The notes under the pieces: model-generated | Seen by the model: the letters and a program-made list of their open reading frames with translations, nothing else | Databases searched by the model: none | Told to the model about the DNA's origin: nothing | Made by a program: the position numbers and the translations under genes | IMG/VR virus record: IMGVR_UViG_3300041964_000148 | Direction: 5' to 3' (one strand) | Source of the DNA: a virus | Taxonomy: Duplodnaviria; Caudoviricetes | Length of the DNA stretch: 64,000 nt | Shown: one piece after another, positions 1 to 64,000 of the stretch | Layout: every line of letters starts with the position of its first letter | How positions within the stretch are numbered: the stretch's first letter is position 1

Positions 1-1
1 A

Positions 2-154
2 ATTGCTGTTACCTGGCTTGCCGTTATTTACTTGATTGTTTCTATGCTTGTTTTCTGGACGGCTATCCAGCGCGACTGGGACAAGATATCAGGGCAGGTT
101 GTACTGCAAGACCTAGTAAGCTCACTTCTTTGGATCAAGGAATTATTTCAATGA
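2..154 (+). CDS. 3' end of a small membrane protein (truncated by window start)
   Basis: Frame 2 is open and hydrophobic (IAVTWLAVIYLIVSMLVFW...). Its TGA overlaps the next ATG (ATGA at 151-154). Confidence 0.6.
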   Translation: MAVTWLAVIYLIVSMLVFWTAIQRDWDKISGQVVLQDLVSSLLWIKELFQ

Positions 155-684
155 TGAAAAAACTCATATTTCTGGCAACCTTGGCTCTTTGCCTGATTCC
201 AACCCCTGTTCAGGCGATCGCCCCTACGATAGCTAAGGTTGCAAGGCTCTCCGACGGGGACACGGCGACCGTAGATAATGGCTTGATGTCTGATGTCCGG
301 ATTGCCTGTATTGATGCTCCAGAAGTTCCACGCTCGAAGAAGGCGTCTGAACAGGCAGATGCAGTTGCCCAGACCCAATATAAGTGGGGGAGGCTGGCTC
401 AGGCAAGGGTTAGCAATCTTCTGGCTAACACTGGGAGCGAGATTCTTGTGCAGCCAGTTAGCGTTGATCAATATGGGCGGAATATTGCCTCTGTTCAATT
501 TGGCGATGGCTCCGATTGGGGAGTGCGCCTGGTGAGTGAAGGACTAGCACTTGTTTACGAACAGTATGCCAATGTCGGGTGCAATAAAAATCTGTTACTG
601 GCTGCCCAGGACAATGCAAAGCAGCAAAAGCTGGGCGTTTGGAGCGAGTCGGTGATGCCCCCTTGGGAATTTCGGAAGCGTTAA
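151..684 (+). CDS. Secreted thermonuclease (SNase family)
   Basis: Signal peptide MKKLIFLATLALCL; SNase motifs DGDT, VRIACIDAPE, DQYGR, LVSEGLA, PPWEFR. Start moved to ATG 151. Confidence 0.9.
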   Translation: MMKKLIFLATLALCLIPTPVQAIAPTIAKVARLSDGDTATVDNGLMSDVRIACIDAPEVPRSKKASEQADAVAQTQYKWGRLAQARVSNLLANTGSEILVQPVSVDQYGRNIASVQFGDGSDWGVRLVSEGLALVYEQYANVGCNKNLLLAAQDNAKQQKLGVWSESVMPPWEFRKR

Positions 685-700
685 TCCAGATTTCTGCCAC

Positions 701-740
701 AAAAAAAGCCCCTCAACCATTTACGGTTGAGGGGCTTTTT
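701..740. terminator. Bidirectional intrinsic terminator
   Basis: AAAAAAAGCCCCTCAACC-atttac-GGTTGAGGGGCTTTTT between convergent genes. Confidence 0.85.
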
Positions 741-747
741 GTTGGGA

Positions 748-1008
748 TTAAGCTTTCTCAATCCCCAGGACTTCCCTGAGCGAGTCGATCCAGAACGGAT
801 CGATACCAAAGTCTGAGGCGATCTCTTCATCTGTATCCCCAGATTGCAGTCGCATTTCGACCCAATCCAGATAGGTGCGTATCGCCTTGAATGGGGTGGT
901 GCCGATGGAACGGTAGCTTTTATCCATAAAGCTAGCGTTCCATTGCCCATCAGGGGATCTGACTGTTCGGATGTCTAGTTTAAGAAGCATCCTTAGTTCT
1001 TGTGTCAT
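748..1008 (-). CDS. Hypothetical protein
   Basis: ORF with GGAG RBS; ends at the terminator. Confidence 0.7.
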   Translation of the reverse strand: MTQELRMLLKLDIRTVRSPDGQWNASFMDKSYRSIGTTPFKAIRTYLDWVEMRLQSGDTDEEIASDFGIDPFWIDSLREVLGIEKA

Positions 1009-1021
1009 TGTTAGCTCTCCA

Positions 1022-1276
1022 TTAGTAGGGTTTCATCTCTGAAAGATACCCTTCCCCTGTTTGGTTTTTGTTCATCGAACTCGCCCCAATTGCAGCGAGA
1101 TGCGCTAGATCTATTTTCTCTAAACCTTGCGACTCCATTTGATAGAGCAAATACAAGGTTTGGAGGGAGTTAAGTTCGCTAATTTGTGAGAGTAAATCCA
1201 TCCAATTCTTGTCTTTAGCCATCTCAACTAGATCTTTAGCCATCTCAACTAAATCCGGTATTCCTTGGTAAGCCAT
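1022..1276 (-). CDS. Hypothetical protein, paralog of 1405..1839
   Basis: Shared motif YQG..DL..MA.DL...LN.LQ.L.LLYQ.E.QGLEK; cassette promoter upstream. Confidence 0.8.
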   Translation of the reverse strand: MAYQGIPDLVEMAKDLVEMAKDKNWMDLLSQISELNSLQTLYLLYQMESQGLEKIDLAHLAAIGASSMNKNQTGEGYLSEMKPY

Positions 1277-1404
1277 CTTGTTTCAAGTTTTGCTTGATGT
1301 TTATTTCACTATTGTAACATTTTACGTTACAACAACTTACAGTGATGTGAAAGCAAAAATCGCTCACCCTAACATGAGGATGAGCGATCGCATTGGTTGT
1401 TAAT

Positions 1405-1839
1405 TTAGTCTAGTTGGGTGGCGGAGATATATCCGTGACCAGTCTCTTGGTCGTTCATCGACTCTGCTCCCTTTATTGCAAGGCACTCCAGTTCATTCTT
1501 CTCTAATCCCTCAGTTTTCAATCGATGGACTAAGGGTAGGACTTGGAAATGGTCGAGTCTCTGAATTAGTGCGATCGCAGCAATCCAGTTTTCACTCCGG
1601 ATTGAATCCAATACGCTTTTAGCTGTTTCATTGATGGTTTCCGAGGCTGACCCGTAAGTTAAGAGGCTTTTGATGTAATCTTTCTCCAGTCCTTGTGTTT
1701 CAAACTGATAAAGGAGAAATAACACTTGTAATGGGTTAAGCCCCTTAATCTGCATGAGTGCCGCAGACAGGTTTTGTCCCTTGATCTTTCCTATCAAGTC
1801 TTCAGCCATGCAGGCTAAATCGTAAGTTCCTTGGTACAT
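1405..1839 (-). CDS. Hypothetical protein with an internally duplicated domain, paralog of 1022..1276
   Basis: Two copies of the GLEK-containing module; cassette promoter at 1869-1877. Confidence 0.8.
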   Translation of the reverse strand: MYQGTYDLACMAEDLIGKIKGQNLSAALMQIKGLNPLQVLFLLYQFETQGLEKDYIKSLLTYGSASETINETAKSVLDSIRSENWIAAIALIQRLDHFQVLPLVHRLKTEGLEKNELECLAIKGAESMNDQETGHGYISATQLD

Positions 1840-1985
1840 ATTTCTATGGTTTTGCTTAATACCTTTTCATTGTAACACTTTATACTTCATAATACCTTGG
1901 AATTCTTAACAGCAAAAATCGCCCACCCTCTTGGAGGGCAGGCGATCGCTGAAGATAATGAGTTGGATTGTTTTAGATTCGTGAC

Positions 1986-2246
1986 TTATTCGTCTTTGTC
2001 TTTTACCCAAACATATTCAATAGCAGAATGCCTCATAAAGTAACAAGGTTTGCCATTGTACTTAGATTTGAAGTATTCGACATAAGGTTCTTTTGCAAGT
2101 TGCATCTCTTTTTCCCATTCACGGAAGCCTTGGCAATGCTTCCTCATGGTTGCAAGAGTAATTTCTCGCCCTTGTTCAACCATATTGGTAATGAGTTCAA
2201 CCTGTGAACTCACACAAGAGGTTGTATAAACGTACTCAGGCATGGG
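1986..2246 (-). CDS. Hypothetical phage protein
   Basis: Likely start at an ATG near 2240-2246 after a GGAGG RBS, overlapping the upstream stop; C-terminal YFKSKYNGKPCYFMRHSAIEYVW. Confidence 0.65.
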   Translation of the reverse strand, partial: PMPEYVYTTSCVSSQVELITNMVEQGREITLATMRKHCQGFREWEKEMQLAKEPYVEYFKSKYNGKPCYFMRHSAIEYVWVKDKDE

Positions 2247-2901
2247 AATCATCCTCCTGAACAGGTTTAGCATCATGAATCTGCCAGCCACCTTTGGCTC
2301 CAAATGATCCGACTCCATGTCCGCGTTCATAGTGGAAACAATAGCGGATACCATTGTAGAGGTACACTCTCTTGTTGATAGAGTCTACTTCTAGTAAGGC
2401 TCTTCCTTCTAAGTAGACCTTCTCTAGTACCCCATGAAAAGGTGTCTTTGAGTCGTTTAAAAACATTCGTTCAAAAACACCGCAGCCCCACTGATACTTT
2501 AACTCCTGTGACATTGAATCTGTTAGGTACTCTACCTCTTCTTTGGAAGAAAACCAAAACTTTTCCTCCCCAGCTATTTGCTGTAATTCATACTCAATGA
2601 ACGCTGCCCCTAGTGCAACACCAGGACGAGTTGGATCGATATCAATACTTCCTCCAGTTCCTTCTACCCACTTTATCAAACACCACTTACCAGTTTCCTT
2701 GTGTTTGCTAATCGAACAAGTAATAGTTACTGTTCCAGGGTGTCCAAATTTTCGCAATTCATCGGAAATAGGGACTTTGCATCCTTTCTCAAATGAAAAA
2801 TATGGCGAAGTATCTACTCCATAGCTGACTCGTTTCGCCCCCTGTTCAAGGACTACTTTGAAGGCTTCGTCTAACAGATCAAATTCTTGACTTTGTAGCA
2901 T
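2236..2901 (-). CDS. Hypothetical protein
   Basis: Start placed at ATG 2901 after the AAGCAAAATC leader and TGTTACAAT promoter. Confidence 0.75.
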   Translation of the reverse strand: MLQSQEFDLLDEAFKVVLEQGAKRVSYGVDTSPYFSFEKGCKVPISDELRKFGHPGTVTITCSISKHKETGKWCLIKWVEGTGGSIDIDPTRPGVALGAAFIEYELQQIAGEEKFWFSSKEEVEYLTDSMSQELKYQWGCGVFERMFLNDSKTPFHGVLEKVYLEGRALLEVDSINKRVYLYNGIRYCFHYERGHGVGSFGAKGGWQIHDAKPVQEDDSHA

Positions 2902-3022
2902 GATTTTGCTTTTTCGAGTTACCACTTTATTGTAACATTTTGCACTTCAAGATACTCCCGAACCCTTAATAGCAAAAACGCCCACCCTCGCATGAGGATG
3001 AGCGTTTTTAGGACAGAATAGA

Positions 3023-3409
3023 TTAATCTTCTGCTGGGAACTCTTGTTCTTTCATTACAGCCTGACCAACGGGATTGCCGTTGATATCGAGCAACCGACA
3101 AGCGGTCGCAATCGTAAGCTTACTTGCTAAATCTTCAAGAATTCGACAAGTTTCTGTAACTAGTGCAATCTGAGATGAAGTAGCTCGAATTGTGTTCCAG
3201 TTTGACTCCAGGTCATAAGGGAGTTCAGAAAAAGCAGCGTTGTCAGTCTCAATTTCAACTAACAAGCTAAGGCGTTCTCCTTTAGATAGTGAAAAAGAAC
3301 AAACACCCTCTTCTTTTCGATATTTAGTTGCAGTATCGAGAAGCATTTGAGCGATTACATCCTCAGAATCTGCGGATAGTTGGATGTTGATTTTGTCAGA
3401 TGTTGTCAT
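3023..3409 (-). CDS. Hypothetical phage protein
   Basis: ATGA-coupled to the upstream ORF; phage-typical IETDNAAF...DINGN.VG motif. Confidence 0.7.
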   Translation of the reverse strand: MTTSDKINIQLSADSEDVIAQMLLDTATKYRKEEGVCSFSLSKGERLSLLVEIETDNAAFSELPYDLESNWNTIRATSSQIALVTETCRILEDLASKLTIATACRLLDINGNPVGQAVMKEQEFPAED

Positions 3410-3951
3410 GATAAAATTCCAATGATTTTGCTAGTTTGTTGATCAAAGTGAGAAAGGTAGGAAGCAATTGCTTCTTGCTCCCCAATTGGAGGCTCGAAAA
3501 CAGGGAGGTTTTTTAGTGCTTCCACTGTCAGAGAGTTGGTCATGCTGACTTCTCTTCGGAGCCAATGTTGAGCAAAATGGCTGTTTAAATAAAACAACCA
3601 GAACGCAGTATTTTGAGATGGTAGGAGGTTTATAAGGATAAGAGAGTCAGCATTCTCTTGACCATATGAGGACTTAAAATCAAATCCTTTTTTTGTTACC
3701 AGGATATCCCATTTCTCGTTATCAACTGGGACAGGCTCTGTGTACCCTCTTGCATTATTCCAAGTTCCGTCCTTTTTCCAGATTCGTGGCAAACCTATAA
3801 ACCTGAATCGCTTTTGGTTCCAGTGGGCTGGGACTTGATTGATCCACTCTACTGATGTGGGACTCATTGGGACTAACGGATCTAATCCTTGGGAAAAGAC
3901 CTTGTGAGCGATCGCTTTGAATCGCTCTTTATAAAGACTTTTTATGCCCAT
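3406..3951 (-). CDS. Stand-alone half type I restriction specificity subunit (HsdS-like, single TRD)
   Basis: GLDPLVPMSPTSVEWINQVPAHW matches the HsdS conserved region (GLDP..PMKDSGVEWIG.IP.HW); PPIGEQEAIASYL matches the PP..EQ..I helix. Confidence 0.75.
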   Translation of the reverse strand: MGIKSLYKERFKAIAHKVFSQGLDPLVPMSPTSVEWINQVPAHWNQKRFRFIGLPRIWKKDGTWNNARGYTEPVPVDNEKWDILVTKKGFDFKSSYGQENADSLILINLLPSQNTAFWLFYLNSHFAQHWLRREVSMTNSLTVEALKNLPVFEPPIGEQEAIASYLSHFDQQTSKIIGILS

Positions 3952-4437
3952 TCTCGAATTCCTTTCGCATGGTTTTGCTTCAATGAAATTAGCTAACTTC
4001 AATGAAATTAGCTAACTTCATTGTAACATTTTGTACTCTATGTTTTTGTTGTTAGGCATTAACAAAAATTGCCCACCCTTTGAGTTAAAGGATGGGCAGA
4101 GGGGCAATAAAAATAGATATGATTACCCCTTGTTCTCTCAATTGTGCATCTATCGTTTAGGATAGCGCGGCAATTGAGAGAAGAGGGGTTTGGATAAGAA
4201 AAATACTGGTTAAAACAACCGTTTGTAATAGCGATCGCATAACGATTGCCGCGACAAACAACGCAAAAAACTTCTGATGCACCTAAGTACAATCCTTTCC
4301 AACCTGTGTGTATCCGTCCATCCGGATCGGCAGGGACACTGGCTTTTTCGTCAAACCTGCAATTGGTTGCGTACTACAGGTAAGCGGGGTGGCTTCTACA
4401 AAGTCTTTATACCTATATGTTATCACAAGTACACCCG

Positions 4438-4968
4438 CTAGAGCAAGTACTCAGAGGGCATATCTGTGAAGTCAGGGAATGGCTCACTATTAAGGGTTAC
4501 GCTATCCCTGAAAGCCTTCAAGCCTTGGTCAGATGAAAGTCCCCTGTATGCCCAGTAGCCAAAAGTCAGAAGGTTGGTTTCTCGGCTAATGTCCGCATCT
4601 GTGCCAAAACCTATGTTGATGGTGATGTCATTCCTGAACCTAGTTTGGGGTTCCAGCTCCACCTGTAAGGAGGTGATGCCGATTTTAACGGCTTGGTTCC
4701 ACCGCAGTATTTCTTCCCGCGCATGGTATTGGAAATACTTGGCGGATCTAGCTGTTAAGGCAACAAATAACTTGGGAGCCATTCCCATCGTTGGATGAAT
4801 AGGCGATCGCCCGTAGTCCAACAACAGCAAGTGCAGTATGCGACTCGCCACCACTGCCCCTGGGCGGGAAACAATATTCATCTGCCCCTGGGCGTCGTGG
4901 GGCGTGTACCACGTCCAATCCTGGCCGAGTGGAGAACTCAAGCTCTGACCCTCCTTTCTGGTAGCCAC
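4438..4968 (-). CDS. GPW/gp25-like baseplate wedge protein
   Basis: SRILHLLLLDYGRSPIHPTMG resembles gp25 I..IL.T..GER...P.FG; followed by EEILRW..I..LQV. Confidence 0.6.
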   Translation of the reverse strand: MATRKEGQSLSSPLGQDWTWYTPHDAQGQMNIVSRPGAVVASRILHLLLLDYGRSPIHPTMGMAPKLFVALTARSAKYFQYHAREEILRWNQAVKIGITSLQVELEPQTRFRNDITINIGFGTDADISRETNLLTFGYWAYRGLSSDQGLKAFRDSVTLNSEPFPDFTDMPSEYLL

Positions 4969-6041
4969 TCTGCACCGCCACGTCCGCGCCGTATCTTTAA
5001 AATATCTTCAATAAACTCTTGAAGCGCCTCCTCGATAGTATCAGCAGCCCTGTTTGAACTATAAGTAGCATCCTCGTCTAGGTCATGACCGTTTTCCCCT
5101 TTGCCGGGGAAAGGGATGCCATCAGGAAACTGTAGCTCTACACGATGAACTTGCTTCTTCCACCACCAAGCTCTTGGACGAGTCCAAGTAGCGACATAAG
5201 CTTCTGCCGTTCCTTGGTAGGTAGCCTCAGGTAGGTAAATTTCTATTTTCTTTTGGATAGTTGGCGATCGCACATAATCGGCGCTTCCAAATAGCAAATC
5301 CATCAAAAACACGCCTTTGTAAAATCCTCCGCTTTGGCTCCCTCCCAAGTCATCACGCCACAAGGAAAGGGATAGATGATCTTCGTACAGGGTAATGCCA
5401 GTTACCCTTTCTTCCGCTGGAAACCAGTGGCGAGGGAACATCTGCTCAATTGTAAACCAGCAGCTCCCTAACTTCCATGCCCGAATTCCGAGTTGAATTT
5501 GGTCTTCTCCTCCAACAATTACGCGAATCCCTAATCCCAGTCTGGAGCGGCTAATGATCTCGAATCTTAGATCCATAAGGGGCGTTGTGCGATTTTCCTC
5601 AGAACGCTCCCGGTATAAAGTAAACCAGCAGCGTTTGTAGAGCCAAACCCCCTCTTCCTTCCTTAAGTCTTGGGAATGAAAGCGAAAATAATTCTTCCAA
5701 GAAATAAGCCAGTTGCCGACATAGTGTAGCTTGCTTTGGAGTCTGAACAAGGGATGCGATCGCACTCGGAAATATTCATCCAAAGCAGCTTGAGACTTGC
5801 TCCAGAAGGAGAAAGCGAAGGCCATTGACTCCATGTCGGGGTGCAAGTCTATGTATTTATCAATCGATTTCGCGAACGTGTCGAAGGTGAAGTTCGGAAT
5901 ATTAAACATTTCCTCCAACTTTTGTTCATTCAACCCTAACTCCTTGTAAAAGGAAATGAACCAGCTTTTGGCACCTTCTCCGAATTGGTCGGGGGAAACT
6001 AATAGTTTCCAGTCTCGCATTTTCAACATAGATCCCTGCAC
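4938..6041 (-). CDS. Hypothetical protein
   Basis: 367-aa ORF in an operon with the HNH and gp25-like genes. Confidence 0.7.
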   Translation of the reverse strand: MQGSMLKMRDWKLLVSPDQFGEGAKSWFISFYKELGLNEQKLEEMFNIPNFTFDTFAKSIDKYIDLHPDMESMAFAFSFWSKSQAALDEYFRVRSHPLFRLQSKLHYVGNWLISWKNYFRFHSQDLRKEEGVWLYKRCWFTLYRERSEENRTTPLMDLRFEIISRSRLGLGIRVIVGGEDQIQLGIRAWKLGSCWFTIEQMFPRHWFPAEERVTGITLYEDHLSLSLWRDDLGGSQSGGFYKGVFLMDLLFGSADYVRSPTIQKKIEIYLPEATYQGTAEAYVATWTRPRAWWWKKQVHRVELQFPDGIPFPGKGENGHDLDEDATYSSNRAADTIEEALQEFIEDILKIRRGRGGAEWLPERRVRA

Positions 6042-6341
6042 CTAAGTTTTCTTTTTAATGGTCTTCCTGATCTTCTTATACTTCGCCGCTTTACCTAAAT
6101 TGCAAGCACGGCAGAGTGCCTGAAGGTTATTGAAAGCTGACGAACCTCCCTTGGAGACGGGGATTATGTGATCAACTTCCAGCCGCACTTCTTCGTCTTT
6201 ATCTTTATCTTTATCTTTAGGGGAAGCACCGCAAGCCTCGCAGCGAAAATTCGCTCTGGCAAATACGTCGTATCTTAGTCCCTCTGATATTGGGCGGCGC
6301 TTCACCTTGACTGGGCGCTTCTTCTTGGTTTTTGCTGCCAT
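6042..6341 (-). CDS. HNH endonuclease
   Basis: CEACG...LEVDHIIPVSKGG...NLQALCRACNLGK. Confidence 0.92.
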   Translation of the reverse strand: MAAKTKKKRPVKVKRRPISEGLRYDVFARANFRCEACGASPKDKDKDKDEEVRLEVDHIIPVSKGGSSAFNNLQALCRACNLGKAAKYKKIRKTIKKKT

Positions 6342-6370
6342 TTACGCGATCGCTCCTAGAAATAGCTTCC

Positions 6371-7000
6371 ATGCCTTATATTTGTTGTGGTGAGTTGATT
6401 ACAAGCATGACAATAGCCGCTCGATGCGTCCTGTGCGAATACGAATATTCTCAAGCAGAGGTGGCTCAAGGATTGAAGCACTGCCCTGGATGTGGCAGTA
6501 CCGGGATACCTTGCAACCCTGCTTTTGATCTTACTGTTAATATTAACTGGCAAGAACTGCGAATATTGGCTGTCTGGGCTGAGAACTGGGCGCGGCAACG
6601 CAGTGAGAACCAAGACTACGAGGGTTTAAAGGCCGTGCATTGCATTGTTCATCGATTAGAAGAACAGTACCCGGATCTGTATCCCCTTACACTTGCCGGA
6701 GAAGTTCGCAAGATGCAGGAGGCTGGTCATCTGGTGGAGTCGGATATGGATGTTCGCGTACACCTGGTGTCGAGAGCCACGCGATCGCCTGAGGATACGG
6801 AGAAAATCAAGGCAGCTATTCTTGATGCCGCTCGTCACGGCGTCACAATTGTTCGCAACGAAACGTCAGGGCTTGAATCCGCCGGAATGTACCAGCTAAT
6901 CAAGGCGTTACGCGATCGCCCTCAAGTTTCAGGAAAAGAGCGAATCCTTAATCTCCTTGACCAACTGGAAGAAGAAATTCGTCGTCACGGAGAACCGTGA
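6371..7000 (+). CDS. Zn-ribbon hypothetical protein
   Basis: CVLC and CPGCG pairs; start uncertain (6371 or 6407). Confidence 0.65.
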   Translation: MPYICCGELITSMTIAARCVLCEYEYSQAEVAQGLKHCPGCGSTGIPCNPAFDLTVNINWQELRILAVWAENWARQRSENQDYEGLKAVHCIVHRLEEQYPDLYPLTLAGEVRKMQEAGHLVESDMDVRVHLVSRATRSPEDTEKIKAAILDAARHGVTIVRNETSGLESAGMYQLIKALRDRPQVSGKERILNLLDQLEEEIRRHGEP

Positions 7001-7329
7001 TGGAAAATAAACTTCCTACGACTGAGCGATTGGCGAGGGCACTCGAATTGGCGAACGATTCTCGGCTGGCTCAAATGATTGAGCGGGCAAGAGATGGTTA
7101 TTATGACGATTACAAAAGTAAATTGGCGACGCCGATTACTCAGTTGATTCATGACTTGCGATCGCTCGGTCTTGAGGCATTGGCACGACGAGCAATGGAT
7201 GGAGAGTTTGACGCCACATTGGAAGAGTCGGGGGACTGGTTTGAAAAAGAGGGGCAATTCCTCGTGTCTCCTGAGATGATGCAGGCTCTGCAACTGGACA
7301 CCCCAAATCCAAAGGGTTTTTCAAAATGA
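6997..7329 (+). CDS. Hypothetical phage protein
   Basis: Translationally coupled; GYYDDYKS.LATP...GEFDAT.EE motif. Confidence 0.75.
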   Translation: MMENKLPTTERLARALELANDSRLAQMIERARDGYYDDYKSKLATPITQLIHDLRSLGLEALARRAMDGEFDATLEESGDWFEKEGQFLVSPEMMQALQLDTPNPKGFSK

Positions 7330-7619
7330 CCAACACTCAAAAACTGGCGTATCTTGCCGCCAGACAGCTCTATGAAAAGTTAGATGCCGCGTATCCTGGG
7401 CTTCGCTCAGATGAACAGGCTAAGTTTTCTACGCCGGCGTATCTTAAATGGGCGCTAGTTCAGATCTGTTCTTTTGCGGGGTTCTGGGGTGAGGATAAGT
7501 TGCATCGCCATCTAGGGTGGTGTCAAGGCATTAGTAATTGCTTGGAATTGACGACAGTCCAGGAAGAACGCGATCGCATTCGTTCTCTAAAAGCAGAAAT
7601 AGCAGGTGAAAGAAGGTGA
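7326..7619 (+). CDS. Hypothetical protein
   Basis: ATGA-coupled ORF; K.HRHLGWCQG motif. Confidence 0.7.
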   Translation: MTNTQKLAYLAARQLYEKLDAAYPGLRSDEQAKFSTPAYLKWALVQICSFAGFWGEDKLHRHLGWCQGISNCLELTTVQEERDRIRSLKAEIAGERR

Positions 7620-8665
7620 TTGCCAATCACACATTTACTCCCCTCCCCTATGAGATTCTTGAACTTGAACAGTTAGGGCAAACCCTTCCCTTGGGAGTTT
7701 GGATGCCGAATGGGGACAGACTGAGGGATTTTACCCTTGCCCGTTTCATTGGGAGACACGAGTTAATTCTGGGGGAACTGGAAGACGCCAACAGGACACG
7801 CCCAGATAAATATAATCGCGTCATTACCCAGTTTCTGCCGGAAATACTACTAGAGATTGGGGGATACCCACTTAAGGATTTGGCGGCTCAGTTTGGGCTG
7901 AGTGTGAGCAAGTTCATTGCAAGTATGCACTTGGCAGATATTTTAGTCATTGTCCTCAACGTGCGGGCGATCGGAATGAGTCCACTCGTGCCTTTAACTG
8001 GGGAATGCCCCTGTGAGGAGCGGTTTAAGATTCGAGGTGGGGAAAATACGGCGGCGCACGACATGATGAGCGTTGAAGTCCGAGTGCTACCCGATGGGGA
8101 GGATTATCCGCCCATAGTGCGGGTAGAGTTGGCGGATGGAATTCTGCTGGGGGATGTCCGGATTGATGTAGTGCATTTATCCCCCTATCGGTTTGGGCAA
8201 GTGCCAGCAATTACGAACCCAGAGACGGCACTGGATCTAGTATTCTTGGGTCAGTTTACAGACCCACCAATTAAAGGGCAATTATATCGAGGTGCTTCTT
8301 CACGGGATATTAAGAGAATCATTTCTCGGATGTCTCAGTTAATCTATGGTCCGGAAAGAAAAGTGCCGATGGATTGTCCTAGATGTGGTCTTGAATGGGA
8401 CATTCCATTAGCTTATGGAATGGGGTATGAGTACTTTTATTTGTCTCTACTTTCTGCACCTAGAGAAAGCGAAGAAATAGGCAGTACAGCAGAGTACTTT
8501 AACAAAATTGCAAAGTTTTTAACTTTTGGTGAACAGGCTCCTTTCAGTTCTCTTCAAGAGGTGTTAAACTTAACTCCAAGAGATCGTGGTTGGTGGGTAA
8601 AAGAGGTTAGCGAAAGCTATGAAAAACAGCAGAAAGAAATGGAAAAGTCGCAAAAACGTAGATAA
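7616..8665 (+). CDS. Putative baseplate hub/tail assembly protein (T4 gp26-like with gp51-like C-terminus)
   Basis: LHLADILVIVLNVRA..CPC and CPRCG Zn motifs; C-terminal SLQEVLNLTPRDRGWWV resembles gp51/tail chaperone ends. Confidence 0.5.
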   Translation: MIANHTFTPLPYEILELEQLGQTLPLGVWMPNGDRLRDFTLARFIGRHELILGELEDANRTRPDKYNRVITQFLPEILLEIGGYPLKDLAAQFGLSVSKFIASMHLADILVIVLNVRAIGMSPLVPLTGECPCEERFKIRGGENTAAHDMMSVEVRVLPDGEDYPPIVRVELADGILLGDVRIDVVHLSPYRFGQVPAITNPETALDLVFLGQFTDPPIKGQLYRGASSRDIKRIISRMSQLIYGPERKVPMDCPRCGLEWDIPLAYGMGYEYFYLSLLSAPRESEEIGSTAEYFNKIAKFLTFGEQAPFSSLQEVLNLTPRDRGWWVKEVSESYEKQQKEMEKSQKRR

Positions 8666-8670
8666 AACAA

Positions 8671-8709
8671 AACACCCAAGATACTGTATTTAACAATATC
8701 TTGGGTGTT
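8671..8709. terminator. Terminator hairpin, near-identical copy at about 9771-9810
   Basis: AACACCCAAGATA...TATCTTGGGTGTT in both places. Confidence 0.75.
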
Positions 8710-8722
8710 AATTAATAAGAGA

Positions 8723-9073
8723 TTATCTAACGTGGAAAATATGGTTTGGGAACCATTTTGCCCAGCGGAGAAGAATGTTCAAGATGTGTCCTGCATTCCC
8801 TGGAGTTGCTTTCCAGTAATCCGGATCTTGCTCTATTCCTAGAGCTTCTATACCTTTATTCAAGAGGAGAATTGATTCATCTCCCGTCTTCCCGTTAAGC
8901 CACCATAGACCTTCCGGATGGAATATCCTAAAGAGTTCACTGTAGTTATATGTAACGTTTAATGAGGCATCATTACTGCCTCCTTCAACGTATGTTCCTC
9001 CGTCTGCGTGGGCAACTGGAAGTTGCGCGGTTTCTTCTGTTTTTGGATCAACCATTGTTACTTCGTAACTCAT
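8723..9073 (-). CDS. Hypothetical phage protein
   Basis: LNVTYNYS...DYWKATPGNAG motif; AGCAAAAC leader. Confidence 0.8.
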   Translation of the reverse strand: MSYEVTMVDPKTEETAQLPVAHADGGTYVEGGSNDASLNVTYNYSELFRIFHPEGLWWLNGKTGDESILLLNKGIEALGIEQDPDYWKATPGNAGHILNILLRWAKWFPNHIFHVR

Positions 9074-9236
9074 GTTTTGCTCTGAATAGATTGAACGATA
9101 ACCGCTCTTTTATATCTCAATTTTAACCTACTTGTTATAACAAGTCAATTAACAGAAATCCCCTGCACCACTACTGGTACAGGGGATTTGTTGGGTGTTT
9201 AAGAAAGACTTATTCACCTATAAACTACAGCACTAA

Positions 9237-9695
9237 TTACTTGCTCAAATGCCTTCGCATCAATTGATCTACGGCTTCGGGATCTGTTGCTAATCGGTGC
9301 TTAACCTTTTGGTATACCTCTTCATTCCGATTATGGGATTTGCAGCTTTTCCGAGCGAGGTCGGGATTCGAGAATATACATTCCCTGTCCTGAATGACAT
9401 GGATTCTCTCCTTTTGGCTATCCCAAACGCAGTATTTTTCACCGTGTTTTTTGGCGTAAAACCTTTCTTTTGCCCGCCAAATGGTGAGGTAACGATCTAA
9501 CTTCTCAATTGCTTCATTGTCATTAGTCCAACTCAGTTCTTCTGTGATCAAACCATCTTCATCTTCAAAGTATAAAGTCTCTTTGATGTGATGAGAGATA
9601 CTGCCTCGACCATCGCCTTCTAAAACTAATGCACAAGTCCTGTGATCGGGAAGCAGCTTTATGTTTTGAAGCCGCTCTAACATTTGATCAAACAT
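9237..9695 (-). CDS. Hypothetical protein
   Basis: Cassette ORF with promoter variant GTTATAAT. Confidence 0.7.
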   Translation of the reverse strand: MFDQMLERLQNIKLLPDHRTCALVLEGDGRGSISHHIKETLYFEDEDGLITEELSWTNDNEAIEKLDRYLTIWRAKERFYAKKHGEKYCVWDSQKERIHVIQDRECIFSNPDLARKSCKSHNRNEEVYQKVKHRLATDPEAVDQLMRRHLSK

Positions 9696-9845
9696 TATGT
9701 TGTCCTTGTTAATGATTGTGGTTTTGCAATTATTAGCTATACCTCATTATAACGTAGGCTGTTACAGTAAAACACCCAAGATACTGTTTTGTTAACAGTA
9801 TCTTGGGTGTTAGTTAAAGGGTTTGAATTAGGTGTCTAGTGGTTA

Positions 9846-10541
9846 CTACGCTTTCCATGCAGATTGGTAACAAGTTACGACAAACTTGTCGTGGATAATT
9901 ACCCCCTCGCCCCCGCAATCGACTTCGATGCCGTACTTGGGTTTGTCTAGGTATATTTCATCCAATCCGTTCAGCAAGAACCGCTGACCGGGAAGACTCT
10001 CTTCATAGAATGATTGCAGATCGGAAAGCCAAAAATGCTCCCACGAATCCTTGTTCCGCTGGTAACAGAAACGGACGATCCAGTTGGCACTCACTTCCCG
10101 TTCTGCGTTATTAAACGCACCGAAAAAGTGCTTTGTTGTGTCAATGTAACTGGGTTTAATCAGACAGGTTGGTGATGTTTCTGGCTCTGGTTCTTTGCCG
10201 GATAAGGCTTCTTGGATAATCTTGTCAACGTCGGCACCACTTGGAGGCTCAAATCCCGCAAAATAGATTGCGAGTTCGTCTTCGTCGTGTTCTCTGTAAT
10301 CATTTGATGAGAAGTTATCATCCCAATTTGCTGTTATCTCTGTGAGGAGTTCCCTCTCATATTCGTTTAAGGCGAGTCCTGCACCAATCTTCAACGACAT
10401 TTGAATGAAGTCGTCAGGGCTTGGGGCAGAATTATACCTCTTGTAATACTGGGTATCCTCCCAATGATAATCCTCAAGAAAATGCTTGTGATAGGACAAT
10501 ATGTTCGACAGGATATTAAGCTTCCTAGCGTCTAACTTCAT
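9846..10541 (-). CDS. Hypothetical protein
   Basis: Cassette ORF with AAGCAAAACCATG leader. Confidence 0.8.
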   Translation of the reverse strand: MKLDARKLNILSNILSYHKHFLEDYHWEDTQYYKRYNSAPSPDDFIQMSLKIGAGLALNEYERELLTEITANWDDNFSSNDYREHDEDELAIYFAGFEPPSGADVDKIIQEALSGKEPEPETSPTCLIKPSYIDTTKHFFGAFNNAEREVSANWIVRFCYQRNKDSWEHFWLSDLQSFYEESLPGQRFLLNGLDEIYLDKPKYGIEVDCGGEGVIIHDKFVVTCYQSAWKA

Positions 10542-10688
10542 GGTTTTGCTTCCAAATACTTATCCTCATTGTAACATTTTGCGTCAAAATGAATTACCCC
10601 GATTGCACAGTATTACGTGCAACCGGGGTAAGTGTTAATTGTCTGAGTCAGGAAGTGGCGATCGCCACTTCCGATAATACCTTGGCAT

Positions 10689-10910
10689 CTAGATTGTGAC
10701 GCGAAGGGAACCGGATTCGATATATCCATCAAAACCGTCGTTGAGTTCAATTGCTGGATTCTTTCTTAAGACGGCTTTTCCCGCTGCCAACAAACCAACT
10801 GTGTCGTTAGTAAAATCCTTGCAATCCCTTACCGCGATTACAAAGCGCTGGCTAGCACATTGTAAATACCAACAGCGATCGCCTTTTCTTATGGCGCCGG
10901 CTACTTGCAT
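10689..10910 (-). CDS. Small hypothetical protein
   Basis: AGGAG RBS; same orientation as neighbours. Confidence 0.6.
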   Translation of the reverse strand: MQVAGAIRKGDRCWYLQCASQRFVIAVRDCKDFTNDTVGLLAAGKAVLRKNPAIELNDGFDGYIESGSLRVTI

Positions 10911-10962
10911 TTCTTCTCTCCTAAAGTAATGTCCATCACGGTTCTCCGTGATGGATGCGTTT

Positions 10963-11805
10963 TTAATTTTCTTCTGAGTCAGGAAGTAGCGATTCCGCTA
11001 TATCCAGCCAATCGACACAGTGGATACCTTCCAGCATTAGCTGGGAGAATATATCGCGCCTGACGACTGAGTGGGGTAGATGCTTTACGAACCAATCCTG
11101 TAGTTCATCCGCTAAGGACTCAGCATTGTTGTACCGCTTAGCGAGGTTTTGTAGCTTTGGCAATTCTTTTTTAGAGTTACCGACGTAGTGATGCACACTC
11201 CAGGTAAGAAAATTGCTGCACCCGTTCACTGGCTGATCAATTTTTGGCTCAGAAAGCCAAGACCCAAGAGTGATTTCTTGGGCAACCATCTGCCAGTCTA
11301 CACACTTTAGGATGTCTCGCAGAAAGTTAAACCAGATATTATCCGTATCAGGGACTTTCGTTTTAAACCAATCCTTTAAAGCATCTCCGAGATGGGCGTA
11401 GTCTCTTAGATCGTTTTCAACGCCAGGAGCTGTAACTAAGTACTCTTGCTTGTAGGCCATTACATCATCCAGCAGTCCGATGCTTGGGCTTATAATTAAC
11501 CTTTGCAGGAGACCAGTGATGCGCTTGGTTGTACTAAGAACAACCTTGTTCTGGTAAGCGTACTTGAAGCGATCGCCTAAAATAAACTCCAGGTCAACCT
11601 TACTGTAGCCTTGGTTTTCAGTGAAAATCATGCTTAGTTCAGATGGATTGGCGAAAAAGTTAGTGTCTAGGCTACACCAGAGTAAATTTGTGTTCCATAC
11701 TGCACACTGTTTATTTTCTGGATTGTGGACAAGTACTGTATACCCCTCCAAAATTTGGGTGTTGGGAATGATGTTTTCCTTAACGAAAATGCTTTGAAGT
11801 TGCAT
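10963..11805 (-). CDS. Hypothetical protein, tandem paralog A
   Basis: Aligns end to end with 11905..12771; repeated LAD.L.DWF...VDW module. Confidence 0.85.
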   Translation of the reverse strand: MQLQSIFVKENIIPNTQILEGYTVLVHNPENKQCAVWNTNLLWCSLDTNFFANPSELSMIFTENQGYSKVDLEFILGDRFKYAYQNKVVLSTTKRITGLLQRLIISPSIGLLDDVMAYKQEYLVTAPGVENDLRDYAHLGDALKDWFKTKVPDTDNIWFNFLRDILKCVDWQMVAQEITLGSWLSEPKIDQPVNGCSNFLTWSVHHYVGNSKKELPKLQNLAKRYNNAESLADELQDWFVKHLPHSVVRRDIFSQLMLEGIHCVDWLDIAESLLPDSEEN

Positions 11806-11904
11806 AGTTTTGCTTGTGAATCATAGCTTATACCTTATTGTAACGTAAAGTACTGCAACAAAATACCCCGCCAGCACAGGGGTATGTGGTGACGGGGTAG
11901 GCGC

Positions 11905-12771
11905 TTAATTCTCTGAGTCAGGAAGTAGCGATCGCGCTACATTGCACCAGTCAACGCAATCGATTCCAGCTAGGACTAGCTGGGCGTTTACTGCGCGAGT
12001 AGTGGTCGAATAGGGGAGCTTTTTGACGAACCAGTCGTGCAACTGGTCTGCCAATACGTTGATATCAGCCTTTTGCTCCAAGTGGCTTTTAATAAGCCTC
12101 TCTATAAGACGGGCATCAGCAAGACGCCCGTCGCTTTCGTTCGACTCGATAAAGTACACAACCGTCCAGGTCAAGGAATTTGTGTAATATTCGTATGACG
12201 TGCTATCCAGCTTAGGCTGGTATACCCAATGCCCCACATCGAGGAACTGGGCAATCAGCTTCCAATCGACATATGCGATTATTTCCCGGAGGAAATCAAA
12301 CCAGATATTGTGTGTGTCGGAAACTTTCCCTTCAAACCAGTTTTCTAGCGCATCTGCGAAGCTAACACGAGCGTCCTTACGAGCTTCTCCTTCTATTCCA
12401 GGAAGTAGATATTCCCTTTGGAAAGCATTTACGTCGCCCAGCAGTTTGTTTCTGGGGTCTATAATCAACTCCTGCATTAAGTTGGTAATGCGTCGAGTTG
12501 TATTGATGATCGCTTTATTCTTGCAAGCATACTGGAAGCGATCGCCCAAAATGAAATCTAGATCGACCTTGTTGTAGTCTTGCTGTACGGTAAGTCTATA
12601 CTCTAGTTCGTCTGGGTCAGCACCAAAGTTGGTGTCAAAATGACAGGAATTACTGTCTGTAGTCCAGGAGCCATATTGATTGATCTCGGTGTTATGGACA
12701 ACGACCCGATATCCATCCAATGTTTGGCTTCCAGGTATTATATCTTCTTTGACGAAAATGTTCTGCTTCAT
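11905..12771 (-). CDS. Hypothetical protein, tandem paralog B
   Basis: Paralog of 10963..11805; has its own cassette promoter. Confidence 0.85.
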   Translation of the reverse strand: MKQNIFVKEDIIPGSQTLDGYRVVVHNTEINQYGSWTTDSNSCHFDTNFGADPDELEYRLTVQQDYNKVDLDFILGDRFQYACKNKAIINTTRRITNLMQELIIDPRNKLLGDVNAFQREYLLPGIEGEARKDARVSFADALENWFEGKVSDTHNIWFDFLREIIAYVDWKLIAQFLDVGHWVYQPKLDSTSYEYYTNSLTWTVVYFIESNESDGRLADARLIERLIKSHLEQKADINVLADQLHDWFVKKLPYSTTTRAVNAQLVLAGIDCVDWCNVARSLLPDSEN

Positions 12772-12883
12772 GGTTTTGCTCTAAAAAGCAATTATTGCCT
12801 ATACCTCATTGTAACGTAAATTGTTACAATAAAATGCCCCGCCAACACGGGGAACCTGTGGTGACGGGGCAATTATTTAACAA

Positions 12884-13537
12884 TTACAGAAACTTCCTTG
12901 GAAGTCTTCCTGCGTATGGGGAAGCTAACCATGCATCAGAAAGCTTGCATAGGGTTAGGCGAAACTCCCAATTGTCTCCACGATGGGGAGAGATTAGGTA
13001 GGCGATCGCACCAGCAACCATTACTGGATCGGCAGGATCGCCTTTCCCCGTATAATTGCACTCAATACGCTGCTCATTGCTGATGATGTTTGACAAGATG
13101 ATGGCAGTTGCCATCACCGGATCTTCACATCCTTTTCCACTGCGGATAACTGAACCACCCTCAGTCCAGCATAGTGTCCGCCATTCAACTTCATTTTCAT
13201 CGGGAATCAAATCAATCCCAATTCTTCGACGAGACCCATCTTCATAGTAGAAAGCGATTAAATCTGTTTTCCTCGCCGTGATCGCCTTTACGGCTTCACA
13301 TAGTCCGAAAACCCATTCTGGAGTTTCCTCCATGAGCTTTCCCAGTTGATCGGCGTGGACGTAGATCCATCGGTCAATTTCGCCTCCATCATTTGGATGT
13401 TGGGCGAGACAGAACGTCTCGACTAGCGTGTGTTTGCTGCACAAATCATTTGCCGCGTGGGCAATCGAGGGGCAGTTGCAGGTGGACTTTGCCCACGCAG
13501 CTAGTCCGTTGCTTAACAATCCTGAAATAGAATCCAT
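12884..13537 (-). CDS. Hypothetical protein
   Basis: Start placed at ATG 13537 after the AAGTAAAATC leader. Confidence 0.75.
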   Translation of the reverse strand: MDSISGLLSNGLAAWAKSTCNCPSIAHAANDLCSKHTLVETFCLAQHPNDGGEIDRWIYVHADQLGKLMEETPEWVFGLCEAVKAITARKTDLIAFYYEDGSRRRIGIDLIPDENEVEWRTLCWTEGGSVIRSGKGCEDPVMATAIILSNIISNEQRIECNYTGKGDPADPVMVAGAIAYLISPHRGDNWEFRLTLCKLSDAWLASPYAGRLPRKFL

Positions 13538-13618
13538 GATTTTACTTAATAGGTGGTTATTTCTATTGTAACAAAATAACAAAGCTACGAAGGCTGGAAT
13601 GCTTTCGTAGCTTTGTTT

Positions 13619-13933
13619 TTAGTTCATTTCGTATTGAGCGCGTTGTCGTTCGCACTCAGCGTGAGTTCTGGCTAGAAACCTTGGGTCTTTCAATAGGCAA
13701 CCGATTACGGCTGCCAAGTTTATCTGTTCCTCCGTACTTAAGTACGGAACGCGCATCATAAACTGCAAAACCTTGGGGTTGTTGCAACTGGGATAAACTT
13801 CCGCCTCCGCAATAACGGCGGCGAGGAAGGAGAGGGCAGACGCCCTCTCAACGGGACTCATCTGAACCAATATTTCTCGGATTTCTGCTAATATCATGTT
13901 GATTGATGTATAAGAGGCGATCGCAAACTTCAC
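13619..13933 (-). CDS. Hypothetical protein sharing a domain with the C-terminus of 13953..14756
   Basis: ERASALSFLAA versus ERALALSFLGA. Confidence 0.7.
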   Translation of the reverse strand: MKFAIASYTSINMILAEIREILVQMSPVERASALSFLAAVIAEAEVYPSCNNPKVLQFMMRVPYLSTEEQINLAAVIGCLLKDPRFLARTHAECERQRAQYEMN

Positions 13934-13952
13934 TCTGCGATCGCTTTGTTTT

Positions 13953-14756
13953 CTAGGCTTGACTGAGTAATCGGCTTAATACGCCGATTAACTTTACTTG
14001 ACTACTGGGGCTTGCGTTCCTTACATAAAGCAGGAACTCCAGCAGCCGAGGGCTGGGGCTTGCAAGTGGGTAATCATAGTCATTTAGTTTTGCTCCTAAA
14101 GAAGAAGCTACCTTTGCCCCTAAAAAAGAAAGGGCTAATGCCCTCTCCTCTTGCGTTAATTCCTTCAGAATCGTTTTGAGGCGATTCTCAGCCTTTGGTT
14201 TTGGTTCGATGCAACTAATTAGCTGCGCCTTCCCAAAGGCAGGGAGATAAGTTATAGAGAGCTGGGTCGGCTCTCCATCCACCTGGAGAAGGCTAATTAC
14301 CTCTTCAGGTGATACATCAATTAAGAGAAAGCCACCGCTGCCGCCTTCTTTAAAATCCCTTGCCCGCCCATTCGCGGGTGTGTAGTCGATATTCCGGGAG
14401 TCAAGGAGGCTCTGAAATCTCTCTACATACGCTTGATTTTCAACGGAATTTGCGGATGGGTTTTGAATTGGATTTTTGGGAGTTAGTCCCACAATCCCTT
14501 TGATTCCCCTCTCCCTCATTAAGGTCTGAAGGGAATTCTCCTTGCCAACATGGATTGCGATACTGCAATCTCCCAGTTTTTTACTGGGATTTGATGAAGC
14601 ATCACAGTAAAAAACGGTGCTGATGTGGTTCATCAGCTCCTGGTGAGAAAGCCGTTCCATAAGGGTTTTGGTTCCCTCCTGGTACAGCATCTCAATTGTC
14701 CAATACTGGTAGTGCGCCTCGTCATAGACTAGGCGCACAGAAGATGAAATTGTCAT
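13953..14756 (-). CDS. DUF3293-like domain protein
   Basis: LTPKNP...ENQ...LDSRNIDYTPANG...GFLL..Q.SI pattern. Confidence 0.55.
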   Translation of the reverse strand: MTISSSVRLVYDEAHYQYWTIEMLYQEGTKTLMERLSHQELMNHISTVFYCDASSNPSKKLGDCSIAIHVGKENSLQTLMRERGIKGIVGLTPKNPIQNPSANSVENQAYVERFQSLLDSRNIDYTPANGRARDFKEGGSGGFLLIDVSPEEVISLLQVDGEPTQLSITYLPAFGKAQLISCIEPKPKAENRLKTILKELTQEERALALSFLGAKVASSLGAKLNDYDYPLASPSPRLLEFLLYVRNASPSSQVKLIGVLSRLLSQA

Positions 14757-14908
14757 ATTCTTGGTTTTGCTTATAGATAAAAGGCAACACAATTAGTGTG
14801 CCATTACATACTATTATAACTTACATTGTTACAATGCCACAATAGGCATTAAAAAGCCCACAGATTGTTGCCTGCGGGCTTTTTCTTGTTAACTAGGTGC
14901 TAACTTGA

Positions 14909-15547
14909 TTACACTTTTGGGTGACAGCGCTCTGCCATCTTTACGTACCACTGTTCGGTAGGACGCCTCATGGAAATAATTGCCTTGCGGACAACCTCAA
15001 TTTCTTGGGCATCGACTGAAAACCACTGGTCGCACCAGCAGCAGCGAAATATCGTGTAAGGTTTCGCGTCTGGATTGTCCACGGAGTCAGCATCATAGCT
15101 TTCCCCAACAATGCCAATCCAAGGGGTAGCTCCATCCAAACTTGTTTGATATGGAAGTTCACCGCCAGAGGCAGGGCATTTAATAAAGATGTTAATGTGA
15201 GGAGCGCCTTCTCCGACAACGCTAATAGGGACGCAGCGTTTTTTGTGAAGGACATCAACCCCTTCACATCGGAAGCTAAAAGTACGATCCATGTTTCGTT
15301 TGTCAATCGCATCAAAGTTGAGGGCATAAAAGCCTTTAGGATTGTTCACCCCTCCTTCATCTTCGTCAAGGAAAGTGAAGCGGTATAAGAGCTTTCCATT
15401 ATTTATGGCAGCCCGGATGTTAGCTCCATTCCCTCCGTCATGAGGTAGCCACTTTAAGCACTCAGATCGACGGACATATCGCCAGTCGGTACAAGTGCCT
15501 GCTTTTGCCAATTGAACGCCTTCTTTGTTTGAAAAATAATCGCCCAC
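14909..15547 (-). CDS. Hypothetical protein with C-terminal Zn ribbon
   Basis: GTG start after AAGCAAAACC; CCWC motif. Confidence 0.75.
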   Translation of the reverse strand: MGDYFSNKEGVQLAKAGTCTDWRYVRRSECLKWLPHDGGNGANIRAAINNGKLLYRFTFLDEDEGGVNNPKGFYALNFDAIDKRNMDRTFSFRCEGVDVLHKKRCVPISVVGEGAPHINIFIKCPASGGELPYQTSLDGATPWIGIVGESYDADSVDNPDAKPYTIFRCCWCDQWFSVDAQEIEVVRKAIISMRRPTEQWYVKMAERCHPKV

Positions 15548-15661
15548 GGTTTTGCTTTAATCCTAAGTAGGGTTATAAGTATATTGTAACATTTTATACA
15601 CACAAAAACGCCCTGCTAACCCGAAGATCAACAGGGCGTCACGGTTCTCCGTGATGAGTTC

Positions 15662-16342
15662 TTACATTAAATGAGTAATGCAGACTTGCATAATTCCATT
15701 TGCTGGAAAAGCCCACCAGTCGCATCCATCTAATAAAATTGGCTCAGAATAGCCGTTTTCTTTGCACCATTTCTGAACCCTTTCTTCAATGCATTCGTTA
15801 GCGTTCCCAGCCATTTCCAAACAGCGGCGGCGAACATCGCGGAGGAGATCGTCAATCTTGACGATTCCTTCTTCAATCGAATACCGATAGTGTGCGATCG
15901 CAATCTCTTTGGCTCCAGCGACCTCAGCGATTCGGTGGATATACTCAGAGAAATGGCTACTGGAGCCTTGCTTAGGTTCCATTGAATTCAGCTTTTGGTT
16001 GAATCGCTTCAACGTCTTAAGCATCTGAGAAAGCTTTTGTTCATTCAAGTCGCAGAGTTCCCCGTACTGGAGGGGGTATACAATTGCATCGTTGAATTCA
16101 TCAGCCCCCCTCTTTCGAGGATCACCATCGATGCGGCATTCACACGAAAGCCCGTCATAGAAAGCTCCTGCTTCATCGTACTTAACCAACCAGTACGATT
16201 GAAGTTGATCGCAGTCATCTCGGCGATACCGAAATTCCATGCTCACTGTTGCTGAAACACCGTCTCCATATTGAGAAACTTTTCCCGCAGAAATAAGCAA
16301 AATAGGCTGTTTTTCTGGGTTCTTTGGGTTTTTAGTATTCAT
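15662..16342 (-). CDS. Hypothetical protein
   Basis: AAGCAAAACCATG leader; C-terminal WWAFPANGIM motif. Confidence 0.75.
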   Translation of the reverse strand: MNTKNPKNPEKQPILLISAGKVSQYGDGVSATVSMEFRYRRDDCDQLQSYWLVKYDEAGAFYDGLSCECRIDGDPRKRGADEFNDAIVYPLQYGELCDLNEQKLSQMLKTLKRFNQKLNSMEPKQGSSSHFSEYIHRIAEVAGAKEIAIAHYRYSIEEGIVKIDDLLRDVRRRCLEMAGNANECIEERVQKWCKENGYSEPILLDGCDWWAFPANGIMQVCITHLM

Positions 16343-16357
16343 GGTTTTGCTTTGTAC

Positions 16358-16561
16358 TTATTTTGATCGAACATTGATTACGTTGCTAGGAGAAGCCAGT
16401 GCAGTGGTGCCGTCCCGACCTCCCGTGTTAAGAACCCAGAACCCAAGAGTTCTGTGCTTCATGACTGCCCTCCCAGTGCAATGTTGGTTCTGGGGAGTCA
16501 GAATAGTCACGCGATCGCCTGCTTGAATTTGATCAAACAGGCGTGGAATATGCTCTGTCAT
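16358..16561 (-). CDS. Small hypothetical protein
   Basis: IQAGDRVTI...TGRAVM; cassette promoter at 16591. Confidence 0.7.
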   Translation of the reverse strand: MTEHIPRLFDQIQAGDRVTILTPQNQHCTGRAVMKHRTLGFWVLNTGGRDGTTALASPSNVINVRSK

Positions 16562-16637
16562 AGTTATGACTTATTTCGTAGTACTTCTGTATTATAACAA
16601 AAAATGCCCTGTAGTTATGTGGCTACAGGGCATCGAC

Positions 16638-17366
16638 CTACTCGGTCACTTTGCGGAAGTTTTCAATCTTCCATTTCAACCCGTGTACTGGGTTGGCAAT
16701 GTGGATTTGCCTGTTCTGGTTGCCCGAACAGAGTCCACAGGTTTCGCAGGTTATCAAGTCATCCTTGCGATTGGGGCAGATAATTTCCCCAGGGAACAAC
16801 TTGTCCCCTTCATTGATCACCCGAAATGTCCCCCAACCTTGCTCTTTAGCAAGAGCATAGTCAATGGGCTTGTCGCATGATGCCATTAGAAACTTACCCC
16901 AAGTGGCAGCCTCTAAATTTCTCCACTGGTGGGTATAGCCAGTGTTAGAGGGGAAATATGAACGCAGGTATTCCCAAACGTTCAACGGGACAGCGCTGGG
17001 GTCACCGTAGGCAGTGATCCGTAGCTGACGAGAGCGACGCCTTGCTCGTTCGAGTGCCGCAGGCGTTATGGGAGGATAGCCCCCTTTCTTGTAGTGTCGC
17101 CACAGCACATTGACTCCTCTGAGGTCAACGTAACATGAGCGTCTTTTTAATACGCAATCCCCACAGACACTGGAATCTTTCTCTTGTAGGACTGCATCCA
17201 TAGGTGCAATATCTTGGCGTATTACAAAGGATTGAACCATCTGACCTGTTTTCTTGTTGGCGCTAGGGCGCTCTAAACAGGTCAAAATTAAAACGATAGG
17301 TGCGCCGTCGAGAAGAGATTCCCCTTCCCAAGCAACGCACCCATTTGGGTGTTTATTCGTAGTCAT
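16638..17366 (-). CDS. Cys-rich phage protein (gp88/radical-SAM-like Fe-S family)
   Basis: N.KTG.MVQ, SVCGDC...CYV, LR..AYGDP.AVP, TGYTHQW, CP...TCETCGLC. Confidence 0.65.
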   Translation of the reverse strand: MTTNKHPNGCVAWEGESLLDGAPIVLILTCLERPSANKKTGQMVQSFVIRQDIAPMDAVLQEKDSSVCGDCVLKRRSCYVDLRGVNVLWRHYKKGGYPPITPAALERARRRSRQLRITAYGDPSAVPLNVWEYLRSYFPSNTGYTHQWRNLEAATWGKFLMASCDKPIDYALAKEQGWGTFRVINEGDKLFPGEIICPNRKDDLITCETCGLCSGNQNRQIHIANPVHGLKWKIENFRKVTE

Positions 17367-17471
17367 GTTTTAATGGTTTTGCTTTTGTAGCTATGTGACC
17401 ATTGTAACAAACACACAAAAGCAAAACGCACCGCAGATGTCTGTGGTGCGTTTCTTGTGAAGGCGAGTTAT

Positions 17472-18239
17472 CTAATCAACTACAAACCAGTCGCCATACT
17501 CATTTTCGTAGTAATTACCAGAAGACTCGCTTCGCTGGCGATCGCCTATGCGAACAGACGATTCAACTTCGTAATCACTAGCATGGGGACTTCCGAAGAG
17601 GAAATTGCCTGCAATATCGAGAGCGATATGTTCAGGGTTCCCCTCGCCGTTGAAGTCTACAACGATAGTTTGGTTTGACCAAGTAACTCGATCTACCTCG
17701 ATTTTGTACAATCCAGGTGGGAACTGAGGCGGAGCTGCATTTTCTTTTATCTGCTCCATCTGATCCAATTGTTTGATTTCCTCAAACTGACGATCTGCTC
17801 TTACCAGAATTTCCAGGATTTCACTTCTTTTTAGATCCATCGAAGCGCATAATTGCGCCATTGTTTCGTCCGGTAGTCCTGCTGCCAATATCTCAGACAG
17901 CAGGCGGGGAAACTGAATCGCGTCGTCATGCCAAGGAGTTGTTATGACTTTCTGCTTTTTATTGGCACGAATACTGAGTACTTTTGAAAGCTCGTAATGT
18001 TTTTCAGCTTCCCGTTCAAGTTCAGATGCGGTTACTTGTCGCCAATTTATACCCCAAACACACTCGTTTACCTCTATCCGAGTTACGGGGAGACATTCAG
18101 CGTTTAGGAACTGAGTACCCCCATAAAAAGTAGGAAACGAGCTGTAGTCAGGTCCGCCTTCTCCTCCTGGAGTGTACCCTAGGAAGCTTTTAGCGTTGAC
18201 CCGTAGTCCAGCAGGAGGTGCGATGAAAATAATATTCAT
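17472..18239 (-). CDS. Hypothetical protein
   Basis: Start ATG 18239 after AAGCAAAGTC; internal IQFPRLLSEI...SMDL motif. Confidence 0.75.
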   Translation of the reverse strand: MNIIFIAPPAGLRVNAKSFLGYTPGGEGGPDYSSFPTFYGGTQFLNAECLPVTRIEVNECVWGINWRQVTASELEREAEKHYELSKVLSIRANKKQKVITTPWHDDAIQFPRLLSEILAAGLPDETMAQLCASMDLKRSEILEILVRADRQFEEIKQLDQMEQIKENAAPPQFPPGLYKIEVDRVTWSNQTIVVDFNGEGNPEHIALDIAGNFLFGSPHASDYEVESSVRIGDRQRSESSGNYYENEYGDWFVVD

Positions 18240-18341
18240 GACTTTGCTTAATAAGTGATGATGCATTGCTGCACCTTGTAGTACTATTGTAACAAATTTG
18301 CATACAACAAATTACTCATCACGGAGAACCGTGATGAGTAA

Positions 18342-19220
18342 TCAAGCCGATACAGCGACGCAACTATCAAACAAAGATTTGGGAGAACCTAAATAATCCT
18401 TCATGCCGAAGTGGTAGTGCCGTTCATCTACATGGAAGCCTTCCTGGGAGGGAAGGAGGGGGTGTAAGTCGCGCAAGCAATACCAGTAAATCCGATCGCA
18501 CTCAACCCGCTCTACTTCCTTAAATTGCTGAAGTTGAGTCATTTCACTACAGCACCAAGTAGAGGCACCGGTCTCGGTAATCCAAATCTTCGAGTCAGAA
18601 AAGGGTGCGATCGCCTTTCTCGTCATCTCCATCAAATAGTCCCAGCCCATCCAGCGACCTACATCCCACGTTCCAGGAAATCCATGAATGCCTACAACGT
18701 CTATGTGCGAAAGAACACCTTGGTTGCCGATCAAATTAATCCACTTCTCATCAACCGGACTCATTCCGCCCAATACAGCCTTCTTCCCCTGTTGTCGTAC
18801 CCAGTAGGCTGCCATGCCGATCATTTTAGAGAATAGTTTCCACTCTGGGTCAAGGCTAAAATCCCAGTCAAAGCGATTATTCGGTTCGTTCCATAACTCG
18901 ACATATTCAAAATACTTCCCATACCGATTAATAATGAAATCGACAAAATCGGCATAGTCCTGGAGCCGTTTGGGTGGGGCAGCCGTGGAAGAGGCGATCG
19001 CAATAGAGGGAGGAGTATAGGTAATGCAGGGTAGGAGATCTAGCTCCTTGGCGAGTTTTGGAATCAACCAATCGTACCAAGCGAGTCCTCCTGGGGAGTA
19101 ACAGTCAGCCCATGATATGCCAGTCCTAAGTTGCTGAATATTTAGTTGTCGCAAGTCTGCAAGTACATTTTCAACGTGTTCAAAGCGCCCACAGTGGAGC
19201 CATTCAACAAATCCAATCAC
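18342..19220 (-). CDS. Clan GH-A glycoside hydrolase (beta-xylosidase-like TIM barrel)
   Basis: LRTGISWAD, VELWNEPNN (acid/base), GIHGFPG, WITETG (nucleophile). Confidence 0.85.
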   Translation of the reverse strand: MIGFVEWLHCGRFEHVENVLADLRQLNIQQLRTGISWADCYSPGGLAWYDWLIPKLAKELDLLPCITYTPPSIAIASSTAAPPKRLQDYADFVDFIINRYGKYFEYVELWNEPNNRFDWDFSLDPEWKLFSKMIGMAAYWVRQQGKKAVLGGMSPVDEKWINLIGNQGVLSHIDVVGIHGFPGTWDVGRWMGWDYLMEMTRKAIAPFSDSKIWITETGASTWCCSEMTQLQQFKEVERVECDRIYWYCLRDLHPLLPSQEGFHVDERHYHFGMKDYLGSPKSLFDSCVAVSA

Positions 19221-19480
19221 AGCTCATCCTCTCGGAATATCCTCAAGTCTACCCAACCCCCATAGACCTCATAGCCTTTAATCCGGCGCATCGACTTAAC
19301 CCCACAGTGTCGTTTTATGGGTTGTTCTTTTAAAAACTTCATCGCTGCCTCGTTTGTGCGGAAATGTCCCTCCCAGTTACCTTCTAATGGTTTCAGAATC
19401 CAGCCTCCGCGTGGGTAGCGGTGAGCTTTATAACCTCGTTCGAGAGCTGTTACCTGCAACTGCGCGTGTCCTGGATTCAT
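19217..19480 (-). CDS. Hypothetical protein
   Basis: Coupled to the glycoside hydrolase gene; promoter variant upstream. Confidence 0.65.
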   Translation of the reverse strand: MNPGHAQLQVTALERGYKAHRYPRGGWILKPLEGNWEGHFRTNEAAMKFLKEQPIKRHCGVKSMRRIKGYEVYGGWVDLRIFREDEL

Positions 19481-19594
19481 GATGTTTCTTTTTGACTCCT
19501 GGAGGATTCTAACAGAAATTTATCTTTCGTTACAATCAAGAGCCGCGCAGAGTAAAGTAAGATTAAAGGATCGAGTTCTCATACACGATCAAAA

Positions 19595-19948
19595 ATGTTT
19601 TTTACAGTAATGGTTCTTTTCTTACTTGTCGTAGGCGGCGCACTATTCCTATCCGCTAGATCAGCTCAAAAAACGGTTGGCGAACAAAAAATCCAGAAGC
19701 CAGCTACCTCTAGCCCTAAAGCTATTCCAGGTGCGGCTACCAATCCCAAGGTTATTCCGGTAAAAACTAGTCCACCACCGAAAGATAAACCAACTGTGGA
19801 CAGTGGTAGTTTGGGTGATTTGTGGCTTGCGATCGCCGAATCGGCATCTTCCTCGCCTAGCTACTCATCTTCATCTAGTCATCATGATTGCTCGTCTAGT
19901 TATGACCACAGCAGTTCGCATGATTCTAGTTGCGATTCAGATTTCTAA
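19595..19948 (+). CDS. Membrane-anchored protein with Ser/Asp-rich tail
   Basis: N-terminal TM helix; SSSSHHDCSSSYDHSSSHDSSCDSDF tail. Confidence 0.75.
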   Translation: MFFTVMVLFLLVVGGALFLSARSAQKTVGEQKIQKPATSSPKAIPGAATNPKVIPVKTSPPPKDKPTVDSGSLGDLWLAIAESASSSPSYSSSSSHHDCSSSYDHSSSHDSSCDSDF

Positions 19949-19966
19949 TTGGTAGCAGCCCAAAAC

Positions 19967-20002
19967 AAAAGCCCCCTAGATCATTGATCTAGGGGGCTTT
20001 TT
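19967..20002. terminator. Bidirectional terminator
   Basis: AAAAGCCCCCTAGATCA-t-TGATCTAGGGGGCTTTT. Confidence 0.85.
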
Positions 20003-20014
20003 ATGTCATAGAAG

Positions 20015-20560
20015 TTACCTGTGCGGTGTTCCGAGAACCATCGAACCTGGCTCTGGCTGTGATTTGTTGGAGCCGAGGACAGCGCTGGTTGGCAATGGCT
20101 CTCTATCACTCAATTCGGCAACATAAAAATAGTCCCCATGCCTGCTGTGATAGGAGCGACCGTACAGATTAAGATCATCTCGTTTTACCCGAAATTTTCC
20201 TCCCCTGTAAAAGCCTGGGATGTTGAAATCCTGGGAAATAACGACCAAGTAGCTGGGCTTGCGTTCTATGATGCGGCATTCCTCATAATAAGTGTGCCAG
20301 TACCCACCGAAGGAGTAGCGGTGCGATCGGTAGAGGGCGGGTGTGCAATCAAGGTCTATTTGTTCAGCGAAGGATGCAGCTTCCTTTAGAAGAAACTCTG
20401 TTTCCTCTTGGGACGCTGCGAGTTGGGCTGCAATCGTCGCACGTATGTCAACCCTCATTTCGTCAGTCGGATCTGGTGCTTCCATGATTGCGTTGATCGC
20501 GTCGTCCGCTCTTTTCCTTGCTTGTACTATGCGTTGCCTGATTTCTGAGTAAGTAGTCAT
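20015..20560 (-). CDS. Hypothetical protein
   Basis: 181-aa ORF ending at the terminator. Confidence 0.7.
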   Translation of the reverse strand: MTTYSEIRQRIVQARKRADDAINAIMEAPDPTDEMRVDIRATIAAQLAASQEETEFLLKEAASFAEQIDLDCTPALYRSHRYSFGGYWHTYYEECRIIERKPSYLVVISQDFNIPGFYRGGKFRVKRDDLNLYGRSYHSRHGDYFYVAELSDREPLPTSAVLGSNKSQPEPGSMVLGTPHR

Positions 20561-20612
20561 TAGATTGTGGGATGAACAGGTAGATAAAGTAGTTGTTCTA
20601 AATTGAAAACTT

Positions 20613-21116
20613 TCAATGTTTTACCCGCGCATTAGCCTTTTTGCCGTTACCATAATGCCTGTCAAAGATGTCATTGAGTGGATCTATCGATAATTGCCGT
20701 GGTTCGGTGCTGTTGGATGGGGCTTTCGATGATTGCTGCGCTTCGATCATTGTCGCCAGTTGCTGTATTTTCTCCTCTAAAGCCTCCATGCGTGAAAGGG
20801 CTACACCTCCGGCACTTAACCCCCCACTTAACGCTTGTTCGATCCCGAAATATTCAGCTAGGATTGCGGTCAAGGCTTGTGACTCTGAAAAACTATGTTC
20901 GTCGGCAAACTCTTTTACTCGATCTTTGATTGCTTGTGGAACGTAAGCTGAGACTTTTGGCTTATCTGTTGACATGGCATCCCTCTCGTGTGCAAATTTT
21001 AGAACTTCAGTTGCAATAGTTTTTGGTACTCGAATGGGCATCGTTTCGTCACGGGACCAGCCCGACGCCCAAGTTGACTTCCTTCCTGCGTTTAATCTTG
21101 AACCACCTCTACCCAT
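20613..21116 (-). CDS. RHH/CopG-like DNA-binding protein
   Basis: GRGGSRLNAGRKSTW...IRVP N-terminus; KVSAYVP..IK..V....SESQAL..IL.EYF RHH module. Confidence 0.75.
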   Translation of the reverse strand: MGRGGSRLNAGRKSTWASGWSRDETMPIRVPKTIATEVLKFAHERDAMSTDKPKVSAYVPQAIKDRVKEFADEHSFSESQALTAILAEYFGIEQALSGGLSAGGVALSRMEALEEKIQQLATMIEAQQSSKAPSNSTEPRQLSIDPLNDIFDRHYGNGKKANARVKH

Positions 21117-21216
21117 TAGTTTCTCTACCTTTGCTTAGTGTTTTCTTGCTACTTCCGCTGCCATAATGCCTCTCAAAGATGTCATTGAGTGGATCTATCG
21201 ATAATTGCCGTGGTTC
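20650..21216. repeat. About 56-bp direct repeat (20650-20705 and 21161-21216) encoding EPRQLSIDPLNDIF(D/E)RHYG
   Basis: Near-identical DNA in the 3' parts of both RHH genes. Confidence 0.9.
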
Positions 21217-21525
21217 AATCATGGCTGTTAGTTGAACTCGCTTCTCCTCTGGGGCTTCCATTCGAGAAACAGTTGTATTATCGGGAGTTGGCTGAAGTGT
21301 TTTGATTAATCCTTCCAATATGGCAATGCGATGCTCTAAATTAGAAAGCATCTGCGCTGCTTCTTCACCAGTAACGGTTGGCTCCGTTCCAGTAGACCAA
21401 TCGAGGTACGAGGCTAAAGCTTTGATGAGAATTTGACTTTTTGATTCCCCTGTCTGAGAAATTCGCTCTTCAATTTTTTTGAGCAGACTACTGGGAATTC
21501 GACCAGAGAAGAATGGTTTAGGCAT
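21109..21525 (-). CDS. RHH/CopG-like DNA-binding protein
   Basis: FSGRIP..L..KIE.....TGESKSQILIKALASYL. Confidence 0.75.
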   Translation of the reverse strand: MPKPFFSGRIPSSLLKKIEERISQTGESKSQILIKALASYLDWSTGTEPTVTGEEAAQMLSNLEHRIAILEGLIKTLQPTPDNTTVSRMEAPEEKRVQLTAMIEPRQLSIDPLNDIFERHYGSGSSKKTLSKGRETNG

Positions 21526-21686
21526 TTTTGCTTTTTTTGGAGCTTGGTTGTATTAGTTTCCTAGGCTGAAGCCGATCATGGTCTTGCGACACTAGCTGGT
21601 TTTAATTGTAACAAAAGCGTAAATAAAAACCCCACCACAAATATCTGTGGTGGGGTCAAAATCAGGTGAAGAAATACCTCGTCATC

Positions 21687-22220
21687 TTAAGCCTGAGTAG
21701 AGCTTCTTTCGGAAGCCTGATATTTTTCGTACAGGACTCTCAAGTCAAAGTTGGAAAGGGTTACAGTTTTGCTGTATTTGTCGGGATTGCAGCTAACATC
21801 ATAGACATAAGCGTCAAAGTAATCTCTTTCTAAAAAGAACCTGTTTACAGCACTTTTAGTTTGCCGTTCTCGGTCTTTTGAAGAGCTAAGAGCCTTTGCT
21901 GTAGCAGGCAGGATTGCGCCCCAAAGTCTTTCGTCAAGCTGTCTTATATTAGGCGAAGGTAGTTTTAGTATTTTCCTGTAATGTTCCCTGATCAATGACC
22001 AGTTCCAGATTAACTCATGAACAGCAATTCCAATATCTTCGTAAACAACAAAGTTAAAATGTCTGTCATTTGAATTAATCCATACAGCGTGGTGGCTTCC
22101 ATTGCTTGGAGCTTCTTCTCTTGAGTCATAGATGACCTTCTTTCCCTGCCTGAGGATAATACGATCAAACTTGTCCATCCAAACGAAAGTCGTCGAAATC
22201 TCTAGTTTTTGATCTTGCAT
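21687..22220 (-). CDS. Hypothetical protein
   Basis: Cassette ORF (TGTTACAAT, AAGCAAAACTATG). Confidence 0.8.
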   Translation of the reverse strand: MQDQKLEISTTFVWMDKFDRIILRQGKKVIYDSREEAPSNGSHHAVWINSNDRHFNFVVYEDIGIAVHELIWNWSLIREHYRKILKLPSPNIRQLDERLWGAILPATAKALSSSKDRERQTKSAVNRFFLERDYFDAYVYDVSCNPDKYSKTVTLSNFDLRVLYEKYQASERSSTQA

Positions 22221-22302
22221 AGTTTTGCTTTAAAATTCTCCTTTCATTGTAACAAATACACAAAAACAAACCCCACCACAGATATCTATGATGGGGTCAA
22301 AA

Positions 22303-24252
22303 TCAAACGAAGAAATAGCCAGGAATTGCACTCGTAAACCTTTCTACGGGGTCATACTTTAACAAGTATTCCCTGGATATCGCATCCATATCCCGTAGTT
22401 GTTGCCGCTCCTTCTCCCCAATTTCCGTATCGGTAGAGAGGAGGATTACTTGGTCTGATGCTACCGGGAAGTAGCGTTCCAAGAGGTTCGTGCGGTGGGA
22501 CGAATCTAATCGCCCCAGGGGAGTATCGATCGCAACTGGAATTTTCCTTCCAGATAACCGAGCTAGTCCCCAGAGGAAGGCGATCGCAAGTAGCTGCTTT
22601 TCCCCCGCCGATAGTCGATGCTTGGGGACGAACGTCCCGATTTGGTCATATAAACTCATGCTAAACGTTTCTACATCGATGGCGATGCGGTGAACCAGGT
22701 CTGTTTTGCGAAGAAGATACCGGAAGCATTCCGTCACTTCTATTTCCAACTTGTTGATTTTCCTCAAGGTAATTTTTTCCTTGAATAATGCCAGTGTGCT
22801 TTTGGCTCTGGCGATCGCATCTAAGTTATGCTTTGTCTTTTCTACCTTCAAGTGTTCATCGGTAAAGGCTTCTAATTGGTTCTTAGTTGCCTTTAACTGG
22901 CGCTCCACTTGATTGTATTGCTGCTGCTTCAGTTCTCGTTGGGCGATTAACTGGGCAGCAGCTTTTTGCGTTGCTTTGACGACTCCTTCGAGATCTTGGT
23001 ATAGCTCTGGCGACGCCGCCGTCGCAAGTTCTCTGTCGAGGAAGTTAATATCCTCTTTGAGTTTTTCGAGTTGTTCTATGTCGGCTCTAGCCTTGTCCAC
23101 GAAGAAGTTCAGCTCATAACCGAGGATGGTGTTGAGCCGAAGAGTCGCTTCCTCTGACGAGTGCAACCATTCTTCTCCTTCTGCAAAGCAGGATTGCTCC
23201 TTTAGGAAAGATTGGACTTTATTGAGTTGCACCTGGGCTAAAGACAATTCAGCCAAATAGTCCAAGAGTAGGAGATCTCTCTCCTCGATGACTGCCCGCG
23301 CTGCTCTTGATTGAGCAAGGGGTACTTCAACTTGGATTTGGGCTTGGGCTTGTTGCAGTAGGGGAGCAATTAGCATCAGGGGTAATGCCCCGGCAGCTAA
23401 TTCCCGTAGGTCTTGTCGAGTATCGTCAAGCTCTTGGGTGAGCTTGCTTTGTTCAGACTCTAGATGAACGCGATCGCCTGCAATACGACCGCCTTGAGTT
23501 ACGAATTTGTCCAAGGCTTGCTGCTGCCGAATTTCGGCAGCTTTCATCTGTCCATCAATGCTGGCTAGATCTTGGGCAACAACGTCGCGGGCATGACCTT
23601 GGGTTTTTAAGGTAGATTCAATCTCCTCTAGTTCTGCCAACTCAGAAGTGTTGGCAAGTTCCTTACGCTTACGAGAAGCGAAAATATCCAGGTCAGCAGA
23701 TAGTCTTTCAGCGAGTTCTAGGCCCAGAAGGGATTTAATTGCACTCACTAAAATTGGGGGTGGGGTGTCGAGTTCGGCTAGCTCTTTTACCTGTTCACCG
23801 TCGAACAGGAACAAAGTAGAGATTCCCAAAGGGAAAAGGTTTTCCAGGTACTCGTCCCAGGTCTTTGTGATCGCCTTGTCGGGCCAGTCGTCAACTAGCA
23901 CCTCTAAGGTATCTTTTTCGTCCCCCACTGCCCAGTAGCGGATAACCCGGACGATGGTTTCCTCATGGTCAACGACTAATTTAATCGCCAACTCGATCCG
24001 GGTCTTTTCTCCTGTCACAGCGTGACGGTTAATGCACTCTCCCAAGAAACTGCTGTAAGGCAGTGCGCCACGGGTAGAGCATTGGGCGCGATGCCCGTAT
24101 AATGCAAGTCGAATGGCGTCCACGAGAGTAGTTTTCCCTCCTCCGTTCATCCCGCCAAAAAGAACAATGGTGCCGGATTCAGGACTAAGATTGATGGTTT
24201 GCCTTCCTAAATAGGGACCGAAGTTTTGTAGAACTAATTCAGTGAAAATCAT
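22303..24252 (-). CDS. dndD: DNA phosphorothioation ATPase DndD
   Basis: MIFTELVLQNFGPYLGRQTINL, Walker A GMNGGGKTT, LFLFDGEQVKELAE, coiled coil, LSAGEKQLLAIA, IDTPLGRLDSSHR, YFP.AS.QVILLSTDTEI. Confidence 0.92.
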   Translation of the reverse strand: MIFTELVLQNFGPYLGRQTINLSPESGTIVLFGGMNGGGKTTLVDAIRLALYGHRAQCSTRGALPYSSFLGECINRHAVTGEKTRIELAIKLVVDHEETIVRVIRYWAVGDEKDTLEVLVDDWPDKAITKTWDEYLENLFPLGISTLFLFDGEQVKELAELDTPPPILVSAIKSLLGLELAERLSADLDIFASRKRKELANTSELAELEEIESTLKTQGHARDVVAQDLASIDGQMKAAEIRQQQALDKFVTQGGRIAGDRVHLESEQSKLTQELDDTRQDLRELAAGALPLMLIAPLLQQAQAQIQVEVPLAQSRAARAVIEERDLLLLDYLAELSLAQVQLNKVQSFLKEQSCFAEGEEWLHSSEEATLRLNTILGYELNFFVDKARADIEQLEKLKEDINFLDRELATAASPELYQDLEGVVKATQKAAAQLIAQRELKQQQYNQVERQLKATKNQLEAFTDEHLKVEKTKHNLDAIARAKSTLALFKEKITLRKINKLEIEVTECFRYLLRKTDLVHRIAIDVETFSMSLYDQIGTFVPKHRLSAGEKQLLAIAFLWGLARLSGRKIPVAIDTPLGRLDSSHRTNLLERYFPVASDQVILLSTDTEIGEKERQQLRDMDAISREYLLKYDPVERFTSAIPGYFFV

Positions 24253-24322
24253 GGTGTTTCCTTATGAAAAGCTCCATCACGGAGAACCGTGACGGAGCAT
24301 TGATCAGTTAATTGTGGGGGTT

Positions 24323-24523
24323 TTATGCCTCTTGATGATTCTCTGTTTGTCCCAATAGCCAGTCTCGTTCTTCGGGGGAGATGTTTGTGTACTTCAGTAG
24401 TTCACTCACTATCTGCCCAAAATCATCTGACTCTAGGTAATCGGTCGAAGTTAACTGCGACATAAGCTCAACTACCCTCAAATGGTTAGTTAACAGTTCT
24501 GCTTTTCGTTTCAAAGTAATCAT
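24323..24523 (-). CDS. Small hypothetical cassette protein between dndB and dndD
   Basis: Has its own TGTTACAAT promoter and AAGCAAAATCATG leader. Confidence 0.7.
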   Translation of the reverse strand: MITLKRKAELLTNHLRVVELMSQLTSTDYLESDDFGQIVSELLKYTNISPEERDWLLGQTENHQEA

Positions 24524-24622
24524 GATTTTGCTTAATTCAAACATACATTTATTTCATTGTAACAAATTTACATAAGCAAAACGCCCACCCCGCAAGGGAT
24601 GAGCGTCTTTTATTAGGCTTTC

Positions 24623-25759
24623 TTAGCCTTTGTTTCTTTTCGCTTTCAACAAGTCACTGCAAGCATTCTCTAGCTCAACTTCCTCTTTCGAGAAAGCCTT
24701 AACTGGCACACCTAACTTGAACTTCAAGTAGATGGCAAACCTTTTGATATTTTCGGAATCAGTAATGACTTTTTCCTCGTCGAGAATTCGACCTTGCCAG
24801 TCTGCATTAGACTTGCTCCAGTCAATTGAGTTGAGAGGTCCGAAGAACTTCATTAGTTCCTCTGGCTTCTTAGTTGAGCTAATCATTTTGCCTACGGACG
24901 CGATCGCATCCAGGAAGATTGCGAGACCACAAACATGGTCTTGCCGGATCATCCGAGGCTCTATCTTCTTCTCGACCAACTCATTCCACTGGGGAATGTT
25001 GGCAACAAGTGCATTCCAGAAGGCAATGCAGAAAGCTTTATCCTCTTCATGGGACTTACCTGGACGAATCGCCTCATGTACTTTGTAAACCCACTTGAGA
25101 GTCAAGAGCTTGGGGGAAGTCTTGGGTACTGTCCCTTTCTCAAATTCCGTCCAGTTTTTCAGGAATTCAACCTCCTTCACCACTTCAAGGGTGAAGTTGT
25201 TGCTAGGCGTGTCCTTATAAAGAACCTGAAGGCTGCCCTCCAAATTCCGAACATTAGCGTTAATCGCTGCAAAGGCTTTTTGGTTCCGCCTTAATCCCGC
25301 ATCTATTATGAAATAGACAGGAATCATTTCATTGTGCAATTCCAGAAGTCCGATCTCCTTAGCGATCTTCAGTAACTTTTCACATGACAGACGACGGTGT
25401 TGACCATCGATTAATGTTAACAGCGCGTCAATCGCGATGTGCAACATTCCGCACCTGAAAAACTCCTTGTTTGGGACTTCAAACTCCACTTCCCCATTGA
25501 TACTGGCGATTAATGGAGGAATGATATGATCCTCAAAATCTGCTACCACATAGTCGGCAATTTCTTGCGCGTGTTTGGGCTTTGGCGTACGTTGCGATCG
25601 CTCCTCAAATGGGAGTTCAAGATAGTCCAATTTGAACACTTGAACTATCTCGGCATATTTCAGCCAGCAGACGTACGCTTCTTTGCCCGCTTGAATGCCT
25701 CTTGCCGCAGGAAAGCTGCGGCGGGGGTCGTCAGGACGTAATATCATTATTAGTGGCAA
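24623..25759 (-). CDS. dndB: DndB / DGQHR-domain protein
   Basis: FPAARGIQAGKE.Y, ERSQR, IDGQHRR, F..IN, T.FEK.T....S.KL.TL, IDWSKSNADWQGR. Confidence 0.85.
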   Translation of the reverse strand: MPLIMILRPDDPRRSFPAARGIQAGKEAYVCWLKYAEIVQVFKLDYLELPFEERSQRTPKPKHAQEIADYVVADFEDHIIPPLIASINGEVEFEVPNKEFFRCGMLHIAIDALLTLIDGQHRRLSCEKLLKIAKEIGLLELHNEMIPVYFIIDAGLRRNQKAFAAINANVRNLEGSLQVLYKDTPSNNFTLEVVKEVEFLKNWTEFEKGTVPKTSPKLLTLKWVYKVHEAIRPGKSHEEDKAFCIAFWNALVANIPQWNELVEKKIEPRMIRQDHVCGLAIFLDAIASVGKMISSTKKPEELMKFFGPLNSIDWSKSNADWQGRILDEEKVITDSENIKRFAIYLKFKLGVPVKAFSKEEVELENACSDLLKAKRNKG

Positions 25760-25826
25760 TATAGGTCTATATATATTGTAACATTGTGAACTAATGCACT
25801 TTGTTCTTGAGGAAGGAATTGCTCGA

Positions 25827-26051
25827 ATAGGTTTGGTTTAGCCTAAACCTAGACTAGATTTAGGCTAGATGCAGTCTAAACCAAAGCTAATTTAGCAAAC
25901 CTCAGTATTTGCCTTGAATTCCCACTGAACAGCCTCTGAATTTTTATTGAATCTTGCAGGACGGTTCAGACCCCTTTCAGTCAGCGTTCAGTCGAATTGA
26001 GTCTAAACTTAGCCTAAACTTAGTCTGTACTTAGCCTAAGTACAGACTGAA
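25827..26051. repeat. Cluster of about 11-bp AG(C/T)CTAAAC(T/C)T direct and inverted repeats upstream of dndB
   Basis: GAGTCTAAACTT AGCCTAAACTT AGTCTGTACTT AGCCTAAGTAC; perfect 12-bp stem AGTCTGTACTTA/TAAGTACAGACT. Confidence 0.75.
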
Positions 26052-26158
26052 TCACCCCAAGAAAATATAACCAGACCTCTCAAGACATAAGAACATTCCC
26101 CCCACAACAGCGATCATCTAACCAAGCGATAATTAATACTGAAGAGATGAGGGCAAGT

Positions 26159-26448
26159 ATGACCACCGCACGTAGATTCAGGAAAAAGTCTGTAGTGATT
26201 GAAGCCATGCAATTCACTGATCTGAATAGCAATTTAGCAATTGTTGCGTGGATGAAAAATTGTCGTGACACCAGCGCACTACAGACGAAGTTCGATATTC
26301 TTCCCCAATCATGACGCTTCACACCTCGAAGCACAATGGCGGCGAATCCTGGTGACTGGATTATTCGAGGCATCAAGAACGATTCTATCCCTGTAGACCT
26401 GACATCTTTGAGGCATCCTACGAGGAGGAGCTTGTCACTGGCACATAA
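26159..26448 (+). pseudogene. Common phage protein (RKK.VVIEA.Q...TLEG.M.A.PGDWIIRG...FYPC.PDIF family), frameshifted
   Basis: Family motifs are readable across several single-base frameshifts; probably sequencing error. Confidence 0.75.
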
Positions 26449-26656
26449 GACGACGTACTCAGTATTGAGTGCATCTTGAATTTTCATTGAAAGTTTTCTG
26501 AGTGTTTGTTGAATCTTCAAGGAAAGCTCAGAGACTATTCTGGTGCTTTTCAATCAACGTTCACGTTTTTAGGGAGGAGTCGGTTTGACTTCAAAGAATA
26601 AAAGCCCCTGGCAACTTGCCAGGGCTTTACTATTAAGGTCGTAATTTAGAGCCTGT

Positions 26657-27960
26657 TCAATCAAGTTTACCTTGAATCAGGGCTTTTGTTACCCTAGTAA
26701 AAATATAACCGCCCCTCTCAAGACATGACAACATTCCCCCAACAACAGCGATCGCATTCGCCTTATGAATCCGTTGCCCGTTCACCGGATGACAAGGATG
26801 GAGGGATTTCCAGTATTCCGCCAACTCGCTAATCCTTAAATCTCCTTCAAAAGGGGAATCAGCGCGACGGCGACGGAACTATCCAGAATGAGGGGCTGTG
26901 GGTTGATTGGGAGGTATGCATTGATATCAAAAGGGGAAAAGTCGGCGATCGCACTAATTAATGATTGTTAAACCGCATCACACCGGAGCAGTGGGTGCAA
27001 CTTCGCAATTGGATCGTTATCTATTCTCCGAATTTGCTCCCTATACCACACCAAAAATCGAGGAGCCGATGGATGGGATGGAACAGTTCAAATAAATGTA
27101 GCTGCTGTTCCTTTGGCAAATCCAAAGCCCAGGCTAATACATTCCTTGCCCCAGACTCAAATAGATCCGGCAGGTGCCATTGATTCCAGTTCACCATATC
27201 GATAAATTCAAGCCCAGATTCCTTGAGTAGGCGAATAGATCGGTGATTGTAAAACCGCGATCGCCTGGAACAAGTAGTTCATTAGGACAGCGTGTTTGGA
27301 TATGTTGCCCTTCGTAGGAGAATTCCAGGTCTTCTTGAGATCAACGTTGGGCTTGAGAGAACGCATCACTCCCACTACCGTTGGATCTCTTCTTCTTCCG
27401 GGTCTGATTCATCAATCCCATCTATTCCAAATATTTCCTGCGCTCGGTAGTAATGGAAGCGTTGGAATAAGCTATGCAGATTCGCTCGAATAATGCCGTC
27501 ACGTTTAAGTCTTTTTTTAATGCCATCAATGCCTCTGCTGGGTCCGGCATCAGGTACAGCATTTCATCGCAGTTATATAGTCAAATTGTTCGTCAGAAAT
27601 ATCAAACAAAGACTGTTGTCGAAATTCCGCTTCTAGTTTGTGATGGGCGAACCTTTTTCGGGCAATATCCAGAGAGCGATCGCTTAGGTCTATACCAACA
27701 ACCTTTGCCCCAGGATTAGCGAGGGCGAGGAGTAGGGTTTTGTATCCACTCCCGCAGCCAACATCTAATATAGTCCTGCCCTCTGGCTCAATGATTCTTC
27801 GTTTCGGCGGTAAAATACAGTTGCAAGGCTGTGGTAATAGAGAGCTGCCCGATCTGTTGGGAGGTTTTCAACTTCTACTACTGGTACGGATATATCAAAT
27901 TGTTGTTGGATACGCTGGAAAAGCTCTGTGTCGTTTATGTCAGAATCAATATCATTACTT
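26657..27960 (-). pseudogene. Cyanobacterial class I SAM-dependent methyltransferase, multiply frameshifted
   Basis: Piecewise translation gives RIQQQFD, ILDVGCGSGYKTLLLALANPGAKVVGIDLS, CDEMLYL, GIIRANLHS, MVNWNQW, LHLFELFHPIHRLLDFWCG. Start uncertain. Confidence 0.8.
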
Positions 27961-28259
27961 TCGAGAAAATTGTTGAACTAGAGGCTCAGGTATGAGAGCA
28001 GTTGTTTGAAACAGTACTTGGACAAATTGATTGAACTACTTAACGTCAACATTCAACTACCTCACAGCGGCAGAAATAGATGTCCGGGTGGTAGTGATTT
28101 GCCAAAAGAAATGTTCCTTCTTTGTACTGCGCCACAGAAGCTCGGCATGAGGCAGCGAAATTATGTTTTGGCGCATCCGGCTTACTAGATCTGTCGTGTC
28201 TGGATCAAGTTGAGGAATATGCAACAAAAACCCTCACGTTTTCCGTGACGGGTTTATTA

Positions 28260-28804
28260 TGAGTTCAGTGGCTTAGGAAAGCTAGAAATATTTCTGTTTT
28301 CCACATTCATAGCATTTAACAGAGAATTGTTCCTTCGAGCTAGATTGCAGGAACAGAGAAGATTCTCCACATTGAGAACAAGCTGCTATCTTGTGTTTAT
28401 TTCACCCACCTTTTTCCCATTCCTCATATTGCTTCACAAGATCGTTTCCCTGTCTCCAGCTCCATTTTCATAATCCTGGAAGTGAAATGTCGCCACTTTG
28501 ATGGCATCTTCCTCCGTTATTAGCGATTAGACGCCTTGAAAACTGCCTGCTGAATTGATTCAATTAGCTTCGGCAATGAGCCTGACGATCCAGCTCATCC
28601 TCGCTCTCGGAGGGTTGATCGGGGGAGTCCAACGAGCGTTTTGTAATATATACGACCAAGCAGACTGAAAGCTTCCTTTAGTAGGCGATCGCGTTTCTCT
28701 TTCCTCGGTGCGATTCGATCTGAATGCTTGTTTTCTAATTTAATCCCATCTATTTGATAGTCAATGTTTACTATCGCCGTTAACTTTTGAATGATGTTGA
28801 ACAT
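28260..28804 (-). pseudogene. Frameshifted hypothetical cassette gene(s)
   Basis: Promoter at 28833 and AAGCAAAGCCCATG start; the ORF breaks within the indel-rich zone. Confidence 0.4.
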
Positions 28805-28952
28805 GGGCTTTGCTTGTAACTGTACTGTATTCATTGTAACAAGTCTTCCAAAGCAAAAACTCGCCACGGTTCACCGTGACGAGTTCATTTATCGGACTAT
28901 TTGATTAGCAAAGATACTCAAATTGAAGCAAATTGCTAATAGGTCGCAACAT

Positions 28953-30113
28953 TTATGCAACAGACAGTCCATTACTTCTTCTTAACAACTTCACTTTACT
29001 CGGTGCAAACTGACCAATTCGCTTCCACGAATAGTCGTAAATTGAAACATTTTTGGACTTATCTGTATTCGTAAATCCTCCAATGTATCCAACAACTACT
29101 TCCTTCGATTTAGTGGCTTTAACCAAATCACCGACACGGAAGCCAAAGGGTGTAACAGTGCCACCTTTACGCTTTCTAGTTCCTGATTTGTCAGGAACCT
29201 CGAAGTGTAGTTGGCGACGAAAGAATCCGTATTCTTTCCCCCTCTTTACAGCACCAAAGCGGGTAATGATTTTGAACGGCGAATCAGTAACACTTGCATC
29301 ACCTTTCCAGAGATATCCCTGAGCGTTTGAAGTAATGTGGCGACTATATCGAACAAAGTAACCGCAGGCTAGTGCCACACCATCCACTGCATGAGTTTCT
29401 GGTTTGGCTTCACTCTTGTTTTCCTTGTCCTTCACAAGTCCTAATTGCTTCCTGATTTGGGATGTTCCGTTTCCGTCCTTCTGCCATCCTTCACGGACAA
29501 ACACAGGGGCAACAGTTTCCATTTGGGAAATTGCCCAAAGTTGACCGCTCATTACAGGAGAGAAGCCTTTTCCCGATTTGGCGTTTTTTCTGCCACTAGT
29601 TTTATCCACATCAGCTTTGACTCGTTCGTAGCCAATAGCTGTTAGAGGGAATATCTTAGACAGTTCTCTAACAACTCTTAACTCTAGCTGTCTAGAAGCT
29701 TTGATTGATGGAGCAACTTTAGACTGTTTACGATTACTGAATCGTACTTGTCTGTGGTTTCTAATTTTGAATGGGACTTTACGGTTAATGCGTCTAGAAC
29801 GTCGTGAATGCCTAAGCATTCTACGTTGATCCATTCGTTGCCTTACCCGTCCGAATGGCAGGATAAGGTGAAACCTGGCTAGGGTAAATTTGGCAGATTG
29901 TACCCCGATCCCAGAGTAACTTTTGCCGGGATCTACACCAATTACAACAGGCTGATTTTCCTCGCCTGATGGATTTGTAAGTTGGACATAATAAATCCCA
30001 ACATCTGACCACTTACCGACGGCTTTACCTTGTTTTACCAACTTTCTTGCTCTTGAGCTTTTAGTGGGCATTAAAGGTTTGTTGTCGTAACTTACGACTG
30101 GAACACGAATCAT
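28953..30113 (-). CDS. isrB: IsrB RNA-guided nickase (PLMP/RRXRR domain, split RuvC, no HNH), copy 1
   Basis: KPLMPT, GVDPG (RuvC-I), Arg-rich bridge helix, GYERV (RuvC-II), HAVDGVALA (RuvC-III); 386 aa; no CxxC/HNH. Confidence 0.88.
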   Translation of the reverse strand: MIRVPVVSYDNKPLMPTKSSRARKLVKQGKAVGKWSDVGIYYVQLTNPSGEENQPVVIGVDPGKSYSGIGVQSAKFTLARFHLILPFGRVRQRMDQRRMLRHSRRSRRINRKVPFKIRNHRQVRFSNRKQSKVAPSIKASRQLELRVVRELSKIFPLTAIGYERVKADVDKTSGRKNAKSGKGFSPVMSGQLWAISQMETVAPVFVREGWQKDGNGTSQIRKQLGLVKDKENKSEAKPETHAVDGVALACGYFVRYSRHITSNAQGYLWKGDASVTDSPFKIITRFGAVKRGKEYGFFRRQLHFEVPDKSGTRKRKGGTVTPFGFRVGDLVKATKSKEVVVGYIGGFTNTDKSKNVSIYDYSWKRIGQFAPSKVKLLRRSNGLSVA

Positions 30114-30334
30114 GGAGATAATCCTCTCGTGTGAAGTTTAAGTCCCTTCCGGCATTAGTACGATTGTTGCTGAACCCGTGTCCACTCTCTGAGATTCCAG
30201 AGCCTTACAAGCTATCCGAATTAGGGAAGTGTTCGGAAGTGTTTATCTCGCACCAACTCATGCCGTATTCACGATTTCATGGAAGGTTCCCTCTTCCAAT
30301 CCCCGTCCTCACGTAGGAGAGCAGGGTACGTGAA
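28953..30334 (-). mobile_element. Non-autonomous IS200/IS605-superfamily IsrB element, copy 1
   Basis: Similarity to copy 2 begins at TTCACG and ends at the isrB stop codon; no tnpA in the window. Confidence 0.8.
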
Positions 30335-30355
30335 ACATTACCTGGTTAATTGGCT
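30114..30355 (-). ncRNA. omegaRNA of IsrB copy 1 (scaffold 30114-30334, guide in the flank)
   Basis: About 220-nt structured non-coding region conserved with copy 2; conservation ends at TTCAC. Confidence 0.75.
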
Positions 30356-30571
30356 TCTGCTTGAAGTGTTCTGCATAGCCCGACCAAATTGGGGCGATCG
30401 CAATGAACTTGTTTCCTTCCTCTTGGGGATATGAAACCGTTTTATGTCAATTTCTAGTACCATTGGTTTTACTTTTGTGGTTTACACTTCTACTTCCATT
30501 GTAACAATTTGCCGTAATAAAAAACCCACTACAGATGTCTATAGTGGGCAGGCAAGCTATACGATTAAACG

Positions 30572-31318
30572 TTAGTTTTCAGAACTTAACAAGAGTCTTT
30601 CTGCTGCTTGAATAACAGCTTCAAATGGATGTACATCATTCCGATCAACTAGCCTCACGATCAAGTCTTCCATTGATGTCAAACAAACAAGTTGTTCTGC
30701 TTCGAGAAAGTCTCTTAACTGAGAGCGATCACATCCCAACTCTTCCGCTGCTTTCTTAGCAATCTTGCCCAGCACAACAATATTAGTTTTGTCTGTGCAG
30801 TTTTTAAACAACCATTTTTTGTTATTTTCACTCAGTTCCGGATGGCGTTTGATGTAATCGGAGATTGCCATGACAAGTGACTTCCGAACAATCTTCCCGT
30901 CAATCCGAATCTTCATTTTCTTTTGATAGTCTTCTTCTTTGCGTTCAATGGCAAAAGCCTTGTCTGCTCGACGCTCAATTGACTCGGCAACACAGGCTCC
31001 TAGTATCCTGATTGCCTTAGCATTTCCTGCCAAAGCCTCTTTTACCCAGTATGCGCTGGCAATCTCAACGGGAACCAAATTAACAGTGGTTTTCTCCCCT
31101 TCAACCTTGCCTTTCTGACACGTAAACTCCTTGAAGGGTAGAGCCTCTGGCGATTTAGAGCCTAAAAAGTCTGACACGCTCTGTCGCTTTTTGTCAACAG
31201 CTTCTGCTAGTTGAGTTTGACTAAGCTTATAGCTTGCGTCAGGTAGCTGGAATACATCGAGAGGGATATCTCCCATTGAGATAACATTACGGACTACTCG
31301 TACTGTAGAATCATTCAT
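30572..31318 (-). CDS. Phage antirepressor-like DNA-binding protein (cyanobacterial P63C/KilA-C-like)
   Basis: LDVFQLPD..YKLSQTQLAEAV, AYW..EA..GN.KA, ESIERRAD.AF, R.DGK.VRKSL..AI.DY, LRD. Confidence 0.6.
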   Translation of the reverse strand: MNDSTVRVVRNVISMGDIPLDVFQLPDASYKLSQTQLAEAVDKKRQSVSDFLGSKSPEALPFKEFTCQKGKVEGEKTTVNLVPVEIASAYWVKEALAGNAKAIRILGACVAESIERRADKAFAIERKEEDYQKKMKIRIDGKIVRKSLVMAISDYIKRHPELSENNKKWLFKNCTDKTNIVVLGKIAKKAAEELGCDRSQLRDFLEAEQLVCLTSMEDLIVRLVDRNDVHPFEAVIQAAERLLLSSEN

Positions 31319-31744
31319 GTTAGATGCCAGCTTGTTTCTGGCAGATAGCCCAGTCAAACGCGGAAGAGGATGTCCCCACATTCTCTGACCCGCGACTGGA
31401 AATACTTCTTCATTCTACTTTTAATTGATAAATAAAACCGTCTAATTAATAACAATTAAAACAAAATAGCCCCCAGTGAAATCCATCACTGGGGGCTATC
31501 TGTTGAAGCTTCTTTTTGAAAGTCTACGGCGACATAGCGCACGTTTAATTAATAATATTCGGTTGTTTAATACTGATTAAATCTAAACCCAAATGCTACA
31601 TAATGTGCATCGCGGTAGACTTTGTTTTATATATCTATGATAACACTTAATTACGGTATTGTGTAACTAAATATACAAAAAGCTTGTAATATGACGTATT
31701 TAAGGTCATAATAGTATTATAACAAGTATTCCACACATAACCCC

Positions 31745-33556
31745 ATGAATATCCAAGACCTGCGCGATATCGTCGCGCAAATCAACGCTGCTCATCCAAC
31801 CCAAAACGGCGACTTTCCTCTTCTCTTGGAGAGCAAGGATGGCTGGCTCACAATCACATTTATGACCTACGACGATATAAAAATTCGTCTGCATCATCAT
31901 TGTGCTTTTGAGGAAGACTGGGTTGCGATCGCACAATTCTACGAGTTGTCGAACGTCGCATGGAACTTATCTGACCTGGCAGATCATTATGTAGTCTCCA
32001 TTGCTCCAAGCAATGGAAAACTAAATATTGAATCCGTAGGAAGCAAAACTAGTGTAGGCTATACCTCAGATTGGCTAGAAGACGTTCATATACAAATGTC
32101 ATGCCTGTTCATGAACTTCTCTGATCAATTCATGAGAAAGAAGCGCAAGCTACACGTATATACCTACCTTGACAAACTTGTTTGGAAAGCCGAAGAAACC
32201 TTAGAAGCATTAGAAGATCTCTTCTTCGATGAAGAGGAATTTGAAGCCTATCACGAAGTTGCGATCTCTGGAGGCTACTGGTTTCACCTACAAGGAGCCG
32301 CGCTTGTTGCACGGCAGAACGAAGTCCGTAAAAAAGCTAAATATCCCGTCCTTTGTGGGATTAACATCTCTGCCGTAAACAACAACCTGGAGATATCGGC
32401 AATGTGTCCGACCTCCACAACTTTCCGATTGCTCTGGGAGGATGTTCCCTATTGGGAACACTTCAGTTTCACAATCCCATCGGAATTGGTTGATCAAATC
32501 AGCCAAGCCGTTGACACATCCATGATCGACTCAGTAGTGTTTTTCGTCAACCCCGAACTTATCAAAGTAAAGGTGTTGTACACAAAGCGCATTGTCGATA
32601 ATGGACAAGCTGCCCTGATGGGTGCAGCCTACTTCTTCGTAAAACCTGTCAAGGGGCGATACTTTTACCCTAAGGTACCCGTTAATCAAATGACCGAGAA
32701 ATCGGTTGCAGTGAGCAAGCTACTTCTAGAGGAGGCGATCTCATCCGCTGGGAAAGGATCGCGAGATCCTCAATGCAATGAAGTGATAATTCAAGTCCAA
32801 GACGAAAAGTTGCTCGTCCACGGACGCAAAAATAGTTTCCAGGTCGATGCAGCCGACTGCATTGGAGTCGCAGACGCGGAAATCCGCATCTGCGGAGTAA
32901 AGTTCCTGGATCTGCTCAAATACACCCAAAAGCAGGATGCTGTCCTCCTCCTGGACTTCCCAGCGAAGCTTACCCAAGCCTTAATGGTAAGGACTTTCTC
33001 CGACACTCAATACCTAGTGTTCGGACTGGTGAAGGGCGATCGCGTTATTTCATCAGAAATGGACATAAAGGAGCAACTACTAACTATCCCTGGAATATGT
33101 CCAGGGGAGCCAGACGTAGTGCTGCAACTATTCGAGGAACTTATCCTCGAACCGCCCTTGCCTGAAGCTGATCGGCTCTATTCAAAGGAAAATCTGCTCC
33201 AAATCCATTCGCGATTTGGAAAAGACAGGGAATTTACGATGGCTATCGATGAGATGTACGAGAGTCTCATTGATGCCAGAAATATCTTAGAAGAATGCCC
33301 TCCCTGTCCGGAGATGGACGCTTTAATTCAATCACTCAGGTCGTTGCTCGACGACCACGAGGGCAACCTCGCCGATTACGAGGCGGGTCATACCGAAGAC
33401 CTATACTGTCACGGGGGACTCAATAAAGAAGCCCTAGAAGTCGAGGTTGAGCTAAAGAGAGACATTGCAAACCTTGCCAAACTACTGGCAGGACGAGTAC
33501 AAGAAGTTGTGTTCTTAGTTGAAAAAACATACAGCGTCCGCATGACGTTTGTTTAA
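31745..33556 (+). CDS. Divergent DnaN (beta sliding clamp)-like protein with acidic C-terminal extension
   Basis: YPVLCGINI, FTIP..L, GRYFYP..P, V.VSK..L..AI, I.I...FLDLLK, YLVFGL follow the beta-clamp domain II/III pattern. Confidence 0.55.
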   Translation: MNIQDLRDIVAQINAAHPTQNGDFPLLLESKDGWLTITFMTYDDIKIRLHHHCAFEEDWVAIAQFYELSNVAWNLSDLADHYVVSIAPSNGKLNIESVGSKTSVGYTSDWLEDVHIQMSCLFMNFSDQFMRKKRKLHVYTYLDKLVWKAEETLEALEDLFFDEEEFEAYHEVAISGGYWFHLQGAALVARQNEVRKKAKYPVLCGINISAVNNNLEISAMCPTSTTFRLLWEDVPYWEHFSFTIPSELVDQISQAVDTSMIDSVVFFVNPELIKVKVLYTKRIVDNGQAALMGAAYFFVKPVKGRYFYPKVPVNQMTEKSVAVSKLLLEEAISSAGKGSRDPQCNEVIIQVQDEKLLVHGRKNSFQVDAADCIGVADAEIRICGVKFLDLLKYTQKQDAVLLLDFPAKLTQALMVRTFSDTQYLVFGLVKGDRVISSEMDIKEQLLTIPGICPGEPDVVLQLFEELILEPPLPEADRLYSKENLLQIHSRFGKDREFTMAIDEMYESLIDARNILEECPPCPEMDALIQSLRSLLDDHEGNLADYEAGHTEDLYCHGGLNKEALEVEVELKRDIANLAKLLAGRVQEVVFLVEKTYSVRMTFV

Positions 33557-33651
33557 AAAAAGCCCCATCACATAAGCTTGTGATGGGGCTTTTTAATTTA
33601 AAGTAACGTATATTGTTACAATATAAGAATATCAGTCACTAAGCAAAAATA

Positions 33652-33867
33652 ATGAGCAACAGTTCTCACAAGGTAGAAGTAATAGTAGGACTCAATACCC
33701 TCCTAAGTGTTAACGTTGAAGTCCCAGGTGTTCAAGGAGAACCAGACTGGGATGAAGCAAAGAAGCTTGCTTTGCAGAAGGTAAGGAAGCTATTCCTTGA
33801 TTGGCTACAGAACCCAGAAAATGAAGTATCTTTCGACATTTCTGATTGCAATGAGATAAAAGACTAA
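33652..33867 (+). CDS. Small hypothetical cassette protein
   Basis: TGTTACAAT at 33613 and AAGCAAAAATAATG leader. Confidence 0.75.
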   Translation: MSNSSHKVEVIVGLNTLLSVNVEVPGVQGEPDWDEAKKLALQKVRKLFLDWLQNPENEVSFDISDCNEIKD

Positions 33868-33936
33868 TCTAGCCCCATCACAGACCCCTGTGGTGGGGTT
33901 TTCGCTTGCACTTGTGATAAATTTGTTACAATGAAG

Positions 33937-34340
33937 GTAGGACCATGCTTTTACAAAGCAATTAAGGCAAAGCAAATAGCCTTCGAGAGAGTGATTTCCC
34001 CGCCTCTTGTTCACAGTCTCGGAACAGATCAAGAACCACTAAATCGTGTCGAAACTGTGGACAGGACGAGGGGAAACCCTTGTCAGATGCCAGTGGTAAG
34101 CCTACAACTAACTCCACTGGCACTGGCTCACAAACACAGTCAGGAGCTATTTAATGCTATCAGCATCAGCCGCTTTCATTGCTAGCGCATTTTTTTTGTT
34201 GGGAATGCCCTTATGCGGCTTCTCTGTTTCCGATCTCACGGAGTGCGAACTCCATCCTGATCGGAAAGGGTGCAACCGAGTCATATAGTGCGTTAAGCAA
34301 ATAGAAATGAACAAACCCGCAGATCAAATCCTGCGGGTTT
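33937..34340 (+). ncRNA. Candidate structured non-coding RNA
   Basis: Cassette promoter at 33923 with no credible ORF; several stems and two GNRA-capped hairpins; terminator at about 34313-34340. Confidence 0.45.
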
Positions 34341-34364
34341 CCTATTGTCCTTAAAGAGAAAAAA

Positions 34365-36593
34365 ATGAAGTCTCAAATTCAGTCTTCTTGGTTAGAATAT
34401 CACACTTGGGAAACCTCCCGGTGGAGATCGGCGATAAAAAGACATAAGATGTCAGCGCCGATGCGAGTCGCATTGAAGCATCGCATCATTACGACTGACA
34501 CAAGCGTGTTGGATTTCGGATGTGGGTATAACACCGATGCGATCGCCCTTAAAGAGATGGGGATTAAAGCAGAGGGCTTCGACCCTTACTATCGGAATGA
34601 CCCATCTTTATTGCAACCCGCCGACGTGGTGAGTTGCATCTACGTTCTCAACACAATTGAACGAGCCTGGGAAATCCCAGAAGTAGTTCAGTTCTGTTGG
34701 GAATTAGCCCGCGAGTCAGTTTTCCTGGCAGTTCGCCCAGGTCACGACAAGGACGAATACACAAAGCTGGACACGCACCAGCATTACTGGAAGCCCAGCA
34801 GTTGGCAAAAGTTCATTCAAGAAGACCTCGGCTACGATGCCGAATTTCCTGAATTATGTATCGCGCTGATACAAAAACCCTTAACAATTTGTTACAATGG
34901 AAATGTACACGACAATATTTCAACCACAAGCAATATGAACATGAACGTTAAAGACTTGAGAAAGTTCTTGTCAGTTGTGCCTGACAAAGAGCAAGACGGT
35001 ACAACCCCCATCACATTGGAGTACGAGCATGGGATGCTCCATCTGACGTATCGAAAGAATGGGATGCTCATCAAATTGCCCTATGCCCTGAATGGGGCAG
35101 ATGATAAATGGTCAACAATTGTTGACCATGCCGCCTTATTTAAGGCGATCTCATCGATCAAAAGCACAGAGGGTATAAGCCTCTCGATCGACAAGGGTGA
35201 CTTAATTGTCACCGTTGGCAAAGATAACAGGAAAGTCTCGGTCAGTCCGTGGGGAAAACAACTCCACGATTTTGATCCAGAGGAGATGGAACTTGATAGC
35301 CAATCTATCGTTTGTTTAGAAAAGCATTGGGCTGACCTTGTAGCTGCGGCAAAGGTAGCAAGATCAAATAAAAAGGGAGTAAATCCCGAAATTGTGGGAA
35401 AGGCAGTACAAATTGAAGCTTCTGGCGAGTTCCTTTCCGTCTCAGCTTGGTCTGAGTCGGTCACGACTCACAGGACGTTTCCTCTTCAAGGGAAACTCAC
35501 TGAGAACAGAAGCTTTGTTCTCCCGCTAGAGGCTATCGAAGCCATAAGCGCAATGAAGTCATCACAAATTACGATGACTCTCAACTATACCTTCGATCAA
35601 TTAATGATTGAAACCGATATTGGATATGTCCTTGTAGACATACCACAAACTAAGTATCCCTTAACGGACGGGATAGGAAAAGGTGGCTTCCACGAAGCCA
35701 CCGTAGAGGTGAAGAAGAAAGACCTCTTGGCGGCGATCAAAGCTGCCGTTGAGGCAGGAGCCAAGAATGTCACCCTGGTATTCGACAACGAGATAATTGT
35801 TGTGGAAGCCGCAAAAACGAAGAAGCAGGAAATCCCTGCCGAAATTGCCGAAGGCAAGAAGAAATTCACTGCCAGCGTCAAAATCGCAGCGGGCGCCCTC
35901 TTAGACGCGCTAAAAGTTATCGGCGCGGCAAAAGTGTTCCTGCATTTCCCATCCGCTGGAAACGCAACCAGCTTTTTAATGAACACCGTAACGGGTGCTA
36001 TGTATGTATTTGCCGCCACTGTCAAGGTGGCAGCTTGCGTAATAGAAACAGCAGCAGATGTGCTGCAAAATCCTGAACCGAAGCGAGAAGTTATCGTGGC
36101 AGGGAAAAATAGTGACGGCTCCGGTTTTGTGCTAGAAGCCGTCGAAGCTTCCCCCCTCCAGAAGGATCTCACTCCTGAAGAGGTGGAAGAAAACCGCGCC
36201 AAACTTGAGCAAAAGTATGGCAGCAAAAGTATGGCTGATGTCGCAGAAGCCGCACTGGAAGTCGCTGATCTCCGCGAAAAGGTTCGCGGAATCACCGAAG
36301 ATATCAATACGGAAATTGAGAAACTGCGATCGCTTCCTCAGGATGTCGCAACAGTTCAGCGTATCGCCGAGTTGCTAGTTCTCTACAAGAGGCTATCAAG
36401 TATAGTCTCGGACGCAGAGAACGCTGAGGCGGCTCTCGACCTAGATACATATGTCTCAGAGTTCTCCTTGGAGGGATTAAAGGAAATCTCTTTCAAGTTG
36501 ACTTGGTGGGGTGGTCGCACCGTAACCTTCCTCTTTGCGGAGGAAGCCCAATGGTTGCCTCGAATGAGGTTCACTGAGCCAGTCGCCCACTAA
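34365..36593 (+). CDS. Fusion ORF: dnd-associated methyltransferase domain (aa about 20-170) plus DnaN-like domain (internal start about 34934)
   Basis: SAIKR..MSAPMRVAL, VLDFGCG, GFDPYY, ADVV...YVLNTIE match the DNA-phosphorothioation-associated MTase. From MNVKDLRKF it is paralogous to 31745..33556. Confidence 0.7.
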   Translation: MKSQIQSSWLEYHTWETSRWRSAIKRHKMSAPMRVALKHRIITTDTSVLDFGCGYNTDAIALKEMGIKAEGFDPYYRNDPSLLQPADVVSCIYVLNTIERAWEIPEVVQFCWELARESVFLAVRPGHDKDEYTKLDTHQHYWKPSSWQKFIQEDLGYDAEFPELCIALIQKPLTICYNGNVHDNISTTSNMNMNVKDLRKFLSVVPDKEQDGTTPITLEYEHGMLHLTYRKNGMLIKLPYALNGADDKWSTIVDHAALFKAISSIKSTEGISLSIDKGDLIVTVGKDNRKVSVSPWGKQLHDFDPEEMELDSQSIVCLEKHWADLVAAAKVARSNKKGVNPEIVGKAVQIEASGEFLSVSAWSESVTTHRTFPLQGKLTENRSFVLPLEAIEAISAMKSSQITMTLNYTFDQLMIETDIGYVLVDIPQTKYPLTDGIGKGGFHEATVEVKKKDLLAAIKAAVEAGAKNVTLVFDNEIIVVEAAKTKKQEIPAEIAEGKKKFTASVKIAAGALLDALKVIGAAKVFLHFPSAGNATSFLMNTVTGAMYVFAATVKVAACVIETAADVLQNPEPKREVIVAGKNSDGSGFVLEAVEASPLQKDLTPEEVEENRAKLEQKYGSKSMADVAEAALEVADLREKVRGITEDINTEIEKLRSLPQDVATVQRIAELLVLYKRLSSIVSDAENAEAALDLDTYVSEFSLEGLKEISFKLTWWGGRTVTFLFAEEAQWLPRMRFTEPVAH

Positions 36594-36623
36594 AAAAACT
36601 CATCACGGTTCTCCGTGATGAGT

Positions 36624-36662
36624 AAAAACCCCCTTAGATCTAGAAAGATCTAAGGGGGTTTT
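36624..36662. terminator. Bidirectional terminator
   Basis: AAAAACCCCCTTAGATCT-agaa-AGATCTAAGGGGGTTTT. Confidence 0.85.
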
Positions 36663-36682
36663 GCTTTGGGAACGCAAATCAC

Positions 36683-37321
36683 CTAAAACTTATCCGTCTC
36701 ACAGCCCCAAACATCCCATCCAGGACGTTCTTGCCTTGCGAATAAGTCAATTTTGGAGCCACCTAACGCTTCAGATACGCGATCGCACAATTGATAGAAT
36801 TCTTCAGGTTTCTGGCTATGCTCCCTGCGAGGAGACAGAATGGCGTTGGGTACATTGCGGATTCCTAATGACATAAATGTCTTAGGCTTCCCTTTTGTTG
36901 CTACGAGGAAATGCTCAGTACAATTCCTCCCGTAGTGACCGATGCCGATCCGAATCTTCGGGTCTTCTTCTGTTGATGCCTTGGTTGTCTTCAGCCAGGT
37001 ATAGATTTGCTTGTAGGCAAATCCCCAGGATTCTATACACCGAAATCCTAATGGCAAGTGCTGGTTAGTAACCCAGAGGAATAAATACGCATTGTCAGCA
37101 GCGATCGCACCTACTGGCATTTTCACAATATCCTCATCACTTAAGTTTGGATAAGGTGTCCGCCCTCTGTGAGACTCATCAGTCTCTCGAAGATTAAATT
37201 GCCAGGGAGGATCAATCGAAATGATTGAGTATTCTCCAGATGGCAACGAAGGGAAAGGAGTCAGCAAATTTACAGCTATATTAAGCTTGAGCTGACCCCT
37301 GGCATCGGTTGGTAGGTACAT
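36683..37321 (-). CDS. MT-A70 family adenine methyltransferase
   Basis: IISIDPPW, LFLWVTN, WGF.Y, G.G.Y.RN.TEH.L, REHSQKPEEFY, IDLFARQERPGWDVWG. Confidence 0.92.
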   Translation of the reverse strand: MYLPTDARGQLKLNIAVNLLTPFPSLPSGEYSIISIDPPWQFNLRETDESHRGRTPYPNLSDEDIVKMPVGAIAADNAYLFLWVTNQHLPLGFRCIESWGFAYKQIYTWLKTTKASTEEDPKIRIGIGHYGRNCTEHFLVATKGKPKTFMSLGIRNVPNAILSPRREHSQKPEEFYQLCDRVSEALGGSKIDLFARQERPGWDVWGCETDKF

Positions 37322-37406
37322 ATTTTATTTGCGAATTTATAGCAATTGTAACATAATACGCTACTCTGTTTTTACTCTGTTTTTATATAAGTCATTGTTG
37401 ACGTAG

Positions 37407-37721
37407 ATGAAGGAAAATAGGCGAGACTGGCGGACGTGGAAAGGCGATCGCACAATCAAGGAATTCTGGAGAGGCGTTCTACGCTCGGTTTCTGATCAAC
37501 AAGAGGATATCCTGGTGGCGATCGCGGACAAGCTTCTTCAACCAAAAGAAATTGCCAACAAAGTGAATACTTCCCAGCAAACGGTAAGTAGCCAGCTTGG
37601 CAAGCTCTATGAGCTGGAACTGGTGGATAATATCCAATTTGGGCGTAATACCTACTATCACGTCAAGGAAGATGCATTGATTGAGATACTCATTGAGAAG
37701 TGTGCCGAGCGTGAGCAGTGA
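37407..37721 (+). CDS. ArsR/MarR-type winged-helix regulator
   Basis: PKEIANKVNTSQQTVSSQLGKLYELELV....GRNTYY. Confidence 0.85.
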   Translation: MKENRRDWRTWKGDRTIKEFWRGVLRSVSDQQEDILVAIADKLLQPKEIANKVNTSQQTVSSQLGKLYELELVDNIQFGRNTYYHVKEDALIEILIEKCAEREQ

Positions 37722-37851
37722 ACACGAACCTCTGTGTTACGCAAAAAGGCAGACTCATCAACATGATGAATCTGCCTTTTGCTACCTATAGCGGAATTGC
37801 ACCGCCCTCTTCTTCAGTTTGAAGACTCGCACTTGCGTTCGGGTGTTTTTT

Positions 37852-38868
37852 CTATGCAATTGATGCATAGAACGATTTAATCTTGGCTACGACCAGCTCT
37901 TTATCGGTCGCATTTTTGTACTCGGCAATGCTTTTCGCTTCAACTTTGTTGATGCGATCGCAATGACCAATCGCTTCCTTTATCGTCCATTTTTGCATGG
38001 CTCGATTCGAGGGTTTGCGCGGGAATTTCTTCTTATCTTTGGCTTTGACCAAGGGTGATTCCAGCGTAGCGGATGCAGGTGTTGCATCCAAGATTACTGG
38101 AAACGGAGATACAGTCTCGCGGACTGCATACCCTTGGGCAACCTCAATCGCTAAATCGGGGTTAATTTCACACTGAGGATAAGTCAGCATGGTTTCCTGT
38201 CCCTGCTCGGTGACAGGGACAGGGAGGTTGCGGAGGATGTATTCCTCCAGTGTTTGGCGGGACTTAGCAGCAAATTGCCGCTCTAAGCCCTGCCGGAACG
38301 TTTTGAGGTCGAGTTGCTCGACTTCGCTTTCTTTCTGCACTACAGCAGGAATGTAGCTAGGAGTCCAGTCATCTATTGCTGGCTCCAGCTCCATTTCAAT
38401 CCCTGTCATCGCCATGAGCGTGAAAGCGCCCATTGCAATAACAGAAGATGAGATTGCAGTGGCAGGTTCTAGAACTTCTACTTCGGGGAAGTAGTTGATG
38501 GACTCTTGAGGCTTACTAAATGCCTCTTTAACACTTTCATAAAAGACCCAGACATAGGTCATGGGTACTGCGATTGTGTGAGTGATCACACCTAGGATTG
38601 CAAGCAACGTGCCTGCGACCCATAACAACGGAATCGCTGCTACAGTCACCACTAGGGTGGTAGACGCGCATAGCATCCCGGTCACACCTTCAACCAGATC
38701 CTCTGTGCCTCGGTAGACACGATTGGAGGACAGGTTGAAATTGTCGATGCAGTGGTTGATCCTTACTTTAATCTGGTTTGCAACTTCTTCCCCTTTAACG
38801 AGAAAGAAATCGCAAGCTGCTCCTACGGACTTCCGTAGGGATTTAATCGCACAAGTGATTGCGTTCAT
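37852..38868 (-). CDS. Hypothetical membrane protein
   Basis: Hydrophobic segments at aa about 65-110; AAGGA RBS; promoter variant TGTTATAAT. Confidence 0.7.
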   Translation of the reverse strand: MNAITCAIKSLRKSVGAACDFFLVKGEEVANQIKVRINHCIDNFNLSSNRVYRGTEDLVEGVTGMLCASTTLVVTVAAIPLLWVAGTLLAILGVITHTIAVPMTYVWVFYESVKEAFSKPQESINYFPEVEVLEPATAISSSVIAMGAFTLMAMTGIEMELEPAIDDWTPSYIPAVVQKESEVEQLDLKTFRQGLERQFAAKSRQTLEEYILRNLPVPVTEQGQETMLTYPQCEINPDLAIEVAQGYAVRETVSPFPVILDATPASATLESPLVKAKDKKKFPRKPSNRAMQKWTIKEAIGHCDRINKVEAKSIAEYKNATDKELVVAKIKSFYASIA

Positions 38869-39025
38869 GGTTATTCCTTAGTTAAGTATTTGAGGCGCTT
38901 TGAAGAGAACTGCCTCGTTATCCTTCAATTATAACAATAAATACGTCAATCTGTCTATGCCTATTGCTATTTAATACAAAGTACGTCATAATAGTATATA
39001 GAGAGTAATAAAGCTTAAGCAAATC

Positions 39026-39316
39026 ATGCCCAAAATAATTGAAAGCGCCATTGATGCCGTGCATCACTGGAAAGTTCTTTATGTTATCGCTTGCGGCTTA
39101 ACCGCATTAGCGATATGCGAAACCATTAGTAGCTTGCATTACAGCAAGCCAGGGCGGCTAATCTGCAACACAGAACCCATCTGGGAGCTAGCCCTAAGTA
39201 ACGTGTCTTGGTGCGTATTCTCACTGCTTTTCCAAGTTTTTATGCCGCAATCGTTGGCATGGATTCTAGGAGAACTCGCATCGGAAGCTTTCCTTCTTTG
39301 GTTGCGATCATTCTAA
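39026..39316 (+). CDS. Small membrane protein
   Basis: 2-3 hydrophobic segments; AAGCAAATCATG leader. Confidence 0.65.
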   Translation: MPKIIESAIDAVHHWKVLYVIACGLTALAICETISSLHYSKPGRLICNTEPIWELALSNVSWCVFSLLFQVFMPQSLAWILGELASEAFLLWLRSF

Positions 39317-39397
39317 AGCAAAGCCCTCATTGATGTATTTCAATGAGGGCTTTGTGCTTTTGTTACAATGGAAGAGGAAGTTTAGCAAAATAAATAA

Positions 39398-40399
39398 TTG
39401 AAATTAATTAATCACAAGGATTATGACCAAGTGGTCATTTCGTTTTGTGGGAAGGATTCTCTCAGTTCCCTGCTAACGTGCTTGGAACTAGGCTTCCCAC
39501 CTGAGAAGATTGAACTCTGGCATCATTTGGTGGACGGAAACGGACCATCATTCATTGACTGGCCTTGTTCTGGTGGCTATGCGAAATCTGTCGGCAAAGC
39601 GTTTGGCATCCCAACTTATCTCAGTTATAGGGACGGGGGTTTTAAAGCTGAACTCCTAAGGGAAAACCGCAAGAGTGCCGCCACCTACTTTGAGACCCCA
39701 GAAGGTATGATCAAAGTAGGTGGAGATCGCGGTAAAGTCCTTACTCGACGACAATTCCCTCAGGTTGCACAGATAAAGTCGGGCCGTTGGTGCAGCGCTT
39801 TAGAGAAGATTGACGTTGGACGCACAGCACTTAATAATCAAGAGAGGTTCAAGGGTTCTCGTACGCTATTTGTAAGCGGCGAGAGGGCTGCTGAGTCCAA
39901 ACAACGAGCATCGTATCATGAGTTTGAAATTCATGAGTGCGATGCTCGGACAAAATGTGGTCGTTATATCGATCACTGGAGACCAGTCCACAAGTTGTCT
40001 ACAGAAGACGTGTGGCGCATTATTGGTCGCCACAAAGTCAACCCGCATCCGTGCTACAGAGCGGGTTTTGGAAGATGTTCCTGTGCGATCTGTATATTTT
40101 CTGACTGTGATCAACTTGCATCGGCAAGGCTAATAATGCCGGAGCAGTTTGCTGAGATGGTTTCTCTTGAGCGAGAGTTCAATAAAAGCATCCAGTATAA
40201 AGAGAGAACGCGAAAAGGTCATGAGCCAGAGATTATCAATATCTGGCTAGAAGAACGCGCAAATAGGGGAGTCCCTTACTCAGGGATCAACCTGCTCACA
40301 ATAATGGAACTTCGGGACGAGAATTGGGATTATCCCATCTTTCTCAACCACTGGCAGATGCCGCTAGGGGCATCTGCCAGTCAGAACGGACCTAGTTGA
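39398..40399 (+). CDS. PAPS-reductase-family (PP-loop) protein of mobile elements
   Basis: VISFCGKDS, IELWHHLVDG, RWCS..EKID, SGERAAES..RA, WRPVH, HPCY..GFGRCSCAICIF. Confidence 0.85.
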   Translation: MKLINHKDYDQVVISFCGKDSLSSLLTCLELGFPPEKIELWHHLVDGNGPSFIDWPCSGGYAKSVGKAFGIPTYLSYRDGGFKAELLRENRKSAATYFETPEGMIKVGGDRGKVLTRRQFPQVAQIKSGRWCSALEKIDVGRTALNNQERFKGSRTLFVSGERAAESKQRASYHEFEIHECDARTKCGRYIDHWRPVHKLSTEDVWRIIGRHKVNPHPCYRAGFGRCSCAICIFSDCDQLASARLIMPEQFAEMVSLEREFNKSIQYKERTRKGHEPEIINIWLEERANRGVPYSGINLLTIMELRDENWDYPIFLNHWQMPLGASASQNGPS

Positions 40400-40400
40400 C

Positions 40401-40441
40401 AAAAAAGGGGAAAGGTAAATGCATTTACCTTTCCCCTTTTT
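40401..40441. terminator. Long perfect palindromic terminator
   Basis: AAAAAGGGGAAAGGTAAATGCATTTACCTTTCCCCTTTTT. Confidence 0.85.
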
Positions 40442-40672
40442 CTATTTGTAGATGTAACGAGAATAAATATGGAAACCGCAGGAGTCGCGCAGTTAGTCTA
40501 AATTTAGATAGTCGGGTCGTTACTTAGGTTGAAGACGCGCCCGATCATATCAACATAATCGCAGGAATCTTCTGCCTCAATCGGGGCGATTTCCGCTCTT
40601 CCTCAGCCGAGGATGATCCATGATAGGAGAAGAGGGAGAGCAGGATACGGGGGTACGGAAGTGTCCAAGCAC

Positions 40673-41833
40673 TTATGCAACACACAATCCATTACTTCTC
40701 CTTAATAACTTCACTTTACTTGGTGCAAATTGACCAATTCGTTTCCACGAATAGTCGTAAATTGAGACATTTTTGGACTTATCTGTATTCGTAAATCCTC
40801 CAATATATCCAACAAATACCTCCTTAGATTTAGTAGCTTTAACCAAATCACCCACCCTGAAACCAAAGGGTGTAACTGTCCCGCCTTTACGCTTTCTAGT
40901 TCCTGACTTGTCAGGAACCTCGAAGTGCAATTGACGACGGAAGAATCCATATTCTTTCCCACGCTTTACAGCGCCAAAGCGGATAATGATTTTGAACGGC
41001 GAACCAGTAACATCCACCTTGCCTTTCCAGAGATATCCCTGAGTGTTTGAAGTAATGTGGCGACTATATTGAGTAAAGTAACCGCAGGCTAGTGCAACAC
41101 CATCCACTGCATGAGTTTCTGGTTTGGCTTCGCTCTTGTTTTTCTTGTCCTTAACTAGTCCTAATTGCTTCCTGATTTGGGATGTTCCATTACCGTCTTC
41201 CTGCCATCCTTCGCGGATGAATACAGGGGCAACAGTTTCCATTTGGGAAATTGCCCAAAGTTGACCCGACATTACAGGAGAGAAACCTTTTCCCGATTTA
41301 GCGTTTTTCCTCCCACTAGTCCTATCCACATCAGCTTTGACTCGTTCGTAGCCAATAGCTGTTAGAGGGAATATCTTAGACAGTTCTTTGACTACTCTTA
41401 GTTCTAACTGTCTGGAAGCTTTGATTGATGGAGGAACTTTTGATTGTTTGCGGTTGTTAAACCTAGCTTGTCGGTGGTTTCTGAGTGTAAAAACAACCTT
41501 GCGATTAATCCTCCTAGAACGTCTTGAACGCCGAAGCATTCTGCGTTGTTCTATTCGAGATCTTACCCGTCCGAATGGCAGGATAAGGTGAAATCTGGCT
41601 AGAGTAAATTTGGCAGATTGTACGCCTATTCCGGCATAGCTTTTGCCAGGATCTACGCCAACTACAACGCTTTGAGTTTCCTCACCTGATGGGTTCGTAA
41701 GTTGAACATAATAAATGCCAACATCTGACCACTTACCTGTGGCTTTACCTTGTTTTACCCACTTCCTTGCTCTTGAGCTTTTGGTGGGCATTAAGGGCTT
41801 GTTGTCGCAACTTACTACTGGAACACGATTCAT
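40673..41833 (-). CDS. isrB: IsrB RNA-guided nickase, copy 2
   Basis: Close paralog of copy 1 with RuvC D/E/D intact and no HNH. Confidence 0.88.
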   Translation of the reverse strand: MNRVPVVSCDNKPLMPTKSSRARKWVKQGKATGKWSDVGIYYVQLTNPSGEETQSVVVGVDPGKSYAGIGVQSAKFTLARFHLILPFGRVRSRIEQRRMLRRSRRSRRINRKVVFTLRNHRQARFNNRKQSKVPPSIKASRQLELRVVKELSKIFPLTAIGYERVKADVDRTSGRKNAKSGKGFSPVMSGQLWAISQMETVAPVFIREGWQEDGNGTSQIRKQLGLVKDKKNKSEAKPETHAVDGVALACGYFTQYSRHITSNTQGYLWKGKVDVTGSPFKIIIRFGAVKRGKEYGFFRRQLHFEVPDKSGTRKRKGGTVTPFGFRVGDLVKATKSKEVFVGYIGGFTNTDKSKNVSIYDYSWKRIGQFAPSKVKLLRRSNGLCVA

Positions 41834-42061
41834 TTGGAGATAATCCTCTCGTGTAAAAGTTTAAGTCCCTTCCGGCATTGGTGCGATTGTTGCTGAACCC
41901 ATGTCCACTCTCTGAGATTCCAGAGCCTTACAAGCTGTCCGAATTAGGGAAGCGTTCGGAAGTGTTTATCTCGCACCAACTCATTGCCGTATTCACGACT
42001 TGCGTTGTAGGGTTTCCTCCTACAATCCCCGACTTGCCTCGCGTAAGTCGGGGTGCGTGAA
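40673..42061 (-). mobile_element. IsrB element, copy 2
   Basis: Same boundaries as copy 1 (TTCACG ... GTTGCATAA). Confidence 0.8.
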
Positions 42062-42080
42062 GGGCTGGTACTCATGTAGG
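41834..42080 (-). ncRNA. omegaRNA of IsrB copy 2 (scaffold 41834-42061, guide about 42062-42080)
   Basis: Conserved with copy 1; 5' hairpins differ in sequence but keep their pairing; TGATACAAT promoter at 42083-42091. Confidence 0.75.
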
Positions 42081-42288
42081 GTATTGTATCATAAGCAGTC
42101 GCTGGGGTAATTAAATGATTGGAACTGTGGGCAAGATGCGCCTATTTTTATTGGTTGCCTCTGTCCCTACAGCAATTCGCCTTACATCCCGACGCTTGGC
42201 GGCGATTTTGCCAAAGTACTTAGTTGAAACAAGGGGCGAAGACTAATGATAGATCTTCGCCCCTTGTGTTCATCACGGTTCTCCGTGA

Positions 42289-42498
42289 TCAAACATTAAT
42301 GACTTCGGCAAAAACTTGCGATCGCAGCCTCAATGGCAAACTTTCAACAAACGCCTCCAGAGAATCTGTCTTATCAGTTTTCCTCAGGCTAGCGATTAAT
42401 TGCTCGATTCGTTGTCCTCCTTCAATTTTGAGCTGCCCCTCCTGGACATATACAGCCCCAATCTGTTCGTCGAGCTTATGAATTATCGCTTTTCGCAT
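42289..42498 (-). CDS. Small protein coupled to the kinase gene
   Basis: TAATG overlap with the kinase stop codon. Confidence 0.6.
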   Translation of the reverse strand: MRKAIIHKLDEQIGAVYVQEGQLKIEGGQRIEQLIASLRKTDKTDSLEAFVESLPLRLRSQVFAEVINV

Positions 42499-43385
42499 TA
42501 CATCAATGTATTTATGGCTTTTCCAATATCAGGCGAAGATGCGATCGCTTTCAAGGTGTCAAGCCGTGATTCAACGACTTGGCTATACATCTTCACAAGA
42601 TCTGGGTCTTTTACAATTTTGGGAATAGCAGCGAGGATATCCTTCTCTGAAGCCACTACAGCTTGAATATCTTCTTTCTTTATCTTGGCACTGATTCCCC
42701 GAAAGGCGTCGGCAAGTTCGCCATCAAAGTCACTCATGTTGGAGAACGTAGCCTCGTGATCGGCAAGCTTTAGTCCCTGCTTGGTGATGTGGAAATTGCC
42801 CTCGTTGCGATCGCCATTGGCAATTACGTAGTCAAATAGCCCTAGCTTCGTTATCTCTTTCTCGTTAATTAGCTCTGTGAGGGGCGTGTCTACCTCAAAT
42901 AGATTTTCCCCTTCAACGAACGGACTTGCTGAATAGTCGCGCCTCTTGATTTCTACATACTTTGAGGGGATAACGTATTTTTCTATCCCCATCACTTTCG
43001 AGATTTCCGTAGCTAATTCCTCTTTAGCTGCCGCATCTTTAAACAAAGAGCTATCTCGCCGCTTTAAGAAGTATTTTTGATTGTCTATTTCTGTTGTAAA
43101 GTACCTACTTGACCCTGCTGCTGTTGTAATGGGGGTCAGTACTGCTTCTTCAAATTGATTAACGGTTGGAAATCCACCTGTTTTTAGGGTGCGAACTCTA
43201 GCACTTGGCGGACTTCCTGTTATACGTGCTACCCGCTTACTACTCTCGGAGGCAAATTGACCAGACTGATCCCGTAGTACAGACTTCTGCGCGGTTTTAT
43301 ACCAAAGCGCAGGGTAGCGAACTAATGCAGCCTGTAGTAGAGCAAGTTGACACTGAGCCTGCATTAGGTCATAGGGATTAATCAT
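42498..43385 (-). CDS. HipA/PI3K-PI4K-like kinase with N-terminal RDxxGQF motif
   Basis: YFLK, KEELATEIS..MG, LFDYVIANGDRNEGN, LADHEATF. Confidence 0.8.
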   Translation of the reverse strand: MINPYDLMQAQCQLALLQAALVRYPALWYKTAQKSVLRDQSGQFASESSKRVARITGSPPSARVRTLKTGGFPTVNQFEEAVLTPITTAAGSSRYFTTEIDNQKYFLKRRDSSLFKDAAAKEELATEISKVMGIEKYVIPSKYVEIKRRDYSASPFVEGENLFEVDTPLTELINEKEITKLGLFDYVIANGDRNEGNFHITKQGLKLADHEATFSNMSDFDGELADAFRGISAKIKKEDIQAVVASEKDILAAIPKIVKDPDLVKMYSQVVESRLDTLKAIASSPDIGKAINTLM

Positions 43386-43416
43386 GGCATTGCAGATGAG
43401 CTGTATGATTGAACGA

Positions 43417-44058
43417 TCAACTAAGTTCTCGCAAGATTTCTCTCCACATCATTTTATCCTGGGGTTCAAACAAGGTTTCTCCAAAGTCATCGAGCAGGGT
43501 ATTCAAGGGTTGATCGTCTCCGGTGGCATTTGCGATGGCTTTTTGACTAAATGCGATCGCCGCCATTATCGGAATTGGGCTTTCTTTCAACTGTGTACTT
43601 TGAGCCAAAGCGCGAACTTGGAGGTCGTAGTCGCCTGACTTTAGCGCCTCGTACAGTTTATCAGTGGTTTCTTGAAACACCGCTCTCCCCTCACTAAGTC
43701 GATTCTTGACTTGCTCCTTTGCGGAGGATTGCCCAGGCGATCGCAAGATTCGAGCTGCCTGCTCCTGGGCGTCACTATCTAACCCTCGGTTCTTATTAAT
43801 AATGTCGCGGCGGGCGGTTGCTCCTTTAAGTTTCTCTGCGGTTGTAGAAGTAAATTGCCCCAATTTGTCCCGCTGATATACCCGCTCTAGTTGAAGAAGT
43901 GTAGTGAGTAACTGGGATTTGAGGTGTGCGATTACTATTTGCATATCTGTTACAATGTCCAACAGTGTATCCAACAATTTAGTCTTAGAAATGAACGCAA
44001 GTAATAAAGTCAATGTTTCCCTCATTAAGGAGGGATACAATGACTTCTGGTTTGTCAA
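43417..44058 (-). CDS. Hypothetical protein with RDxxGQF motif
   Basis: YQRDKLGQFTS; true start probably downstream of the annotated one. Confidence 0.65.
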   Translation of the reverse strand: MTNQKSLYPSLMRETLTLLLAFISKTKLLDTLLDIVTDMQIVIAHLKSQLLTTLLQLERVYQRDKLGQFTSTTAEKLKGATARRDIINKNRGLDSDAQEQAARILRSPGQSSAKEQVKNRLSEGRAVFQETTDKLYEALKSGDYDLQVRALAQSTQLKESPIPIMAAIAFSQKAIANATGDDQPLNTLLDDFGETLFEPQDKMMWREILRELS

Positions 44059-44307
44059 TAACTGCTCCTTTTGCTCGAAAAGTGTTCATCTAAACGGTTC
44101 TTGCGAAATCCAAGCAGGATTAGAATCGGGCTATATTTCCCAGGATATTGCTAATCGATTGGGATTGGATGAATCAAGCGATCGCATACCTTCATGTCCT
44201 GAAAAAAGAGTCGTGTTTCAAGGAGAGCATGAACGAGAGCCTGGATTGACGGCAGAGAAAATAATGCAGAGGGCAGAGGAATATAAACGTCGTGAAGGTG
44301 AAATCAT

Positions 44308-44664
44308 ATGAAATTTTTTGTCTCGATTAAGCCAGAGCTACTGGACGGGAATTTTTCTGTGTTTCGCTCTATCTTCCCTGACAATAAAATCCCCGTTACA
44401 GCGCCTGTCCCAACTTTCGATATCCCGCCCATAGTCGCCATCGCAAATAGACTTTGCCCAGAAGATCATTTGGGATTTAAGCTAGACGCCTCTCGCCTGA
44501 CCCTAGAGCAATATTTGGCTATGTACAAAATATTTTTCAAAGACAGGGGTGAAGTAGAACTAGGCTCAGAGTTCGTTGATCAGTGCAACCCTTTGCGAAT
44601 TATACGTGTTAATTATCGACACGTAATTGCTGTTTTTACTGAAGAGGAGAGCGATCGCATATGA
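44308..44664 (+). CDS. Hypothetical protein
   Basis: ATGA-coupled operon. Confidence 0.65.
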   Translation: MKFFVSIKPELLDGNFSVFRSIFPDNKIPVTAPVPTFDIPPIVAIANRLCPEDHLGFKLDASRLTLEQYLAMYKIFFKDRGEVELGSEFVDQCNPLRIIRVNYRHVIAVFTEEESDRI

Positions 44665-45056
44665 CAGATATACCAGACCAACAACCCTTTATTGCCTCAT
44701 TAAAAGTTGATAATGAAATCGCTTTTGGGAGGTATTATTATCGCGGAACCAAAGCAGAGCCATCTTTTAAGTTTTCCAAAGTGTCCAAGGTTACGCCATC
44801 AGGTCAAATCAAGACAACCTGCGGCAACGTATTTAACCGCGATGGAACCATGAGAGGTTCTTCATCCAACGGCGAAATACTGGTAAATCCTGAACTCGCT
44901 AGGGATTTAATACTTAAGCACAAAGAAGAGCAGAAAGCCCAGACAGAATTAGTGAGAAAAGATCTTCACGAATGGGTCGATAAAGTTGATCGCCTCTCTC
45001 TTTTGGAGTATTACATTCGTTCTATCCAATCGGATCTGCGGAAAGATCGAGACTAA
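44661..45056 (+). CDS. Hypothetical phage protein
   Basis: KV.KVTPSGQI motif; translationally coupled. Confidence 0.7.
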   Translation: MTDIPDQQPFIASLKVDNEIAFGRYYYRGTKAEPSFKFSKVSKVTPSGQIKTTCGNVFNRDGTMRGSSSNGEILVNPELARDLILKHKEEQKAQTELVRKDLHEWVDKVDRLSLLEYYIRSIQSDLRKDRD

Positions 45057-45087
45057 TTAAAACAACCGATACACAAGAGGAAGCAAC

Positions 45088-45276
45088 GTGGAGAAAACTC
45101 TTAAAGTCAGATTTTGGATTGAATTTGGATCTGAATATGTTGAACAAATCCTTGATATTAAGGTGCCAGAAAACTACACCGAAGAAGACGTTAAGGCAGC
45201 ATACAAAGAGTGGTTTTGGGAGATTTTATCGGGGGCATGGGACGTAGTTAAAGAAGAAAGCCAAAAGCTAGGTTAA
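45088..45276 (+). CDS. Small hypothetical phage protein
   Basis: GAGG RBS; acidic, EW...I..AW ending. Confidence 0.6.
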   Translation: MEKTLKVRFWIEFGSEYVEQILDIKVPENYTEEDVKAAYKEWFWEILSGAWDVVKEESQKLG

Positions 45277-45332
45277 GTCTGATCTGCCCACATTAGGCGA
45301 TCGCACACGTAATTTACAACAAAAGCAAAACC

Positions 45333-46361
45333 ATGAGCATGAAAAGCGCCCATTCCTGTGAGGAGATTAGGGCAGCACTAGAGGCGGAAGGATATAAGGT
45401 GACTCAGTATCCCTTTAGGGACTTTGCTTCTATCCCCGCTATTTGTTCTAATTCTCATTCTTGTTTAGTGAACTGGTATAGTTTCAAAAAAGGTTGTAGA
45501 TGTCAAGAATGCCGCAGAGAAAGGGTGCGACGACAGGAAGGAGTGCTACCAGGTAAGAAGATGATTCCGTTTGAGGTAGTAAAAGAAGAAATTGAGAGGA
45601 CAGATTACAGGCTAATTACTACGCTGTCCCAGTATAGAGGTGTAGGCAATTACATTGAAATAAAATGTCCGCAAAATCACTTCTATAAGACCAAGTTTGG
45701 AGAATTCCGAAAAGGCAAGCGTTGCAGAAAATGCCGAGTTCTAAATACTCGCGGAGAGAATCACCCTATGTGGAACAAGGATCTTTCTGATGAAGAACGC
45801 TTTCTTCGACGAGATAGTAGGCAGCATGAAGAGTGGCGAAACAAGGTCTTAGAACGAGATAGATGGGTTTGTATTTGCTGTCAAGGACGTACCTCAAAAG
45901 ATAATCCTCTTTGCGCTCATCACCTAGAAAACTACAAAGGCTTCCCGGAGTTGAGGTTTGAGGTTGAAAACGGAGTCACCTTATGCAAAGAATGCCATAA
46001 ACGCTTTCATGGAGTTTATGGTTTAAGAGGAACGAGGTTAACGCAGTTCATAGAATTCAGCCAAACAGAGGGTTTCGACTTTGACCCAGAAAATGCCCTA
46101 ACTTTCAAGGAATACGTTCCTACTTCCCAGCCAGCTCAAACGAAAAGAAGCAAGGTTCTTGAGATTGTCAAAAACAGTGATCGCCCACTTACGGTGAGGC
46201 AGGTAAATGCTGCACTGGGTTTAGATGACAAGGAGATGCTGTACACCAGGCAGATACTTACCGAAGCTTGCCAGTCTGGTTTATTAAATAGATGCCGCCT
46301 CCCTCTAGAAACGTGCAAAGATCGAAAATTTCACTTTTTTCTGAGGGATGTCACCTTATAA
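45333..46361 (+). CDS. HNH endonuclease with Zn-ribbon repeats (possible homing endonuclease)
   Basis: CRCQEC, CPQNH, CRKC; WRNKVLERD..C..C...AHHL...NGVTLCKECHKRFH. Confidence 0.88.
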   Translation: MSMKSAHSCEEIRAALEAEGYKVTQYPFRDFASIPAICSNSHSCLVNWYSFKKGCRCQECRRERVRRQEGVLPGKKMIPFEVVKEEIERTDYRLITTLSQYRGVGNYIEIKCPQNHFYKTKFGEFRKGKRCRKCRVLNTRGENHPMWNKDLSDEERFLRRDSRQHEEWRNKVLERDRWVCICCQGRTSKDNPLCAHHLENYKGFPELRFEVENGVTLCKECHKRFHGVYGLRGTRLTQFIEFSQTEGFDFDPENALTFKEYVPTSQPAQTKRSKVLEIVKNSDRPLTVRQVNAALGLDDKEMLYTRQILTEACQSGLLNRCRLPLETCKDRKFHFFLRDVTL

Positions 46362-46430
46362 TCAACTAAGGAAAAAATTTACTAAAGGTCCAAAGCCGCT
46401 CACATATTCTGTGAGCGGCTTTTTTGCGTT

Positions 46431-49400
46431 ATGGATGAACATTATGGACTCTATGCACAATTTTCTCTTCAGATCGACCCCCAAACCAAGACAAATATGG
46501 GGTGGGTCAAGTCGCAACTCGGCGGGATCGAGACTGCCGTAGAGTCGTTATCCAGTAGTCTAGAACGCAATAACATCGCATCCCAGTTTAAAGCGGATGC
46601 CACCCAGACGCAAAGCGCCGCCCGACGCATGACAGGCGCTGTTGATCAGATGGGTGACAAAATGAAGGCGGCAGCGAAACGGATTGACCCCTTGAAGAAG
46701 GAGTTCCGAGCATTACGAGCCGAGGTCAAATTAATAGATTTTGGGGACATTACCAATGATCGCCAATTTAAGAAGGCGAATAATGAAGCCCGGAAATATA
46801 TCACGACCCTCCAGCATTTAGAAACTCAGATTCGGGGGGATACGACGGCTGAACGCGAATTTACCGCCCAACTCAAGCAACAGCAACGGGTGATGGCGAC
46901 ACGCATGGAAATGCAGGAGCATCAACGAGTTGCCGCAAAAGCTGCTGCGCGTGTGGGAGAGTTTCAAGTTGTCCAACAGGCAGGGCAACTTCTGGTAAAC
47001 GACAAACTAGTCGGACAGGCAAAGGATGCGATCAATGTCTTTGCCACCTTTGACGACAAGATGGCTGGGGTCGCCGCTATTACGACAGCGACGGGAGATA
47101 GCCTAGATGCCCTGCGGGAAAAGGCTAAATACTTAGGTGCGACAACCCGTTTCACGGCATCAGAAGCCGCCGATGCGATGTCTTTCTTGGGGATGGCAGG
47201 CTTTAAAACAGAAGCTATCCTTTCTGGGACTCAATCCACCCTCGACTTAGCTTCCGCAGGACAACTAGGATTAGCGGAATCAGCCGATATCGCCTCTAAT
47301 GTCCTAAGTGGTATGCAACTCAAGGTTGAAGACTTGGGTCACGTCACAGACGTAATGGCAAGGACAGCAACTAGCGCCAATACCAACATTCAACAAATGG
47401 GCGTGGCGATGTCTTATGCCGCTCCCAACGCGGCTCTATTTGGGGCGACGCTCGAAGAGACATCGGCTTTGATCGGTGTGATGAGTAACGCTGGTGTACA
47501 AGCAGATAAGGCAGGTACAGCTACCCGTGGTGCCTTCTTGAAGTTAGCTTCTCCCGTAAAGGAAGGGAAAATTGCTCTAGCAGAAATGGGCATGACCCTG
47601 GTTGATTCCTCTGGGAACATGAGGAACGTTATTGAGATATTCAACGAACTCAACGACAAACTCAAAATTAGCCCTGACACCTTAAAGTCTATCCAAGACG
47701 CGGGCGAAGATATTGACTCATTGGGAGAAGTGTCTCAGTCCAAACAAATCCAAGCCTTAAAAGGCATCTTTGGAACAACTGGGATATCCGGTGCATCGGC
47801 GGCACTAGGTCAAATCAAAGAATTAAATCGACTGGCGATCGCAACTCGTGCCAGTTCCACCAACACTGAGCAACTTACTCAATACTTTACAGAACTTCGT
47901 GATATAAAAATGAAGCCGGGGCAGGATATTTTTGCTGCAATTATCGAGCAAACCCCCAACTATACAGAGGCTGTTCGCCAGATTGACGAGGCAAACCTCG
48001 CACTGATGCAGGTAAACCTCAAAACACTTAATAGCTTGGATAGTAGTCGTCTAACAGACTACTTCCAACAAGTTAAAGGGATTAGTACTGCGCCTGGGCA
48101 AAGTCTACTTGCTGCGGTTGTAGAAAATGCTCCTGATACTCAAAGCGCCCTCAACCAAGTCTCAATTGCAATGGAGCAATTGGGGATTCAGGTTAAAGGG
48201 CAAGTTGGATCAGCCCGGTTGATGGCTCAGGTAATGGAAAATAGTCTTCCAGGAAGCTTCCGCGCACTTGAGTCAGCACTAGAGGCAGTAAAGGTTAACT
48301 TTATTGAACCCTTGGTTCCATTAATCAGAGGGATAACAGACACAGCCACTAGGTTTGCTCTATTCCTCGCCAACCTTCCTGCCCCCATCCGTACAACCAT
48401 CAGTGTTGGGGCGGCGCTAACAGTGGGCATGGGAGCGTTGGCGATCGCAATTGGGGCAGCGGGCGTCACACTTTTTGGTTTTCAACAAGCTATGGCAGTA
48501 ACGAACCTGGCGTCTTCCTCACTCGCGGCAGGTTTGATACCCCTTACTGGTTTCTTTGATACAGCACAAAAAGCTATTATTGCAACAAATCCATTAGAAA
48601 CTTTCTTCAAGCGTAACACTCAACTTGCCTGGAGATTTTGAGAAAGCGGCAGCCGGCACATTTGACGAAACCATAGCAGGGATGAAGCTATTAGGACGGC
48701 AGGCAATCCAAACCGGAAAGCCTTCCTCGTCATGTCGAGATCCCTAATGCTCTCCCCGATTGGTTGGGTATTGGTGGATTCTTGCTCCTGAATACAGTGC
48801 TAGAGCAGGTTGTCCCAGGTTTCAACTTGCTGGGAACTGTCCTCGGTGCGATCGCTGCTCCTTTCGGTTTTATATACGGCTTACTTAAGGGCATCATCCA
48901 CTCTTTCCTTGATCTTCTAGGCTTAACTGGATCTGGGGCGATGGGTACGATAGCCCCTGTATTTGGCACCATTACTAATGCAATTGAACTTGCAGCTAAG
49001 TCATTTTCCCTGTTTGCCGAATCAGGGGAGCGGATTGGAGAGCGACTGGGAAAGGCAATTACACTCCCATTTGAATTAGCTGGGCAAGCTATTGGCTCCT
49101 CTTGGGATCGAACAATTAGCTTTATCCGAGGAATTCTACGTCCCTTTGCTGACTTTGTTCAGGGCATTGGGCAAATGTTAGTTGGGTTCCTCGCCGAAGC
49201 CTCACCAGGTCCCACTTTCTGGATACGAAAGAAGTGGGCGATGACAGTACACTTCTTGCAAGGACTATTTGAGCGCCTCAAGGTAGGTGCGATCGCCGTG
49301 GGACAGCAGTTATTAAATGCTTTTACTACTGTTCTCCCTCAACTCTCCAGTGCAATTTCCATTGCGACGGTATTTGCAGAACTATCAGGGATTATTAACC

Positions 49401-52400
49401 CTGTACAAGGGTTAGCGATCGCAATTGGGAACACAATTTTTGGTGGCATTGTGGAGTCGATGGGTAAGTCACTAGATGAAGTGATCCCCATCTTTATTCG
49501 CCGCTTCTCCCTTGTTGCCGCGTTTGGTGGGTTCCTTGCTCAACGATTGAACTTCCTCCAGCCCCTGCAAGCTCAAATTATTGCCGGACTTGCGATTATT
49601 ACAGGGCTTTCGACGTTTTACCTAAAAACGTTCAGTTTCGACATTGCAAGTATCTGGCATACTACTGTTCAAATTATCCAAGGGGACTTACAGGCATTGG
49701 CTGGGGTCGCTAAAAATGTTGGGCTTCTTTTAATTAGTTTTCTCGCCGAAGCCTCACCGGGACCTACCTATTGGATTCGCCGGAAGTGGGCGATGACGAT
49801 AGAATTCCTCTCAAGCTTGTTTAAAAAAATTCGCTCCGCCGCAGTTCTTGTCAACCAAGCTTTCTTAGGGATTGGCGATGTCTCATCAGATCAAGGAATT
49901 GTTGCCCGCCAACAAATCCTTGAAGGTGTCGTTCTTAGCCTAGTCTCAGGCGTCAAGCTATTAGGCTCAGTTGCCACTGGAGTAGATTGGGCAATTACTC
50001 AGATTAACCAGTCGGTGGCTTCAGCCATTGACAATCTTGATCTCTTGGGATTTACCCTCCTCACCCTTTCTTCCCTGCCAATGACCCTTATTGGGCAACT
50101 AGCTCAAGGATTTGAGGCGGTACTTCCCGAACTTGCCCTTTTTGTAGGAGTCGGACTCCCGCGAGCGATCGCCTACGCATTGCCAGGAGCAGTCGCGATT
50201 GCAATGAGTACAGGACTCATTCAAGGGCTAGAGAAGGGCTTTGCCACTTTTGTTGCTGGGATGACGGAACGCTCCAAAGTTGCGTCACAACAATTGTCTC
50301 AGATGTTCGATGCCAACTTGAAGCAGGCAATCAACCGAGGACTATCAGAAGGCGTGACAACGTTTGTCCGAAATCTTCCTAGTGTCTTTCCCGGCATGGA
50401 AGATTACCAGTTTACGTTTGATTTTGATCAAGCGTATGCCGATTATGAAAGTCAACGAGAAGCGCGAGTTCAGGCAATTACCTCTTATTTACAGGAAGTA
50501 GGAGTTGTAGCCAACCAGGTAGGGCAACAGCTTCAAGCAGCACTAGCTCCCTTGCTCTCATTTCGGATTGGGGACATATTCCCCGCTCTTAGCTTCCTTC
50601 CTCCCTTAATCCCCCTAGTTACCGCCATTGTCCCTGCTTTTCAATCTCTATCGCAGGTTGTCCAGTCCCCGGCTGTACAGGGAATTGTTAATTTCTTAAC
50701 CGGAACTGTCCTCCCAACGGCATTACAAACATTGCGTGCGATCGCTTCGACGGTTGGTTTGGTTTTTAATGCTTTTATTTCACTCCCCCTAACTGCTGCA
50801 CTGATCGTAATTACTCGTCCCATTGTTTCTGCCTACCGAGAACTCCTGGCATTTCTCCCGCAGATTCCTGGGATACTCGGACGAGCGATTGTTCAACTTG
50901 CCCGAACAGCCGCTACAGCCGTGGCTAATTTACTTGCGCGAATTCCCTATATTGGGGAGACCGTCTCTCGTGCATTCTTGGGAACCGTAGAATTCTTGAT
51001 TGCAGTCACTCCGGTATATTTCCGACTACTGAGAGGACTATTTGAACGCTATTTCTTGAAGACAATTCGCCCATTACTTACTAGGTTCCAGCAACTATTT
51101 GGTCAAGTTGCCCAAGGGATTGTTTACGCCTTAGAAAGGGGATTTAAACCATTAGGTACACTGCTATTCCGAGCGCTTAATCCAATGAGCGCTTTCAAGC
51201 TAATTGGGACATACATCCGTACCAAGGGCTTCGCCGGACTGTTTAAACCTGGGTTGTTCATGCTCAACCCATTTGACTTATTCTTTGGGGGAATTCCAGG
51301 GATCTCTTGGGCAGTTAGAACAGCCGCGACAGCGTTCTATCGCATACCCTTCCCCGCCGGAATAATCGATAAGAAATCGCGAGAATTATTTCAAATCTTT
51401 GCAGGCTCAGAAGCCTTCCTGGAAGCAGAGCTTAAATCCCGACGACTAGGGCGAACCATGCTCGTCTCGATAGAAGATATCTTGAAAACTCAGCCAGCGA
51501 TTGGTCGCTTCCTAATACAAATCCTCCGAGGGGTGTTAATGATCAACCCTCTCGTCCAAATCATTGGTCGTATTGCCCTAACTACAATGTTTTGGTACTC
51601 GGCATTGAAGCCGATTACACCGGAGATGTTTGAGGCGATCGCTGCGACAAAGATGCTGGGGCTTTCCCTTTCTCCAGTCGCAAGTATCCTCAAGGGAATG
51701 CGCTTCGTGTTTGTTGACATGAACGAAGCCTTTATGAGGTTTGCTCGTGGCATTATCCCTTTCATGCGCGGAGTACAGAACTTCTTTAATGTCTTAGGAA
51801 CAATTACAGGCGTAGTTGTCCACGAGACTGCCGGAATTACAAGTATCCTCTTAAACTTATTTAAAGCCACATTCGGAAACCTAGGCTTACTTGTCGCTAT
51901 TGGTTTTGCTGGCGCGATTGATGCAACGTTAATTGGATTCCGAGCGATCGCCCAACTAGCACGTCTTAAAACTGAGCAGTATGGGGATGCTTTAGTTGCC
52001 CTATTTCAGGGAAATATTGGTCCACTACTTGGACAGATTGCTAGCGACGTAATGGGTGTCGTTGGGTTTATATTCGAGCAAACTATTGTGCGGGTTACGA
52101 AGGTAGCACTTAGCCTTGCCTCTACTGTGGGCGGTGCGATTCGAGCGACATTCCAAGAAATTGTCCGATTTATCCGTGACCCGTGGAATGAAAGTATCCG
52201 CCTCCTTAACTTGCTTGATGCTGCGGTAGATCGCGTACTAGGGAATATTGCAAGGACGATTAACGTCTACATCCAGCAACTTCAGCTCGACAGGCTTGCC
52301 CGTTTCCTCTCTCATTACTGGGTACAGATTGCGGCGATCGCAGACGTTCTCCTCGCCGTATATGGGGTGCTTAATCCCATGCAGGCGGCAATCTCTGGAC

Positions 52401-55400
52401 TGATTGGGTTAGGGTTATTTCTAATTCAGGAGTACCGGACAGGCTTCCAAAACCTAGATGCGTTGATTCAAGGATTGGCGCATCCCATTGAGCTTATTAC
52501 CAATGCCATTAAAGCAATGGTGGCGGCGCTGGGCATCTATATCCCACCGGATCTAACCAACATCATTGCTAATGTTACAGAGCAATTTATTAAATCCCTT
52601 CCGATTATTACAGGGGGAGTATTCCTGATTGCCCTGCTCATCAAACGCAACATCGGCGAGGCATTTAGCACTGTGACAGGTGGGGTAATGAAGATCGTCG
52701 GGGGACTGATGCAGGCGGTAGATGCGACACGAGTTTTTGGGGGTGCAATTTCCGACGTAGCACAAAGTCCTAAGGTACAAGCAAAGGTTGGCTCTCAAGT
52801 CCACAAAGTCCGTCGGCAAGAATCTGTGTTGGGCGTCCGCAATCCATTCGCCTATTCCCAAAATGAAGATCAACAGAGAAGAGCCGTTGCGCTTGGGGAT
52901 GAGCGGGTGGCAAAGAGTCGGGCAGCCCTACGGTATCAGGATGAGATCAACAAGAGCCTACAGAAGATTGTTAAGGAGGAAGAGGAAGAAATTAAGCGGT
53001 TGGCGCGATCGCGCAATGCTCGTGACCAAATCATGGCATTTGGAGGAAAGCTCCAGCGCCCCGATGGCTTCTCTTATGAAGTAGCGCCCTTACTAGAGAA
53101 GAAGAAGGGGCTGCTTGGATTAAATCGGCTGGAGTTGAGCGAGACAGGCAAAGCTGCGGTTGCAGATCAAGCAAGGAGAAGAATTACGTCTCCAGACTCC
53201 GAGTCTGCTATGGGGACTCGAATGCAGGCAGCAAGAAGATCTGGATTAAGAGCCGCATTTGAAAGACACAGTGGAGAGCCTATTCCAGATGACGTTCTCA
53301 GGAAACTAGCGCAGCAGGGAGATTACGGCATCACCAATCTCATGGGAGCCTTCCAGAAGGCGATGGAAAATCTTCATGTTAAAGATTTCCAAGTTAACAA
53401 GTTGTACGTTGCCGAATTTAATCGACCCCAAAATTTCCCAACCCAAACACCTATCGACTCAAACGCTTTTGATATCCAACTCAATAGGTTTCGATCGAAT
53501 CCTATTCATGCCAACAAAGAAATTATCAAAAAAGCTAAAACTGCTTCAGAAATTCAAATTGAGATTGACCAAGCTACTACCACTGGGGATACAAGCTATG
53601 CAAATTTGATTGGCAAGTTTAAACAAAGACTTGAAAAGATGTTTGAGGTTCCTGCTGGGAATTCGGCTATTGTAAGCTCTAATGTTATTGAGGAACACGC
53701 AAAGACGCTATCCGCTAAATTCAATTTAAGTGAAGAGGAATACCAAAAAGCAAGAAAAGCTGTTATCACTGACTTGCTTCAGAGACAGGCAAAATCTATT
53801 GGCAAGACTGTAACTGACTTCAATGATTTTGAAGAGGCGAATATTGAAGCCCTGAAGCAAGCTAACCGAAGAGTTGAAGGTTTTCATCCCATCGCGACAA
53901 ATACTGATGTCTTAGCTCAAGCGGTTCGCAATATAGCAGGGCAAACGCAAGCAGAAGTAGATCAACTTAATCAAACTAGGCGCTCCTTTTTTAGTAGCCT
54001 ATTTGGCTTCACTGGAGTTCCTCAACTCATTGAAAATTTCCAGTACAATCGTCGCCTCTTCCGTCGTAGTCAACAAATTTCGCGACGGGTTGAGGAAATG
54101 GCGAGGCAAGAGTCAAAAGACAAAGCATCAGCACAGGCAGCGCGGCAAAGGGGACTAGAGGCGCTGATGTCTAGATCTGGTTCTGGCTATGACTTCCACA
54201 CTCAATCCGCACAATTTTATGCCTCCAAACAAATCAACGCCCAAGAACAGGCATTCATTGAATCTTGGGTAAAAAATCGTAGCTTCAAAGTTGACATTAC
54301 TCAACACCAAGCTTTCCGCCCAGAAGTTGACAAGATAATTGATAGATTTAAGCAACTTTCAACCAATTTAACTTTAAATACTGTTGATGACGTTAAAAAG
54401 TTCCGACAGACACTTAATGATGTATCTACACAGATACAAACACAACTATCAAAAGACGAACAAACTGCTCTTAAAAAGCTAGAGCAATACCTCCTACACG
54501 GAGCATCTGAAGCTCCGAAAGGAGGTCAACTATCTTTTGGTGAGCGAGATTCTATCCTCGCGGCAATTAACAAAAGTATTGCCAATAATAAAGGAGCCTT
54601 CGGCATAACAGGAGATCACAAGGATATCTCCAAGGCAAGTTTCAAGAAGTTATATGACCAAAATGAGGTCGCCATAAACCGCATCATTTCACAGTTCGCA
54701 GCAACGGGTGAATTCGTTGCCAAAATTGGGGGCAAAAATGAGTATATCGAAGGGGCGTATAAAGAGATAGAGAGAAAGCTTGGACTAGGAGGAGGTGGAA
54801 AGGGAAGTTCACTACGACGGATTCAAGACATTAAGTTCAGTAATACGATTCGTCAACTAGGCATTAATTTTGGACTCTTTGTTCAAAGCATCGAAGAGAA
54901 TGTTGCAGAGTTTCGGGAGCGGATTTATAGAGGACTGGATAGCTTTGAAGGTTGGCTTGAATCCCATCTCCGTTTCCCCAGCCTAGCTACTGGAATTGTT
55001 GATCTCATTCGTCGTCCATTTGAGTTCCTCTCAAACAATATAGAAGCTATCTATACAGCACAGAAGATAAATATCCAAAATATGGCAAATCAGATTAGGG
55101 CTGATTTTGTCGGGTCTAATGTTGTCAGCCGAATTAATAACCTTAATCAGAAATATAAAGAAGCAAGAGAAGCCTCACTTCAGACTATCCTGCAATCCTC
55201 CAGGGATGAACGAATAGCTAAACTGGGTCGAAAGAATGCTTTCCAAGGGGCACAGCTAGGTCCTGTGTGGGAAGAGTTAAAGAAACGGCAACTTAGTCAA
55301 GCTCAGTCCGGTCAAACTGTAAGCGCATTGATGCGTGGGGGAATGAGCGAACAAGCTGTTCGTTCCATGTTAGACAGGGAACTGCGACGACAGGGACTTT

Positions 55401-58400
55401 CTAGGGATCAGGTTACAACCGAGATAGATAAGGTTCTTGCTAGCCTTGGGAATCAAGCTCGCTATTCAGTGGGCGACATCTTGAAGATGCGAGGCATTGA
55501 TGCAACTAAGGTCTCCAAGGCGCTTGAGTCTGCTCTTTCACTAGAAGCTAAGGCAGTAGAGCAAATCCTCAAGAACCCAAACTATACGGCGCGAGCTGTG
55601 GGTCCATTCCAGCTCTTTATGGTTCGTGACATAGTTGGCATTCTAGGCGACACCTTCCGAGGAATTGGAGGTACGATGGTGCGTCTTGTTCGCCCTGTTG
55701 CAAAAGATGTAACAGCGGCATTTGGTAGTAATGTGTTGACTCGTATCGCTAATGTGACCCGTGAAATTAATAAATTCTTAGAGATTGGAGCATCTCGATT
55801 AGAAGTAGGAATTATTAAAGTTGTTGGGCGAAACCCGTTAAGTCGGGCAATTAATCGCTTTGCGAGTAGCCTTGGTGGACAGACAGATCTACTAGCTCGG
55901 TTTTTTGACAAACAAGCTGGTATTGTTGCCGATCAAGCTCCTAAAACCTTTACGGTTCGGATTGTTAATGCCGTTCAGTCCATCTACAAAGCTGTTTCAG
56001 ATAATCTTACAAAAGCTTATAACTACGTTCAAGCTCAAAAAGGCATCCTTCCTGCGATCGCACGGCTTATGGGAGGCGTTCGAGATTTCTTCAAGGGATT
56101 GTTCCGTAACAAAGAACTTGAAAAAGTTCAACAACAGATTAGTCAACAACGAAGGGCGTTTGAATCTAACGATCCAAGAAAGTTCAAGGGTGAAGAGCAG
56201 CAAGCAAGAGCAGCTTCCCGTCGTCGAAGGATAGCCGAACAACTTCCGGCATTAGAAGAGAAACGCAGGCTCTTAGCACGTAATCCAGTCCAGAAAATGG
56301 CTGATTATGTAAGCTCTAAAAAGCTTCCAGAGAGAGGATTTAATCGGATAGGACAAACCTTTGAAGGGATGAGTAGTCGCCTCTCTGAGTTCGCCACGGT
56401 TCTCCGTGATAAGCGAGTAAAAGCAGAGGAAAAGCGCCGAGGCGGGGTTTACGATCCAGACTTATATGATCGCGTTTCGCCAAGAGGTCAAAGACGCGGG
56501 GCAAGTGGGCTGGGACAAACGATGTCGCCCCAAAACAACGACCAAATGGGAGGCGTCCGACCAAGAGAAGGGATGCGATACATAGGGCGAGGGATTGTAG
56601 GTGCAACACAAGACATCCTGCCCTTGACCACCAAGATATTTTCCGACTTGCTCTCGGCTGGAGCTAAAACAAGCGATCGCCTGGGACAATTCTTCCGAGG
56701 AGCGGCGCTAAAAGTTCAAGGGGCATGGTGGCAATCGGCGACCGACATCATGGGACGTAGTTGGCGAGCAATGGTTACAGCAGCAAAAGGAGTCGGAAGC
56801 TTCATTATTGCCCGATTAAATCATGGAAGTGCCGACGTAACGGCAGCAGCCTGGGATCGCACTCAGCATTCAGTTTCCCAGGATATGCAACAGATGGCTG
56901 AAACTGCTCAAGCCACTGGACAACATATTAGCGGAAGCATGGAGCAATCGGCAACCCGCTCCGTTGGGTTCTTTTCTCAACTAGGAAACAGCATTGGCAG
57001 AGTCGGCAAAGCCGGGATGGCGATTGGAGGAGCAGTTACAGGCATAGGTTTCGGAGCGCAGACAGCCGTATACTCCCTCTCTACAATGGGATTTGTTAGC
57101 GAGGATACATCCGAGAAACTTCGCAAATTCTTTGAAATCTTCACTCTTTTTGGTGCCGTAGGCGGAATAGTTACTCCGCTCTTTGCCGCAGTAGCATCTT
57201 CTTTGGGAGCCATTGGCGCGATCGCCGGAACAGTCGGCACAGCAATTGTCGGGGTTGGCGGTGCGATCGCTTCTGTTGTTGGACTAGGAAGTGTCGCCTT
57301 CGCCCCAATTATTTTAGGTATTGCAGCCGTTGGGCTTGCATTTGCTGGATTGTACTTAGCGATTAAATCCAACTTCCTCGGAATTGGCAATATACTTACT
57401 ACCCCTATCCATTGGATCGAGGCAGCATGGCAGGGATTCGTAGATCGATTTGGGGCAAGGTTGATGCCAATCATTCAACCTGCATTGAATGTCGCACAGG
57501 GTTTAATCAACGCATTGAACCATAACCCCACCCTCCGCATTCCAGAAGCTTGGGAGGCTATGAAGGAAAGAATCGGGGCTGTATTTAACTGGATGTCTTC
57601 AACAGCCGGGGCAATTGGCAATGCGATCGTTGGATTCTTTAGCCCTATCGGTAAATTATTCTCACACGGCGGAGTACGCGAACAGCCAGTAATTCAACCC
57701 CGCGAAAATAGCATTCAACAACTTGGACATAAAGTTCAAGAATCAACCTCAGTAGTCACTGAAAGAGCAAGTGGCTTAGGTCGTGCGGTTAATGATCTAG
57801 CTGCCAAAACCCTTGTTGATATCCTGGCAAAAATAACATTACTTGTCGGAGGAATAGTTCTATTTCGCCAACAAGTTGGGAAAGATATTGCCAATCTGGG
57901 CGCTCAGGTCGTATCGAGCCGCAGTATGCCTTCTTCTTTGATTAATGCGATTGGCGTAAGTGTTTTGGCTAAAACTTTTGCTACCTCACTTGGTATAGCC
58001 AAGATCGTTAGGGGCGTCACATCTCTAGGTAAAATATCCGAAGATCTGCTTAAGCCAATCCAGAAGTTAGCTTCAAACATAGGACTGAAAGCTAATACGA
58101 CAGGAAGACGACCCCAAACCGCACTAGAGTTAACATCCGGAACACTCAAGGGACTAGGAAAACTAGGGGACAAACTTCGACCTATTGCTGGATACATACC
58201 AGCGATTGCACTCGCTGCACCTGATGTAGCAATGTTAGGAAGCGGACTTATTGGATTAAGCTATGCCTTTAGCGAATTTCCTGTCTTCCTGTTAAAGTTC
58301 AAGTCACTTCTTATGTTGGCTGGTGGCTTTGCCTCTGCGATCTCTGGGGTTGTGCTCTTACTGGAATTGGCAACCAAACAGACAAATGTACTAGGAGTGC

Positions 58401-61400
58401 TTGTTGGTAGTCTAGTATTCGTTGTTAAAGCTTTTGCCGGAGTATTCAAGGGCTTTCAGAAAGCTTTTGCTGAAATTTCAAACCCCCTGAAAGCCTACTA
58501 CGATGACTTTATCGCCACAGTCCAAAGGATGGGTAAAGCGGGCGATGATTTTGGACAAAAACTTGGATACGGGCTAGCTCAAGCTCTAATTTATCCTTTA
58601 AACTTTATTTACCAAGCTTGGCAGGGTTTAGTAGACTGGTTCGCACGACTCCCTTTGGTATCACACGCACTAAATATAGGGCAAGGGTTGGTAAATGCTC
58701 TGAACCACGGCGCGGCGGACGTTACAGCCGATGCTTGGGAGTCTACTGAGCAGCGAGTAGGAGGAGTTTTTGGTTCCTTGGCGTCAGCCGCAAGTGGTAT
58801 CGGCAATACAATCGCTGGGGCTTTCAAGCCAAGACCTCAAAAGAATAAAGTATTGCAACCCCAAAGTCAAGTAGAAGAGAACCCGGAGTCTCTTGGCTCT
58901 GGAATCATTAAGAATGCAACAGTAGCCATAGCATTTCTGCGCGACAAAATTACAGCTCTTATTAAGTCAATCGGGCTATTAAATACAAAGGTTGACTATC
59001 AGTCTCAATTGCTAAAACATCAGCTTCGACTACAACAAGTCAATTTAGTTCGTTCTAGTTGGGGTATTTTAACGAATCGAGAGAGGAATAGTAACTTATC
59101 TGGACGCGCCTCCAATTTGCCGTGGGTGCAAAGGCGTCAAGCTCAAGTGCGAGGAATTGGTGGGCTTAAAGAGGCGGCAGAAAACCCGCGTCTGCGGCGA
59201 CTTAAGCAGTTAGGAGGACTGGTTGGGGAGTTAACTGGACTAAAAGGGGGAGCGATCGCTTCCTTGCTAACAGGTATTACCTCGATCAGTGGGGCGTTAG
59301 GTTTACTTGTCCTAGCATTCTCTACTGACTTTTTAGAAATCCGAACTAAGACCGTTAAGCTTGCCCAATCTATGCAGGGTGCATTCAAGGGGGCAATTGA
59401 CTGGATTACAGGAGCTTGGACTGGCTTTAGCAATTGGTTTGGAAAGATGCCTTTAGTTCGCCAAGCCCTTGCAATTGCTCAAGGTTTAATCAACTCATTG
59501 AACCATTTCCCAACGGTCAAGATTCCAGAAGCGTGGGAAGAAGCAGGCAGGCGGATTGTCGGACAATTCCATTATTGGCTAAATGTTGCTAAATGGGTAG
59601 GGGTTGCCATTGCGGGCACCCTGATTACGGCATTAACTGCAATTGCTGCGGCGACAAATCCGGTAATGGCTGCAATCACGGGATTTACTTTAGGAATAAG
59701 CGCACTAGCTTTCTTTTCCTCAAAGATACTAGCAGGATTTGGTGCTGTTCTTGACTGGTTTGGGAATCGCATTCTTGCCTTAGATGTCAAGTTTGCTTCG
59801 GTAAACATAGGTGCTATAGCAGGACCATTGTTTGGCTTAAGCACCATATTCGCCACCGTAACTACCGCAGGAACCCTACTGGCAGCGGTTCTAACAGCAC
59901 CTGTATTTGCCCCTTGGATTGCTGGAGCTACAGCACTAGGAGGAGCGATCGCCGGAGCCTTGTTCTTGTGGCAGCGTTTCAGAAAGCAATCTGAGATACC
60001 TCCGTCCGTAGAACAACCGACTCCCACCCCAGGATTTAGAGAACGAGTGGGGCAGAAGGCTCAGGGAGTCCGAGATGCGATTGTTGAGCAAGGTGTAAGG
60101 GCTAAAAATGCTGGAATAGGTGCGGCTAATGCAGTTGTGGAGCAAGCTACGAAGGTTAAAGATGCTGGAGTAGGTGCGGCTAATACAGTGGCTCAACAAT
60201 ACCAGTTGTTCGCTTCGGCTGCGGCTGACGTAAGCTCTATTCGTCAAAGCTTACAGGCGAGTTCTTCTCTAGGAGATCTAAACAGCAGCTATCTGTCTAA
60301 AATTGTTGATTTAATTCAAAATCTTGTTGATTTTAACAAGCCGAAACCTAGTCCGGAGCCACCTCCAATGGTTACAGGACAGTCGCTTATCGTTGGCTCC
60401 GGAGAAGTTAATAACCCGAATGCTATCCAGAACAAAGTAGGGGGGATCGGTGCGGCTATTCAAGATACTGTTTTGGGTCAAAACGCTTTTGGAAAACTTC
60501 TTTTAAGTCCTATTGCCAGAGCGCCGTTAGATGCAATGGGATTAAAAGATACCCAGAAACGGATCACAAAGGAAAGAGAGCGTGAGCGAATCAGGCAATC
60601 ATTAGGACAACAGAAAACTGGTGTCCAATCCTCACTACCTGGTCCCCTGGGATTATTTAGCAAAAAGGATGAGTTTCAAGAAGCAATTCAATCCCAACTT
60701 CAGGGGCAAGAACTGAAATTAGCCGAAAAAGTAATTAGTGGAGCGCAAAGCTCTAGCGCCCTTGTCCGAGATCAATACAAGGGTTTGGTCACGACGATCA
60801 CTCAAAACGGACAAGAGCAAGTTGTCCTAAATGAAAAAGGGCAAAATTACTTAGAAGGACAACTTGCAGGACTCATTAAGCAGCAAACAGGATCGTTCTC
60901 TGAAAAAGAATTGGCAGTTACGGCTCAGAAAGCGGGATTCAAAGGAACTCCCGAACAATTAAGGCAAGCTGCCTTGGAGGGACTAAGAGGGAAAGATAAG
61001 GATCAGTTGTCCGCTCTAGAGCAAGCCGCAGGCACACTTCCTGGGACGAAGGTTGATTACCAGGAACTTGCTAGCGACAGTTTGTCACGGTTAGTTGAAA
61101 TCGCCCAGAACATCTTCACTTGTGTTGACTACATCGCTGCCCTTCTACAACCAAAATCCAAGGTTCCTAAGTCTCTAGCTTCAGGGGCATCAATTCCCGT
61201 TGATTTCCAACCTACTCCACCTTCTCCTCCAGCAGAGCCAAGTCTTGTATCTAAGGCGGGAGATGCAATCAATAACACGTTATCCTCTCTCGGTGTCCAC
61301 GCCAAGACGCCACTCAGTACCGGGGCAGCAGGAGCTGAATCAATAACAGAGGTTCTAACTCGACTTCGTAATTCTCTGTCAACGACCAAAGAGCCAGTAG

Positions 61401-64000
61401 AATACACCTCTATTCAAAAACGTATTGGGCAGTTGTTCGCTGGCAAGTTTGAGCAACCCAAAGGAGTCCAGGCTCGCCTTTCAGATCAAGTAGGCAAGCC
61501 CCAGCCCACTGCCCAAGGCATAGATGCTGACCCATCAAAGGCATTGGCGTTTGCCGCTCAAAATACGACACAAGCTTGGAATAATACCACTACGGCGATC
61601 GCGTCCAACATTGATTCCTTAGTTAGTACGTCTGCCGACCAAGGTTACGAATTACAAAAAGCAGTATCCGAGGGTTCTCCAGGACCTACTTATTGGATTC
61701 GAGAACACTGGAGTAAAACAGTCGAGGCGATTAAGGGATGGATGCATGGATTAGGCAGTACATCCCAGAAGGTTGGGGAAGCAGTAACCCAATCCCTAAC
61801 CCCCCAGGAGATGGTTCAAAAGGCGAAAGAAGGTATCCAACAAGTCGGGAAAAGTTTGCTTATTTTGGGGGGAGACATTGGAGACTTTATTCGTAGGGCA
61901 ACAGTCGCGACACTGACTCTTAACTTCTTCGAGCTAGGAGATGCCGTTGGCGACCTTGGTGGAAATTTTGGCTACTTTGCTCAAGGAGTAATGACTGGCT
62001 TTGGGCAGATGGGCAAGAGTGCGATCGCCTTCTGGTTGATGGCAATGAGTTGGGCAACGCCCTTCTTTGTAATCCTAGGAGGAGTTACTTTTGTCACTGC
62101 CGTCTTGGTTGCGAACTTCTTGGGGCTACGGACTATTCTTGGTGGAGTGATCCGGATTGGAATTGGGGCAGGACAAATCCTGATTGCGGTCTTGGGAGGC
62201 TTGGGGAATACGGTTAAGTCCCTTGGCAAGATTGCCCTTGGTGTATTTAAAGCACTCAGGGGAGACTTCTCACTACTTGACGAGGGAATTGCTCAACTAA
62301 AAGCCAGTTTCACCCAAATGAAAGCGGGCGTAGTTCGGGGGCTTAAGACGATTGGGCGAGGCATTCGGCAGATCTTTACTGGGATTGATCAAGGAATCCA
62401 GCAGGTATTCCCCTCGTTTAAGGGTGTTATCCACTACGTTCAGGCTATTTCCTCGGCATTAAAAAATCCAGAAGCTGCCGCACGGATGCTGGCGCAAGGG
62501 ATTGTCCGAGTTGCGCGACAAATTGGAGACACCATCCAAACTATTCCTGGATTCGTAGCGCGTGGGGTACAGAAGGCGTTTAAGTGGGTGAAGGACGGTG
62601 CTAATGCCGTACTCAAAAAAGGACAGCAGGTTGTTGCTTACTTCAGCGGGTTGTCGTTTTCAGAGGTAGGCGATCGCTTCGTCACGGTTCTCCGTGATGT
62701 GGGAAATGCCATTGTTCGCCTACCTGGAACATTGACGGGGGCGGTGGAGCGGATGATACCCGCCCTCAAGGCTCCTTTCAACTATCTACGAAGATTTATT
62801 GGGACTTTTATCAATGAGATGAAAGCCTTGCTCCCACCGGGAATAGCTGCATCGATAGTGCTGGGATTTGAACGTGCGGCTGGGTGGATCAAGGCAATCT
62901 TTAGCCGGATTAAATCAGGATTGCGCGGCTTTGTAACTCAGCTTGGCTTTGAAGAGCAGTTTAATGCTGTCACCCAAGGTATCCGAACACGATGGCAGCA
63001 GTTAGTTGATTTTGCAACTAAGACCAATTTATTTGGTTCTATTCCAAAAGATATCAAGCAGTTTTCTGCTGCTTTTGTAAGGGGCGTAGACTTAGCTCAA
63101 GCCATTTGGACTCGATTTACAAATTGGCTGGCATCTACGACCTTATTCCCTAAGATTTGGACGCAACTTGAGACGTTGGGAAGTCGATTCACTCAATTTG
63201 CCGAGAAATTGGGCGAAAAATGGGAGGGGGTTAAAGGGGAATTTGCGACTGGGAATATGTTCGCTGGCTTCTTTGAGAGGATGAGGCGTCTAGGGACTCG
63301 TTTTCAGGAATTCGTTATCAAGCTAGAAGAGAATTGGCGTGGATTTGCTCGAATTATTCCAGGTATCCCCATCTTCCAATCTCTATTCACCGAGCTTTAT
63401 GTGTTTGGCGATCGCTTTAGTGGGCTTGCCAACTTCCTGGAGCAGCAATGGCGAAAGTTGGCGCAGTTTTTAGGTACAACGTCACTAGTTGGAGGTGCGA
63501 TCTCGACCATTGAGTTTTTGGGGCGAAAGTTCACTGAGGTTATTGGGTTTGTCAAGGGAGCCTGGGAACCTTTCACCGAGTTTTTAAACAGCAGTGACTT
63601 CTTCTCAAAGGCATTCGAGCAGCTTCGCAAATTTGGGAATTTTATCCCTCAACTAGGTGAAACGACGAGGCAGGAATTCTCTAAAGCCAGGGAATTTATT
63701 GAAAATGTATTCCAGGATGTCCCTGGAGCAGTTAATCGCGCAGTTGAGCGCATTAGCAATGCTTGGCGAGGATTTACAGACCAATTCCAGTCTATTTTGT
63801 CCCCGATTGTTGATTTTGCAAAGAAAGTTGCTCAGTGGCTAATAGACGCATTGAACCATTCACCAACGGTCCGCATCCCAGAGGCGTGGGAAAAGGCAGT
63901 TGCTTGGATTCGAGGGACTATAGAATCTTTGGTTGCCCCAGCTCAAGGGGTAGCTGAAAAACTAACTGGAATATTCCAGTCTACAACAAATCGTATCTCT
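46431..64000 (+). CDS. Giant tape measure protein (more than 5,850 codons, runs off the window; frameshifts at about 48600-48780)
   Basis: TP901-type core (LREKAKYLGATTRFTASEAADAM..LGMAG...AGT..RG) in 46431-48640. Frame 2 reads as amphipathic, Trp-spaced protein at every spot checked from about 48780 to 64000, and the ORF track reports no stop-terminated ORF in that frame. Confidence 0.85.

What the first reader, a model, noticed from the sequence alone, without database searches (positions are those of the whole stretch)
3406..40399. A phage-like genome carrying disassembled parts of phosphorothioate and restriction-modification systems, mostly as separate cassettes
Seen: full-length dndB and dndD in operon order, but the dndC slot holds an unrelated small cassette gene and a terminator follows dndD where dndE would be. 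A dnd-associated MTase domain (34365), a PP-loop PAPS-reductase-family gene (39398), an MT-A70 methylase (36683) and a half HsdS (3406) lie elsewhere, mostly behind the element's own promoter. Established: PT modification needs DndA/IscS plus DndCDE; DndB represses the dnd operon; DndC belongs to the PAPS-reductase superfamily. Inference: these are retained subunits, not decay. They could form an anti-defence kit (DndB silencing host dnd genes, DndD poisoning or redirecting host DndCDE) or a non-canonical DNA sulfur-modification pathway in which the PAPS-reductase protein replaces DndC.
Basis: partly seen in the sequence, partly recalled or inferred. Interest (0 to 1): 0.85.

Follow-up and report, generated by a model that had tools for sequence, protein, structure and literature searches.

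The report
Phage dnd module missing dndC
A large cyanobacterial phage-like element carries intact, selectively maintained dndB and dndD genes from a host DNA-sulfur (phosphorothioate) operon, but has lost the sulfur-inserting gene dndC that two sister phage lineages still keep.

Summary
DndB (24623-25759), DndD (22303-24252), a half HsdS, an MT-A70 methylase, a dnd-type methyltransferase domain and a PAPS-reductase-like gene are all present. Most sit behind a repeated TTGTTACAAT promoter. No dndA/C/E/FGH or hsdM/R lies in the window.

Related metagenome contigs change the reading in four ways:
- Two sister lineages carry MTase-dndB-dndC-sp-dndD with a canonical DndC, so this phage derives from a fuller module. 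dndC has been lost repeatedly.
- The "unrelated" 73-aa gene is the truncated N-terminal half of a small protein (sp) that sits just upstream of dndD in most relatives.
- dndB and dndD are under purifying selection (dN/dS about 0.13-0.14) and keep their catalytic motifs, so they are retained, not decaying.
- A 425-aa methyltransferase next to dndB looks broken only because of a local patch of single-base indels. Other assemblies of the same phage have it intact.

No lineage has dndE, although cyanobacterial hosts do. The PAPS-reductase-like gene belongs to a common phage family and has a degenerate PP-loop, so a DndC replacement is unsupported.

Most likely this is a host-dependent counter-restriction module, but the mechanism is inferred. 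The scan has seen "dndC-less" loci before, on cyanobacterial chromosomes, not on phages.

The parts
24623..25759 (-). dndB (DGQHR / ParB-superfamily protein), intact
   Evidence: Pfam DndB 249 bits. TIGR03233 232 bits, below its cut-off. PADLOC DndB 247 bits. It is 70-78% identical to the copies in L001 and L006 and only about 30% to host DndB. dN/dS is 0.13.
24323..24544 (-). sp73: truncated N-terminal half of the small protein family (139-212 aa) that sits immediately upstream of dndD in relatives
   Evidence: tblastn and alignments to L001, L007, L010/L021 and L024. The family has only 5 clusters among 5.8 billion proteins. The model has no PDB fold match and is not RHH/DndE-like.
22303..24252 (-). 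dndD (ABC/SMC-like ATPase), intact
   Evidence: TIGR03185 619 bits. Walker A, signature, Walker B and H-loop columns are invariant with host DndD. No CxC hook motif in the sequence. dN/dS is 0.14. It falls in a monophyletic phage-like clade apart from the cyanobacterial DndD.
24545..24622 (-). Terminator-like hairpin plus TTGTTACAAT promoter between dndB and sp73. This is the place where sister lineages carry dndC.
   Evidence: Sequence; motif count; L024 and L114 gene order.
22221..22302 (-). Terminator-like hairpin plus TTGTTACAAT promoter after dndD. Cyanobacterial operons have dndE at this position.
   Evidence: Sequence. DndE lies directly after dndD in 3 of 5 host genomes checked.
26699..27947 (-). 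425-aa class I SAM methyltransferase, the most constant neighbour of dndB in this phage family. It is frameshifted about 15 times in the window.
   Evidence: tblastn and alignment to the intact L006 copy. The gene is intact in L011, L012 and L016, which are otherwise 100% identical to the window. The family also occurs away from dnd genes in Leptolyngbya.
34365..36593 (+). dnd-cluster-type methyltransferase domain (residues about 18-159) fused to a beta-clamp-like body
   Evidence: TIGR04096 97 bits and phrog_947. Homologues of the N-terminal domain lie downstream of dndD in 26 of 80 cyanobacterial dnd loci. The fusion is conserved in L006.
36683..37321 (-). MT-A70 family DNA adenine methyltransferase (DPPW motif)
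   Evidence: Pfam MT-A70 122 bits, phrog_359 212 bits, PADLOC MTase_II 186 bits.
39398..40399 (+). Phage-type PAPS-reductase-like protein (IbrA/phrog_424 kind) with a degenerate PP-loop
   Evidence: Pfam 30 bits; phrog_424 72 bits; DndC only E = 4.5e-3. It is 38% identical to Pseudoalteromonas phage KB12-38 'PAPS reductase'. The PP-loop is FCG-KDS against SGGKDS; RWC and CxxC are kept.
3406..4002 (-). Single-TRD (half) HsdS with no hsdM or hsdR in the window or in 9 kb of left flank
   Evidence: Pfam Methylase_S 30 bits. PADLOC Type I specificity models match profile positions about 200-245 and about 310-385. No HsdM/R family among the other ORFs. Left flank from L112.

Best explanation
The stretch is the accessory, cassette-built arm of a large tailed phage or phage-like element of filamentous cyanobacteria. 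Contigs carrying it reach 118-245 kb, and a tyrosine integrase lies just outside the window.

It carries a reduced copy of a cyanobacterial dnd operon. Two sister lineages still hold the fuller phage module: methyltransferase, dndB, dndC, small protein sp, dndD. That module has no dndE and no dndA. In this phage dndC has been deleted and sp cut to its N-terminal half. dndB and dndD remain intact and are selectively maintained.

Alone they cannot make phosphorothioate (PT). I infer that they act as a host-dependent module. Even the fuller phage versions lack DndE and DndA, so the module has always needed host factors. Here the phage DndD ATPase, modulated by the ParB-like DndB, would use host DndC, DndE and IscS to control PT marking of replicating phage DNA. 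That would be a counter-restriction function.

The neighbouring genes fit this theme. The window has MT-A70, the dnd-type MTase-clamp fusion and the half HsdS. Relatives have hsdM/hsdS and a Lar-like gene.

Shown: gene identities, loss of dndC, lack of dndE, purifying selection and origin from cyanobacterial dnd genes. Inferred: cooperation with host Dnd proteins and the benefit to the phage.
For: Identity and integrity:
- DndD scores 619 bits on TIGR03185 and DndB 249 bits on Pfam.
- All ATPase motif columns are invariant between the phage and host copies.

Ancestral module:
- L024/L025 read MTase-DndB-79aa-DndC-177aa-sp-DndD, and L114 reads MTase-...-DndB-...-DndC-sp-DndD.
- L007 DndC scores 600 bits on TIGR03183.
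- DndC and DndD co-diverge between L024 and L007 (75% and 73% identity), and both are about 57% identical to Coleofasciculus.

Repeated loss of dndC:
- L021 DndD is 95.5% identical to L024 DndD, yet L021 has a 322-aa gene where L024 has dndC.
- The window/L006 and L001 lineages also lack it.
- The window shows no dndC trace.
- Phage-clade DndC clusters occur only on contigs of 46 kb or less, while the window's DndD is on a 245,281-bp contig.

Selection:
- dN/dS is 0.14 for DndD and 0.13 for DndB between the window and L006, and 0.105 for DndB between L001 and L003.

No DndE:
- Host genomes have DndE at 122-139 bits, mostly just after dndD.
- An HMM built from these finds nothing in the window or in seven phage-like loci, including the dndC-bearing ones.

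Anti-restriction setting:
- L021 carries hsdM plus a full hsdS, and L007 carries a Lar-like gene, beside the module.
- The window carries MT-A70.

Phage nature:
- Tape measure protein at 268 bits, several PHROG families and HNH genes.
- Integrase in the left flank.
- No relative above 57% identity among the species-representative genomes scanned (GTDB, 185,579 species).
Against: - No host is known, so I cannot show that the host has dndC/dndE.
- The phage DndD is only 55-58% identical to cyanobacterial DndD. Published analysis (PMC10853773) says DndD co-evolves with its DndE, so cross-complex formation is uncertain.
- DndB is described as a repressor of dnd operons (PMC4507180), which fits interference better than cooperation.
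- Only 64 kb plus 9 kb of a replicon that may reach 245 kb could be read. Earlier scan follow-ups on cyanobacterial chromosomes found the 'missing' dndC hundreds of kb away.
- The conserved 425-aa methyltransferase and sp have no role in this model.
Confidence: 0.4

Rival explanations
1. DndB and DndD have a dndC-independent activity of their own. A DNA-scanning ABC ATPase plus a ParB-like NTPase/nuclease would serve another modification, or a prophage-carried exclusion or defence function. The co-conserved methyltransferase and/or sp might take part.
For: - dndC was lost at least three times while dndB, dndD, sp and the 425-aa MTase stayed.
- Selection is purifying after the loss.
- PMC10853773 reports many DndD-centred systems without PT genes and proposes other modifications.
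- The integrase and AIPR gene in the flank suggest a temperate element that could carry defence genes.
- Archaeal proviruses with Dnd defence genes are published (PMC11705971).
Against: - The 425-aa MTase is a UbiE-like class I enzyme. In Leptolyngbya its family sits beside peptidases and a paralogue, not beside dnd genes.
- No nuclease or effector gene is linked to the pair.
- No DndE partner exists, which the published DndD-core model requires.
Confidence: 0.25
2. Anti-defence by interference. Phage DndB represses the host dnd operon, and phage DndD titrates or misdirects host DndC/DndE, lowering or scrambling host PT marking.
For: - DndB is a known repressor of dndBCDE (PMC4507180).
- Phages are known to counter Dnd systems by other means (PMC12345140).
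- The island holds anti-restriction genes in relatives.
- The window's dndB has its own promoter preceded by two clusters of 11-nt-spaced repeats that look like operator sites.
Against: - DndD keeps all catalytic motifs, which an inert decoy would not need.
- The phage DndB is only about 30% identical to host DndB, so shared operator specificity is doubtful.
- Sister lineages with dndC would be making PT, not blocking it.
- The repeat motif upstream of dndB is absent from relatives.
Confidence: 0.15
3. The system is complete after all. Canonical dndC and dndE, and perhaps dndA, lie elsewhere on the same replicon, scattered like the other cassettes.
For: - Only about 73 kb of a contig of up to 245 kb could be read.
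- Cassette shuffling is evident: dndB and dndD are separated by one to three variable genes in relatives.
- Earlier scan follow-ups found split dnd operons in cyanobacterial chromosomes.
Against: - A search of 5.8 billion proteins with the phage-clade DndC found only two phage-type clusters. All their members are on contigs of 46 kb or less. None is on the 245-kb or 118-kb contigs that carry this phage's DndD.
- There is no dndC or dndE in the window or the left flank.
Confidence: 0.08
4. Non-canonical sulfur pathway. The 39398 PAPS-reductase-like protein replaces DndC and works with DndD.
For: - It is a PAPS-reductase superfamily member that keeps RWC and CxxC cysteines like DndC.
- Non-Dnd PAPS-reductase proteins (BrxP) do make PT (PMC12914056).
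- Phage KB12-38 also combines this protein with a DndB-like gene.
Against: - Its best matches are the common phage family phrog_424.
- The PP-loop has lost one glycine and its serine relative to the closest homologue.
- The gene is 15 kb from dndD in a separate cassette on the other strand.
- It has no homologue in 80 host dnd loci.
- PMC10853773 argues that no close PP-loop ATPase can substitute for DndC.
Confidence: 0.07
5. The dnd genes are functionless leftovers on their way to loss.
For: dndC is gone and sp is truncated here. sp is also gone in L006.
Against: - dN/dS is 0.13-0.14, the frames are intact and the motifs are conserved.
- The apparent decay of the neighbouring MTase is confined to one patch that is absent from other assemblies of the same phage.
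Confidence: 0.05

Closest known systems
Cyanobacterial dndB-dndC-dndD-dndE(-TIGR04096 methyltransferase) phosphorothioation operons (e.g. Coleofasciculus, Microcoleus, Nostocales)
   Same: - DndD and the sister lineages' DndC are 55-60% identical to these.
- The gene order dndB, dndC, dndD is kept.
- The N-terminal domain of the 34365 protein matches the methyltransferase found downstream of dndD in 26 of 80 such loci.
   Different: - No dndE in any phage lineage and no dndC in this one.
- The phage DndB is only about 30% identical to host DndB.
- A phage-specific small protein precedes dndD.
- The genes are split into separate promoter-terminator cassettes.
- The host-type methyltransferase domain is fused to a clamp-like protein.
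DndBDE triads and DndDE dyads lacking DndA/DndC (Rakesh, Aravind and Krishnan 2024, PMC10853773)
   Same: A DndD-centred gene set with DndB and without the PT-chemistry genes. That paper raises the same question of what such sets do.
   Different: Those sets are defined by the co-evolving DndD-DndE pair. Here DndE is absent, and the carrier is a phage-like element, not a cellular genome.
Complete Dnd/Pbe clusters on archaeal head-tailed proviruses (PMC11705971)
   Same: dnd genes carried by a tailed virus genome.
   Different: Those are full clusters (DndA-E plus PbeA/C) read as defence cargo. This one is a reduced two-gene remnant in a bacterial virus.
Phage PAPS-reductase-like proteins (phrog_424; IbrA-like), often with ParB/DndB-like partners, e.g. 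Pseudoalteromonas phage KB12-38
   Same: The 39398 protein is 38% identical over its full length to the KB12-38 protein. That phage also has a DndB-like gene and methylases nearby.
   Different: The function of the family is unknown. Here the PP-loop is degenerate and the gene is not adjacent to dndB.
Phage-encoded orphan methyltransferases and other anti-restriction genes (MT-A70 methylases, Lar, orphan type I M+S)
   Same: The window has MT-A70. Relatives have hsdM/hsdS and Lar beside the dnd genes. The logic is self-protective marking.
   Different: Use of Dnd components for this purpose has not been described in the papers I could search.

Membership tests
DndABCDE phosphorothioate modification system | DndC PP-loop/[4Fe-4S] sulfurtransferase | tested here: not met
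   tblastn with the phage-clade and host DndC finds nothing in the window. The 39398 protein scores only E = 4.5e-3 on TIGR03183. No phage-clade DndC lies on the contigs that carry this phage. The rest of the replicon could not be read.
DndABCDE phosphorothioate modification system | DndD ABC/SMC-like ATPase | tested here: met
   TIGR03185 619 bits against a cut-off of 246, full length. Catalytic columns are invariant.
DndABCDE phosphorothioate modification system | DndE (double ribbon-helix-helix DNA-binding partner) | tested here: not met
   An HMM from five cyanobacterial DndE proteins gives no hit in the six-frame window or in the phage-like loci (best E = 3.4). It finds DndE in a host locus at 2e-76. 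The sp model is not RHH-like.
DndABCDE phosphorothioate modification system | DndA/IscS cysteine desulfurase | tested here: not met
   No aminotransferase-class-V family among the window ORFs. It could be supplied by a host, as is usual.
DndABCDE phosphorothioate modification system | DndB (DGQHR) regulator | tested here: met
   Pfam DndB 249 bits and DGQHR domain 154 bits. It falls below the equivalog cut-off of TIGR03233 (232 against 328).
DndABCDE phosphorothioate modification system | PT linkages in the DNA | not testable with these tools
   Needs LC-MS/MS, iodine cleavage or PT-seq on virion DNA.
DndD-DndE core systems without PT genes (DndBDE triad) | Operonic DndD-DndE pair | tested here: not met
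   The genes after dndD differ in every relative (177, 388, 112, 127, 212, 116 and 327 aa), and none matches DndE.
PbeABCD / CxC ABC-ATPase systems | CxC zinc hook in the ATPase, plus an HKD-nuclease/SF2-helicase PbeA | tested here: not met
   The top PADLOC hit is a PbeC model (825 bits against 701 for DndD). However, the protein has no CxC motif, its cellular relatives sit next to DndC, and no HKD or helicase family is in the window.
Type I restriction-modification | HsdS specificity subunit | tested here: met
   Half-size only: one TRD flanked by conserved regions.
Type I restriction-modification | HsdM methylase and HsdR nuclease | tested here: not met
   None among the window ORFs or in the 9-kb left flank. 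L021 HsdM and HsdS have no match in the window.
TIGR04096 dnd-associated methyltransferase | Full-length (478-position) match above cut-off | tested here: not met
   Only profile positions 3-154 match, at 97 bits against a cut-off of 150. Homology of that domain to the host dnd-locus methyltransferases is confirmed.
Phage PAPS-reductase-like family (phrog_424 / IbrA-like) | PAPS_reduct domain with an SGGxDS PP-loop | tested here: inconclusive
   The domain matches (72 bits). The PP-loop reads FCG-KDS where the closest homologue has SGGKDS.

The most novel reading that the evidence does not exclude
A family of large cyanobacterial phages carries a minimal, host-parasitic Dnd module. In it DndB plus DndD alone, without phage DndC or DndE, are enough to benefit the phage. 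They would either plug into the host's DndC/DndE/IscS to PT-mark phage DNA, or act through an activity of the DndB-DndD pair that does not involve sulfur at all. Repeated independent loss of dndC with retention of dndB/dndD would then be the first natural evidence that this pair has a selectable function of its own.
Probability: 0.3. Interest if true: 0.75.

Novelty: new variant of a known kind. Interest (0 to 1): 0.55.

Why it matters
What DndB and DndD do apart from supporting DndC chemistry is an open question in the phosphorothioate field. Comparative work has flagged many DndD-centred loci without PT genes but offers no experimental handle.

This phage family gives a natural series: dndC-plus and dndC-minus relatives with up to 95% identical DndD. 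That makes the question testable by simple complementation and PT measurements.

It would also add Dnd components to the list of host defence parts that phages carry for their own use. Finally, the series shows that dndE is dispensable on the phage side.

Tried and rejected
- Complex prediction of the full-length small protein (L007 sp) with its cognate DndD gave no verdict (score 0.00). This is not evidence either way.
- sp as a DndE substitute: the AlphaFold model (pLDDT 77) is helical with a beta-beta-beta-alpha C-terminal domain. It has no PDB match at E <= 0.001 and no RHH.
- The RHH-like 138-aa and 167-aa proteins downstream (21109-21525, 20613-21116) as DndE: only weak RHH hits (E 0.025-0.07). 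L006 has a DnaJ-domain gene in their place, and the DndE HMM does not match them.
- The 425-aa methyltransferase as the recruited modifier:
  - the structure model was too poor to search (pLDDT 59);
  - it has no DNA-methylase-type family hits;
  - a cellular homologue is not dnd-linked.
- A "pseudogene beside dndB" as proof of decay: rejected, because the indel patch is absent from other assemblies of the identical phage.
- The phage and plasmid collections have no nucleotide match. IMG/VR has no relative of this DndD.
- The whole genome is not held, and the metagenome records could not be scanned.
- Rfam and tRNA scans of the window found nothing.

Full report
**What is in the window**

- DndB, 24623-25759, minus strand: Pfam DndB 249 bits and a DGQHR domain at 154 bits. 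It falls below the equivalog cut-off of TIGR03233.
- DndD, 22303-24252, minus strand: TIGR03185 619 bits over its whole length.
- The top PADLOC hit for DndD is a "PbeC" model. However, the protein has no CxC hook motif, and its cellular relatives sit next to DndC. It therefore belongs to the DndD clade.
- Between the two genes lies a 73-aa ORF. It has its own terminator-like hairpin and a TTGTTACAAT box.
- After dndD comes another hairpin plus T-run and TTGTTACAAT, then an unrelated 177-aa ORF.
- TTGTTACAAT occurs 14 times in the window against 0.12 expected, so the cassette layout is real.
- The half HsdS (3406-4002), the MT-A70 methylase (36683-37321, DPPW present), the methyltransferase-clamp fusion (34365-36593) and the PAPS-reductase-like gene (39398-40399) are also confirmed.
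- The other 42 ORFs of the first 48.7 kb hit only SNase, HNH, DUF7227, an HTH family and a HipA-like kinase.
- There is no dndC trace by tblastn.

**What kind of element this is**
- No genome is held for the window.
- A tape measure protein (268 bits), several PHROG families and HNH genes support a tailed phage.
- Exact protein look-ups show the same sequence on at least 23 metagenome contigs, the longest being 117,735 and 245,281 bp.
- Window 1-11839 is 100% identical to one of them.
- The 9 kb to the left of the window hold a tyrosine integrase, an AIPR protein and a TnpB. They hold no hsdM and no dnd gene.
- The closest cellular DndD proteins are from Coleofasciculaceae, Microcoleus and other filamentous cyanobacteria, at 51-58% identity.
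- No species-representative genome holds anything closer.
- The phage, plasmid and IMG/VR collections hold no relative. Among 50,697 phage records, DndD-like matches come only from three unannotated gut contigs and one Salmonella contig.

**Relatives change the picture**

Six DndD proteins at 66-97% identity form a monophyletic clade apart from the cyanobacterial ones. Their contigs have the same cassette style. The gene orders are:

| Locus | Gene order |
|---|---|
| L006 (97% to window) | MTase425, TnpB, DndB, DndD, DnaJ-domain protein |
| L001-L003 (66%) | MTase430, 61 aa, DndB, 148, 308, sp, DndD |
| L021 | hsdM, hsdS, MTase429, DndB, 82, 322, sp, DndD |
| L024/L025 | MTase429, DndB, 79, DndC, 177, sp, DndD |
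| L114 (L007/L008 lineage) | MTase441, ..., TnpB, DndB, 45, 145, DndC, sp, DndD |

- In L007/L008 a Lar-like gene precedes DndC.
- The L007 DndC is canonical: TIGR03183 600 bits against a cut-off of 290.
- DndC and DndD have diverged in step. Between L024 and L007, DndC is 75% and DndD 73% identical, and each is about 57% identical to Coleofasciculus.
- The simplest history is a single capture of host dndC and dndD, followed by repeated loss of dndC.
- One loss is very recent. L021 and L024 share 95.5% identical DndD, yet only L024 has dndC.

**The 73-aa gene**

It is not an arbitrary cassette. It aligns with the N-terminal half of a 139-212-aa protein that lies directly upstream of dndD in L001, L007/L114, L010/L021 and L024.
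- Only L006 lacks it.
- The family has five clusters in a 5.8-billion-protein collection, all from these elements.
- It has no homologue in 80 host dnd loci.
- Its model (pLDDT 77) has no PDB match and is not a ribbon-helix-helix protein.
- Its role is unknown. The window's copy lacks the well-predicted C-terminal domain.

**Retention or decay**

dN/dS between the window and L006, both dndC-less, is 0.14 for DndD and 0.13 for DndB. For DndB between L001 and L003 it is 0.105. Deeper pairs are saturated at synonymous sites, with dN 0.21-0.25. Walker A, signature, Walker B and H-loop columns of DndD are invariant across phage and host copies, and DndB keeps DGQHR. Both genes are therefore under selection without a neighbouring dndC.

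I first read a broken 425-aa methyltransferase beside dndB (26699-27947, about 15 single-base indels against L006) as decay. That reading does not hold.
- L011, L012 and L016 are 100% identical to the window from 21323 to 26230 and carry the gene intact.
- Every difference lies in 26231-27519. These are 18 one-base indels, mostly in short runs, and a handful of substitutions.
- That pattern fits a local sequencing or assembly error far better than evolution.

**dndE and the rest of the pathway**

Five cyanobacterial genomes all have a canonical DndE (122-139 bits). In three of them it lies directly after dndD. An HMM built from them recovers DndE in a host locus at 2e-76. It finds nothing in the six-frame window or in seven phage-like loci, including those with dndC. 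The genes after dndD differ in every relative. The phage module therefore never carried dndE or dndA near dndD, so even the dndC-bearing versions must lean on host factors. This is the main reason I favour a host-dependent mode of action for the reduced version.

**The other parts**
- The N-terminal domain of the 34365 protein has homologues 1-5 kb downstream of dndD in 26 of 80 cyanobacterial dnd loci, at 33-35% identity. It is a genuine dnd-neighbourhood methyltransferase domain, here fused to a clamp-like body. The fusion is conserved in L006.
- The 39398 protein belongs to the common phage family phrog_424.
  - Its best characterised-genome relative is in Pseudoalteromonas phage KB12-38, at 38% identity. 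That phage also has a DndB-like gene and methylases.
  - The window protein reads FCG-KDS where the homologue has the SGGKDS PP-loop.
  - Nothing links it to DndD.
- The 425-aa methyltransferase is a UbiE-like class I enzyme. It belongs to a roughly 100-cluster family that also occurs in Leptolyngbya, next to peptidases and a paralogue and away from dnd genes.
- The half HsdS has no hsdM within reach. L021's hsdM/hsdS have no counterpart in the window.

**Comparison with the literature**
- Rakesh, Aravind and Krishnan (PMC10853773) describe DndBDE triads and DndDE dyads without DndA/C. They argue that no other PP-loop enzyme can stand in for DndC and that such systems may do something other than PT. 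Their defining DndD-DndE pair is not met here.
- Yuan et al. (PMC12914056) take dndC plus dndD as the minimal PT set and show that BREX type 4 BrxP makes PT.
- Complete Dnd clusters on archaeal proviruses are published (PMC11705971).
- Known phage counter-measures to Dnd use a kinase/shutoff protein (PMC12345140).
- I found no paper describing phage-borne dndB/dndD or a dndC-plus/minus phage series.
- Earlier notes of this scan describe "dndC-less" cyanobacterial loci that turned out to be split operons. That warning applies here, because most of the replicon is unread. Against it, phage-clade DndC clusters exist only on contigs of 46 kb or less, and none is on the contigs that carry this phage's DndD.

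**Verdict**

Retention under selection is shown. An anti-restriction setting is plausible from the neighbours. The PAPS-reductase replacement idea is unsupported.

This is a new variant of a known kind. The mechanism stays inferred. My leading model is a host-dependent Dnd module (0.4). The rivals are:
- an independent DndB-DndD function (0.25);
- interference with host Dnd (0.15);
- missing genes elsewhere on the replicon (0.08);
- a PAPS-reductase pathway (0.07);
- functionless leftovers (0.05).

Noticed in passing
window 26231-27948: A patch of about 20 single-base indels, mostly in short homopolymers, plus a few substitutions. The flanks are 100% identical to independent metagenome assemblies of the same phage. 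It breaks a 425-aa methyltransferase and the neighbouring 101-aa ORF. It is most likely an assembly or sequencing artefact of the window's source.
   Followed up: yes
window 28953-30113 and 40673-41833 (minus), with 30114-30340 and 41834-42060: Two 91% identical 386-aa RRXRR proteins match the N-terminal half of RNA-guided IscB, and Pfam finds no HNH domain (IsrB-like). The roughly 220 nt just upstream of each ORF are about 97% identical, while sequence further upstream is unrelated. That is what an omega-RNA scaffold with a variable guide would look like. No Rfam family matched.
   Followed up: partly
window 25819-25898 and 25998-26054: Upstream of dndB lie two clusters of an 11-nt-spaced TTAG(C/T)CTAAAC-type repeat with 13-14-nt inverted repeats, about 150 bp apart. 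They look like operator or ParB-type binding sites. The motif is almost confined to this spot in the window and is absent upstream of dndB in relatives.
   Followed up: partly
window 22303-25759 compared with L006: Synonymous divergence from L006 is 0.11 in dndD but 1.1 in dndB. A recombination breakpoint therefore lies in the dndB-dndD spacer, exactly where sp and dndC come and go.
   Followed up: partly
window 31745-33556 and 34365-36593: A 603-aa protein is a paralogue of the clamp-like body of the 742-aa methyltransferase fusion. L024 has one homologue that matches both, at 52% and 23%. TTGTTACAAT at 34889 lies inside the fusion ORF, so the clamp part may also be made alone.
   Followed up: no
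L112 12029-12991 (about 1.3 kb left of window position 1) and 18329-19546: A tyrosine integrase, and further out an AIPR abortive-infection protein and a TnpB, lie just outside the window. The element may be temperate, or this may be its border.
   Followed up: no
window 20613-21116 and 21109-21525: Two overlapping paralogous small proteins (36% identity) have ribbon-helix-helix-like N-termini and a shared C-terminal PRQLSIDPLNDIF(E/D)RHYG motif. L006 has a DnaJ-domain protein in their place.
   Followed up: partly
L021 3151-5734 and L007 1145-1396: Relatives carry an orphan type I hsdM plus a full-length hsdS, or a Lar-like restriction-alleviation gene, directly beside the methyltransferase-dndB-dndD block.
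   Followed up: partly
L006 7365-8558, L007 75-1076, L114 3061-4428, L024 20150-21403: TnpB (OrfB_IS605) genes are inserted at different points of the dnd island in different relatives. This suggests that IS200/605-type elements help reshuffle these cassettes.
   Followed up: no

What the first reader, a model, noticed from the sequence alone, without database searches (positions are those of the whole stretch)
46431..64000. Tape measure gene of more than 5,850 codons, largely hidden from the ORF track
After a short frameshifted patch, frame 2 appears open for more than 15 kb to the window end. At the usual roughly 0.15 nm per residue, a pure ruler would imply a tail of at least about 0.85 micrometre, comparable to or longer than the longest described tails (Thermus P23-45/P74-26, about 5,000 aa). 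A gp25-like gene in the window hints at a contractile tail, for which such length would be exceptional. Inference: it may be an adaptation to cross a thick cyanobacterial sheath, or much of the protein may be non-ruler cargo.
Basis: partly seen in the sequence, partly recalled or inferred. Interest (0 to 1): 0.8.

Follow-up and report, generated by a model that had tools for sequence, protein, structure and literature searches.

The report
Giant tape measure gene, contractile cyanophage
This is the tail tape-measure gene of a roughly 245-kb contractile-tailed cyanobacterial phage; its intact form is 7,312 amino acids, far longer than the longest described (5,002), so the tail could be about 1 micrometre long, although in this contig the gene is broken by three single-base indels.

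Summary
ORF 46431-48641 (736 aa) and ORF 48764-64000+ (5,079 codons, open at the window end) are two pieces of one gene. The piece that leaves the window is 6,532 aa in the database and ends about 4.36 kb past the window. A sister contig carries the intact 7,312-aa gene. It is 100% identical over all 6,532 downstream residues and reads straight through the junction. The window differs there by three 1-nt indels (extra T at 48630; one A missing at 48717-20; one T missing at 48762-66), giving frame path 3>1>3>2.

The protein is a tape measure protein (TMP). It has an N-terminal PF10145 domain, TMP-family matches along its length, 28 membrane-like helices and a family-wide C-terminal motif. It belongs to a family of 4,940-8,170-aa proteins on 180-245-kb cyanobacterial replicons, including Nostoc sp. 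C052 'plasmid' pC052_F (portal, terminase, sheath, ParAB).

The contractile hint holds. The window has a gp25-like gene. A 1,004-aa protein on a contig of the same length (245,281 bp) folds as a contractile sheath.

Tail length is untested: about 1.1 micrometres if all of the protein is ruler.

This scan noted the same gene in an overlapping window (e1-5710682).

The parts
46431..48641 (+). N-terminal piece of the tape measure gene (736 aa, frame 3). The last three codons and the TGA at 48639-41 are out of frame because of the extra T at 48630.
   Evidence: PF10145, aa 229-448, E 9e-45; 23 TMP PHROGs, best 3.6e-79. 96% identical to aa 5-738 of the intact P0023.
47115..47774 (+). PhageMin_Tail (PF10145) core domain of TP901-type tape measure proteins
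   Evidence: residues 229-448 of P0002; tblastn finds 1,138 phage TMP records at about 30% identity.
48630..48766 (+). Frameshifted patch with three single-base indels and no substitutions relative to the intact relatives: +T at 48630, -A in the A-run 48717-20, -T at 48762-66
   Evidence: The broken form is on one contig only; the intact form with an identical downstream part is on three.
48764..64000 (+). Main body of the tape measure gene (frame 2). It runs off the window and is 6,532 aa in all, ending at about 68362.
   Evidence: P0004, 100% identical, 6,532 aa; TMP PHROG matches at aa 15-357, 2800-2963, 4190-5470; 28 hydrophobic helices; 71% helix in aa 1301-2500; pN/pS 0.17.
57704..61303 (+). 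Module of about 1,200 aa (P0004 aa ~2981-4180) that is missing from relatives about 60% identical to this protein. It carries two of the repeated LNH..IPEAWE motifs.
   Evidence: family alignment; motif positions.
4438..4968 (-). gp25-like baseplate / sheath-initiator candidate, a marker of contractile tails
   Evidence: structure TM 0.68/0.71 to a cluster that is 98% PF04965; feature score 0.91-0.92. 53% identical to pC052_F 66296-66763. No Pfam hit by sequence.
7616..8665 (+). Conserved 349-aa protein, a weak baseplate-hub candidate
   Evidence: 44% identical to pC052_F 77830-78855. That homologue hits phrog_150 'baseplate hub' only at E 0.0013.
45333..46361 (+). HNH endonuclease gene directly upstream of the tape measure start; part of a strain-variable cassette
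   Evidence: 14 HNH PHROGs. Found only on 1.2-3.1-kb contigs in several assemblies, 100% identical to window 44363-46983.

Best explanation
The region is the tail tape measure protein (TMP) gene of a roughly 245-kb jumbo cyanophage, or phage-plasmid, with a contractile tail.

Shown:
- The two ORFs are one gene. Its intact form in sister genomes is 7,312 aa.
- It has the N-terminal PF10145 domain, further TMP-type modules along its length, many membrane-like helices, and a C-terminal motif shared by the whole family.
- Relatives of 4,940-8,170 aa sit on 180-245-kb cyanobacterial replicons that also encode a sheath of about 1,000 aa, a gp6-like baseplate wedge, a portal and a terminase.

Inferred mechanism: as in T4 and phage G, a few copies lie extended in the tube lumen and stop tube and sheath polymerisation, so they set tail length. 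On infection the protein is ejected, and its hydrophobic segments help form the conduit through the envelope.

At the 1.5-1.6 Å per residue seen for T4 and phage G, 7,312 aa would give a tail of about 1.1 micrometres. I put about 0.45 on most of the length acting as ruler (tail of at least 0.8 micrometre).

The break in this contig is three 1-nt indels, private to this contig. I judge it a consensus or assembly error (about 0.55) or a very recent lesion in one variant (about 0.4). It is not a designed split.
For: One gene, intact elsewhere:
- P0023 (7,312 aa, 3 contigs, longest 242,445 bp) is 100% identical to all 6,532 aa of the window's downstream ORF and 96% identical to the upstream ORF. 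It reads through the junction.
- P0005 and the Nostoc C052 homologue (8,170 aa, a single annotated CDS) are also contiguous.

TMP identity:
- PF10145 at E 9e-45.
- TMP PHROGs in the N-terminal piece and at four further places along the long piece, best phrog_1272 at 2.3e-25.
- 28 strongly hydrophobic 19-mers.
- 71% helix in the AlphaFold model of aa 1301-2500.
- A C-terminal motif conserved in all 15 family members.

Family:
- 15 giant relatives.
- 35 representatives at the 50% identity level, 18 of them longer than 5,002 aa.

Contractile phage context:
- pC052_F has an annotated portal, terminase large subunit and ParAB. It also has a 1,001-aa protein hitting phrog_23 'tail sheath' at 5e-18 and a gp6-like wedge.
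- Its homologue P0148 (1,004 aa) lies on a 245,281-bp contig, the same length as the contig of the window's own ORF.
- The P0148 model (pLDDT 87) matches only contractile sheaths at the top of a PDB search: 9ezm at 3e-15, T4, cyanophage A-1(L), P1, pyocin, AFP, T6SS.
- A TMP and a sheath share a contig length of 242,772, 194,977, 188,553 and 179,900 bp, and 52,275 against 52,274 bp in a fifth case.
- A gp25-like gene lies in the window.

Cyanobacterial host: HIP1 (GCGATCGC) occurs 77 times against 0.6 expected.

Ruler constant in myoviruses: T4 has 590 aa for 925 Å; phage G has 2,893 aa for 4,500 Å (PMC8570332).
Against: - No virion, tail image or proteome exists for any member, so tail length is pure extrapolation.
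- The AlphaFold model of aa 1301-2500 shows many short helices with pLDDT 70-90 and a small sheet. This looks more like folded helical domains than one long coiled coil.
- Relatives about 60% identical differ by blocks of 600-1,200 aa.
- Some relatives carry J-domain or lipase-like inserts, so part of the length may be cargo rather than ruler.
- No tube protein and no frameshifted chaperone pair was recognised next to the gene.
- Placing the sheath on the window's own replicon rests on matching contig length, not on sequence I could read.
- The gene as it stands in this contig is broken. The flanking 2.6 kb is identical to contigs that appear to be short-read assemblies, so a real lesion cannot be dismissed.
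Confidence: 0.78

Rival explanations
1. It is a true TMP homologue, but only part of it measures the tail. The rest is ejected material: membrane-conduit segments and helical or enzymatic cargo delivered into the host. The tail would then be long but within the known range, at most about 0.5 micrometre. This would resemble the RNA polymerase fused to the P23-45 TMP.
For: - Block indels of 600-1,200 aa between relatives.
- J-domains embedded in P0003, P0006, P0008 and P0009, and a lipase-like GxSxG segment in the C052 protein.
- The AlphaFold model of aa 1301-2500 has compact-looking helical segments at pLDDT 70-90.
- 28 membrane-like helices spread along the protein.
- Precedent of a TMP-fused enzyme (PMC10770324).
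Against: - In the window's own protein no enzymatic or known globular domain was found by Pfam, PDB sequence search or Foldseek.
- TMP-type modules recur along the whole length.
- In T4 and phage G the whole TMP length scales with the tail, and the phage G TMP includes enzymatic domains.
Confidence: 0.4
2. The three indels are real. This copy is an inactivated tape measure gene in a defective or plasmid-resident variant of the phage that no longer makes tails.
For: - Window 44363-46983 is 100% identical, without indels, to several independent contigs, some named in MEGAHIT k141 style. Local assembly quality therefore looks high.
- The relative pC052_F persists as a circular replicon with ParAB in a pure culture. 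Plasmid-like residence, where tail genes could decay, is therefore plausible.
Against: - There are no substitutions at all in the 75 codons of the patch.
- The 6,532 downstream codons are 100% identical to the intact allele, so there is no sign of decay.
- The broken form is on one contig, the intact form on three.
- Two of the three indels are length changes in short homopolymers, the usual form of consensus errors.
Confidence: 0.4
3. It is not a virion protein. It is a giant plasmid-encoded membrane or surface protein that merely carries a TMP-like domain.
For: - The closest named record is annotated as a plasmid and typed non-mobilizable.
- Most of the middle of the protein has no family assignment.
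Against: - That 'plasmid' encodes a portal, terminase, sheath and baseplate wedge.
- Both ends of the protein and several internal stretches are TMP-like.
- A giant TMP and a sheath occur together on six replicons.
Confidence: 0.03
4. The split is a designed feature: two genes, or programmed recoding, that produces a short and a long product.
For: Tail chaperone genes next to TMPs often use programmed frameshifts (general knowledge; PMC8570332).
Against: - Three shifts of mixed sign (+1, -1, -1) in 137 nt match no known recoding signal.
- Every relative examined is contiguous there, with identical amino acids.
Confidence: 0.02

Closest known systems
Thermus phage P23-45 / P74-26 tape measure protein gp96 (5,002 aa; PMC10770324; Minakhin 2008, as cited there)
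   Same: A giant TMP with membrane segments. It is the record holder among described TMPs and sets an extraordinarily long tail. It shows that a TMP can carry extra function (a virion RNA polymerase).
   Different: - Those phages are siphoviruses with about 80-kb genomes (my recollection). This lineage has a contractile sheath and 180-245-kb replicons.
- This protein is 46% longer (7,312 aa; 8,170 aa in Nostoc C052).
- No RNA polymerase or metallopeptidase domain was found here.
- No detectable sequence relationship beyond general TMP features.
Bacillus phage G tape measure protein gp183 (2,893 aa; contractile tail 450 nm; PMC8570332)
   Same: A jumbo myovirus in which TMP length and tail length scale as in T4, at about 1.56 Å per residue.
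   Different: - The present TMP is 2.5 times longer.
- Phage G has C-terminal glucosaminidase and M23 domains and a sheath-chaperone-TMP-baseplate gene order. Here the tail genes are scattered, and no lytic domain or chaperone pair was found.
TP901-type tape measure proteins (Pfam PF10145 PhageMin_Tail)
   Same: The N-terminal piece matches the full Pfam model (1-201 of 201, E 9e-45). It also matches 1,138 phage TMP genes of both siphoviruses and myoviruses at about 30% identity.
   Different: The TMP PHROG profiles it matches are about 600-2,200 positions long. Here some 6,500 further residues follow the domain.
Nostoc sp. C052 plasmid pC052_F, WP_179070682.1 'phage tail tape measure protein' (8,170 aa)
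   Same: A homologue over the whole length (46% identity over the first 1,300 aa of the long piece). It shares the end motifs. Its replicon shares the gp25-like gene, a hub candidate, dndB and other genes with the window.
   Different: It is 858 aa longer. It carries a J-domain and a lipase-like segment that the window's protein lacks. It is deposited as a plasmid, and I found no description of it as a phage.
Microcoleus jumbo myophages My-WqHQDG / My-ElHQDG (bioRxiv 10.1101/2023.04.12.536658)
   Same: Genomes of more than 200 kb recovered from metagenomes, with sheath and baseplate genes, predicted to infect filamentous cyanobacteria.
   Different: Relatedness could not be tested because no sequence was at hand. 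The preprint does not mention a tape measure protein.

Membership tests
Phage tail tape measure protein (TP901 type, PF10145) | PhageMin_Tail core domain near the N-terminus | tested here: met
   PF10145, E 9.2e-45, 153 bits (cut-off 33.2), model 1-201 of 201, aa 229-448 of the 736-aa piece.
Phage tail tape measure protein (TP901 type, PF10145) | TMP-type sequence beyond the N-terminal domain | tested here: met
   phrog_1272 (1.3e-13 at aa 15-357; 2.3e-25 at aa ~4906-5143), phrog_4200 1.1e-21, phrog_305 9.8e-15, phrog_991 2.7e-07. All are annotated as tail length tape measure protein.
Phage tail tape measure protein (TP901 type, PF10145) | Predominantly alpha-helical with hydrophobic or transmembrane segments | tested here: met
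   855 of 1,200 modelled residues are helix and about 2% strand (only aa 1301-2500 were modelled; mean pLDDT 64.5); 28 19-mers with mean Kyte-Doolittle hydropathy of at least 1.9.
Phage tail tape measure protein (TP901 type, PF10145) | Encoded on a tailed-phage genome together with tube/sheath and baseplate genes | tested here: met
   - pC052_F carries the TMP with a sheath, wedge, portal and terminase.
- The sheath P0148 is on a contig of the window contig's length.
- A gp25-like gene lies in the window.
Phage tail tape measure protein (TP901 type, PF10145) | Protein length determines tail length (about 1.5 Å per residue) | not testable with these tools
   Needs electron microscopy of virions and in-frame deletion or duplication mutants.
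Phage tail tape measure protein (TP901 type, PF10145) | Single uninterrupted reading frame | tested here: not met
   In this contig three 1-nt indels split the gene. The frame is uninterrupted in P0023, P0005 and the C052 homologue.
Contractile-tailed phage (myovirus morphotype) | Contractile sheath protein | tested here: met
   The AlphaFold model of P0148 has pLDDT 87.3 and pTM 0.73. Foldseek against the PDB gives sheath chains of phages, tailocins, eCIS and T6SS as every top-ranked hit, with a best E of 3.3e-15. The C052 homologue hits phrog_23 at 5e-18.
Contractile-tailed phage (myovirus morphotype) | gp25-like sheath initiator / baseplate wedge | tested here: inconclusive
   The Atlas model of window 4438-4968(-) matches a cluster that is 98% PF04965 at TM 0.68/0.71. 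There is no Pfam hit even at E 5. I made no fold of my own. The gp6-like wedge on a sister contig hits phrog_6 at 5.3e-13.
Contractile-tailed phage (myovirus morphotype) | Tail tube protein | tested here: inconclusive
   The 182-aa gene directly after the sheath gene is the positional candidate, but it has no PHROG hit.
Phage-plasmid | Phage structural genes plus plasmid partition genes on one circular extrachromosomal replicon | tested here: met
   This holds for pC052_F only: circular, 223,442 bp, ParA/ParB at 152467-154183, portal, terminase, sheath. It was not tested for the window's replicon, most of which I could not read.

The most novel reading that the evidence does not exclude
A widespread clade of 180-250-kb phages and phage-plasmids of filamentous cyanobacteria builds contractile tails of about 1.0-1.3 micrometres. 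These would be the longest tails of any known virus, about 2.5 times the longest known contractile tail. Their length would be measured by single 6,300-8,170-aa tape measure proteins, perhaps so that the phage can reach cells through thick sheaths or slime.
Probability: 0.4. Interest if true: 0.85.

Novelty: new variant of a known kind. Interest (0 to 1): 0.7.

Why it matters
Tape measure proteins give the clearest rule linking gene length to the size of a molecular machine. That rule has been followed up to 5,002 aa in a non-contractile tail and 2,893 aa (450 nm) in a contractile one. A family of 6,300-8,170-aa TMPs in phages that also encode a contractile sheath pushes the rule 1.5-2.8 times beyond its tested range.

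Either outcome is informative. If the rule holds, these phages build micrometre-long contractile tails. That raises questions of assembly fidelity, stiffness and contraction mechanics, and of how phages reach sheathed filamentous cyanobacteria. If it fails, a large part of a TMP serves another purpose, such as an ejected conduit or cargo like the J-domains seen in relatives.

One member sits in a culturable strain (Nostoc sp. C052, pC052_F, filed as a plasmid), so the question can be tested directly. The finding also shows that a large clade of cyanobacterial jumbo phages is present in public data, partly filed as plasmids, without a description that I could find.

Tried and rejected
- No whole genome is held for the window, so the part of the replicon beyond 64000 could not be read.
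- Megablast of the region against phages and plasmids found nothing.
- Scans of genome contigs, viral contigs and metagenome contigs with the C-terminus, and an exact 44-mer in viral contigs, found no relatives. One alignment was too divergent to search with.
- The look-up of encoding contigs refuses proteins over 5,000 aa. The 736-aa piece is not on record. The loci fetched are not in records that the genome search holds. The junction therefore could not be compared at the nucleotide level with the intact sister contigs, only through their proteins.
- PF04984 found nothing on pC052_F; the sheath was found through PHROGs and folding instead.
- Pfam gave nothing for the gp25-like ORF, even at E 5.
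- PDB sequence search of the whole long piece gave no hit.
- Foldseek of the aa 1301-2500 model found only generic helical-repeat proteins, best E 0.0095.
- Self-BLAST of the long piece, as I filtered it, listed no long internal repeats. Weaker internal matches of 30-38% identity appear when a relative is compared, so the repeats are short motif modules.
- No overlapping frameshifted chaperone pair lies upstream.
- Rfam and tRNA scans of the window were empty.
- The genes directly downstream of the TMP in a 94% relative (380, 270, 473, 59 and 662 aa) have no informative PHROG match.
- Literature searches found no description of TMPs above 5,002 aa or of these replicons as phages. The library is incomplete, so this does not prove there is none.
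- Rejected readings: designed split or recoding; homopolymer phase variation (runs of 3-4 bases are too short); non-phage plasmid protein.

Full report
**Observation**

The window holds an ATG-started ORF at 46431-48641 (736 aa, frame 3). It is followed by an ORF from 48764 to the window end (5,079 codons, frame 2, no stop).

Translating all three frames across 48400-48900 shows that the reading frame of a single protein wanders. An intact close relative has 75 residues across the junction. All 75 are encoded letter for letter in the window, along this path:
- frame 3 to 48629
- frame 1 for 48631-48720
- frame 3 again for 48717-48764
- frame 2 from 48764

The window therefore carries an extra T at 48630, lacks one A in the A-run at 48717-48720, and lacks one T in GGTTGGG at 48762-48766. 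There is no substitution in the patch. A nucleotide alignment with the more distant Nostoc homologue shows the same three indels.

The long frame is real coding sequence. Against a 96%-identical relative (L007), pN/pS is 0.17 over 1,152 codons, and the only length differences are in-frame.

**Full extent of the gene**

The protein database holds the window's own downstream ORF as a 6,532-aa protein on a 245,281-bp contig (P0004). The gene therefore ends at about window coordinate 68362, and the two pieces span 21,932 nt.

P0023 is a 7,312-aa protein seen on three contigs, the longest 242,445 bp. It is 100% identical to all 6,532 residues of P0004 and 96% identical to the 736-aa piece, and it runs straight through the junction. 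Of the 29 substitutions in the N-terminal piece, 19 fall in residues 500-665.

Two further relatives are also contiguous: P0005 (about 96% identical) and the 8,170-aa Nostoc sp. C052 protein.

The separately called 6,532-aa form exists on one contig only. The break is therefore private to this contig.

Window 44363-46983 is 100% identical, with no indels, to several independent contigs, some named in MEGAHIT k141 style. I therefore cannot simply call the assembly error-prone. Even so, three 1-nt indels, no substitutions and an untouched 19.6-kb downstream frame fit a local consensus error or a very recent lesion. They do not fit an old pseudogene or a designed split.

**What the protein is**

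- The N-terminal piece matches Pfam PF10145 (PhageMin_Tail) over the whole model at E 9e-45. It also matches 23 PHROG families, most of them annotated as tail length tape measure protein.
- tblastn finds 1,138 phage records, from both siphoviruses and myoviruses, at about 30% identity. None covers more than 62% of the piece.
- The long piece matches TMP PHROGs at residues 15-357, 2800-2963 and about 4190-5470, with a best E of 2.3e-25.
- It has 28 strongly hydrophobic 19-residue segments in clusters.
- It carries short repeated motifs: SPGPT(Y/F)WIR three times inside the window and once more beyond it, and L(I/V)(N/D)(A/S)LNH followed by IPEAWE or a variant four times.
- Its C-terminus is shared by every family member: a GG-L/I-V...GEFVVNA-type stretch and a conserved last 60 residues or so.
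- No enzymatic or known globular domain was found in the window's protein by Pfam, PDB sequence search or Foldseek of a modelled 1,200-residue segment.
- That model (residues 1301-2500, 14-sequence alignment) is 71% helix. Half of its residues have pLDDT of 70 or more. It contains many helices of 10-20 residues and one small sheet, so it looks more like a string of helical domains than one continuous coiled coil.

**Family**

A word-indexed search found 15 proteins of 4,940-7,596 aa. The exhaustive HMMER search of 50% representatives found 35 hits, 18 of them longer than 5,002 aa.

A family alignment shows a conserved backbone interrupted by large blocks that come and go:
- A module of about 1,200 aa (window 57704-61303) is absent from relatives about 60% identical to this protein.
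- Other members have 600-730 extra residues elsewhere.

Several relatives carry a J-domain (PF00226, with the HPD motif). The Nostoc protein also has a lipase-like GxSxG stretch. The window's protein has neither.

**Genomic context**

The window is cyanobacterial in style: the HIP1 octamer occurs 77 times against 0.6 expected.

The only named complete relative is Nostoc sp. C052 'plasmid' pC052_F (223,442 bp, circular, from a pure culture). Its annotation lists:
- a phage portal, a terminase large subunit, nrdJ and a sigma factor
- ParA/ParB
- many IS and TnpB elements

PHROG scans add a 1,001-aa tail sheath (phrog_23, 5e-18), a gp6-like baseplate wedge (6e-9) and a weak major-head hit next to the portal. 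It therefore has the gene content of a jumbo phage-plasmid.

The window shares several genes with it, at 26-53% identity: the gp25-like ORF, a 349-aa protein whose homologue weakly matches a baseplate hub, dndB, and others.

**Is the tail contractile?**

It has no Pfam hit, even at a lax threshold. However, the Atlas model of exactly this protein matches a cluster that is 98% PF04965 at TM 0.68/0.71. Its nearest feature neighbours are viral clusters that carry GPW_gp25 or Sheath_initiator domains.

The C052 sheath has more than 100 homologue clusters of about 1,000 aa, on contigs up to 252 kb. Named sources are Allocoleopsis, Crinalium, Arthrospira and unclassified cyanobacterial MAGs.

One member, P0148 (1,004 aa), lies on a 245,281-bp contig. 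That is the length recorded for the contig of the window's own ORF. Folded with a 61-sequence alignment, it gives pLDDT 87.3. Every top-ranked PDB match is a contractile sheath: Halogeometricum (3e-15), T4, cyanophage A-1(L), Klebsiella KP1, P1, R-pyocin, AFP, PVC and T6SS.

On sister contigs the sheath gene is followed by a 182-aa gene, a positional tube candidate with no family hit. It lies near a gp6-like wedge (5e-13) and a portal (8.5e-27).

A giant TMP and a sheath share a contig length of 242,772, 194,977, 188,553 and 179,900 bp, and 52,275 against 52,274 bp in a fifth case. Both are also on pC052_F.

The lineage therefore has a contractile tail. For the window's own replicon this rests on the contig-length match and on the gp25-like gene.

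**How it most likely works**

From established TMP biology, a few copies of the TMP extend through the tube from baseplate to neck and set the point at which tube and sheath stop growing. On infection the TMP leaves the tube and helps form the channel through the envelope (PMC8570332, PMC10770324).

In contractile tails the constant is about 1.57 Å per residue in both T4 (590 aa, 925 Å) and phage G (2,893 aa, 4,500 Å). Applied here, it gives about 1.1 micrometres for 7,312 aa and about 1.3 micrometres for the Nostoc protein.

This is extrapolation. The modular indels, the embedded J-domain and lipase-like inserts in relatives, and the domain-like AlphaFold model leave real room for a large non-ruler share. 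I put about 0.45 on a tail of at least 0.8 micrometre and about 0.4 on a mainly non-ruler excess. That it is a TMP of a contractile-tailed cyanophage I hold at about 0.9.

**Comparison with what is known**

- The longest described TMP is gp96 of Thermus phages P23-45 and P74-26: 5,002 aa, siphoviruses, 'longest known tails', with an N-terminal RNA polymerase.
- The longest contractile tail I could document is phage G's 450 nm.
- Among cyanomyoviruses the longest is S-CREM2, at about 418 nm.
- A preprint describes Microcoleus jumbo myophages of more than 200 kb recovered from metagenomes, without mentioning a tape measure. I could not test whether they are related.
- I found no paper describing TMPs of this size or treating pC052_F as a phage.
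- The same gene was noted by this scan in an overlapping window (e1-5710682).

**Verdict**

The tape-measure reading and the contractile-tail hint are supported. The break is three private single-base indels, not a feature of the gene. Tail length and the sheath-crossing idea remain untested, but they can be tested directly in Nostoc sp. C052.

Noticed in passing
window 44363-46983: The cassette with a 131-aa ORF, a 62-aa ORF, the HNH endonuclease gene and the first ~550 nt of the tape measure gene is found, 100% identical, only on contigs of 1.2-3.1 kb in at least seven samples. The long sister contigs evidently carry another variant. This looks like a strain-variable homing-endonuclease insertion that breaks assemblies right at the start of the TMP gene.
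   Followed up: partly
window 46394-46425: A GC-rich hairpin (AGCCGCTCAC ... GTGAGCGGCT) followed by a T-run ends 5 nt before the tape measure ATG. It is a terminator-like element directly ahead of a very long gene.
   Followed up: no
window 47928-48425 (aa 500-665 of the N-terminal piece): 19 of the 29 amino-acid differences from the otherwise near-identical sister protein P0023 cluster here, while the following 6,532 residues are identical. This is a local hypervariable stretch in the TMP.
   Followed up: no
L001:17682-42194 (pC052_F TMP), about aa 7264-7310 and aa 4240-4300; also P0006, P0008, P0009: TMPs of relatives carry an embedded DnaJ J-domain with the HPD motif (PF00226, E 2e-7). The Nostoc one also has a lipase-like GxSxG segment (Abhydrolase_1, E 0.0017, below the cut-off). 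A J-domain inside an ejected tail protein could recruit host Hsp70. The window's protein lacks both.
   Followed up: partly
pC052_F (NZ_CP040278.1), whole record; loci L001-L006: It is deposited and typed as a non-mobilizable plasmid, but it encodes a portal, terminase, contractile sheath, baseplate wedge, an 8,170-aa TMP, nrdJ, a sigma factor and ParA/ParB. This is the gene content of a 223-kb jumbo phage-plasmid in a cultured Nostoc.
   Followed up: partly
window 28953-30113 (-) and 40673-41833 (-): There are two 386-aa paralogues with the RRXRR domain (PF14239, E about 1e-45). pC052_F has an annotated IscB, so these may be IscB-like RNA-guided nucleases or their relatives.
   Followed up: no
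window 22303-25759 (-), 39398-40399 (+): dndB (E 8e-74) sits next to an SMC/AAA_23 ATPase (dndD-like), and a PAPS-reductase-like gene lies elsewhere. These are parts of a DNA phosphorothioation system scattered on a phage-like genome, already followed up by another agent of this scan.
   Followed up: no
window, whole: HIP1 (GCGATCGC) occurs 77 times against 0.6 expected from shuffles. This is a strong sign of long residence in a HIP1-rich cyanobacterial host.
   Followed up: yes
window 26553-28595: About 2 kb has no ORF of 90 aa or more on either strand and no Rfam or tRNA match.
   Followed up: no
L007:7964-13658 (94% relative, directly downstream of the TMP stop): Five co-oriented genes (380, 270, 473, 59 and 662 aa) follow the TMP. 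None has an informative family. The 662-aa one weakly resembles a TMP family (phrog_167, E 4e-4).
   Followed up: partly
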